Below are positions 1 to 64,000 of a DNA stretch of 64,000 nucleotides, in pieces. The notes beneath the pieces are model-generated. The model did no database searches. It worked only from the letters and a program-made list of their open reading frames with translations, and was not told where the DNA came from. Both the position numbers and the translations under genes were made by a program. This stretch comes from an uncultured Clostridia bacterium (lineage in GTDB: Bacteria; Bacillota; Clostridia; TANB77; CAG-508): positions 119 through 64,118 of the forward strand of contig CANQZP010000001.1 of the NCBI GenBank assembly GCA_947628395.1, read 5' to 3'. Within the stretch, counting starts at the first letter, position 1. Each line of letters begins with the position of its first letter.

Positions 1-21
1 GCGGGCGATTGATAATCGCCC

Positions 22-909
22 CTACTGTTTTTTATTAATAATTTTGTCAATATGATTCCTATCAAAAACATACTTCTTATTGCAAAAATTACACACAGTT
101 TCTATATCCTCACCACTATTTAAAATCTCTTTTAACTCATCTCGTCCTAAAGAAATTAACCCTTTCTCAAACCTCTCCTCACTACAATCACACTCATATT
201 TTGGAACAAAATCATTCTCTAGAATAAATAAATTATTATCGCCAGTCACAACTTCAGCAATATTCTCCAACTCCATATCTTTCTCAAGCATACTACTAAT
301 AGGAGGAACATTCTCAATATTCTTTTCTAAACTACTAATCACATCCTCATCAGCATCAGGTATTAATGTTACAATATACCCTCCAGCAGATTTAACACCA
401 TCTTTATTGACTAAAACCCCCAAAGCTACAACAGTCGGTTGCTGTTCAGACTCAGCAAAATAATGAACAAAATCTTCAGCAATCTCACCAGTGATAATAG
501 GAGTAATACCAATATAAGGCTCCTTAAGTCCCATATCCTTAATAATATTTATAAACCCATCTTTACCAACAGCACCACCTACATCAATCTTACCATCATC
601 CCTTATAGGTAATTCTACATGTGGATTTTGAACATATCCTTTTACTTTAAGTCCATGATTTGCAACACAAACAATACTACCAATTGGTCCATTTCCTTTC
701 ATTTGAATAGTTATACTTTCCTTATCACTCTTAATCCCAGCACCAATAAGCTCAGCCATTGTTAAAACTCTTCCTAATGTTGCAGTAGCAGTTGGACTCA
801 AATCATGAATCTTCCTTGCATCATCAACCAAAGAAGTACTCTTAATTAAAGTAACACTAACCTTTCCCCCATAAGCTAAACATTTAATTAATCTATCTTC
901 ATTTTCCAT
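22..909 (-). CDS. hslO: 33 kDa redox-regulated chaperonin Hsp33 (HslO)
   Basis: 295-aa ORF. Hsp33 domain organisation with a C-terminal CxC...CxxC zinc centre (CDCSEERF...CNFCNKKY). Confidence 0.85.
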   Translation of the reverse strand: MENEDRLIKCLAYGGKVSVTLIKSTSLVDDARKIHDLSPTATATLGRVLTMAELIGAGIKSDKESITIQMKGNGPIGSIVCVANHGLKVKGYVQNPHVELPIRDDGKIDVGGAVGKDGFINIIKDMGLKEPYIGITPIITGEIAEDFVHYFAESEQQPTVVALGVLVNKDGVKSAGGYIVTLIPDADEDVISSLEKNIENVPPISSMLEKDMELENIAEVVTGDNNLFILENDFVPKYECDCSEERFEKGLISLGRDELKEILNSGEDIETVCNFCNKKYVFDRNHIDKIINKKQ

Positions 910-1005
910 ATAAAAACTCCTTAAACAAAATCTTTATAATTTATAACACATTATCTCTCAAAAGTAAATAATAATTTTTTACGTAAGGAATATCAAAATA
1001 TTTTT

Positions 1006-1113
1006 TCCGGGCGATTAAAATCGCCCTTACGGTTTGCATTTGGTTCTGTTTTGGTTTTTGATTGGCGGACGTTGTAGGGGCGGGGCTTGTCTCCGCCCGT
1101 TTGCCCGCCCTAC
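1006..1113. repeat. Composite GC-rich palindromic intergenic repeat, inverted orientation: B hairpin gggcgattaaaatcgccc + tacggtttgcattt + A hairpin gtaggggcggggcttgtctccgccc
   Basis: Shares both hairpin cores and the linker aaatgcaaaccgta (here reverse-complemented) with the copies at 27118-27225 and 27507-27620. A partial B hairpin is also at 1-20. Confidence 0.8.
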
Positions 1114-1150
1114 ATATCGCACTGCACATTCTCCATACATTCCAAAATCG

Positions 1151-1192
1151 AACCCCAAAAAAGAACATGAGGTAAAAAACCTCATGTTCTTA
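1151..1192 (-). terminator. Rho-independent terminator after the 1707-aa surface protein gene
   Basis: On the minus strand: perfect 12-bp stem aagaacatgagg / cctcatgttctt with a 6-nt loop, followed by a T-run. It lies directly 3' of the stop at 1206. Confidence 0.7.
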
Positions 1193-1205
1193 AAATATAT
1201 TAAAT

Positions 1206-4200
1206 TTAATGTCTATCTACGATGAATTTCTTGATTACGAAAATTCCACCTGCAAGAACAATTCCTGCAATCATTATTACAAATGTATAATTATCCTTTT
1301 GTACCTCTTGAGGAGCAATACCAGTAGGATCAGTAAATGTTAATACATCAGTAGCACCTGCATCTCTTTCACCATTTAGATGTTTTACTTCTCCATTAAC
1401 AGATATCTCTTTAGCACCATCATAATCTTCTACTATTCTGCCTTCATCATAACCAGTAGCAGCTATATAAGCACCTCTAGAAGGTTCAGCATTACCAGGA
1501 ACACTATTCATATCCCTTCTACCTACAGTATTAGAATAACTTAATATCTCAGCAATATTATCGAAATTCAAATTATTAGAATCAGTTTCACCAGAAGTAG
1601 TCTTAGAAGTACTTATTCTAATTTCTCCACTAGTTGTACCTAAACCTTCAGCACTCTCAGGTACTAAGCTTGATAATAATGAAGCATTATAATTAATATC
1701 CTCAGAAACTACTATATTAGCTTTACCAGTTCCTTCAAAAGATACACCCTTATCATCAACAATCATACCATCAGTATTATATACAGAATCAGATAATAAC
1801 TCATTATTCTTTAACTCTTCTACAGTAATTGACTTCCAAGCATGATTTTCAGTATTTAAATTCTCTGTCTCATCCATAGCAATATCATTATCAATATAAT
1901 CAATAACTTGTTCTACATTAGTTGTTACTATCTTATCAGAAGAAGCAATTTTATTTGTATAGTAATTATTACCTACATAAGTACCATAAGTAATCTTACC
2001 AGATTTATATTCATCTGTTTCTTCTAATTCTAAAACCTTCGCTAAAATGTCATCAGATTTTGTATAATTTGCAAGTTCACCTGTCCAATCAACTTCAGAA
2101 GTATTTGTAACTTTAATCTTATAACCAACCTTAATTGATAAATTATTCAAATATGATTTTTCAATATTTACATATTTAACACCTTGAACATTGTTGCTTT
2201 CTGGTATATTTAATAATCTATCAGCTTGAGAAGATTTATCTACATCAATACTTCCATCATCATTAAATACAACTTTTAAGATCTCTTCTGAACCATCTAA
2301 TTTATATAAAGTAATTTCAGAAATCATTTTCTTAAGTTCTAATGCTGTCTCAGATCTCTTCTCTAAACCAAAGTCTATATCTTTTACTGTATAAGTATAA
2401 CTTGCTTTTCCATCAACTAATTTCATTTGACCATTTTCAATAAAGTCTTCTGGCTCAATCTCTAAATTCATCTTAGCAGTATTAGCAACCATCTGAGTAT
2501 TAGCAATTAAATCATTATGATTATTACCATTATCAGCACTCTCTAAAACTGTACCAACTTTATTTCCAATTGTTCTAGAGTAAGCTACAACTTTCATTCT
2601 TTGAAGCTCATAATCTCTAGCATCAGAAACTCTAGATTTATTTACATCAGCAGTAGATTTAATATCTTGCCATTCTTGATTTAAATCAGTCATACCTGCT
2701 TGATAAGCAGTATTCTTATAATCTTGACCATTGTATTTAACAACATCTTCTTTGTTACCATATTTAAATCTTACTACATAGTTTCCTGCAAGTACACCCT
2801 TAAAGTTATATACACCGTCATTTCCAGTAACTACATCTAATTTATAATTTGACATATCACTATCAGTTAAACTAAAGTATTTCTTAATATCCTCTTCTGT
2901 CCAAATCTTCTCATATTCAATTCCATCAATATTAATCTTTTCAACTAATTGAACATCTATATTTGGTATTGTAGTCTCACCATTATCAAAGATTCCATTA
3001 CCAACCTTTTGTCCATAATCAATAGTCTCAGTTTCATTATCTTCCCAAACAACACCATTTATTTCTCTCTCAAAATCATTTAAAACTATTCTTGCTGCTG
3101 GTGCTGATTCTGTTTCATCTTCATACCAAGCCTTGTCAGTAACTTTATTTAAATCAATATTATCAGGAGCTGAATCTCTATCTATTCTACCTGCAACTGT
3201 ACCATCAGTATTGTAACTTGAATAACTTGCAATTTCAGCTACATTATTCTTTTCACCTAATAATTCAGATTCCCTAGTACCATTTTTAATACCATTTTGA
3301 TTTACTTCATAAGTTACAAACAATTGTAATTGTTCACCAGATTTTAATTTTATTCCATTAAATGCAGTTATATTTCCTTGTTTATAACTACTATTTTTGC
3401 TTTGTTGTTCAGCCGTGTTCCAACTAAAGTTATCCATACCATTTGAAGTATAATCATATTTTGGAACATCTTCTCTTCCAATAACTCTATAGTAAGATGG
3501 TTCTGCTACAACTTTAGCAGTTCTATTAGTTCCATCAAATATATTAGCAGTTTGATTTTCAGTTATTAATGTAAATGTCTTATCATAGTAATCATTAATG
3601 CTATTTATAACCATATCATAAGTTCCTTCATTGAAAAGAGAAATTTTATAAGTTAAATATAATTTAAGTTCTGTATCACCTTTTATGGCCTTTACTTGAT
3701 CACTAGATGTCTCATATACTTTTGATCTATATTCATAATCAGAACTATATAATCCTACTGTATAATTAGCAGTCTTAGCGTTTTCTAATTGAATATTTAA
3801 GAATTCAGCATATTCATCTGATTCAAAATCAACTAATGAATTATATTTCTTAGTAACTTCTTTTTCATTTACAACTATATTAGCTTTATATAAATCTTTA
3901 GAAATACCTAAATCAGATTCTTGTCTGTATTTAACAGCTAAATTAATATGTAACATATAATTATAAATTGTATAATATTTAGTCTTTGTAACTTTTCCGC
4001 TCTTTTCAACTGTTTGAGTTACTTCATCAGCATCATCCTTTGTAATCTTATGATTTACTGGGAAGTAAAGTCCAGCATTTGCTGTAGAAGCATCTATTTT
4101 ATATTGATCTAAAATATGTCCATTTCCATCAATAGTTACAAGTGAAGATTTTCTCTTACTAGCAACATCATTTGAAACTGTTTCAGAAGTATAATCTAAT

Positions 4201-6305
4201 TTCATATCTCCAGCATATCCTGTAGTATTTCCTTGTTCATCAATAGGATTTCCACCTGTGATAGTTTCAAATTTTTGATTAAATTTAGCTCTAATATCAC
4301 TATTTTCCTTTGCTAAAGAGTCTTTAGAATATTTACTATCTTTATCAGCTCTTGAAGCATTTATATAAGTTGCTACATCACCATTTGCAGTAGGTAGAAC
4401 TGCAGATGATGTATAATTTTGTCCATCATATTTAAATACTACATCATAAATAATTTCATCATCATTCTTTTTCTCTGTACCAGGAACTAACATTTTTGGA
4501 ATTTTATAATTACCATTTTCATCAGTATATATAGGGAATGTTAATTCCTTTTCTCCAGACTCATCATATATCTTAGCTAATTCTCTACTTGTTTCTTTTC
4601 CTGAAGAATCTCTTGATACTTTATATACATAAACTTCAGCATTTTTATATCCTGATTCTCCTTCATCACGTTTACCATCTACTAAACTTCCATTAGCTTT
4701 GTCTTTTTCATTATCAATCCAAACCTCACCTGACATAGGAATTGTAAGTTCTATTTCATCCTCACCATCACCATCATCATCATCGTCGTCATCATCGCCA
4801 CCATCTGGTGTATATGGTGGTGTCTTATCTGTGTCATATGGAGGAGTTGGTGTAGCTGGTGGTATTGGTTCATCTGGTGTATTTGGTTCATCAGGTACTG
4901 GATATCTTAATATACCATTAAATAATGAATATGATGCATCTTCATACCATCTAGCAGCCTCTAATCCTAAAGAAAATGGTTGTGATCTTCTATTATCTAT
5001 TGCTGTACACTCTAAAGTATGAATATATGTTGGGAATAATCCATCAGAAGCCACTTCTGTTTTAGGAGTCCAAGATACAATATTATATGTACCTTTTAAA
5101 TTCTCATAAGTAGCACCAGCATTCATATATTTAAAGTCAACTTTAATATCACTAATTTTAGTTATATCTTCCATATAATCTAAACGAATATAGAATTCTT
5201 CACCATCATGTGGATATTCAGCAAGTGCTCCAGCTTCTTCTCTTACATTTTTATATTCTATATCCCATTTAGAATCATCGATTTCAACTTCTTGAGAAGA
5301 ATTTCCATTTACTTTTGTACCTTTAATAGTCATATTAGAAATTCCTGAAAACATTACTTCTCCTCTATCAGAAGAGTTTGTTACCCATTCTTGATAATTA
5401 ATACTAAAAGGTCCAATTAAATATTGTCTTCTCTCTGAATCATATCTTACTAAAGCATTATTCTTATTTGAAGATACATTAAATTTAATTTCTGGAGCAG
5501 GTACTGTTACTGTTTTACCATTTACAGTTACAGTTTTATTAGTAGTTCCTGATCCATTTCTTACACTATTTAAATAAATTTCAAAAGCTTTTGCTTCACT
5601 AGAAAAACTATTTTGTTTTACAGGAGTACCTTTACTACCTGCAGGTGTACTCCACCAAGCTTGCTGTACATAAGTATATGGGAAATAATCACTACCAACA
5701 GAAGCTGTTTCAATATAGAAATAATCATTTCCTTCTTTAAGTACATAATCTTTTGGTTGACCATTATCATCTATATCTACTCCATATACAGTTTCACCAT
5801 TAATATTCATTTCATAAGAACTATTTATTTCACCTGTATATTTTCTATTAGTTCTATTAAAAACAGTTGCTGTATTTCCATTAGTATTTTCAGTCATCTC
5901 AGATAATATATAAGCTTCCTCTGGAACTGCAGTTACAGGTCCACTACTTGTATATCTACCTAAAGTTTTACTAGTTGTAGCACTATATGGATTTCTTCTA
6001 TATCCAACCTCTCCAGTAGTAAAAGCTATTTCATCTTCTTCTGGAACAGGTATTGCTCTTGAATAGTCACCTGATGTAACTACAGTAGAAGCTTCTCCTG
6101 GAAGAGCTATATCATGTCCAGAACAAAGTAAGTTAAATTGTTTAATTAAATCATTATAAGTTATAACTGGATATCCTGAAGGGTAACCAATACCTTCTGA
6201 CGCCATTTCAGTAGTAACAGTTGCAGTTACATGATATCCAATAACAGCTAGGACGGTAATTAATATAAATATTACAATTTCTAAAAATATTTTCTTGCGA
6301 TTCAT
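1206..6305 (-). CDS. Giant secreted cell-surface protein (A-type) with SdrD-B/Cna-B-like repeats, a Pro-rich/poly-Asp linker, and a C-terminal FTDPTG motif followed by a TM helix and basic tail
   Basis: ~1700-aa ORF. Likely start at ATG 6305 with RBS aaggaggtg, 2 nt after the upstream gene's stop. N-terminal signal/TM. Motifs D.N.NG..D and GNYYV(V/A)F are typical of SdrD B-like domains. C-terminus is TDPTG + hydrophobic stretch + KKFIVDRH. Paralog of the C-terminal third of the 3392-aa protein. Confidence 0.8.
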   Translation of the reverse strand: MNRKKIFLEIVIFILITVLAVIGYHVTATVTTEMASEGIGYPSGYPVITYNDLIKQFNLLCSGHDIALPGEASTVVTSGDYSRAIPVPEEDEIAFTTGEVGYRRNPYSATTSKTLGRYTSSGPVTAVPEEAYILSEMTENTNGNTATVFNRTNRKYTGEINSSYEMNINGETVYGVDIDDNGQPKDYVLKEGNDYFYIETASVGSDYFPYTYVQQAWWSTPAGSKGTPVKQNSFSSEAKAFEIYLNSVRNGSGTTNKTVTVNGKTVTVPAPEIKFNVSSNKNNALVRYDSERRQYLIGPFSINYQEWVTNSSDRGEVMFSGISNMTIKGTKVNGNSSQEVEIDDSKWDIEYKNVREEAGALAEYPHDGEEFYIRLDYMEDITKISDIKVDFKYMNAGATYENLKGTYNIVSWTPKTEVASDGLFPTYIHTLECTAIDNRRSQPFSLGLEAARWYEDASYSLFNGILRYPVPDEPNTPDEPIPPATPTPPYDTDKTPPYTPDGGDDDDDDDDGDGEDEIELTIPMSGEVWIDNEKDKANGSLVDGKRDEGESGYKNAEVYVYKVSRDSSGKETSRELAKIYDESGEKELTFPIYTDENGNYKIPKMLVPGTEKKNDDEIIYDVVFKYDGQNYTSSAVLPTANGDVATYINASRADKDSKYSKDSLAKENSDIRAKFNQKFETITGGNPIDEQGNTTGYAGDMKLDYTSETVSNDVASKRKSSLVTIDGNGHILDQYKIDASTANAGLYFPVNHKITKDDADEVTQTVEKSGKVTKTKYYTIYNYMLHINLAVKYRQESDLGISKDLYKANIVVNEKEVTKKYNSLVDFESDEYAEFLNIQLENAKTANYTVGLYSSDYEYRSKVYETSSDQVKAIKGDTELKLYLTYKISLFNEGTYDMVINSINDYYDKTFTLITENQTANIFDGTNRTAKVVAEPSYYRVIGREDVPKYDYTSNGMDNFSWNTAEQQSKNSSYKQGNITAFNGIKLKSGEQLQLFVTYEVNQNGIKNGTRESELLGEKNNVAEIASYSSYNTDGTVAGRIDRDSAPDNIDLNKVTDKAWYEDETESAPAARIVLNDFEREINGVVWEDNETETIDYGQKVGNGIFDNGETTIPNIDVQLVEKINIDGIEYEKIWTEEDIKKYFSLTDSDMSNYKLDVVTGNDGVYNFKGVLAGNYVVRFKYGNKEDVVKYNGQDYKNTAYQAGMTDLNQEWQDIKSTADVNKSRVSDARDYELQRMKVVAYSRTIGNKVGTVLESADNGNNHNDLIANTQMVANTAKMNLEIEPEDFIENGQMKLVDGKASYTYTVKDIDFGLEKRSETALELKKMISEITLYKLDGSEEILKVVFNDDGSIDVDKSSQADRLLNIPESNNVQGVKYVNIEKSYLNNLSIKVGYKIKVTNTSEVDWTGELANYTKSDDILAKVLELEETDEYKSGKITYGTYVGNNYYTNKIASSDKIVTTNVEQVIDYIDNDIAMDETENLNTENHAWKSITVEELKNNELLSDSVYNTDGMIVDDKGVSFEGTGKANIVVSEDINYNASLLSSLVPESAEGLGTTSGEIRISTSKTTSGETDSNNLNFDNIAEILSYSNTVGRRDMNSVPGNAEPSRGAYIAATGYDEGRIVEDYDGAKEISVNGEVKHLNGERDAGATDVLTFTDPTGIAPQEVQKDNYTFVIMIAGIVLAGGIFVIKKFIVDRH

Positions 6306-6306
6306 A

Positions 6307-9300
6307 TTAATCCACCTCCTTTTTTTCAAAATACCATTTAATCTTAAACCTATTCTTTCTGATTACTATTAATATCGTAATCGCAATTATTGCTATAACT
6401 ACTATAGCAGATATATAAATTAATGTATCACCAGTATTTATAGATAAGATTGCATCTGCCTTTCCAAAATCATCTTCATTTTGAGCTTTATTATTTGGAG
6501 TTGAATCTCTATCTGAAATACCAAGTTTGTTATAAGCTACAGATATTTCAGCTATATTATTTACAATACCAGTATTATTTTCTGTCATTTCCTTAGTTAG
6601 AATCAATGTAACAGTCTTTTCTTGGCCTTTAACTAATGGTGTATTAGCCAATTCTTCATTATAAAGATTTCCATCAGAACCCTCATACCAATTTGGATTT
6701 AGTTCTGTAGTAAATTCCATTCCTTCTGGCATATAATCAACTATTTTCTTAGCATATCCTTCTACATCGCCTTCATTTTTTACAGTCAATTTATATTCAA
6801 CAATAACTTTTGTACTAGATAAATATTTTCCTGGTATATCAATCTTAGCTAAAGTTTGATTATCAAAATCATAAGCTTTAGTTCCATTATCATTTTGAAC
6901 AGTTATTTTTGAAATAGTCTTATTCATTGATAAATCAAATATACTAGCAGCAATTAAACCAATATTTACATTTGAAACACTACCATTAGAAATTGTTATT
7001 GTATCAGTAACACCAACATTTCTAGCAGTACCATTTTCTTCTATTTGTGAACTAATAACATCTGAATTTAGATTTTCAGTTACATTTTCTTTCTTATAAT
7101 CTGCTAATCCATATCTACTAGAGTTATAATAAAATACTACATAATAATTTCCATTTGGTAAATTACTAAATACATATTCTCCTGAACTTGATGTTGAAAC
7201 TGTTTTTACTTTCTTTCCAGTAGAAGCATTATATACACTAGCCTCTATTCCTTCTAATCCAACATCGCCTTCATCTTTTTGTCCATTTTGATTTGAGTCA
7301 AGCCAAGCTGTACCAGTTATTTTATATTTTGATTCATCATTAACACTAATATTTTGAATCTCAGTGGTATTGTTACTATTATTAGTTTGTCCATTTATAA
7401 AATCATTATCTTGAACTGTTTCTGAATTAACTGCTGATTTTTCAATTATATTAGTTACTTTATTTGTATTAACAGTATCTGAATTTGAACTCTCTACTTT
7501 AGCAACATTAGAAACCGTTCTTTCTTTTTGAGCTATATTATTCGCAGTAGCAGCTACATTAACTGTAAGTTCACTATTAGGAGCTATACTTGTATAAACT
7601 ATAGTATCTTCATTTCTAGAAATTGGTCTTGAAACATCAACTCCGTCTATCTTATAACTTAAACTCTTTACATTTAACTCTTCTGGTAAAAGATCTGTTA
7701 CTTCAACTTGGTTTGCTTGTACAATACCTTCATTCTTAACAGTAATACTATAATCTACAACTTCACCTTCTTTTAAATATTCACCATCTTGAAGAGAAGA
7801 TTGTTTAACTACTAATTTAGGTCTAGCTAAAGTTTCAGATACATCACCTGTATAATAATTCTCTGAATTAACAGTTACTTTTGAGTTTGTAGATATTTTA
7901 TCTTCATATGTATTTCCAGATAAATTACCAGCTACAGCTATTAAAACAACATATTTTGTAGAACCACTCTTAATATTATCAATTGTCCAAGTAACCTTTC
8001 TATTATCCATATCATAATTACATCCATTTGTATTTTTTACTAGATTTAAGTCTTTGTCAAAATCTTGAACATAATTTTCACTATATTTTAATAAACTTGG
8101 TAAGTCTTTTTCTACTTTTACATTTTGTAAATCAGAATCTGATGTATTCTTTACAGCGATTTTATATACAATCTCATCATTTTCCTGAATAATTTCAGAA
8201 ATTGTTTCAGTATATTCATCAGTTACAACTGTAGCATTTTCTATTGGATTTACAATTTCTTCTGATTCTAATGTCTTAGCTAAATCTTTAGCAGTTACAT
8301 CAGTTTTCCATACAAGCTCATTATTATCTTCAGATAATTTATTTACTTCTACGAAAAATTCTGCTGTCTTTGTCTCACCTGGTTTAATTTCATCTACTTC
8401 TATTTTATTTTCTTTTCCGTCTTTATACTTCCATCCTTTTTCTTCATAAATAGAACCTTGTTTTTGATATTCTACAAAACTTGTACCATTAGGAAGCTCA
8501 GTCTTTGCTACAACATCTTTTGCAGTTTCTTCACCAGTATTTTTAATACTTACTGAATATTTAATTTTTTCATACTCTTTTACAGATTCACCATTTCCTA
8601 CATTTACTTTAGTCTCTATAGATAAGTTAGGACCTTTTCCTGTAGTAAGACCTACTAAATCTGGAGTAGCAACTTCCATATTTTCAGCAACCTCAGTTAC
8701 ATTATTAAATATAGCTGCAAAAGAACCATAAATATTATTATTATGTTCTAGATTTCCTGGAATCTTATATTCATAAGAAAATCTTAAAACATCAGAAGGA
8801 GCCATCTCATAATTATTAGTAACTATTAAATATGATTTTACCTTAGAAAAATCAGTTACATCAGTAGTCCATCCATTTTCGCTATTTTCTAAGTCATCTG
8901 TTGCCATTCCATTTTCTGAATAATAAATAGTAACATTTGCTTTATTTTCAGGGTTTGGAACAAGTTGTGAAACTAAAGTTGTATCAACTGTAGTTCCTAA
9001 ATCCTCACCTGTTTTTATATCTTTATTTCCTTTAAAAGGAATTCTTCCAAGTATCTTTACATCTCTGCAGATATTTTGATTATTATTCATAACTAAGATA
9101 TCCATAGTAGCTACTTTTTCTTCATCAAATATTTCAATCTTATCAGTAACTTTTCCTTGTTCTACTGAAGTTATCTTAGAATTATTATCATTATAGTTAG
9201 ATGTTGAGTTTACTGTTATAACACCAGTTGGAGCTGTATAAGCAATCTTAGTATCAGACGAACCTACATCTCCATTTTTATTAGTATAATCAGTAACATC

Positions 9301-11298
9301 TTCGTTTGTATAATTCATAATAATTGTATCTTCTTTAGAAGGAGTAAGTAAATCTAAAGTCATATCAGTATTAATAATAATATTAGTACCATCAGTTAAA
9401 TTATTTAAAGGATATTTACTTTGAGTTCCATCTAAATCTACTCTTATTACTACTCTTCCATTTTCAGCAGTTGCACCGACACCAGCTATTTTAAAATCAT
9501 TTTCCGCATTTGCGATAGCAACATTTTTCAAAGTTACAAGTTCAATATTTTCTGGAAGAATAACTTCAAATTTAGGATTTTTATAAAAATCAGTTCCAAG
9601 TTTATCATTATTTAAACTAATCTTAAGCTCTACATTTTCATTATTTACTATAGTTCCTAAAGAATTTCTATTTATAGAAAGATTAGCATTAGTAGCAGTA
9701 TTTTCTAGTTTGATAGAAGCTTTATTTTGAGAAACAGTATTTTGTGTATCTCCTGCTAAATAAACATCTCCTTTTGCTTCATATTGAATTTCATTCCAAG
9801 ACTTAATTTCAGGAATAGAAAATTCAGTATCTTTTATTTCTTTTTCTACTTTAATATTTAAATTACCCTCTGCAATAGGAGCTGTAGTATTTATTGTAGC
9901 ACTAGCTAAATCTTTAGTTATAGAAATTATATAATTGTTCTCTGAATCAGTTTCAGAATCTTTTGAAATACTTGCAACCTCTTCACCTCTACTTATAATA
10001 GAGATTTTACCATCAGTTCCTAAAATATTTTCAAATTCTTCTTTTGAAACTTTCACCATTTTATATTTTGAACTATTTATTGTAGAATAAGAAGTATTTT
10101 CATCTACACTAAATTTTTCATCTATATCAGTAATAGAAATTTTTTCTATTAAATCTTTTGAAGATATGTTTATTCTATGATTTATAACATAGTTAGTAGT
10201 ATATTGTTTTTCTTCATTATATTTATCAGCTATAACATTACCTTTACTTAAAACATCTTCTGAAAATTCTGAATTTACACTAACGATTTCCCCAACTTTT
10301 TCAGAAACTGTGTATAACTCATCTTTTTCAGCACTCATTTCTTCATTACTTCCAAACATCTTAATCATAGCTGTAATTTTACTATTTAATGTAATTGGTA
10401 AACTTTCTTCTTCATTACCTTTAAATACATAAGTAATTAAGAATTCTTCTTTTTCAAACTCTTCAGCCTTTTTATTATCAACATTAATTGAAATCATGTT
10501 TTCTTTTTCATCATAATTCCAATCATCATCTGAAAATTCACCTTCATTAGTTCTAATTACTGTTATTTTATCAATACTCATTCCATCTAAAGTTAGAGCA
10601 CCAATTTTTATTTCTTCATTTCCTACTAATTCACTATTTGTAGGAATGTTTAATTTAACAGCAGTTTGAACTATAACACCTGAGTTATTCTCTGAATTAT
10701 ATGGGATATATTTTGTAAGTTCAGATGAAATATTTAATTCAGAATTTATATTCCAAGTAAGTCTTAACTTAACTTCTTCTGAGATTTTATTTTCATCACC
10801 ATTATTATCTACATATATACCAGATAATTTAGCAGATATTATTTTGCTTAAGTTATCAATAGAATTTGAATCTTTATATGTAATTGGGATAATAACATCT
10901 AAATCATCTTCACTATTTATCTGATTTAATACCACAGTATTATTATTCATTTTTTGAACTAAATCAGATTCTTTAATTTCTCCCATTTCAAAATTAAGTC
11001 CATTTTCTGATTCTATCGAAATACTAGCATTTTTCAAATATCCTACATCTTTTACATCTACCTTTAATCTAATACCTAGATTATCATCATCCATCCTAGT
11101 AGAATATTCATAACCTTTGTCTTCATTTTCTTCGACAAAAGTAACATCATATTCGACATTTTTATGACTGTTTTTTGAATCTAGTTTTCCTAAAGAACTT
11201 GCCGCGTATTCAACTATTGTAAACATATTTGCAAACAGCATTGTAAGGACAAGAACCAAAGCAGTCAAAACTTTTACCTTTCTACTATTTTTAAACAT
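6307..11298 (-). CDS. Giant secreted cell-surface protein (B-type) with a C-terminal SdrD-B-like domain and an SINTG motif followed by a TM helix and basic tail
   Basis: 1663-aa ORF with RBS aggagga upstream and an N-terminal signal peptide. C-terminus YKITGTAWLDSNQNGQKDEGD...GNYYVVFYYN, then ...ILSINTGD + hydrophobic stretch + RKNRFK. Paralog of the 1651-aa protein. Confidence 0.8.
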   Translation of the reverse strand: MFKNSRKVKVLTALVLVLTMLFANMFTIVEYAASSLGKLDSKNSHKNVEYDVTFVEENEDKGYEYSTRMDDDNLGIRLKVDVKDVGYLKNASISIESENGLNFEMGEIKESDLVQKMNNNTVVLNQINSEDDLDVIIPITYKDSNSIDNLSKIISAKLSGIYVDNNGDENKISEEVKLRLTWNINSELNISSELTKYIPYNSENNSGVIVQTAVKLNIPTNSELVGNEEIKIGALTLDGMSIDKITVIRTNEGEFSDDDWNYDEKENMISINVDNKKAEEFEKEEFLITYVFKGNEEESLPITLNSKITAMIKMFGSNEEMSAEKDELYTVSEKVGEIVSVNSEFSEDVLSKGNVIADKYNEEKQYTTNYVINHRINISSKDLIEKISITDIDEKFSVDENTSYSTINSSKYKMVKVSKEEFENILGTDGKISIISRGEEVASISKDSETDSENNYIISITKDLASATINTTAPIAEGNLNIKVEKEIKDTEFSIPEIKSWNEIQYEAKGDVYLAGDTQNTVSQNKASIKLENTATNANLSINRNSLGTIVNNENVELKISLNNDKLGTDFYKNPKFEVILPENIELVTLKNVAIANAENDFKIAGVGATAENGRVVIRVDLDGTQSKYPLNNLTDGTNIIINTDMTLDLLTPSKEDTIIMNYTNEDVTDYTNKNGDVGSSDTKIAYTAPTGVITVNSTSNYNDNNSKITSVEQGKVTDKIEIFDEEKVATMDILVMNNNQNICRDVKILGRIPFKGNKDIKTGEDLGTTVDTTLVSQLVPNPENKANVTIYYSENGMATDDLENSENGWTTDVTDFSKVKSYLIVTNNYEMAPSDVLRFSYEYKIPGNLEHNNNIYGSFAAIFNNVTEVAENMEVATPDLVGLTTGKGPNLSIETKVNVGNGESVKEYEKIKYSVSIKNTGEETAKDVVAKTELPNGTSFVEYQKQGSIYEEKGWKYKDGKENKIEVDEIKPGETKTAEFFVEVNKLSEDNNELVWKTDVTAKDLAKTLESEEIVNPIENATVVTDEYTETISEIIQENDEIVYKIAVKNTSDSDLQNVKVEKDLPSLLKYSENYVQDFDKDLNLVKNTNGCNYDMDNRKVTWTIDNIKSGSTKYVVLIAVAGNLSGNTYEDKISTNSKVTVNSENYYTGDVSETLARPKLVVKQSSLQDGEYLKEGEVVDYSITVKNEGIVQANQVEVTDLLPEELNVKSLSYKIDGVDVSRPISRNEDTIVYTSIAPNSELTVNVAATANNIAQKERTVSNVAKVESSNSDTVNTNKVTNIIEKSAVNSETVQDNDFINGQTNNSNNTTEIQNISVNDESKYKITGTAWLDSNQNGQKDEGDVGLEGIEASVYNASTGKKVKTVSTSSSGEYVFSNLPNGNYYVVFYYNSSRYGLADYKKENVTENLNSDVISSQIEENGTARNVGVTDTITISNGSVSNVNIGLIAASIFDLSMNKTISKITVQNDNGTKAYDFDNQTLAKIDIPGKYLSSTKVIVEYKLTVKNEGDVEGYAKKIVDYMPEGMEFTTELNPNWYEGSDGNLYNEELANTPLVKGQEKTVTLILTKEMTENNTGIVNNIAEISVAYNKLGISDRDSTPNNKAQNEDDFGKADAILSINTGDTLIYISAIVVIAIIAITILIVIRKNRFKIKWYFEKKEVD

Positions 11299-11520
11299 AT
11301 CAACATCCTCCTATGTTTTTTCTACATCAAATTTATATGTATTTTTGAGTTAGTAATTTACAATTTTCATAACGTAAAATTCGCCTTTTTACCCAATCAT
11401 ACAATATTATTATACACCTTTATTTGGAAATTTTCAATGGTTTATTGCAAATATATTACATTTTTTTTACTTTTTTATTAATTTTCTATAAAATTTTAAT
11501 AAAAAAATAAAAAACAAATC

Positions 11521-11636
11521 CGTAGGGGCGATTATCAATCGCCCGTTCTCCGAAGGCAACCTGCCATTATGTCTTTTGACATATATTTTGTCTTATTTTG
11601 TTGGTAAAAACGGGCGATTGATAATCGCCCCTACGG
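11521..11636. repeat. MITE-like unit made of two inverted B hairpins (cgtaggggcgattatcaatcgcccg ... cgggcgattgataatcgcccctacg) flanking ~60 bp
   Basis: The two sequences are exact reverse complements of each other. It sits in the 430-bp intergenic gap between the two surface-protein modules. Confidence 0.7.
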
Positions 11637-11675
11637 TAAAAAATAATTTTTGTAATATTATATTTAACACAAAAT

Positions 11676-11716
11676 CCCAAAAACACGATTTAGAAATTTC
11701 TTAAATCGTGTTTTTG
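11676..11716 (-). terminator. Hairpin terminator after the 3392-aa gene
   Basis: Stem aaaacacgattta/ttaaatcgtgtttt with T/A runs on both sides, immediately 3' of the stop at 11727. Confidence 0.55.
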
Positions 11717-11726
11717 TTTTTTAAGA

Positions 11727-14700
11727 TTACTCTTCCATCTTACGCTTTTTTCTATTTCTATCATAGACTATTGTAACAATTGGAATTATAACTATTGCCA
11801 CTGCTGTTGTTGCTGTTGCTATTATCGTAACAATCAACATCTTATTACTTGTTTCCATACTTACACTTAAACCTGTTGGTTCTGTTAATGTTACATATTC
11901 TGTAGCATCAGCATCTCTTTCAGGTAATGTTTCATCTTCTTCTCTTGAGTCTTTATCGCCATCTAGCACTTCGCCTGTTTCATTCTTTATACTACTATAT
12001 CCTGCTGCCCAATAGAAACTTGAACCTCCAAATCCGCCATCGCTTATTGCTTTTCTAGCTATCTCTATAGCATTTCCTGGAATTGCCTCTACATCTATTC
12101 TACCAGCAGTATTAGAGTATACTAAAATTTCAGCTAAGTTATCAAATCTTAAGCTTTCACTATCTCCACCACTACTTACTGTCTTAGACATTGTAATATC
12201 TATTGAAGCTGTTGATTTTGATGAGTCATCAAGACTAGCTGATATTGGTATTAACGCTTTCGTTAAGTCTGGATTATATTTATCTACAGTATCAATAGTA
12301 GTATCAACTTTATATCTAGCTTGTGTTTCTGAAATTGTTCCTGTCTCGTCTTTCGTTAATGATTTACCAGTAATATCCTTCAAATAGGTGTGATACTCAT
12401 TACCTCCAGTCAAATTATCTCCAGATTGTTTATGCTTAATATTTTCATTTGTAGATAATACCACATTAGATTTTCCTGTACCAAAGTAGCTTATATCTTT
12501 ATAATCTTGTAATTTACCTTCAGTTAATGAATCAGCAGATAATAATCCTTTGAAGTCATCTCCTACACTAGTTACATTATTTACTGTTGCAGGATTCCAA
12601 GAATGATTCTCTGTGTTAGTATTTTCAACTTCATTTAATCCAATATCATTATCAATATAATCTACAACTTGGTCTACTGTTGTAGTTACTACATCATCAG
12701 TAGAGTTATTTATATTATGTGTATAATAATAATTTCCTAAGCTATTCTTTTCTCCATTTACATTATATACTTTAACTCCTGTTCCATATTGAATTCCATG
12801 TCCAGTCTTATATTCATCAGACTGCTCTATACCAGCAGCTAATTCATATATTTTTTCCATCTTTGTCATACCAGCTAAATCTTTACCCACATAATCTACA
12901 TCAGACTCATTTGTAACTTTAATATTATATCCTAATTTTACTGACAAGTTATTTAAATAACTATCTTCTATTTGAATATAGTGGAAACCTTGGCTTGCTC
13001 CTGCTGATACAAGAGACATCATCATGTCTGTAGCAACACCAGTTTCTGTATCAATATCAAATATAGTTTTAGTAGAATCATTTGGATCTTCTTTTATACC
13101 TTTTATATCAGCTCTAAATATTACAGAAGAATCATCATTTTTCGTTAAAGTTATATTTTTCAATTCTTTATCTAATGTTATCTTAGTTTCTGGACGTTTC
13201 TCAATACCAAAATCTAAGCCCTCAATCTTATATAAATGATCAAATACTCCTTCATCACTTATAACAGTTTTATCATAGTATCCTGCTGTATTACTATATC
13301 CAAGATTATTTTGTTTCTCAACTTCAATATTTAATTTTGCAGTATCTGCTCTCATCCATGTATTCTTTATTTTTTCACCAGTATATGTGTCAGTATTTAA
13401 TACTGTAGCATTTTCTTCTGATACAGTTCTAGAATATGCAATCGTTCTTAATCTTTGTGGCTCATAATCTCTAGCATCTGACATTCTGGTATTTATATCA
13501 TTAATAGTACCATTCTGCAAATTATGCCACTCATCTTGTACTGCATTTCCCATATGATATGAAGTATTTTTATAATCCTGACCATTATAATTAATATTCT
13601 TTTCTTTATTTCCATAAGTAAATCTTACAGCATAAATACCAGGTGGTATATTAGAAAAAGTATAACCATTAGTAGAATTAGTACTTATATTTAGCGCTCC
13701 AACTATTCCTTGCTGACCACTAACAAACACTCTTCCGTCGTCTTCATTAACATTCCAAGCAAATTCATATTCATTATTATCTGTACCCTTAATTTTTTCA
13801 ATTAGAGCTACATCAACATCAGGAATCGTATTTTCGCCATCTTTATATTCACCATCTCCTGGATTAGCTCCATCATCTGAATCCGACCATACTAATCCTG
13901 AAATACTTCGTTCATCTTTTTGCTCTGCATAAATGTTAACTAACAATTTACCAGCATTACTTGTATCATCTTCAACGTATTGTAAATTTCCTTCTAATAT
14001 TTTTCCTATATTAGCATTTCCAGCAGCTGAATCTCTATCTACCTTACCAGAATTCTTACCAGTTCCATATACACTAGTATCATTTTTTCTTCGAGTATAG
14101 AAAGTAGAATAATTAGAAATTTCAGATATACAAGCTTTTATATTTTCCACTGGGGAAGTAGGATCCTTTGCCGAGCCTTTAGTTAAGCCAGGTCTGTCTG
14201 GTTGAACCTCTCCTGTTTCCAATGCTTTAGCTACCATATCGTTATATCCATCTTTATCTATCTCATAAGCAGTAAATACTTCAATTCTATCACCAGATTC
14301 CAAAATAACATCTTTTAATGAACTAGTTGTTGCTTTATTATAAGTTATATCTGGTGGTGGCGTAATTGTAGTCCATTCAACATCACCTGATAAACTATCA
14401 TTATATCCCTCAAGATCTCCAGTTTTATTAAATTGATACTTAATATCTGAATTATCAGCTTTAATAACCCTATAATATGAGAAGTTTGCCATTAATTGAG
14501 ATGCTCTTTCAAGCTCACCTTCGTTTAATTTGGATGGATCTTTTTTTACCATAACATCACTATATAATCCATCACCATCAGTAACCTTCAATTTATTATC
14601 AGCATCAGTATAATTATTATTATTTACTAAAGTAAATGTCGGATCATAATATTCTGAAAGTTCATTAACACACGCTTTAGATACTGACTCATTATAAATT

Positions 14701-17700
14701 GTTGTTTTATATGTTACAAACACTCTAAGCTCTGTATTCTTCTTTAATTCTTTTATAGCATCTGCAGCACTATATACATTTGAACTAAAGTTTACATCAG
14801 AACTATATAAACCTAAATTATATGTTTTACTTAATGATTTTATAACTCCATCACTATCTGGCTGTAATAGTAATGAATTATATGGATAATTTAAAAATTG
14901 TTCATTTATTACTACCCTAGCATCATATACATCTTTGTGTATTGATAAATCCGATTCATCTCTTTCCACCAATCCAAAGTTTATTTTATTAAAGTAATCT
15001 ACAATTGGATAATGAGTATCTATTGGATTCCCATTTTTTCTTTTTACTTCTATAGTATTAGATTTTTGCATTAAATGATATCCAGATTGTCTATCTGCTA
15101 GTAAAGGATACTGCATATTTATAGTTTTAGTAGAAGAAAGCATTGGGTGTTGACTTGTAAGAGTAGCAACAGCAGGAAGTCCATCAGATGGGTAATTATC
15201 TGGCTCAGTATGATATTTTGCTTGACTATCTTCTTCTTTTATATATGGTAGATCATTCTTTAAAGTATAAGGAGATTTATTTGAACCATCAGTATCACCA
15301 GTATTATAATTTACTTCTCCAGCACTTGTAATTCCGTTAAATTTAATATCGAAATTTTTCCTATCGTCATAGGATTCTGATGCAAATGAAGTATTTTCGT
15401 AACTATCATATAAAGGTCTATTATTTATCAATGTATTAACTCTATTTTTTGCTTCATCAATTCCATTCTCAGTAGTACTTTCATTTACTGATGTTCCATC
15501 AACACTTAATACCTCTGTTGGTTCATATTTTTGTCCATCATAAATATATTCAATACCATAATAATAATCATGACTAGAATCTATTGATAATGGCGGCATC
15601 ACATTCTTTACACTAAACTTACCAATATCATTTATTTCCAAATCCATTACAATTTCTTTATAATTTGTATCCTTACTATCATATCTACATAAAACAGCTT
15701 TAACTTTACCTTTTACATCAGTTGAATCTTTCTCATCAAATTTACCATATACACTATCAGCACTAGAAGTTTTATCATCTTCAGTATTTTCTACCCAAAT
15801 TTGTCCAGAAATCTCTGGAATTGTAAGTCTTGCCCCAATTTCTGAAATAATAGATCTACCATGATCAGGTTTCCATTGCGCTATTTCTTTTATATATACA
15901 ACATCTTTTACTTTACTTTGTGTTGATGGAGTTTGATCACTTATCAAGAAAATAGAAAACATTGTAGAACCAAGAGTATAACCTTTATCTGTATCTTCTA
16001 CTACACCAGAATCTCTAAATGCCCATTTTAATCTATGTTTTCCATTATAACTTCCAGTAGTAATTTCTTCATAGTTTTTATTAGTTGCAGAATCAAAGCC
16101 AGATATATCTTGAGTTTCAGAAACATCTAAATTATATATCTCTGATATTCTTCTTTCTGTTGGGTATGCAGAATCTCCATTAATTCTAATATTTGTGTCA
16201 TCGTTTACAGCATCTTCCCAAGCTTTTTTAGTAGATTTCCATTCTGAATTACTATTTTGTATTAACTGTGAATTTCCTTCAGTATACGTATAATCAGATA
16301 ATTCTACACTTTCTGTAATATTATAGAATATAAATTCTTTTTCTTCTACATTTAAAGCAACCTCATATTGACCAACTAAATTATCATCACCAATCAGAGA
16401 TAACCCAGTAATATTTCCTGAATCTGAGTGCCATTTATCTCTTGAAGGTACATTTTCATCTCCAGAAGCATCAATTATGCTCCCTACATACAATTGAGGT
16501 ATATATACTATAATAAGTTTATAATATATTTTTCCATCCTGTTTAAGCATTACAGTAATAACACTCTGTCCCGCTCTTTCCACTGCAAAAACAGCTTTAT
16601 TATCATATACTATACCATTTTTTAAATTAGCATTATCTTCCTCTTTTAATGAAATTGCTGCATCTTTCCATCCATCTCCTGTAAACCAGTTCTGATTATA
16701 ATATCTTTCTGAATCATATCTATAGTTTATTTTATAAGAAATAGCATTTTCATCTTCAAATTCTAGTTTTACAAAATTTTCTCCATCCTCACCTACTAAA
16801 TAACCTTTTTTTCTTACCTCAACAGATTGAAGATTTGAAAATGGAACTCCACCTAATTCAAAATCCTTCATTATTTCGCTTTGCTCAATATCTGAACCAT
16901 CTCCTATATATTCCTCATATCCAGCATTATCGTTCAAATTAGCTTTTTTTATCTCTAACCAATCATTGTTATCATTTTTTTCATTTTGAACCTCTGGAAA
17001 TTCAGTATCTTTACCTATATTAGTTACAGAAATATCACCTTGCCATTCATCTGCATTAAATTTATAAACTGAAACATCAATTCTGACATCACTTAAACCT
17101 TCTCCAGCATTTATTTTTATTTCATTCCATTTTCCAACAGCCAAACCTGTTATACCATCTATCGTTATATTTTCGCTTTCACCCCAAAATATTGTTGCAT
17201 CATAAGTTATTTGAACAATATTATTACCAATTATGTCTATCTTTTTAATTCCACGATCTGGTGCCGAAGATCCCCATTCAGTAGCAACTTGCTTATCATC
17301 AAAAGCAGTTGCTACTTGCACAGAAGGATTAGGACTTGGAATAATAGCATTTAATATAAAATCAAATACAACCTCTCCTGTATTTTTATTGTCAACAAAA
17401 TTTAAAGATTCTGTATAAGATAGAATATCTTTTCCACCTGTACCCTTACTAAAACCAATATCACAAAGGACTTCATAGTTTTCAATCTTAGCAGCATAAT
17501 AACCATCTGTTGCTTCATAAGTTCCATTATATTCAGGATTTATAGTTAGAGTTATTCCACACATTTCTATTAATGAACTACTATATGGATTATTTGTTAC
17601 AACCTCTATATACAAATGTTTACTAGTTGATCCCACTAATTTTATCAAGTCAAAAGTTACTTCTAACATTTTATCGCCATTAGAATCCGGAGAATTTTTT

Positions 17701-20700
17701 ACTTCTGCAGCTCCATCTACATTAGAACTATGTAAGGTAGTTTTGAAATCATAATTATATTTATTATGTAACTTCAATACTAATTTATTACCAGCAATTT
17801 CTTCCACAGCTACTGGTTGATAAAATTCCAATTCCCCATTATCTGTATTATAATTTTGTACATGAAATCTATATTTTCCATAATCAGCAAAATATTCTGT
17901 ATCTTCTTTACTTCCTAATAATGCAACTATTGATATATAAAAATCTCCTGCTTCTCCTCTGTCTTCATATCCATTTATTAATCCTTCAAACCAAATACTA
18001 TATACGCTATTAAAATAAGTTCTATTAAACTCTAGTTGTACACTTGAGTTACTCTTTTTAATTGTTACATTATTTTTAATACCTTGTTTTGTATTATCCA
18101 CAAATTTTAAGTTTTTTTCATCAAAATTTCCCTCTACTGGTATCGTGATCGTTATTTTTCCATCATTATCTTCATTTACTGTTGGCTCATTTTTTAATTT
18201 GGCACCATAACCACCTTGAGAATTCAAATAATTAGCAATTTCTATCTTAAAAGAATCATTACTCCAAGAAGTACTTTCAGCTTCTTTATTTTTTGATGAA
18301 ACATATTTATTAAACTTGTCTGAATCAATGTTTAAAGATAAATTATAATTTACAGTTGTATTTATATCACCACTTTGAATTTTAACACCTAAATTCTCTA
18401 CATTTATATTAGTTGTACCAGATAATTCTATTCTTATTTTTTTATTATCTACAACATATATACTATATGGTTTATCATTTCCTGTATTAGTAATATTTTC
18501 TATTCTATCTCCTGTTCTAGGATGCATATATACTACAATTTTACCATTTTCATAAGTAATCTCACTAATTTGTAGATCTATATCACTTAAAGTAGCACCA
18601 TTACTTTTACTTAGAGTACCCTTTATACCCATATCATCATTATTTTTTGTAGTATTTCTTTTACTAGCCGACTGTTTTTTATTTATAGTTATAGCATTTA
18701 TTTTTTTATTTCCAGATGTAAAATATCCTTCTTCAAAAGTAACAGTTTGACCATTTTGCAATAATTCCTTATTAAAAGTAATAGTTTTAGGATTTACGTT
18801 ATTATTTATAGTATAAGAAACATTATCCTTAGTTCCTTCTGTTTTACCATTCTGGTCTTTAATGTTAGCTGATGTATTGTATATTTTATAAGTCATATAA
18901 GTTGAACTATCTAAATCAGCTGTTTCTGTAACGCACTTTGCAATTACTGTATATTTTTTAGAATTTTCATTTCCATCTGATACAGTAATTGTTCCACTTT
19001 CTCCAGTCATTATTAATGTATAAATGCATTTTTCTCTATTATAATCATAAAATGTTTTTCCTTTATTTTCTATATTTTCAAATTTTAATATTGCATTCGA
19101 ACTAGAAATTACTGAAAAATTAGATTTATTATTTTGCTCACTCAATTTCAATTGAATAACATCATTTTTTATTTCAATATTATTACCTTTAACCTCTAAA
19201 TTCAAATCTACTTTACTATTTTGGCTATTATTATCACCTATAGTAATTGATTCAATTTTTTTCTTACGATCATTAGTTATAAAATATCCTCGTTCAAAAG
19301 TAACACTTCCTTTATTTTCAAAACCAGAAAATATAATATAATAAAGATCAACATCGCTTGTATTAGTATGTTTTTCTATTTTATAATTAACTCCATTATA
19401 TGAACCTTCAGTTTTACCATTTTTATCTGTTACTGCACCAACAGTATTATATACTCTATATTGAATTTCATTATCAGATTCTTTGAATCTTTCTACACGT
19501 GAATCTACATTTACACTATATAAAGCTGTAGTTGAGCCATTTTTTACTTTTATAGTTCCATCCTGAGGACTAGTTAAATAACATTGCCATGTTCTTCTAT
19601 CAGTTAAAGAATCTAAAGCTGCATCTTTTCCTACATGTATACCTGTTCCCTCTAATTCTGTTTTTTCTTTTACTTTTACATAAAATTTTTGATTATTTAA
19701 TTGACTATTCAAATCCCATAAATTAAGATTAATAACTTTTCCATTAATTTCTATATTGTCACTACCAGCATATAGTTTTACTTTTTCATTAATATCTGAT
19801 TCTTGATTATCAACATTTTTACCGTCTTTATTAATTTCTTCAACTGGTTTTGAAAGATTATCTGATCTGAAATATCCTCTTTCGAAATTTATAGCCTGAT
19901 CTTTTTCAAAACCAGTAAGTATAATGTAATAAAGATCAATATCGCTTGTATTAGTGTGTTTTTCTATTTTGTAGTCCACCCCATTATACGAACCTTCAGT
20001 ATTTCCTTCTCTATCAGTTACTGCACCAACAGTATTATATACTCTATATTGAATTTCACTATCAGACTCTTTAAATCTTTCTACACGTGAATCTACATTT
20101 ACACTATAAGTAGAAGTATTAGAACCATTTTTTACTGTTAAAATTCCATCTTGAGGTTTAGTTAGATAACATTTCCATGTTCTTCTATTATTTGAAGAAT
20201 CTAAAGCCGCATCTCTTCCTACATGTACGCCATCTCCTGTTAATGTTGCTTCATCATCTATTTTCAATAAGAAAGTTTGATTATTTAGATTTTTAGTTAA
20301 ATCCCATAAATTAAGATTAATAGTATCACCATCAATTTCTACATTCTCATCATTAGAATATATCGTTGCATCTCCAGAATTACTATCTAAAGCAGCAATT
20401 TGTCTAATATCATCTGCTTTAGCATACATATCAGTTGTGTCAACATGTTGCTCTTGCATTGCCAAAATACTATCTGTTTTTAAATAATTATAACCAAGCC
20501 ATGTAGATTTTGGACCATCAAATTCTAATCTATATTCATCAGTTTGACCCTCATTATATACATCAATATATTCGCTATTATCACTTTGTTTTATTTCATT
20601 ATAAGAATCACCAGTATAAGTTAAATTATCATATTTAGCAGTTAATAAACCTAAATCTGTACTTCCTAAATTAGATACCAGACTAATACTTTTTATATTT

Positions 20701-21905
20701 GTTATTCTATCATCAGCTAAAATATCAGAGACATCACCATTTGTAATACTACTAGCTTTTATCTTTACATTAAATTTTTCTCCGCTATATGGAATTGGAT
20801 ATCCTCCATCACGTGACTTTCTTGAGATTGAACCAGAACCCACTTGTGTAATAGGATGATTACCATTATAGTCACAATGAACAGTAGAAGGGTGTTGCCA
20901 TTTCTGCTTATTTAATCTTTCATGTTTATCTTCATCTTGGATTTCAATATCAAAATCCCCTCTTGCAAAAGACATAGTTTCTTCCGTTCCATTAGCTTTA
21001 GAGCAAACTAATTCTATATCATCAGGAAAAGTATTTATTATAAATCTAATACACTTTTTCTCTGTTGAACCATCTGGCTTTGGGATTGGTATATGAGTAT
21101 ATTTCTGAAGTACAAATAGATTTGAAACTAAATCTGAGACTAAAATATAATCTTCACTATTTTCTTTTACAACAGAAACATTACCATTAAAATCTATCCT
21201 ACACATTGAATCAACTACTTTATTTAAATCATCATCACTATAATTATTCAGATTTTGTTCATTACGACCAGTATTTGCTATAAGTTTTTGCCTTATTTCT
21301 CCCATATAATTAGAATATTCTTTTGCTTGATCAATTAAATTTTGAACATTTTCTTCCTCATCAACATCATAATCAATTGTAGAATCATCAACGCCTTTTA
21401 CTAATATAAGCCATGCCTTTTGAACAACAGTATGCCAATAATTTAGATTTTCAGAACCAGACATTCCTATATTGGCTCCATCATTCATATACATAAGAAA
21501 AGCTTCTATATCAGTAGCTGTATTATCTTTATCATCAAGTTTAAATGAGTGATCATCTTTATCTTTATCCTTTTTTCTATATACACTATTTAATAGGTTT
21601 GAGTCCGAATATAAATTTCCTATTCTGCTACGTCCTCTATCCTCTATTTGGTATAATTCATTATCTTCTATTTTAGCTATTGTATCTACTATATCCCAAT
21701 TACCACGTCTACGACTTCCACTCCAATATTTCTTACGAGTAGTTCTTGGATTTATAGGAGAGTGCTCAACTATATCATATACACGATTTTTTTTATTATT
21801 AATTGTTACATTTGTCCATGCTCCTATGATAGCTGGAGATAATATTATTGATAAAATCAATGAAATCATTAATATTAAAAGTATTTTTTTACAACATTTC
21901 ATCAT
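11727..21905 (-). CDS. Giant (3392 aa) secreted cell-surface protein (A-type) with internal ~195-aa tandem repeats, SdrD-B/Cna-B-like domains, and a C-terminal LTEPTG motif followed by a TM helix and basic tail
   Basis: 10.2-kb uninterrupted ORF with RBS agaggtga. Its ATG overlaps the upstream gene's stop (ATGA-type coupling). N-terminal signal peptide. C-terminus TEPTG + hydrophobic stretch + RNRKKRKMEE. The C-terminal ~1100 aa are homologous to the 1707-aa protein. Confidence 0.8.
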   Translation of the reverse strand: MMKCCKKILLILMISLILSIILSPAIIGAWTNVTINNKKNRVYDIVEHSPINPRTTRKKYWSGSRRRGNWDIVDTIAKIEDNELYQIEDRGRSRIGNLYSDSNLLNSVYRKKDKDKDDHSFKLDDKDNTATDIEAFLMYMNDGANIGMSGSENLNYWHTVVQKAWLILVKGVDDSTIDYDVDEEENVQNLIDQAKEYSNYMGEIRQKLIANTGRNEQNLNNYSDDDLNKVVDSMCRIDFNGNVSVVKENSEDYILVSDLVSNLFVLQKYTHIPIPKPDGSTEKKCIRFIINTFPDDIELVCSKANGTEETMSFARGDFDIEIQDEDKHERLNKQKWQHPSTVHCDYNGNHPITQVGSGSISRKSRDGGYPIPYSGEKFNVKIKASSITNGDVSDILADDRITNIKSISLVSNLGSTDLGLLTAKYDNLTYTGDSYNEIKQSDNSEYIDVYNEGQTDEYRLEFDGPKSTWLGYNYLKTDSILAMQEQHVDTTDMYAKADDIRQIAALDSNSGDATIYSNDENVEIDGDTINLNLWDLTKNLNNQTFLLKIDDEATLTGDGVHVGRDAALDSSNNRRTWKCYLTKPQDGILTVKNGSNTSTYSVNVDSRVERFKESDSEIQYRVYNTVGAVTDREGNTEGSYNGVDYKIEKHTNTSDIDLYYIILTGFEKDQAINFERGYFRSDNLSKPVEEINKDGKNVDNQESDINEKVKLYAGSDNIEINGKVINLNLWDLNSQLNNQKFYVKVKEKTELEGTGIHVGKDAALDSLTDRRTWQCYLTSPQDGTIKVKNGSTTALYSVNVDSRVERFKESDNEIQYRVYNTVGAVTDKNGKTEGSYNGVNYKIEKHTNTSDVDLYYIIFSGFENKGSVTFERGYFITNDRKKKIESITIGDNNSQNSKVDLNLEVKGNNIEIKNDVIQLKLSEQNNKSNFSVISSSNAILKFENIENKGKTFYDYNREKCIYTLIMTGESGTITVSDGNENSKKYTVIAKCVTETADLDSSTYMTYKIYNTSANIKDQNGKTEGTKDNVSYTINNNVNPKTITFNKELLQNGQTVTFEEGYFTSGNKKINAITINKKQSASKRNTTKNNDDMGIKGTLSKSNGATLSDIDLQISEITYENGKIVVYMHPRTGDRIENITNTGNDKPYSIYVVDNKKIRIELSGTTNINVENLGVKIQSGDINTTVNYNLSLNIDSDKFNKYVSSKNKEAESTSWSNDSFKIEIANYLNSQGGYGAKLKNEPTVNEDNDGKITITIPVEGNFDEKNLKFVDNTKQGIKNNVTIKKSNSSVQLEFNRTYFNSVYSIWFEGLINGYEDRGEAGDFYISIVALLGSKEDTEYFADYGKYRFHVQNYNTDNGELEFYQPVAVEEIAGNKLVLKLHNKYNYDFKTTLHSSNVDGAAEVKNSPDSNGDKMLEVTFDLIKLVGSTSKHLYIEVVTNNPYSSSLIEMCGITLTINPEYNGTYEATDGYYAAKIENYEVLCDIGFSKGTGGKDILSYTESLNFVDNKNTGEVVFDFILNAIIPSPNPSVQVATAFDDKQVATEWGSSAPDRGIKKIDIIGNNIVQITYDATIFWGESENITIDGITGLAVGKWNEIKINAGEGLSDVRIDVSVYKFNADEWQGDISVTNIGKDTEFPEVQNEKNDNNDWLEIKKANLNDNAGYEEYIGDGSDIEQSEIMKDFELGGVPFSNLQSVEVRKKGYLVGEDGENFVKLEFEDENAISYKINYRYDSERYYNQNWFTGDGWKDAAISLKEEDNANLKNGIVYDNKAVFAVERAGQSVITVMLKQDGKIYYKLIIVYIPQLYVGSIIDASGDENVPSRDKWHSDSGNITGLSLIGDDNLVGQYEVALNVEEKEFIFYNITESVELSDYTYTEGNSQLIQNSNSEWKSTKKAWEDAVNDDTNIRINGDSAYPTERRISEIYNLDVSETQDISGFDSATNKNYEEITTGSYNGKHRLKWAFRDSGVVEDTDKGYTLGSTMFSIFLISDQTPSTQSKVKDVVYIKEIAQWKPDHGRSIISEIGARLTIPEISGQIWVENTEDDKTSSADSVYGKFDEKDSTDVKGKVKAVLCRYDSKDTNYKEIVMDLEINDIGKFSVKNVMPPLSIDSSHDYYYGIEYIYDGQKYEPTEVLSVDGTSVNESTTENGIDEAKNRVNTLINNRPLYDSYENTSFASESYDDRKNFDIKFNGITSAGEVNYNTGDTDGSNKSPYTLKNDLPYIKEEDSQAKYHTEPDNYPSDGLPAVATLTSQHPMLSSTKTINMQYPLLADRQSGYHLMQKSNTIEVKRKNGNPIDTHYPIVDYFNKINFGLVERDESDLSIHKDVYDARVVINEQFLNYPYNSLLLQPDSDGVIKSLSKTYNLGLYSSDVNFSSNVYSAADAIKELKKNTELRVFVTYKTTIYNESVSKACVNELSEYYDPTFTLVNNNNYTDADNKLKVTDGDGLYSDVMVKKDPSKLNEGELERASQLMANFSYYRVIKADNSDIKYQFNKTGDLEGYNDSLSGDVEWTTITPPPDITYNKATTSSLKDVILESGDRIEVFTAYEIDKDGYNDMVAKALETGEVQPDRPGLTKGSAKDPTSPVENIKACISEISNYSTFYTRRKNDTSVYGTGKNSGKVDRDSAAGNANIGKILEGNLQYVEDDTSNAGKLLVNIYAEQKDERSISGLVWSDSDDGANPGDGEYKDGENTIPDVDVALIEKIKGTDNNEYEFAWNVNEDDGRVFVSGQQGIVGALNISTNSTNGYTFSNIPPGIYAVRFTYGNKEKNINYNGQDYKNTSYHMGNAVQDEWHNLQNGTINDINTRMSDARDYEPQRLRTIAYSRTVSEENATVLNTDTYTGEKIKNTWMRADTAKLNIEVEKQNNLGYSNTAGYYDKTVISDEGVFDHLYKIEGLDFGIEKRPETKITLDKELKNITLTKNDDSSVIFRADIKGIKEDPNDSTKTIFDIDTETGVATDMMMSLVSAGASQGFHYIQIEDSYLNNLSVKLGYNIKVTNESDVDYVGKDLAGMTKMEKIYELAAGIEQSDEYKTGHGIQYGTGVKVYNVNGEKNSLGNYYYTHNINNSTDDVVTTTVDQVVDYIDNDIGLNEVENTNTENHSWNPATVNNVTSVGDDFKGLLSADSLTEGKLQDYKDISYFGTGKSNVVLSTNENIKHKQSGDNLTGGNEYHTYLKDITGKSLTKDETGTISETQARYKVDTTIDTVDKYNPDLTKALIPISASLDDSSKSTASIDITMSKTVSSGGDSESLRFDNLAEILVYSNTAGRIDVEAIPGNAIEIARKAISDGGFGGSSFYWAAGYSSIKNETGEVLDGDKDSREEDETLPERDADATEYVTLTEPTGLSVSMETSNKMLIVTIIATATTAVAIVIIPIVTIVYDRNRKKRKMEE
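18700..20450 (-). repeat. Intragenic tandem repeat: two near-identical ~585-bp units (about 19290-19874 and 19875-20460) plus a divergent third unit (about 18700-19290)
   Basis: Protein repeats ...INLNLWDL...GRDAALDS..RRTW.CYLT.PQDG...SVNVDSRVERFKESD.EIQYRVYNTVGAVTD...ERGYF occur twice at >80% identity. DNA blocks at 19320-19380 and 19920-19980 are nearly identical. Confidence 0.75.
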
Positions 21906-24900
21906 AATATCACCTCTTTTCCTTTATCAATACGCCTTTTGATTACATACCCAAGCAGTAACAAATTAATCAGAACAGTCAAAATAATCATTGTACTTAT
22001 CAATCCTCCACCTGTTCCAATTGAAATGATAACATCAGCCTGTCCAAAATCATCTTCACTAGAAGAAGCATTTCCTGGAGTTGAATCAATATCAGTAACA
22101 CCTAATTCATTACTGCTACTAACTATTTCTGCTTTATTACTACTAATTCCTGTATTAGATTCAGTCATAGCTTTAGAAACTATTAGAGTGATTTCTTTAG
22201 TTTCTTTTGGATTAATTATAGTATTTGCCAATTCTTCATTATATGCATTACCATCTTTTCCAATATACCAACCAGGATTTATCTCAGTATTTAAAGAAGC
22301 ATCTTTGGGAAGGTAATCTACAATTTTTGAAGCAGTTCCTGAAACTTGTCCATTATTAGTTACTTTTATCTTATACTCAATATATACAGTTGATGAATTT
22401 AAGTCTTTAGATTTGATTTCTGTTTTAGCTAAAGTAGAATCATTTCCTTGTACTACATTTGTTCCTTTATCATTTTGAACTGTTATTTTAGAAACCGTTT
22501 TTTCTAAAGATAAGTCAAATATATTTCCTTGTATCAAGCCAATATCTATATTACTTATACTTGAATCTACAATCATAATTGTATCTGTTTTTGATTGTCC
22601 ATTAGTAAGAATAACATCAGAGTTTTTATCACTAGATACTCCAGACTTTTTAAAGTCTGTTAAAGAATATACTTCAGAATCATATTCAAAAACAGCATAA
22701 TAGTTTCCTTCTGGAAGGTTAGGTAAAATATATCCACCAGCACCATCAGTAACCACTTTTCTAACTAAAGAATTAGAATCAGCAGTATATAAATTAACAA
22801 CAATATTTTCTATACCTTTTTCACCAGAATCTCTACTACCATTTTTATTAGAATCATTCCATGCTGTACCTGTTATTTTATAATCACCAGTCATTCCTGA
22901 ATTACCATTGCCATTTAATCCAACATTAGAATTTCCTGAGTTATTTCCATTATTGGAATTGCCAGAATTTCCAGATATATTATTTTCTTGAATAATTGTT
23001 TCTAAAGTGTTTGTTTTTTGCAAACTTGTACCCGTAGAAATAGTAATATAATTACTTATTACTTTTTCTCTTTCTGATATATCATTTGTCATACATATAA
23101 TTCTTATTTTAGCTTTTTCATTAGAACGTAAGATACCATTATAATTTAAAGTATTATTATCTACACTCATATAATTAGTTTGTCCATTTTTTTCAAACTC
23201 ACCTGAAATTAGTTTTAATTCTTCTGGAAATATAGAGTTTATATTTAAATCATATATATCAATAGTATTTGTATTAACTAAATCCAATATATATTCAACT
23301 TCTTGATTTTCTTTTACATAATTATTTCCTGTAGAATTATAATAATTTGCTTCTACTAATTTATTTTCTACTCTATATTTTAATGTATTTGATTCATATT
23401 CTTTAGATAGGTCTTCAGAAGAAATATTTGCTTTAATTTCAAATTCTTTTGAAGGTTCTGAAGTTCCTAATTCAGGTTTTACTGTTAAATATAGTTTTTC
23501 AACTTGAGCTCTATTTATTTCATTTATCTTCCATATTACTTTTCTATTTGAGTCATTATATTTTCCATCGCCAACACCAGATGAAGTAGCTTTAACAAAA
23601 GATAATCCTTCTGGTAAAATCAAAGAAACTTCTGAATTAGTAAGCATAGCACCTGTTTTATTAACAACATCTATCTCTAGTTCTAGTTCTTTTTCAGGAA
23701 CTATAGTTCCACTATTTTTATCTTTGTCATAATTATCTCCTAATATTACTAAATCTACTTCTGAAGGTACATATTTTTTAGAAGTAGTATCTTGAGTTTG
23801 ATTCTGACTTGCTGTTAAAAATGGTATGCTTGGAGAACTTTCTAATATAGAAGTAAACATTCCAATTTGAGCATCTTCATTATTATTTGTATTTGGATTT
23901 TCTTCTTCAGCCTCTTCTTCTGTCTCTTCAACCTCAGCAGGTTCTTCTGTAACAAGTCCAACCTTTTGTGCTTCAACTAATTTAGTAGCAATATCAGTAT
24001 CAAAATATGTACCAAAAGTACCATATATATTGCTTCCTAAATCTAATTTTTCTGGTATTTCAAAATTATAATTAAATACTAAGCTTTCACCTACATTAAT
24101 ATTTCCTTCTGGAACTATTAAGAAAGATTTTATATTATCAAGATTTTCTGGTTCTTTTATCCAACCATTATCAGGGTTTTCTATCTCTCTTGTTGCTTCT
24201 CCGTTTTCTGAATAATATACAGAAAATTCTTTATCTCCACTTACTTCCTTTATTCCATCTAACATTTTTACATCAATATTAGTACCTAAATCATCAGAAT
24301 TTATCAAAGTTTTGTTTTCTTTGAATGCCATTCTTCCTAAAACAGAAGGGTTTTGCATAACTTCTTCACCGTTATTTATTATAATCAAGTCCATACTTGC
24401 ATCCTTTTTCTCAGAGTCATCTGGAATAATTGCAGTTTTTTCGCCTTGATTCATAGACATAACTGTTACATTGTCAGTATTTTCAGAAATTCTTTGACTA
24501 TTAACTATACCATTTGCTCCAACAAATTGGATATTTAGATATTCTCTTGCTGTTCCATCAACTATTTCTGATCCGTAATTTGTAGCATTTGGATTAATAT
24601 AATGTAATTCAATTTTAGCTTCTTTATTTGGAGTATATAAATCTGCTTGTAAATCTGTTTTTATAACAATAGAAGTACCTTTTTCTATATCTCCTTGACT
24701 AAAGCTTGTTTGAGTACCTTGTAATTTAAGAACAATAACTACTTGTCCTTGTTCATTTACAAAACTTCTAGACTCAGCAATTTTTAGTTCATCATTACCA
24801 TATAGTAAGTTAATATCTTTTATATTAACTGTTTGTATTTCTTTTGGTAAAACAATCTCAAACTCAGGATTAATAAACATATCACTTGATACGCTTGAAT

Positions 24901-26803
24901 TATTTAAATTTATATTAAATTGAACATCTTCATTATTTACTAATGTACTTAGCGTTCCTCTAGACATCTCCATATTAACTCTTGTAGAAGTTCCGTTTAA
25001 AACTGTTTTTATTTCTTTTGTACCTAATTCAGATACAATATCATCATAAGTTGCAGTTGCTATATATGTATTACTTATAGCAGTGAATGCTACAAGAGAT
25101 TCTTTTGTATAATTACTTTTAGAAATTGCTTTAGTGTTTTGGATATTTAATATTCCCTCTTTTTCAGGATTATTAATTCTTATTAAAATTTTTCCTATTT
25201 TATTTGTATAGCTTAATACTATATTTCCTTCTTCATTTGTTTCAGTATCTTTATTTAGAGTAATTAAATTTTCTCCTTTATCATTTAATATTTCTAAATT
25301 ACCATTTTCTCCAATTATATTAACTAGATTTTCTTTATTTAAAATAGTAGTTTTATAATATGTTTCTGTTCCATTTTCAGTTGTTGTATTATATTTAGCT
25401 CCTGTAGAATCTTGATAGCTTTCGTCTTGCTCGTTTATATCTATTCTTTTTATGCTATTTGCTTTTGAAATGTTTATACCTATTTCATTTTTATATTCTG
25501 TTTCATAGAAATTTTCTTGTTTATTTACATTTGCATATAAATATCCTTTACTAATTTCATTAGTTAAATTAGATACATCATAAGTTATTTTGTTTGTATT
25601 TGCATCATCTAATTTATATTCTTGTTCAATTAAACCTTGTTCTTGCTTAGTATCTAAATTATTAAATAAATCAATACTAGCCTCTATAGTAGATTTTATT
25701 ACTGGATTTTCAATGTTTTGAGCATTATTAAATGTCATCTCTATTAAATACTCATCTTTTCCTTTTGTATTTCTATACTTTCCGTCTGTTTCTTTGTTTT
25801 CTATGTTTATTCTTAACCTTCCATCATCTTCTAGACCAAAATTCTCTTCTGTAAATTCTACTTCTTGACCTTGTCTTCCATTTGTAAATGCTGTGTTTTT
25901 TGCCATTACAATTATTTTTTCTATTTCTGGTTTTTCTTTTCCCTCTTGAACTTCTAAGTCTGGTAAAGTAATTTTTAAATTTGTTTGTTTTACTGGTAAA
26001 ATAATTTCACTATTTTTTTCTTCTACATCTACTTTTATTTGTACAATAGCATAATCTTTTTCATCTTGTTTATATTTAATATATTTTTCAATATTACTAT
26101 TAATAGATATTTGTCTGTTATTTTCTATTTCGATTTTTACGTTTCCTTGTTTTTCTACTTTCTCTTCTTCACCATCTTCATTAACATAGCTTCCAACTAA
26201 ACTTATTTTTGTTCCATTTTGTAAATTTGCTATATTTACTGACTCTTGTTTTTTGATTTCTAATGGAATATTTAATTCATATTTATCTTTTGCATCTATA
26301 GTATTTAATTTAATAATTCCATTCTCTACAGATTGTACTATTGGGCTTTCTAATGTTCCTAAATTAAATATTTGATTTTCTAAATCTTCTATCTGTAACT
26401 TAGCATTTTTCAAATATCCAATATCTTTTATTCCTACAGTTATTTTAAGAGCATATTCAATATTTACTTTTTCAGGAGATTCAGGTTCTGGAGAATTTTG
26501 ATCCACTTCGTTTTCTTGTGGCTGATTTATTTCTTCTTGCTTAGGATTTTCTTCATCAGTAGTTTCTGCTTGTTCCTGATTTTCTTCGTTTTCATCTTTA
26601 GGAGCTTCTTCATCAGTTTGCAGTTCTTCTTCCTCCGAATCCTCTGTAATTTTTACTATTTCCGCATTAAAAATTACTTGATCTTCTTCGTCACTAGCAT
26701 ATATGACATAGATGTTACTTAAAGTCACCATATAAGACATCATCAAGCAAATTATAAGCAATACAGATATTAGTTTTTCTCTTACACTCTTAATTTTTTG
26801 CAT
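21902..26803 (-). CDS. Giant secreted cell-surface protein (B-type) with an acidic low-complexity N-terminal region, an Asn/Gly/Ser linker, a C-terminal SdrD-B-like domain, and an SIGTG motif followed by a TM helix and basic tail
   Basis: Probable start at ATG 26803 (MQKIK...) preceded by ggaggt; the ORF track extends to 26857. Signal peptide present. C-terminus YKITGTAWNDSNKNGSRD...GNYYAVFEYD, then ...IISIGTGGG + hydrophobic stretch + KRRIDKGK. Paralog of the 1663-aa protein. Confidence 0.8.
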   Translation of the reverse strand: MQKIKSVREKLISVLLIICLMMSYMVTLSNIYVIYASDEEDQVIFNAEIVKITEDSEEEELQTDEEAPKDENEENQEQAETTDEENPKQEEINQPQENEVDQNSPEPESPEKVNIEYALKITVGIKDIGYLKNAKLQIEDLENQIFNLGTLESPIVQSVENGIIKLNTIDAKDKYELNIPLEIKKQESVNIANLQNGTKISLVGSYVNEDGEEEKVEKQGNVKIEIENNRQISINSNIEKYIKYKQDEKDYAIVQIKVDVEEKNSEIILPVKQTNLKITLPDLEVQEGKEKPEIEKIIVMAKNTAFTNGRQGQEVEFTEENFGLEDDGRLRINIENKETDGKYRNTKGKDEYLIEMTFNNAQNIENPVIKSTIEASIDLFNNLDTKQEQGLIEQEYKLDDANTNKITYDVSNLTNEISKGYLYANVNKQENFYETEYKNEIGINISKANSIKRIDINEQDESYQDSTGAKYNTTTENGTETYYKTTILNKENLVNIIGENGNLEILNDKGENLITLNKDTETNEEGNIVLSYTNKIGKILIRINNPEKEGILNIQNTKAISKSNYTKESLVAFTAISNTYIATATYDDIVSELGTKEIKTVLNGTSTRVNMEMSRGTLSTLVNNEDVQFNINLNNSSVSSDMFINPEFEIVLPKEIQTVNIKDINLLYGNDELKIAESRSFVNEQGQVVIVLKLQGTQTSFSQGDIEKGTSIVIKTDLQADLYTPNKEAKIELHYINPNATNYGSEIVDGTAREYLNIQFVGANGIVNSQRISENTDNVTVMSMNQGEKTAIIPDDSEKKDASMDLIIINNGEEVMQNPSVLGRMAFKENKTLINSDDLGTNIDVKMLDGIKEVSGDKEFSVYYSENGEATREIENPDNGWIKEPENLDNIKSFLIVPEGNINVGESLVFNYNFEIPEKLDLGSNIYGTFGTYFDTDIATKLVEAQKVGLVTEEPAEVEETEEEAEEENPNTNNNEDAQIGMFTSILESSPSIPFLTASQNQTQDTTSKKYVPSEVDLVILGDNYDKDKNSGTIVPEKELELEIDVVNKTGAMLTNSEVSLILPEGLSFVKATSSGVGDGKYNDSNRKVIWKINEINRAQVEKLYLTVKPELGTSEPSKEFEIKANISSEDLSKEYESNTLKYRVENKLVEANYYNSTGNNYVKENQEVEYILDLVNTNTIDIYDLNINSIFPEELKLISGEFEKNGQTNYMSVDNNTLNYNGILRSNEKAKIRIICMTNDISEREKVISNYITISTGTSLQKTNTLETIIQENNISGNSGNSNNGNNSGNSNVGLNGNGNSGMTGDYKITGTAWNDSNKNGSRDSGEKGIENIVVNLYTADSNSLVRKVVTDGAGGYILPNLPEGNYYAVFEYDSEVYSLTDFKKSGVSSDKNSDVILTNGQSKTDTIMIVDSSISNIDIGLIQGNIFDLSLEKTVSKITVQNDKGTNVVQGNDSTLAKTEIKSKDLNSSTVYIEYKIKVTNNGQVSGTASKIVDYLPKDASLNTEINPGWYIGKDGNAYNEELANTIINPKETKEITLIVSKAMTESNTGISSNKAEIVSSSNELGVTDIDSTPGNASSSEDDFGQADVIISIGTGGGLISTMIILTVLINLLLLGYVIKRRIDKGKEVIL

Positions 26804-27117
26804 CTTGTACCTCCAATAATACTTTGAGTCGCCAGTTGCCAAACATTTTCCCAGCATGCTAATTTTTATTTTAATAACTTTTTATTTACTGTCAATCTAC
26901 TTAAATTTTCTTTTTTCTTTATTTTTTTATTTTTATTTTTTCTTTTTTTACGGAAATTAGTAGTTTTTGTCGATTATTACATTTAAATTAAATTTTCAAT
27001 TCAATTATATTTTTTTATCTTTTTTGAGATACATAATTCTTATTATGTACCTACCATAAAGACAAAAAATATTGTTTTTCCATTTTTAAAAATCAACAAA
27101 CAGAAAGCCCAAATTAA

Positions 27118-27225
27118 GGTTGGACTAGGGGCAGACACAAGGCCTGCCCCTACACGTCTCCGTCCATCTTGCCACCAAAACCCAATGCAAACCGTAGGGG
27201 CGATTATCAATCGCCCGCTTCTTCG
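27118..27225. repeat. Composite palindromic repeat (A hairpin aggggcagacacaaggcctgcccct + cgtctccgtcc + linker + aaatgcaaaccgta + B hairpin ggggcgattatcaatcgccc)
   Basis: Near-identical to 27507-27620 and, in the opposite orientation, to 1006-1113. Confidence 0.8.
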
Positions 27226-27349
27226 AATGTCAGCATACTTATAATTCTCGTCCTATCTTAATAACTTTATATAGACACGCATATAAAACGCCTACATTTC
27301 ATATATTAAAATAAAAGTTTATTTAATTTATATAGATTGGAGATGATAA

Positions 27350-27496
27350 TTTGAACAAGATGGAAATGAATATGCTTCTTAATATGCTTTCAGAAATGGA
27401 TAAAAAAGACTTAGAAATGGGAATTGCCAAAGCTCAAGAAGTTCTAAAAAATAAAGATGCAAACTCAATAATAAACGATTTAGGTAAAAATAATTA
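27350..27496 (+). CDS. Small hypothetical protein (~48 aa), TTG start
   Basis: Short ORF MNKMEMNMLLNMLSEMDKKDLEMGIAKAQEVLKNKDANSIINDLGKNN after ggaga. It is bracketed by two copies of the composite repeat. Confidence 0.3.
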
Positions 27497-27506
27497 GATT
27501 AAACCA

Positions 27507-27620
27507 ACCGTAGTGGAGGACTAAAGGGCAGACAAAAGACCTGCTCCTACTTTCGTCCGTCCAAAAAACAAGATAAAACCAAATGCAAACCGTAAGGGCG
27601 ATGATGGCATCGCCCGCAAT
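27507..27620. repeat. Composite palindromic repeat, second direct copy
   Basis: ggactaaagggcagacaaaagacctgctcctactttcgtccgtcc...aaatgcaaaccgtaagggcgatgatggcatcgccc. Matches 27118-27225. Confidence 0.8.
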
Positions 27621-27641
27621 TATAAATTAAGGAGGGATAAA

Positions 27642-27977
27642 ATGGATGAAGAATTAATAAATAAATTCTCAGAAATATTAAAAGAAAAAAATATTGACTT
27701 AAATTCAGTCTTAGAAAACTTTAATTCCAATTCTAATACCCCCTCTAATAACAACACTAACTCAGAAAAAAACTCAAACGATTTCGATATCAATACAATA
27801 TTAAAAATAAAAAAAATACTCGACAGCACTAACTCTTCAAACAATGATTCAAATTTACTAATGGCTCTAAAACCCTATCTTAGAAATAGCAGGCAGGAAA
27901 AAATAGACCAATACGCAAAAATGTTAAAAATAGCTAAAGCTTTTCAATCTTTTCAAAATATGGGTGGTGATAAATAA
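27642..27977 (+). CDS. Hypothetical Asn/Ser-rich small protein
   Basis: 111-aa ORF preceded by aaggaggg. No recognisable domain. Confidence 0.5.
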   Translation: MDEELINKFSEILKEKNIDLNSVLENFNSNSNTPSNNNTNSEKNSNDFDINTILKIKKILDSTNSSNNDSNLLMALKPYLRNSRQEKIDQYAKMLKIAKAFQSFQNMGGDK

Positions 27978-28288
27978 TGCCTTTTAATAATATGTTTTAT
28001 CCTCCATATTTTCCTATGAAAAGAAATTATTTTCCTGTTTCCAATTACAATACTAATAATACACCTGAAATAGAATCTACTGAAACTAGAAATAAAGCAA
28101 AAAAAGAAAAGAAATCAAATTTAAATAATCTCTTTTCTTTTCTCAATATAGATTCAGACGACTTACTAATTCTAGCTATTCTTTTCTTTTTATACTTAGA
28201 AAAATGCGACAATATATTGCTATATGGAATATTAATTCTCTTATTATTAGATATTGACCTTGACTCAATTTTTAATTTTATAATATAA
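27977..28288 (+). CDS. Hypothetical small protein with a hydrophobic C-terminus
   Basis: 103-aa ORF whose start overlaps the previous stop (ATAATG). Confidence 0.45.
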   Translation: MPFNNMFYPPYFPMKRNYFPVSNYNTNNTPEIESTETRNKAKKEKKSNLNNLFSFLNIDSDDLLILAILFFLYLEKCDNILLYGILILLLLDIDLDSIFNFII

Positions 28289-28295
28289 GACGGGA

Positions 28296-28440
28296 ATTTT
28301 TAATCGCCCATTCTTTGAAGAAGGGCAGACTTAGAGGCCTGCCCCTACATTTTTTGCAATGATATATCCTTCTCTTTGTCATTACCCTATATTTGTAGGG
28401 GCAGGGCTCGTCTCCGCCCTTCTAATCGCCCCTACAAATT
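28296..28440. repeat. Composite A/B palindromic repeat, direct copy of 29237-29350; flanks minC
   Basis: ...gggcagacttagaggcctgcccctacattttttgcaatgatatat..ttaccctatatttgtaggggc.gggct.gtctccgcccttctaatcgcccctaca. About 90% identical to the copy on the other side of minC. Confidence 0.8.
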
Positions 28441-28447
28441 GAGATTT

Positions 28448-28570
28448 TCAGACAGGGGAACGCAAACGAAAAACAAAAAAGAAACAAGCTTTTTCAGACA
28501 GGGGGACGGAGTTATTTGTCTAAGAATTGAAAATTCTTAGACAAATAACTCCGTCCCCTCTGTCTGAAAT
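28448..28570. repeat. ~76-bp near-perfect palindrome (cagacagggggacggagttatttgtctaagaatt-gaaaa-aattcttagacaaataactccgtcccctctgtctg), preceded by an extra half-site
   Basis: Family with four full copies in the window (28494-28570, 43109-43178, 48846-48920, 54901-54975). Always intergenic, just 3' of a minus-strand gene. Confidence 0.85.
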
Positions 28571-28590
28571 AATTAAATTCCCCTATAATT

Positions 28591-29226
28591 TTATTCAATA
28601 ACAATATTATCTTCATCTAAATAAATAAAAGGTAATTTTATATCAGTATTATCTATTTCTTTCACAACATTTGCAATTCTAACTTGAATACAATCTATAG
28701 AATTTGCTGAAATAATGGCCTTTTTATTACCATTTGCACCAGCATGAGCTAGTCCTCTTAATGTTCCTGTAACAATAATATTTTCTCCAGCAATTACCTC
28801 TGCTCCATAATTCAAATCCCCAAGAACAACAATACTTCCAGTAAATTCTTCTTTTTGACCTGAACGAAGTGAACCTCTTATAAACTTAGTATCTGATGTA
28901 TCTATATCGCTCTCATACGTCTTTTTTATTGCGTGAAGTCCTAAAAGCTCAGAAGTTTCTCCAAAGGTTATTCTAACATCTATTGATTTTGAAATTAATT
29001 TCTTAATTTCATCTTTTTCTTTTTCTTTTAAAACCTTTCCTATAATATGTATAGGCGTTTTTTCTTTATCATAATATTTTTTAAGCCTTGGCATTTTAGA
29101 AGTTAATTCTTCAATAATTTGATTTTGCTCTGCTTCTGCATTAATAGTTATCTTTAATTCTTCTTTTGTAACTGTAATTCTAATACAACTTCTCATTTTC
29201 CCCTCCATTTTATTTTTTACAATCAA
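28591..29226 (-). CDS. minC: Septum site-determining protein MinC
   Basis: C-terminal beta-helix motifs GSLRSGQ..., IVVLGDLNYGAEVIAGENIIVTGTLRGLAHAG. No minD or minE follows. Confidence 0.75.
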   Translation of the reverse strand: MIVKNKMEGKMRSCIRITVTKEELKITINAEAEQNQIIEELTSKMPRLKKYYDKEKTPIHIIGKVLKEKEKDEIKKLISKSIDVRITFGETSELLGLHAIKKTYESDIDTSDTKFIRGSLRSGQKEEFTGSIVVLGDLNYGAEVIAGENIIVTGTLRGLAHAGANGNKKAIISANSIDCIQVRIANVVKEIDNTDIKLPFIYLDEDNIVIE

Positions 29227-29236
29227 ATATATTTTC

Positions 29237-29350
29237 TGTCGGGCGGACTTAGAGGCCCGCCCCTACATTTTTTGCAATGATATATTCTTCTTGTTATTAC
29301 CCTATATTTGTAGGGGCGGGGCTTGTCTCCGCCCTTCTAATCGCCCCTAC
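29237..29350. repeat. Composite A/B palindromic repeat, direct copy of 28296-28440
   Basis: See 28296-28440. Confidence 0.8.
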
Positions 29351-29354
29351 AGAT

Positions 29355-31447
29355 TTATCTCAAACTTTCTGTATCATAAAGTGCTGACATATTTTCTTTA
29401 ATTTCCTCTATATTCATTCCAAAATACTCACCAATAATATTCCTTACAACCTCAGCAGTATAATTTCCATGACCACCATTTTCAACTAAAACCACAACCG
29501 CAATCTCAGGGTTATCAAAAGGAGCAAAGCCAGCAAACCATGCATTAGTATAGTTTCCAGCTTCTGTAGATCCAGTCTTTCCACCAACAGGTATTTCAAA
29601 TCCTTCAAATATAGAATAAGCAGTTCCACCTACTTCCTCTGTAACTGACCTCATACCCTCCAAAACAGCATTAATATTTTGCTCATTCATACTAACACTT
29701 TCTGTATAAACATCATCTAATCCTAATTTTTCATTAACATATTTTTCTATTTCTTCTTTTGGAACTTTATTTCCTTCAGAAGTAACAATATTTTGAATTA
29801 TAGTAGGTTTTACAACTTGACCCTTGTTAGCTATCATTGCTACATATTTAGCTACTTGAATAGGTGTAAAGTCATTATAACTTTGACCTATAGCTGCAGA
29901 TAAAGTGCTTCCTTCAGTCCAGCTATCCCCCTTCTTCTGAGCAGTCTCAGCAGAAGCTAAAGTTCCTGTGCTTTCATTTGGAAGTTCAATTCCTGTTTTT
30001 CTACCTAATCCAAAATAACTAGCGTATGCAGATAATCTATCTATTCCTAACCTATATCCCATTTCATAGAAAAAGTAATTACAAGATTTTTGAATAGCGC
30101 CAGATACATTTAAAGGTCCATGTCCATAACCATAATCATTATAAATCCAACATGCTGGTCTATGTGCTCTAGGATATATTCCGAGTATCATTTATTCTTT
30201 CAGTTGGAGTAACAACACCTGTCTCTAAAGCAGCTACTGCTGTAGCCATCTTAAATATAGAACCCGGTGCATACGTTCCTTGTATAGCTCTATTTAAAAT
30301 TGCAGAATTATTTTGATATTCATTCCATTTTTCATTAGATATTCCATTTAAAAATTGTCCTGGCTCATAATCTGGACAGCTTGCCATAGCTAAAACTTCA
30401 CCTGTTTTTATATTTAAAACAACTACTGCTCCGTCCTTGTGCATTATAAGCTTCTCCAAATCCACCAGATTTAATTTTTTCTATATTAGTTTTTAAAGAT
30501 TGTTCAGCTATATTTTGCAAATTTGCATCTATTGTCAAAACTACATTTGCTCCACCTATAGCTTCTTTCGTAGTATATTCTCCAGATGTTGCTCCATCTA
30601 CTGTCATATCTATCTGTTTAGTTCCATTTTCACCTTTTAAATAGTTTTCAAATAAATATTCAATTCCTGTTTTTCCAATATAATCATCAGCTTCATATTT
30701 ATCTTTCTTGTCAGAATATTCTTGCTCATCAATTCTACCAATGTATCCTATTGTATGAGAAGCTAAGCTTCCCTGAGAATAAACACGATTAGATTCAACC
30801 TCAATATTTATCCCCGGAAGTTCATTTCCTCTTTCACTTATCTGTAACATACTAGCTCTCGAAATATTTTGAGCAAGCTGAATTGGAGTAGTTGATGTAT
30901 ATCCTATACTTTCTATTGTATATCTTAATCCAATTACTTTTCTAAGACTAGCTACATCATCTATATTAACAGAATATTTATCTTTGAATTTATAAAAAGC
31001 TTCCTCTGGAGTAGCCTTCTCAGAAATCTCATATTTCTCCCTAAATTTAGAAAGTTCTTCTTCATTATCAAATTCATATTTAAAAGGATTTATTGAGATT
31101 GGAAACTCATCTATATATTTATCTTTATTATTTTCTAAAGTTTGTGCTAAAATCAAAAGTGCATTATTCATGTCATCATCTGAAGCTTTTGTTTTATATA
31201 AATCAACATTAAATCCCATTTGTGTATCAGCTAAAATTTTTCCTGTTCTATCTAATATTTTTCCTCTAGCCGCTTCTATTGTAGCTTCCTTAGAAAGCCT
31301 TATATTTGATGTTTCTCTATATTCTTTTCCATGAATAATTTGAAGATTGAATAATTGAATAATAAGCAAAATTCCAACCATATAAACTACTGTAGTTAGT
31401 ATATTAAACCTAAAATTTGTTTTTTCTAATTCAGTTTTTTTAGCCAA
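29355..31447 (-). pseudogene. mrdA: Penicillin-binding protein 2 (MrdA/PBP2 transpeptidase). As sequenced, the frame is split into three clean ORFs by two +1 shifts, each an extra C before a Gly codon (coding CGG at plus-strand 30431-30433 and 30181-30183)
   Basis: ORFs 30398-31447, 30169-30465 and 29355-30191 tile one PBP2: N-terminal TM, SxxK as SIFK, SCN, KTGS(TE) motifs. Deleting one C at each site gives ...EAYNAQGGAVVVLNIKTGEVLAMAS... and ...ERINDTGIYPRAH.... Confidence 0.7.
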
Positions 31448-31463
31448 ATATTCACCTTCTCTC

Positions 31464-31998
31464 TTAAAAATATCTAGTTAAAATATTTTTTTGTTTAAAA
31501 TACCCTTCTATTTTATATCCTACTTTTAATATTAATCTATATAAAATAATAGTAAGTATCGAATTATATAAAACCTCTATAAATAAAATTTTAATAAAAG
31601 ATTTTATTTCTACTGCCATTTCCAAAATAATAACATTTAAAAAATAATATCCAACTTCATAAAATATAGTTGTACCAATTACCATTATCATTATTGTTAA
31701 TTTACTATCTTTTGAAAAGTTTTTATCTATATATCCAGCAAGTACTCCTACTAAACATAACATAAAAGCAGATATTCCTATTGTTTTTCCAACAGCAAAA
31801 TCTAATGTTATTCCGGATTATAAGTCCCATAATCATAGAGAAAGTTCCTCCTGAAAATAATCCTAAAAATAGTATTAACATTATAAATAAATTTGGGCTC
31901 ACACCTGCTATTGTAAACCAACTAAAGAAATTAGCTTGTAGAAAATATATCAATAAAAATACAATATATGTAATTATTCCTATAAGTATTTTCTTCAT
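31464..31998 (-). pseudogene. mreD: Rod shape-determining protein MreD, split by one +1 shift (extra C before GGA; coding CGG at 31813-31815)
   Basis: Two overlapping ORFs (31723-31998, 31464-31763), both polytopic membrane segments. Deleting the C restores ...GLIIGITLDFAVGKTIGISAFMLCLVGVLAGYIDKN.... Confidence 0.65.
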
Positions 31999-32011
31999 TT
32001 ACTAATCCTTT

Positions 32012-42271: not shown

Positions 42272-43019
42272 CTACACATACATTGCCGCAATTCCCATCA
42301 AAAAACCTATAATATTCCCTATAATAGGTAACCTTCCCTGATACATCTTCTTTGACTCAGGAATAAGCTCACCAGAAACAATATAAAGCATAGCCCCAGC
42401 CGCAAAAGATAAAGAAAAACTAATCAAAGATTCAGAAATAATACCAATAAGTGCCCCAATACAAGCTCCAATTCCAGTAGTAACACCTGATAAAGCTGTA
42501 TAAATAACAGCAGTCTTAGCAGTCATCCCACCATTCTTCAAAGGAACTGCCATAGAAATTCCGCTCTGGAATATCATGAATTAAAATAGCAATAGCAAGT
42601 GAAAAACCAAGTTTAGTAGAAGCATCAAAACCACTTCCAATTGCCAAACCCTCTGGAAGATTATGAACAGCCAATCCAATACCAACTACAATTCCAGTTC
42701 TCAATAAATCCCCCTGCTTTCCACCCTTAGACTTAGTCATACTTTTGATCTTACCATCACAAACAATCATAGCTACTACACCAACTAAAATTCCTATAAG
42801 AGAACTTGATATATCAGATATAGCAAGCGATTCAGGAATAAGCTCAAAACAAATAATAGCAAGCATAAGACCCGCCGCAAACTCTAAAATAAAACTAAGC
42901 TTCCTATTAGACTTTATATTAAACAAACTACCAAGAATTCCACCTAAAGTAGTACCAAACGTACCAAAAAATAATCCAAGTAATGTAGTTTTTATAACAT
43001 ATCCCAAAACTATCACCAT
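42272..43019 (-). pseudogene. zupT: ZIP-family zinc transporter ZupT, split by one +1 shift (extra C before GGA; coding CGG at 42561-42563)
   Basis: ORFs 42516-43019 and 42272-42577. Deleting the C restores the conserved HDIPEGISMAVPL motif (HxxPEG). Confidence 0.7.
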
Positions 43020-43108
43020 CCTACCATTTTCTCTTAATAATATTCACGTAAAAAAACTTTATACCAACAAAAGAAAATAGAATAGCAAAAGAACAAAAAA
43101 AGCAAAGC

Positions 43109-43178
43109 TTCAGACAGGGGAACGGAGTTATTTGTCTAAGATTCTCCAAAATCTTAGACAAATAACTCCGTCCACTCT
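43109..43178. repeat. 76-bp palindrome family, copy 2
   Basis: cagacaggggaacggagttatttgtctaag..cttagacaaataactccgtccactct. Confidence 0.8.
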
Positions 43179-43201
43179 ATATAATCAACGGTTTATCCTA
43201 T

Positions 43202-43678
43202 TTAAATTTTTATAAAATCAATATTGTAGAATCTCAATATTTTTTCTAATCCATTTGGATTAAATGTTACTGATAAAGTATTTATATTTGGATGAAAAGC
43301 TACTTTTTCACAATCAAATATTTCTTTATCTATAATAATAGTTACATCTAATTTTTCTACATTTACAATATTAAATATTGAAACAGAACCTTTTTTAATT
43401 TTTAATTTTTCATATAAAGCATCCTCATCGCCAAAGCTTAATCTTGATTCTTGTAACTGACTTTGAAGTTCTTTTAAGTTTACCCTTTTGTCTATTGTTG
43501 TTATATATAAATAATATTTACTTTTATTACTATTTCTAAGGAAAAGATTTTTGCATATTTTAGCATCAATCTTTATATTATATTTTTCAGTATCCTCAGA
43601 TGAAAAAAGTGGCGGATGCTCTATAACATCATATTCTATTTCTAACTTTTCTAATAAATCATATACTTTACTATCCAT
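43202..43678 (-). CDS. YbaK/ProX-family aminoacyl-tRNA deacylase
   Basis: 158 aa with YbaK/EbsC-like fold signatures (…KNLFLRN…GSVSIF…HPNINT…). Confidence 0.6.
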   Translation of the reverse strand: MDSKVYDLLEKLEIEYDVIEHPPLFSSEDTEKYNIKIDAKICKNLFLRNSNKSKYYLYITTIDKRVNLKELQSQLQESRLSFGDEDALYEKLKIKKGSVSIFNIVNVEKLDVTIIIDKEIFDCEKVAFHPNINTLSVTFNPNGLEKILRFYNIDFIKI

Positions 43679-43751
43679 TTTTTTTACCCAATTTTTTTAT
43701 TCAATATAATAACACTTAAAATTTCATTTGTCAAAACTTCTTTCAAACAAA

Positions 43752-43815
43752 AGGACAACCCAAAGGGGACACCTTCCAAAAGTCTCAGACTGAGACTTTT
43801 GGAAGGTGTCCCCTT
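43752..43815 (-). terminator. Long perfect hairpin (29-bp stem: aaaggggacaccttccaaaagtctcag / ctgagacttttggaaggtgtcccctttgg) 3' of the SLOG gene
   Basis: Perfect palindrome immediately after the stop at 43820. Single copy in the window. Confidence 0.5.
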
Positions 43816-43819
43816 TGGG

Positions 43820-44341
43820 CTACAAAGATCTTATTGCTTTTTCTACTGCTTCTTTCGGACTTTTCACTTCAATACATTTTAATCTTTTTCTCTCATCAAA
43901 AAATGTATCAGATAGTTTTTCAGACCATCCACCAAATCCCGAAACAGTTATAATTGGTATTCCTGCCTGATATGCTATAGCCATTTCTGTTAATGTCCCG
44001 GAACCACCACTAATTGCTATAATTACATCACATGAAAGAACAAGTGTAAATTCTCTACCTCCTCCAACATCTAATCCAGATGGAATTAAAACATCAGGTC
44101 TAAAATCACCACAAATTTCTTTATTTTTTCCATAAGTTATTCCTACTGTCATTCCTCCATTTTTACTAGCCTCTATCGCAGCTATTGTTGATAAAGAACT
44201 ATAATCTTTTTCAGCTCCATAAACTAATATATTTCCACTCTGAGCAATTAATTTTCCTACTTCTTTTGCAAATTCTACAAGATCTTCTCCATAATTTAAA
44301 TCAGCGGCACTCCCCATAATCCCTATTTGCATTTTTTTCAT
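43820..44341 (-). CDS. SLOG/LOG-like Rossmann-fold protein (TIGR00725-like)
   Basis: 173 aa. IGIMGSA...VYGA...ISGGSGTLTEMA resembles the PGGxGTxxE motif of the LOG family. Confidence 0.6.
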   Translation of the reverse strand: MKKMQIGIMGSAADLNYGEDLVEFAKEVGKLIAQSGNILVYGAEKDYSSLSTIAAIEASKNGGMTVGITYGKNKEICGDFRPDVLIPSGLDVGGGREFTLVLSCDVIIAISGGSGTLTEMAIAYQAGIPIITVSGFGGWSEKLSDTFFDERKRLKCIEVKSPKEAVEKAIRSL

Positions 44342-45275
44342 AATAAATCAATCCTTTCTTTAAAATATTTATAACTCTATCATCATTATTAGTATTGATG
44401 ATTTTTTCTGGCATATCACTCATAGTAACTTTTCTTCCAGAATTATCTTCAATACACTTCCATAAAAATATTGATCTCATAAGACAACTCTTTGAAAAAT
44501 AATCTTCATATTTTCTTGGAATTGATGCACGATTTACAGCATCTCCAAATGGTCTGAAATATGGAGATTTTAAAATTCCCTTTGTTTCATTCGCCACAGA
44601 AATTCCTGATTGTGCAATTCCAAAATAAAAATCTCTTTCACATATTTGATCAATAACATTTTCTCCTAATAGGCAACCACATTTCAAGCCTTTTTCTAAT
44701 ATTTTATTAAAATATTTATATCCAGCTTCAGTTGAAATTGATGCTCTTATACCTTTTACATCAACACCATTTTCTTTAAATTTTTTTATCAGATTATTAA
44801 GTACATTTCCTGAAAATACTACATCATCAACTAATATAATCTCATTTCTCTTCTCCTCAGTAAGTTTTTGAGAAATATTTTTTATCTGATTATCTACACT
44901 TTTTAAATCATTTGGATTTTTTCTTGAAACTAATTCTTTAGATTTATCTAATCTAGTACAGTCTAAGAATATACTATCATTATCACCTTCAAAATATATT
45001 TTGTCTAGTGAAACAATAGGATAACCTAATGAATCTTCTAAAGAATCATACATAAAATTTTGCATATCTTTTTCACTAAATATAACAACCTTGTTATCAA
45101 AAATTTTATTTGTATCTTTTTTAAAGTCTTCTCTTAGAACTTCTATTTGACATTCTTTAGGAACAATTAATCCGTTTTTAGTATAATCAAAATCCAGAGC
45201 ATTTTTACCATTTAAAATTCTGAAAATATCATTACTAAAAACAATTCCTTCATTTATTTTTATCATGTTAATCAC
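44301..45275 (-). CDS. Phosphoribosyltransferase-domain protein (type I PRTase fold with N- and C-terminal extensions)
   Basis: PRPP-binding loop EIILVDDVVFSGNVLNNLI. Overlaps the SLOG gene by 41 nt (one operon). Confidence 0.6.
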   Translation of the reverse strand: MINMIKINEGIVFSNDIFRILNGKNALDFDYTKNGLIVPKECQIEVLREDFKKDTNKIFDNKVVIFSEKDMQNFMYDSLEDSLGYPIVSLDKIYFEGDNDSIFLDCTRLDKSKELVSRKNPNDLKSVDNQIKNISQKLTEEKRNEIILVDDVVFSGNVLNNLIKKFKENGVDVKGIRASISTEAGYKYFNKILEKGLKCGCLLGENVIDQICERDFYFGIAQSGISVANETKGILKSPYFRPFGDAVNRASIPRKYEDYFSKSCLMRSIFLWKCIEDNSGRKVTMSDMPEKIINTNNDDRVINILKKGLIYYEKNANRDYGECR

Positions 45276-45460
45276 CTTTCTTTCTTAGAAGATTTATGAA
45301 ATTAGAAATATTTAAAAACAAAATAAAGATAGATTAGAAACAGTCCAGGTAAGTCATATAACCTAAGTTTTTTTATATACAAAAAAACTATTTGTAAAAA
45401 TAATTTCCTACAAATAGTTTTATATCTAATCTATCTTTTAATAAATATTTTTAAACTATC

Positions 45461-45495
45461 GTAGGCACAAGGAATTTAGCCTGCACCTACGTCTT
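45461..45495. repeat. A-type hairpin variant (cgtaggcacaaggaatttagcctgcacctacg)
   Basis: Same architecture as ggcagacacaaggcctgcccctac elsewhere. Confidence 0.5.
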
Positions 45496-45619
45496 TACTC
45501 AGACAATAGTTACAAGCTCCTACGATGATGATGTAATTCGTTTAAAAATATTTCTTTATTCATAATTACTCTCCTTAATGTTTTTAGATTAACATAAATT
45601 TAAAATGTTGTCAAGTTTT

Positions 45620-46801
45620 TTAACTTTTTCTAATTACTCTTACAAATCTATTTTTACCAAACTGAATAACTTTTTCTTCATCAAGATTAATAATATCGTT
45701 TATATCCTCTTCTACTACAGAGTTAATTTTTACTCCTTTTCCTGTAATCATTCTTTTTGCCTCACCTTTTGAATTAGCGAAACCAACACGTAATAATAAC
45801 TCACAAATATTAATTTCTTTTTCTGATACTTCAACTTCAGGAATATCTTGTGGAATTCCACCTTTTGCGATTTTCAAATATCTATTTTTTATCTCTTCAA
45901 ATTCATTTACGTCATCATACATCTTTAATAATTCTTTAGCAAATTCCATGTGAGCTTCTCTAATATCACCACTCATAATCTTATCAATTTCTTCCATTGG
46001 TAGGTCTGTTGCTAATTCAAAATACTGTCTTAATACATCATCTGGTATTTTCATACTTTTCTCAAACTTATCAAATGGTGCATCAGAAATTCCAATATAA
46101 TTATCTAAAGATTTACTCATTTTTTCTTTTCCATCTAACCCAACTAGTAATGGGAAAGTCATAACAACTTGGCTTTCTTGTCCATAATCCTTCTGTAATT
46201 CCCTACCTACTAAAAGATTGAAAGTTTGATCTGTTCCGCCAATCTCTATATCTGCATTTAATGCAACAGAATCATATCCTTGCATTAGTGGATATAACAA
46301 TTCGTGCATAGAAAGAGGTAAATTATTTTCAAATCTATTTTTAAAATCATCTCTCTCCATAATCCTTGCAACTGTATACTTACTTGTAAGTTTTATTACA
46401 TCTTCAAAACTCATCTTTGATAACCAATCTGAATTGAAAACTATTCTTGTTTTATCTTTATCTAATATTTTTGTTGCTTGCTCTAAATAAGTTTCTGCTG
46501 ATTTTCTAGTCTGCTCAAAAGTTAAAGCTGGACGAGTTTTACTCTTTCCTGATGGATCACCTATCATTCCAGTAAAATCACCAACTACAAAAACAACTTC
46601 ATGTCCCATATCTTGAAATTGTTTAAGCACTCTTAAAACTACACTATGACCAATATGTAAATCTGGTCTAGATGGATCAGCTCCAAGTTTTATTGTTAAT
46701 TTTTTTCCACTATTAATTTTTTTATCAAAATCTTCTTCTGAAAAAATTTGTACTGCTTTTCTTTTTATTATTTCTATATTATTCATATTATTCTTCCCCA
46801 C
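45620..46801 (-). CDS. tyrS: Tyrosine--tRNA ligase
   Basis: HIGH (HIGHSV), GGTDQ..N, KMSKS, C-terminal S4 domain. Start overlaps the prfA stop. Confidence 0.85.
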
Positions 46802-47849
46802 CTTTAAGTTTTTCAGCCCTATCAGCAGCTGTTAAACTATCTATCATTTCATCTAAATTTCCATTTAAAAAATCTTCCATTTGATAAATACTAAGACCTA
46901 TTCTATGGTCAGTTATACGTCCTTGAGGATAATTATACGTACGAATCTTCTCACTCCTGTCACCGCTTCCAACTTGAGATTTTCTCTCATTTGCAAGCTC
47001 TGCATCTTGTTTTTCTTTCTCCATTTCATATAATCTCGATCTAAGTAATCTCATAGCATACTCTCTATTTTGAACTTGTGAACGTTCAGTCTGACACTCT
47101 GCAACAATCCCAGTTGGCTCATGAATAAGTCTTACAGCAGAAGAAGTTTTATTAACATGTTGACCACCAGCACCAGAAGCCCTATAAACTTCCATTCTGA
47201 TATCTGCAGGATTAATATCTATTTCAACATCTTCAACAACTGGTAAAACAGCAACAGTAGCAGTAGATGTATGAATTCTTCCACTACTTTCAGTATCTGG
47301 AACTCTTTGAACTCTATGAACACCACTCTCAAACTTAAGTCTACTATATACTCCTTTTCCAGTTATCATAAATGAAATTTCTTTATACCCACCAAGTCCA
47401 GTCTCATTTTCATTTAAAATATCAAGCTTCCAATGTTTTCTTTCAGCATACATAGAATACATTCTAAATAAAGTACCTGCAAATAAAGCTGCTTCTTCAC
47501 CACCAGCTCCGCCTCTTATTTCGCAAATAATATTCTTATCATCATCTTTATCCTTAGGAATTAAAAGTAATTTTAATTCTTCTTCTATCTTAGGAAGCTT
47601 TTCTTTACATTCCTCAATCTGCATTTCAGCAAGCTCTTTTAAATCTCTATCACTAAGCATCTCTTTTGCTTCATCTAATGCTTCTTTTACTTTTTTATAC
47701 TCTCTATATTTCTCAACTACATCAACAATCTCACTATGTTCCTTCATATATTTTTGCCATTCAGATTGTTTAGCAATTACTTCAGGATCGCTAATCAATT
47801 TATTTAATTCCTCATATCTCTTTTCAACAGCCTCTAACTTTTGAAACAT
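46788..47849 (-). CDS. prfA: Peptide chain release factor 1
   Basis: GGQ motif ([11 protein letters not shown]). RF1-type PxT tripeptide context [13 protein letters not shown] before MFQKL. Confidence 0.85.
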
Positions 47850-47998
47850 AAAAATTATCATCCTTTCCAGTAGAGCATAATCTCTACTACTTAAATAAAC
47901 TCATGATATTATACTACACTTCTTCTCACTTTTCAAGAGTTAAACCATCTTAACTTTAAATCATAAATAATTTATAGAATAGAGGAAAAAAGATATAA

Positions 47999-48036
47999 GG
48001 GCAGACGCAAGGCCTGCCCCTACTTTCGTCCGCCCA
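47999..48036. repeat. A-type hairpin (gggcagacgcaaggcctgcccctactttcgtccgccc)
   Basis: Matches 27118-27160. Confidence 0.7.
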
Positions 48037-48054
48037 TCTTCATAGAACCAGCTT

Positions 48055-48819
48055 TTATTTTATTTCAAAAATTCTTTTAGCATTCTCATTAGTTATTTTC
48101 GCAACCTCAGATAAACTTAACTCTTTTACCTCTGCTATCTTTTTAGCCACCAACTTCACATTTAAAGACGTATTTGTCTTCCCCCTAAAAGGCTCTGGAG
48201 ACAAATAAGGACTATCAGTCTCTATAAGCAACCTATCCAGTGGAACTAATTTAATACAGTCCTCAGACTTAGCATTCTTAAAAGTAATATTACCACTAAA
48301 AGAAATATAAAAACCTAACTTAAGTCCCTCTTTTATTAATTCCTGATTCAAAGGACAACAATGAAAAACCCCTCTTTTAACAGGTAAATTTTCCTTTAAA
48401 ATCTCTATAGTATCCACAGTTGCCTCCCTTGTGTGGATAACAATTGGAAGATTAAGTTTATTTGCAATATCAATCTGAGCTATAAAAACCTCCCTCTGCT
48501 TCTCCTTATTATCCTTATTCCAGTAATAATCTAAACCAATTTCACCAATAGCAACAACCTTATCCTCCTTAGCAAGCAACTCTATTTTTTCTACATCTTT
48601 ATCCACATCCTGTGTAATATCATTTGGTGAAATTCCACAAGTTGCTAAAATATGTGGAAAACTTTTTGATAAATTTATTGCATCTGTGGAAGAATCCAAA
48701 TTATATCCACTACAAACAATATTAGTAATTTCATTTTCATACATCTCTTTTATTAAATTATCTCTATTTTCCAAAAACCTTTCATCATTATAATGAGCAT
48801 GAGAATCAAAAAAATCCAT
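48055..48819 (-). CDS. tatD: TatD-family metal-dependent hydrolase/DNase
   Basis: N-terminal DSHAH. Conserved His/Glu/Asp positions. Confidence 0.85.
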   Translation of the reverse strand: MDFFDSHAHYNDERFLENRDNLIKEMYENEITNIVCSGYNLDSSTDAINLSKSFPHILATCGISPNDITQDVDKDVEKIELLAKEDKVVAIGEIGLDYYWNKDNKEKQREVFIAQIDIANKLNLPIVIHTREATVDTIEILKENLPVKRGVFHCCPLNQELIKEGLKLGFYISFSGNITFKNAKSEDCIKLVPLDRLLIETDSPYLSPEPFRGKTNTSLNVKLVAKKIAEVKELSLSEVAKITNENAKRIFEIK

Positions 48820-48845
48820 TTTAAAAAATCCTTTCTCTTGTAATT

Positions 48846-48920
48846 TTCAGACATGGGGACGGAGTTTTTGTCTAAGAAATGAAAATTCTTAGACAAATAA
48901 CTCCGTCCCCTCTGTCTGAA
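48846..48920. repeat. 76-bp palindrome family, copy 3
   Basis: cagacatggggacggagtttttgtctaagaaatgaaaattcttagacaaataactccgtcccctctgtctg. Confidence 0.8.
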
Positions 48921-49054
48921 AAATTCAATTTGCAAACATAGTATTAACCTAATATTTTGACGTGACGCGCAGTTTGGGAGTCCTTCTCCTTTGAAGATAG
49001 CCACCGACCAGCAAGGAACAAAAAATATTAGGTTAATACAATCCGCAAAATTAA

Positions 49055-52000
49055 TTATTTCAGCTTAAGAGACAACAACTTAGAAATTCCATTCTCCTCC
49101 ATAGTCACACCATAAACAGTATTCGCAGCCTCCATAGTACCCTTCCTATGAGTAATAACCAAAAACTGAGTATTATCAGTATACTTCTTCAAATAATCAG
49201 CAAACCTATAAACATTTACATCATCCAAAGCAGCCTCAATCTCATCCAAAACACAGAAAGGAGCAGGATTAATCTTAAGAATCGCAAACAACAAAGCAAT
49301 TGCAGTAAAAGCCTTCTCACCACCAGATAATAACATCATATTTTGAAGTTTCTTTCCAGGCGGTTGAACCTCAATTTCAATTCCACTTTCCAAAATATTA
49401 TCTTCATCAGTAAGTTTAAGTTCAGCCTTTCCTCCACCAAATAATTGAACAAAAACCTCACCAAAATTTTTATTAATAATTTTAAAGTTTTTGTCAAATT
49501 GTTTTTTCATTATGTCTACCATATCAGTAATTACTTTCTTCAATTTAGCAACAGTATTTTCTAAATCAAGCCTCTGTTCAGACATAAAATCATATCTTTC
49601 TTTTACCTGTTTGTATTCCTCAATAGAATCAACATTAATACTACCTAAATCCTTAATATCTGCCCTAATTTCAGCAACCTTCTTCTCCACAGACTTAACA
49701 TTATCAGGCTTCTTATATTCTCCAGGGTCTCCAGGAGTAATCTCATATTCCTCCCACATCTTAGAAATTACCTGCTCAAGCTCATATTCATTCTTAGACT
49801 TACGAACTTCACATTTAGCAAGCTGATTTTTAATGTCTTCAATTTTCTTCAATTGGTCACCAATTTCTTCTTCTGTCTCTTCTAACTTTTTATTTTTATT
49901 TACTCTTTCCTCTTTTAAATCAGTAACCTTCGTATTTCCATTTTCAACTTCATTTTTCAAATTTTCAATCTCTAGTTTTAACTCCTCAATTCTATTTTCT
50001 AATTCCTTATTATCCTCTAAAATCTTCTCTCTTTGATTCTTTTTATTTTCTATTACCTGATTTGTCTTATCAATATCTAAATCAATTCTTTCTATCATTT
50101 CCTTAATAGAAACTTCACTTTCATCAAAAGAAGAAACAGAAATTTTTAAATTAGTAATATCAAAATTCAAATCATCAATATCCTTTTGTTTGTCTTTGTT
50201 CTTTAAAGAAAATTCAGCAATTTCCCCATTTAAAGCCTCATTTTCTTCCTCTAAATTTTTAATTTTAGAATTTAATTCCTCTTGAGATTTTATATCTTCA
50301 TCTTTTTGTTTAGACACTTCTTCTTTTTCTTGTCTTAATTTTTGCAATCTCTCTTCAATTTTTTGAATCTCACTTTCAACACTTACAACCTTCTGTTTCT
50401 CAGTTGCATAAACAATTTCACTATCCTGCATTTCCTTTTCTAAGCTACTTACCATCTCCAAAGTATCTTCTATTTCTTCTTCATACTCTGATTTTTCTTT
50501 ATTTATTTTTTCTAATTTCTTTTTCAAATTATTAATTTCTTTTTTCAAATCCTCAATTTCTCTAGAACGTCCCAAAATATTAACAGTCTTTTGAGCAACA
50601 CTACCACCAGAAATCATTCCAGAAGGATTTATAACATCACCTTCTAAAGTAACAATTTTGAAACTATGCTTATTTTTATTCGCAAGTAAAATAGCATTAT
50701 CCATATTATCGACAATAACTGTTCTACCAAGTAAATTATCTATAATTCCAGAATATTTTTTATCAAACTTTATAAGTTCTGATGCAATTCCTATTACTCC
50801 TTCAGTTTTATTGATTTTATCTAATTTCTTACCATTAACAGAAGAAATAGGCAAGAAAGAAGCTCTTCCTAGCTTAAATTTTCTAAGATGCTCAACTAAT
50901 CTTTTAGCATCTTGATCAGTATCTGTGACAATATTTTGCATTGATTGCCCTAAAGTCATCTCAATAGCAACTTCATATTCTTTTGGTACTGAAATTAAAT
51001 TAGCCAAAACTCCATGAACACCTTTATTTAAAGCCCTATCTTTTTCGCAATCCAATAAAATAGACTTTACACTTCTTATATATCCTTCTTTTTCTTTTTC
51101 AGTTTCCTCCAAAAATTTTAATCTAGAATCTTTCATCCTAATTTGAGTTTCAATTTGGTTTATATTTTCAGTAAATCCCTTTAACTTAGCTTCAGCCGTC
51201 TTTCTTTTTTCATCTATCTCTGCTAAACTACTTTGTATTTCATTTCTCTTTGCTTCGATTTCATAAAAGTTTTTTCCCATTTCATCTTTTTTTATTCTAG
51301 AAGCATCTAATTCAGATACTTGACTTGAAATCTCATTATTAAGAACTGAGATTCTTTTATTAGCATTTTCAACATTAGCGCTCAATGTACTTATATTATT
51401 AGTCATCTCATATTTTTCATCTATATTTTTATCTACAATTTGTTTTTTCTTCTCAATTTCTAATTCTTCACTAGATAACTTTTCTGTTATTTCCTTTAAT
51501 TTTGCTTCTTTTTCTTCTAGCTCTAAATCAAATTTCTTCTTATTTTCTAGCAAATTAGATTTTTTACTTTCTTTTTGGTTCTTTTCTTCTTCCAAATCTG
51601 AAATAAGTTTCTTAGAATCTTCAATCTCTACTTCAAATCTATCATAATTTTCTTTATTATTAACAATTCTTTCTTGATTAATTTGAATTTCTGAAGTAAT
51701 TTGTTCCTTCTTTTTCTCACTTTCAAAACTTAAATGTTGCATTTCTTCAATCTTAGCAGTAATCTCATCAAGCGCTTTTTTTAAAGCTTCTTTTTGTTCT
51801 TGAATATTAGATAGTCTCTCTTCTTCTCTAACAGCCTGAGTAGAAAAGATGTCCTCTTCTTTTAAAACCTCTTCTATTTTTCTTTTATATTCATCTATAT
51901 TATGAATAAACAAACCTATCTCAATACTTTTAAGTTCGTCTCTTAAGTCAAGATATTTTTTTGCTTTATCTGACTGAGCCTTAAGAGGTTCAATATTCCC

Positions 52001-52594
52001 TTCAATTTCAGATAAAATATCATTTATTCTTAATAGATTTACTTTTGTTTGTTCTAATTTCTTTTCAGACTCTACTTTTCTTGTTCTATATTTTACAATT
52101 CCAGCAGCTTCTTCAAAAATATGTCTTCTCTCCTCAGATTTATTGCTCAAAATTTCATCTATTTTTCCCTGACCTATAATAGAATAGCCATCTTTACCAA
52201 TTCCTGTATCCATAAACAATTCTAATATTTCTTTTAATCTACAAGGAGTTTTATTTATAAAATATCCAGACTCACCGCTTCTATACAATCTTCTAGTAAC
52301 AGTAACCTCTCCAAATTCAATTGGAAGCTTTCCATCTTGATTATCAATTATAATAGAAACTTCAGCAAATCCTAAAGACTTTCTATTTTGAGTACCTGCA
52401 AAAATAACATCTTCTGTTTTAGAACCTCTAAGTGATTTCATACTTTGCTCACCTAAAACCCATCTAATAGCATCTGAAATATTACTTTTTCCTGAACCGT
52501 TAGGTCCTATAACAGTAGTAATTCCTGGCAAAAAATCAAAAACTGTCTTATCTGCAAATGATTTAAATCCTTGTAATTCTAATCTTTTTAAATA
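49055..52594 (-). CDS. smc: Chromosome partition protein Smc
   Basis: Walker A GPNGSGKSN. Long coiled coils, hinge, C-terminal LSGGEKA...DEIEAALD. The true start is MYLKRLEL at 52594; the ORF track's 14-aa extension is unlikely. Confidence 0.9.
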   Translation of the reverse strand, partial: YLKRLELQGFKSFADKTVFDFLPGITTVIGPNGSGKSNISDAIRWVLGEQSMKSLRGSKTEDVIFAGTQNRKSLGFAEVSIIIDNQDGKLPIEFGEVTVTRRLYRSGESGYFINKTPCRLKEILELFMDTGIGKDGYSIIGQGKIDEILSNKSEERRHIFEEAAGIVKYRTRKVESEKKLEQTKVNLLRINDILSEIEGNIEPLKAQSDKAKKYLDLRDELKSIEIGLFIHNIDEYKRKIEEVLKEEDIFSTQAVREEERLSNIQEQKEALKKALDEITAKIEEMQHLSFESEKKKEQITSEIQINQERIVNNKENYDRFEVEIEDSKKLISDLEEEKNQKESKKSNLLENKKKFDLELEEKEAKLKEITEKLSSEELEIEKKKQIVDKNIDEKYEMTNNISTLSANVENANKRISVLNNEISSQVSELDASRIKKDEMGKNFYEIEAKRNEIQSSLAEIDEKRKTAEAKLKGFTENINQIETQIRMKDSRLKFLEETEKEKEGYIRSVKSILLDCEKDRALNKGVHGVLANLISVPKEYEVAIEMTLGQSMQNIVTDTDQDAKRLVEHLRKFKLGRASFLPISSVNGKKLDKINKTEGVIGIASELIKFDKKYSGIIDNLLGRTVIVDNMDNAILLANKNKHSFKIVTLEGDVINPSGMISGGSVAQKTVNILGRSREIEDLKKEINNLKKKLEKINKEKSEYEEEIEDTLEMVSSLEKEMQDSEIVYATEKQKVVSVESEIQKIEERLQKLRQEKEEVSKQKDEDIKSQEELNSKIKNLEEENEALNGEIAEFSLKNKDKQKDIDDLNFDITNLKISVSSFDESEVSIKEMIERIDLDIDKTNQVIENKKNQREKILEDNKELENRIEELKLEIENLKNEVENGNTKVTDLKEERVNKNKKLEETEEEIGDQLKKIEDIKNQLAKCEVRKSKNEYELEQVISKMWEEYEITPGDPGEYKKPDNVKSVEKKVAEIRADIKDLGSINVDSIEEYKQVKERYDFMSEQRLDLENTVAKLKKVITDMVDIMKKQFDKNFKIINKNFGEVFVQLFGGGKAELKLTDEDNILESGIEIEVQPPGKKLQNMMLLSGGEKAFTAIALLFAILKINPAPFCVLDEIEAALDDVNVYRFADYLKKYTDNTQFLVITHRKGTMEAANTVYGVTMEENGISKLLSLKLK

Positions 52595-52794
52595 CATATC
52601 TAAAGTCCTTTTCTTTCTACAATTTAAATTAATACACAATTATGATATATTAAATTAAAACATTTATCAAGCAATTTTTATTTAAAAGTTATCCATTTTT
52701 TCGCACCTTTTTCTATCTCATAAAACTTCTAATATTTACCCTTGACCATTTTATTTTTTTTATATACAATAAAATTGTATATATTTAAAAGAAT

Positions 52795-64000: not shown

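Follow-up and report, generated by a model that had tools for sequence, protein, structure and literature searches.

What do four giant proteins that are encoded one after another in the genome of a gut Clostridia species do, and how are they held at the cell surface? The stretch of DNA in which they occur (64 kb; hereafter, the window) contains, at 1206–26857, four intact ORFs on the minus strand that form two paralogous pairs, each with a B gene followed by an A gene. This is the arrangement in the original prediction, which described two paralogous, coupled two-gene modules, and it is borne out by the tight junctions, the internal Shine-Dalgarno (SD) sequences, and the similarities between A1 and A2 and between B1 and B2. 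The genes and the candidate transcription signals are:

21902..26806, minus strand: B1 gene, the stalk partner of module 1 (mechanical ORF to 26857; likely start, ATG 26806)
11727..21905, minus strand: A1 gene, 3392 aa, with a unique head region of ~2000 aa, the conserved A-type stalk, and a C-terminal signal
6307..11298, minus strand: B2 gene, 1663 aa, the stalk partner of module 2 (exact sequence in NCBI)
1206..6305, minus strand: A2 gene, 1699 aa from ATG 6305, with a thioester-like head, stalk, and C-terminal signal (mechanical ORF to 6329)
26868..26895, minus strand: promoter-like site of module 1, TTGACA-16-TAAAAT (11/12; near-consensus, ends at 26868)
11409..11437, minus strand: promoter-like site of module 2, TTGAAA-17-TATAAT (11/12)
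11678..11716, no strand: hairpin with a 16-bp stem and T-runs on both sides, directly 3′ of the A1 stop; terminator candidate

Two of the mechanical ORFs probably extend beyond the true translation starts. For A2, the TTG at 6329 is probably wrong and the ATG at 6305 correct, because the homologues and the deposited protein (the exact 1699-aa sequence is present in NCBI) begin with MNRKK. The start of B1 is probably ATG 26806, with a GGAGGT SD in front of it; the C-terminus of a 1633-aa library protein is identical to that of B1. At the B1/A1 junction, the TGA of B1 overlaps the ATG of A1 (ATGA), with AAGAGGTG upstream; at the B2/A2 junction, a single nucleotide separates the TAA of B2 from ATG 6305, with AAGGAGGTG upstream. 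In both modules the SD of the A gene sits within the last codons of the B gene; this location, together with A starts that overlap or abut the B stops, implies that both proteins are made together from one mRNA. With the hairpin as the likely terminator that divides module 1 from module 2, the locus would be expressed as two bicistronic operons that are transcribed independently, promoter-B1-A1-terminator and promoter-B2-A2. The spacer between the modules is 428 bp, close to the ~430 bp first given, but its repeats are not MITE-like as had been proposed: the repeat is a 19-nt GC-rich palindrome that recurs outside the spacer at three further intergenic positions (five sites being counted across the window). 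It is therefore not tied to the modules, and we dropped the MITE identity. c-di-GMP riboswitches occur upstream of C. difficile adhesins; none was found when the whole window was searched with Rfam at gathering thresholds.

A1 and A2 align over ~1390 columns (31% identity, E 2e-132), in agreement with the C-terminal region of ~1100 aa that they had been predicted to share. B1 and B2 are 30–39% identical across nearly their full length; the likeness first described for their N- and C-termini is real, but it covers almost the whole protein. The A and B proteins have no relation to each other. ORFs of 5–10 kb cannot arise by chance in DNA with 28% GC. Frameshifts disrupt several housekeeping genes of the window, as would be expected if the giant ORFs were relics or mis-assemblies, that is, nonfunctional remnants or chimeras of a low-quality MAG contig; we find this reading hardly credible, given 25.6 kb of unbroken ORF in AT-rich DNA, near-consensus promoters and SDs, patterns of residue conservation that resemble purifying selection, and intact orthologous modules in dozens of independent assemblies, one of them a circular HiFi genome. 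The comparative data effectively refute it. The five frameshifts that could be resolved all consist of one additional C in front of GG[AT]. With an error model specific for this context, the absence of such lesions from the giant genes is not surprising (p about 0.14); we therefore base no inference about selection on the frameshifts and dropped the argument that a decaying genome would keep giant ORFs intact only under selection.

The comparative data come from 81 fetched loci, which represent 77 distinct related loci in MAGs of gut Clostridia (Ca. Scatovivens and relatives). In each of the 77 related loci with readable upstream DNA, the gene just before A is a B gene; this pairing is stronger than the original prediction of a two-partner module had stated. 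Across 75 modules, the B/A junction spacing ranges from −32 to +6 nt, and the B and A proteins co-diversify (Mantel r 0.855, p 0.001). The modules occur in at least three chromosomal contexts and often in tandem; when all of the flanking ORFs of the 81 loci are clustered, the recurrent neighbors (spoIIE, ksgA, GH94, MGDG synthase, Mur ligase, and YpeB) are housekeeping genes that reflect synteny, and neither an accessory peptidase nor a sortase is among the clustered ORFs. The modules were found only in gut Clostridia that are uncultured, low in GC, and small in genome size (Ca. Scatovivens and relatives). These organisms are common in the guts of humans, rodents, rabbits, ruminants, and chickens. 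The single complete genome recovered (circular MAG OZ006973.1) is ~1.8 Mb, and several MAGs contain two to three modules of 10–15 kb each; so large a share of so small a genome suggests that the modules are probably a major interface with the host or with food particles.

The B proteins contain recognizable domains:

7024..7317, minus strand: SdrD_B (CnaB-type) domain of B2 (Pfam PF17210, 1.5e-13; PDB SdrD B-domain, 7.5e-14)
22538..22873, minus strand: SdrD_B domain of B1 (Pfam PF17210, 9.6e-16)
8659..11196, minus strand: N-terminal rod of B2, residues 35–880, all-β, ~8 tandem sandwiches

In B2, Pfam identifies DUF11/CLIPPER (PF01345; 2.8e-21, 76.4 bits, four stretches) and SdrD_B (51.3 bits); in B1, SdrD_B (58.4 bits) and DUF11/CLIPPER (2.1e-07, 31.7 bits). 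Both families score above the gathering score in B1 and B2 and in neither A1 nor A2, so the SdrD-B/Cna-B repeats that had been assigned to all four proteins are, at Pfam thresholds, found in the B proteins but not in the A proteins. CLIPPER (DUF11) is a CnaA-like isopeptide stalk domain of fibrillar adhesins (PMC12617251). A B protein is a rod of ~13 predicted β-sandwich domains (pilin-like/CnaA-like CLIPPER domains and one SdrD_B domain); these are β-sandwiches of the pilin-like CnaA/CnaB type that resemble shaft pilins, and the length of the homologues is nearly constant (about 1650 aa; 1630–1840 aa across the family).

The A proteins have another architecture, in which a conserved stalk (~1100 aa) carries a variable head:

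1338..4748, minus strand: conserved A-type stalk of A2, residues 528–1664 (aligns to A1 2027–3339, 31% identity)
11889..15827, minus strand: conserved A-type stalk of A1, residues 2027–3339 (from the alignment to A2)
4917..6239, minus strand: head domain of A2, residues 31–471 (1707-aa numbering), with C69, a V-Q222-Q-A-W-W helix, and S-Q450 (family HMM, 7e-169)

The stalk of A2 is kept in 57 of 57 homologues; in Pfam, A2 has only a sub-threshold match to CarboxypepD_reg and A1 has no match. Thioester domains (TEDs) are characterized by a [YFL]C motif, TQXXΦW on a helix, and a bond-forming Gln (ΦQζΦΦ) in a C-terminal β-hairpin near the Cys (PMC6194298). A head of ~440 aa with three TED sequence hallmarks is present in A2 and in 76 of 80 complete homologues. 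The first is a Cys in the motif [LF]C[CS], which fits [YFL]C (C69, conserved in 52 of 53); the second is (V/I)QxAWW on a predicted helix (191–196 of the model), in which V/I replaces the first T of TQXXΦW (Q222, W225, and W226, each in 53 of 53); and the third is the candidate bond-forming Gln in SQxLA, located within long β-strands predicted in the AF2 model (Q450, 51 of 53). C69 is one of two Cys in the 1707 residues of A2. HMM and structure comparisons had been suggested as checks on the original prediction; beyond the B domains that are recognized by Pfam, they place the A2 head (AF2 model, pLDDT 85) closest to a class II TED in Foldseek (6fwy, E 3.8e-3, not significant), with no TED match in Pfam at E≤10 or NCBIfam at E≤0.01 and no match of the head family profile to the PDB at E≤10. 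With its hallmarks, the head of A2 and of ~95% of the family is probably a divergent thioester-type domain, which would bind its ligand covalently. A TED-like head is absent from A1, by both the family HMM and the hallmark Cys; because its head is different and Cys-less, the two modules probably are aimed at different targets. The original prediction made no mention of the Cys/Gln thioester-like head of A2. A cysteine-protease reading of the conserved Cys was considered and dropped, because no His/Asp partner is conserved (the His in PHxGEEFY is variable).

All four proteins have, as had been proposed, both a signal for export and a possible signal for anchoring. The Sec signal peptides, as read from the sequence, contain a basic n-region, a hydrophobic core, and an A-x-A-like site; at the extreme C-terminus each protein has a hydrophobic segment and a basic tail. 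With the xTG motif that precedes the hydrophobic helix, they are arranged as in a sortase cell-wall sorting signal. The C-terminal signals are:

1206..1337, minus strand: A2, FTDPTG (1320..1337), spacer of ~10 aa, hydrophobic helix, KKFIVDRH tail
11727..11888, minus strand: A1, LTEPTG (11871..11888), spacer, helix, DRNRKKRKMEE tail
6307..6447, minus strand: B2, LSINTG (6430..6447), helix, 17-aa basic tail with the A2 SD in its last codons
21902..22027, minus strand: B1, ISIGTG (22010..22027), helix, basic tail with the A1 SD in its last codons

The claim that these are unusual xTG sorting motifs holds as far as their conservation is concerned: the A consensus is [FLI][TS][PE]PTG, with PTG in ~94% of the homologues (7 of ~126 have PNG, PLG, or PFG in its place), and the B consensus is [IL][SGT][VI]xTG, with TG in 71 of 71 and no Pro. 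The motifs are, however, less exotic than was thought. The class-B pilus sortase of S. pyogenes uses (E/Q/V)(V/P)PTG, and the TED-bearing adhesin Cpa has VPPTG (PMC3019223); the A motif shares its xxPTG form, though not its exact sequence, with the motif of GAS Spy0129. The B-type ending is found in most of the best 150 of 1184 related clusters (E<1e-30), and other giant proteins of the same genomes end alike. The profile for LPXTG anchors (TIGR01167 LPXTG_anchor) scores A2 at 12.9 bits and B2 at 14.1 bits, against a cut-off of 15.9, and does not match A1 or B1. Other C-terminal sorting systems were sought with the four tails in NCBIfam (E≤10) and dropped, because the search gave only sub-threshold LPXTG and Loki-CTERM and PEF-CTERM noise on the helix.

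As first noted, the window contains no sortase, either among its ORFs of ≥100 aa or as a TLxTC-type signature in any frame; this says little, a sortase being likewise absent within 10 kb of the 77 related loci (motif regex and BLAST with S. aureus SrtA, a weak check). The lack of a sortase linked to any module would nevertheless suit a permanent C-terminal membrane anchor, in which the helix and basic tail stay in place, nothing is moved to peptidoglycan, and the invariant TG either caps the final β-sandwich structurally or serves as the site of a non-sortase enzyme. Such an anchor would also agree with the TIGR01167 scores below the cut-off, with the lack of a wall-spanning low-complexity linker before the motif, with the 7 A homologues that have N, L, or F in place of T, and, in the B proteins, with a motif that has no Pro, a helix that begins 1 residue past the TG, and a long tail (~13 aa) that is conserved within subfamilies. 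But the end of the B tail is conserved because the SD of the A gene is embedded there; moreover, TG is invariant in the B proteins despite a mean column identity of ~28% in their alignment, internal copies of DUF11-like domains are not followed by TG (A2 around residue 1080), and the layout and spacing agree with those of classical sorting signals. We judge a permanent membrane anchor to be rather unlikely and processing by a sortase the most likely fate of these C-termini.

We consider it probable, although by no means certain, that the B→A pairs are co-expressed, sortase-type-anchored fibrillar adhesin pairs. Both products would be Sec-exported giant fibrillar surface proteins; a sortase encoded elsewhere would cleave each of them after the Thr of its xTG motif; and the cleaved A and B proteins would be covalently attached to the wall as a paired adhesive fiber coat. 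The idea of a duplicated, coupled two-partner surface adhesin or fiber module is supported by the junctions, the paralogy, the pairing, and the B domains.

The obligate pairing and coupled translation, as well as the two distinct motif classes of A and B, could also describe a pilus-like fiber with two subunits, in which a sortase would join the Thr of the A PTG to a lysine in the B rod; with B wall-anchored via its own xTG, the product would be a heterodimer of >3300 residues with the A head at its tip. The A motif has the xxPTG form of the motifs that the GAS class-B sortase uses in joining Cpa to the pilus, and the B rod domains are like shaft pilins. Pilus sortases, however, are normally encoded inside the pilus cluster, and no sortase is in or near any module; the YPKN pilin motif/E-box is found in 0 of 69 B and 0 of 81 A proteins, and A and B each have their own long stalk and complete anchor signal. 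A fiber of this type seems improbable to us, and we give no greater credence to its most ambitious version: a new kind of two-protein covalent fiber, that is, a minimal 'one shaft, one tip' pilus of two giant subunits in which an unlinked xxPTG sortase would join A to B and B would be anchored via a second specificity, so that the pair, with its profile-invisible thioester class, would be the main organelle for attachment to host or particles in a widespread lineage of gut Clostridia.

The B→A modules are a clear example from nature of giant surface proteins that are obligately paired and coupled in translation. Their heads are a candidate for a new class of thioester (covalent-binding) adhesin heads that profiles do not detect; should these prove reactive, they could be turned into new tools for covalent protein ligation. 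The modules also present two strongly conserved non-LPXTG xTG signals, and defining the enzyme that processes them would improve the annotation of surface proteins in gut Clostridia.

Several known systems share parts of this design. The SrtB substrates of C. difficile ((S/P)PXTG) are also clostridial surface proteins with non-LPXTG xTG motifs, and their sortase is unlinked to its substrates, just as no sortase adjoins the B→A modules. Many A homologues come close to this motif (SPPTG or TPPTG), whereas those in the window (TDPTG, TEPTG, SINTG, and SIGTG) do not fit it. The B motif, [SGT][VI]xTG, resembles NVQTG, a motif proposed for C. difficile CbpA that SrtB failed to cleave in vitro (PMC4155245).

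The FCT pilus of S. pyogenes (tip Cpa, VPPTG; major pilin, EVPTG; sortase Spy0129) combines a TED adhesin that, like A, has an xxPTG motif with a partner that, like B, has pilin-like β-sandwiches, and in both systems the genes are co-transcribed. In contrast, the B→A locus has no sortase or SipA gene, B and A lack a pilin motif or E-box and show no sign of polymerization, and both proteins are giant multi-domain rods, not pilins of 30–80 kDa.

The B proteins share the tandem β-sandwich stalk of the CLIPPER (DUF11)/SdrD-type fibrillar adhesins (PMC12617251); they differ in that they have no recognizable adhesive head, are of nearly fixed length (1630–1840 aa), and are always translationally coupled to an A gene. 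The A proteins are most like the TIE/thioester-domain adhesins (BaTIE, EfmTIE86, CpTIE, SfbI, and Cpa), with which they have in common a signal peptide and N-terminal head, a conserved Cys, a (T/V)QxxΦW helix and a downstream conserved Gln in that head, an extended stalk made of CnaA/CnaB-type β-sandwiches, and a motif, helix, and basic tail at the C-terminus. Compared with these adhesins, the A2 head matches no TED by sequence in Pfam or the PDB and has large insertions, with ~150 residues between the Cys and the TQ-like motif; the A proteins are 3–6 times longer, carry [TS][PE]PTG instead of LPXTG, and have genes that always follow that of a dedicated partner.

The original prediction was exact for the four giant genes: all lie on the minus strand of the window (28% GC), as two modules of a stalk/rod partner (B) followed by an adhesin partner with a head and a conserved stalk (A):

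21902..26857, minus strand, B1 ORF
11727..21905, minus strand, A1 ORF
6307..11298, minus strand, B2 ORF
1206..6329, minus strand, A2 ORF

The tight stop/start junctions with upstream Shine-Dalgarno-like sequence are also present: the B1 TGA overlaps the A1 ATG (ATGA), with AAGAGGTG 7-8 nt upstream, and a single base separates the B2 TAA from ATG 6305, which has AAGGAGGTG upstream. The TTG that opens the A2 ORF at 6329 was assigned mechanically; the homologues all begin MNRKK, and the protein deposited at NCBI has 1699 aa. For B1 the most likely start is ATG 26806, preceded by GGAGGT. A near-consensus σ70-type promoter (11/12 matches) precedes each module and a 16-bp hairpin with flanking T-runs lies 3' of A1; therefore, the modules look like separate transcription units.

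The paired giant B→A modules are a real feature; that they are a relic or artefact is extremely improbable, a reading contradicted by dozens of intact orthologues. The 77 distinct related loci from a scan of GTDB species genomes (81 loci fetched) all belong to MAGs of uncultured gut Clostridia (Ca. Scatovivens, 'uncultured Clostridia/Clostridium', and a few labelled Lachnospiraceae) from sheep, deer, rabbit, mouse, chicken, and Hadza humans; one lies in a circular 1.8-Mb genome. In a 5.8-billion-protein collection, just 59 homologues of A2 were found, nearly all unnamed metagenome/MAG proteins. The B gene directly precedes A on the same strand in every locus with upstream DNA available, with a junction of -32 to +6 nt (73 complete modules); B is nearly constant in length (1630-1840 aa), whereas the length of A varies (about 1650 to 3550 aa). 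Tandem [B A][B A] arrays occur in ~9 loci, several MAGs have three loci apiece, and pairwise distances for the C-terminal regions of B and of A are strongly correlated (Mantel r 0.855, p 0.001, 75 modules); the pair is passed on and duplicated as one unit.

The predicted shared C-terminal region of the A proteins aligns A2 528-1688 with A1 2027-3363 (31% identity, ~1390 aligned columns, E 2e-132). The B proteins do have similar termini, as was proposed, but the likeness is not limited to them, since B1 and B2 show 30-39% identity along almost the entire protein. The A and B proteins are unrelated to each other. Modules 1 and 2 share ~37% identity, versus 64-74% between module 2 and its orthologues; the two are old paralogues.

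The flanking genes are housekeeping genes, with hsp33 downstream and minC (without minD and minE after it), pbp2, mreD, mreC, mreB, and radC upstream; beyond radC are uvrD/pcrA, tyrS, prfA, smc, an amidase, a hisS-like gene, acpS, and spoIIE. The related modules occupy at least three unrelated chromosomal contexts, that is, beside hsp33, between ksgA and a GH94 gene, and beside spoIIE (31 loci); no conserved accessory gene was found in the flanks of the fetched loci. In the spoIIE contexts (e.g., related locus L057, 13991..16486) the module is immediately upstream, and the spoIIE of the window (61501..63948) has no module beside it, so insertion sites vary between genomes. At gathering thresholds, Rfam gave no match in the window. 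Several housekeeping genes are split, and GC-rich repeats are found between genes:

3-21, 11526-11544, 11612-11630, 27198-27216, 39687-39705, intergenic 19-nt GC-rich palindrome, GGGCGATT(GAT/ATC)AATCGCCC
~28500-28580, 48855-48935, 54910-54990, intergenic GC-rich near-perfect hairpin repeat, ~80 nt, TTCAGACAG-GGGGACGGAGTTATTTGTCTAAGAATT…
1098, 28419, 29334, 61495, intergenic GC-rich repeat motif GGGCGGAGACAAGCCCCGCCCCTAC
29355..33868 (minus), 42272..43019 (minus), 52795..53743 (plus), split housekeeping genes

The spacer between the modules, predicted as ~430 bp with MITE-like repeats, is 428 bp and does contain a repeat; however, this is the 19-nt palindrome (~8 nt conserved flank), with two inverted copies in the spacer and one upstream of B1. 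Its five intergenic sites compare with 0 expected by chance and, because it recurs outside the spacer (3, 27198, 39687), it is a genome-wide REP-like element. The two further repeat families could represent terminators, REPs, or remnants of MITEs. The split genes are mreB (two pieces), mreD (two), pbp2 (three), a ZIP transporter (two), and an HD-GYP gene (two). In the five resolved cases, removing one C ahead of a coding-strand GG[AT] regains the frame (at about 33355, 30433, 30183, 42563, and 53213); the shared lesion points to a systematic artefact of assembly or base calling and not to pseudogenes that arose independently.

SdrD-B/Cna-B-like repeats had been proposed for all four proteins. 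This holds for the B proteins, which exceed the Pfam cut-offs for SdrD_B and for DUF11 (renamed CLIPPER, an isopeptide stalk domain resembling CnaA; PMC12617251) and match SdrD B-domain crystal structures, but not for the A proteins: the one match of A2, to CarboxypepD_reg, is sub-threshold, A1 has no match in Pfam or NCBIfam, and a PDB search with a 53-sequence A family profile gave no match even at E<=10.

The C-termini were tallied for ~126 informative A sequences and 71 distinct B tails. TG followed by a hydrophobic stretch ends 122/~126 A proteins ([FLI][TS][PE]PTG in ~118 of the 122; exceptions PNG, PLG, and PFG), and the motif leads into a polar spacer of ~10 aa, then a helix and a ~7-aa K-rich tail. 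The B tails have [IL][SGT][VI]xTG in 71/71 (TG invariant), a helix from one residue past TG, and a tail of ~13 aa, the conserved final residues of which (…GGV, …KEV) embed the A-gene Shine-Dalgarno sequence. An internal DUF11-like domain copy has no TG after it, so TG is part of the terminal signal, not of the fold. With the last B2 domain and the anchor as query, an exhaustive HMMER search retrieved 2711 clusters (1184 at E<1e-30), of which the best 150 are mostly 1.6-1.8 kaa proteins with the same B-type ending. Other giant surface proteins (>1300 aa) of neither type in related genomes end in [IV][ST][IV]xTG (ISTG, VATG), a helix, and a basic tail; therefore, the signal is lineage-wide and not confined to B→A modules:

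L012, 2..4528, giant surface protein
L022, 2..4546, giant surface protein
L049, 102..4022, giant surface protein

As predicted, the window encodes no sortase among ORFs >=100 aa and no TLxTC-type signature in any frame; no sortase-like ORF was detected in the 81 fetched loci, a weak test. TIGR01167 scores A2 (12.9 bits) and B2 (14.1 bits) under its 15.9 cut-off. Spy0129, the class-B pilus sortase of GAS, takes (E/Q/V)(V/P)PTG as its motif, including VPPTG of the thioester-domain (TED) adhesin Cpa (PMC3019223); C. difficile SrtB accepts (S/P)PXTG, whereas NVQTG was not cleaved by it in vitro (PMC4155245). In the best-supported reading, each module would yield one mRNA from which a pilin-like rod (B) and a headed adhesin (A) are synthesized in a coupled manner; both would be exported by Sec and retained through a sortase-type signal. 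Permanent tail-anchoring without a sortase is rather unlikely. Sortase ligation of A and B into a heterodimeric fibre would fit the two motif classes on the partners and the analogy with Cpa; however, with no linked sortase, no pilin motif, and no E-box, we consider it improbable.

An N-terminal ~440-aa domain is common to the A homologues apart from A1 (76/80 complete A ORFs with a family HMM; A2, 7e-169); A1 gives no score even with filters off. The unique head region of A1 is ~2000 aa and includes a repeated unit of ~196 aa encoded by an internal duplication with a 588-nt period (19315-19614 and 19903-20202, 87% nt identity over 300 nt), implying that its ligand would differ from that of A2. 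Only two of the 1707 residues of A2 are cysteines; Cys69 is kept in 52/53 sequences ([LF]C[CS]), Gln222, Trp225, and Trp226 in 53/53 ((V/I)QxAWW), and Gln450 in 51/53 (SQxLA). These map onto all three motifs that define TEDs, [YFL]CΦζ, TQXXΦW on a helix, and ΦQζΦΦ (PMC6194298); therefore, the reading of this head as a 'divergent thioester domain' is a hypothesis with motif support and roughly even chances, not a membership, and the A2 head would probably bind covalently via the putative thioester.

We found only taxonomic or ecological work on this lineage, and no description in the literature of the lineage-wide, obligate pairing of translationally coupled B and A genes, the profile-invisible TED-like head, or the proline-less B-type signal that recurs in most of the best-matching related clusters. 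None of the building blocks is new: these are fibrillar adhesins, stalks of CLIPPER and SdrD_B domains, TIE-type heads, and xTG signals of Clostridia.
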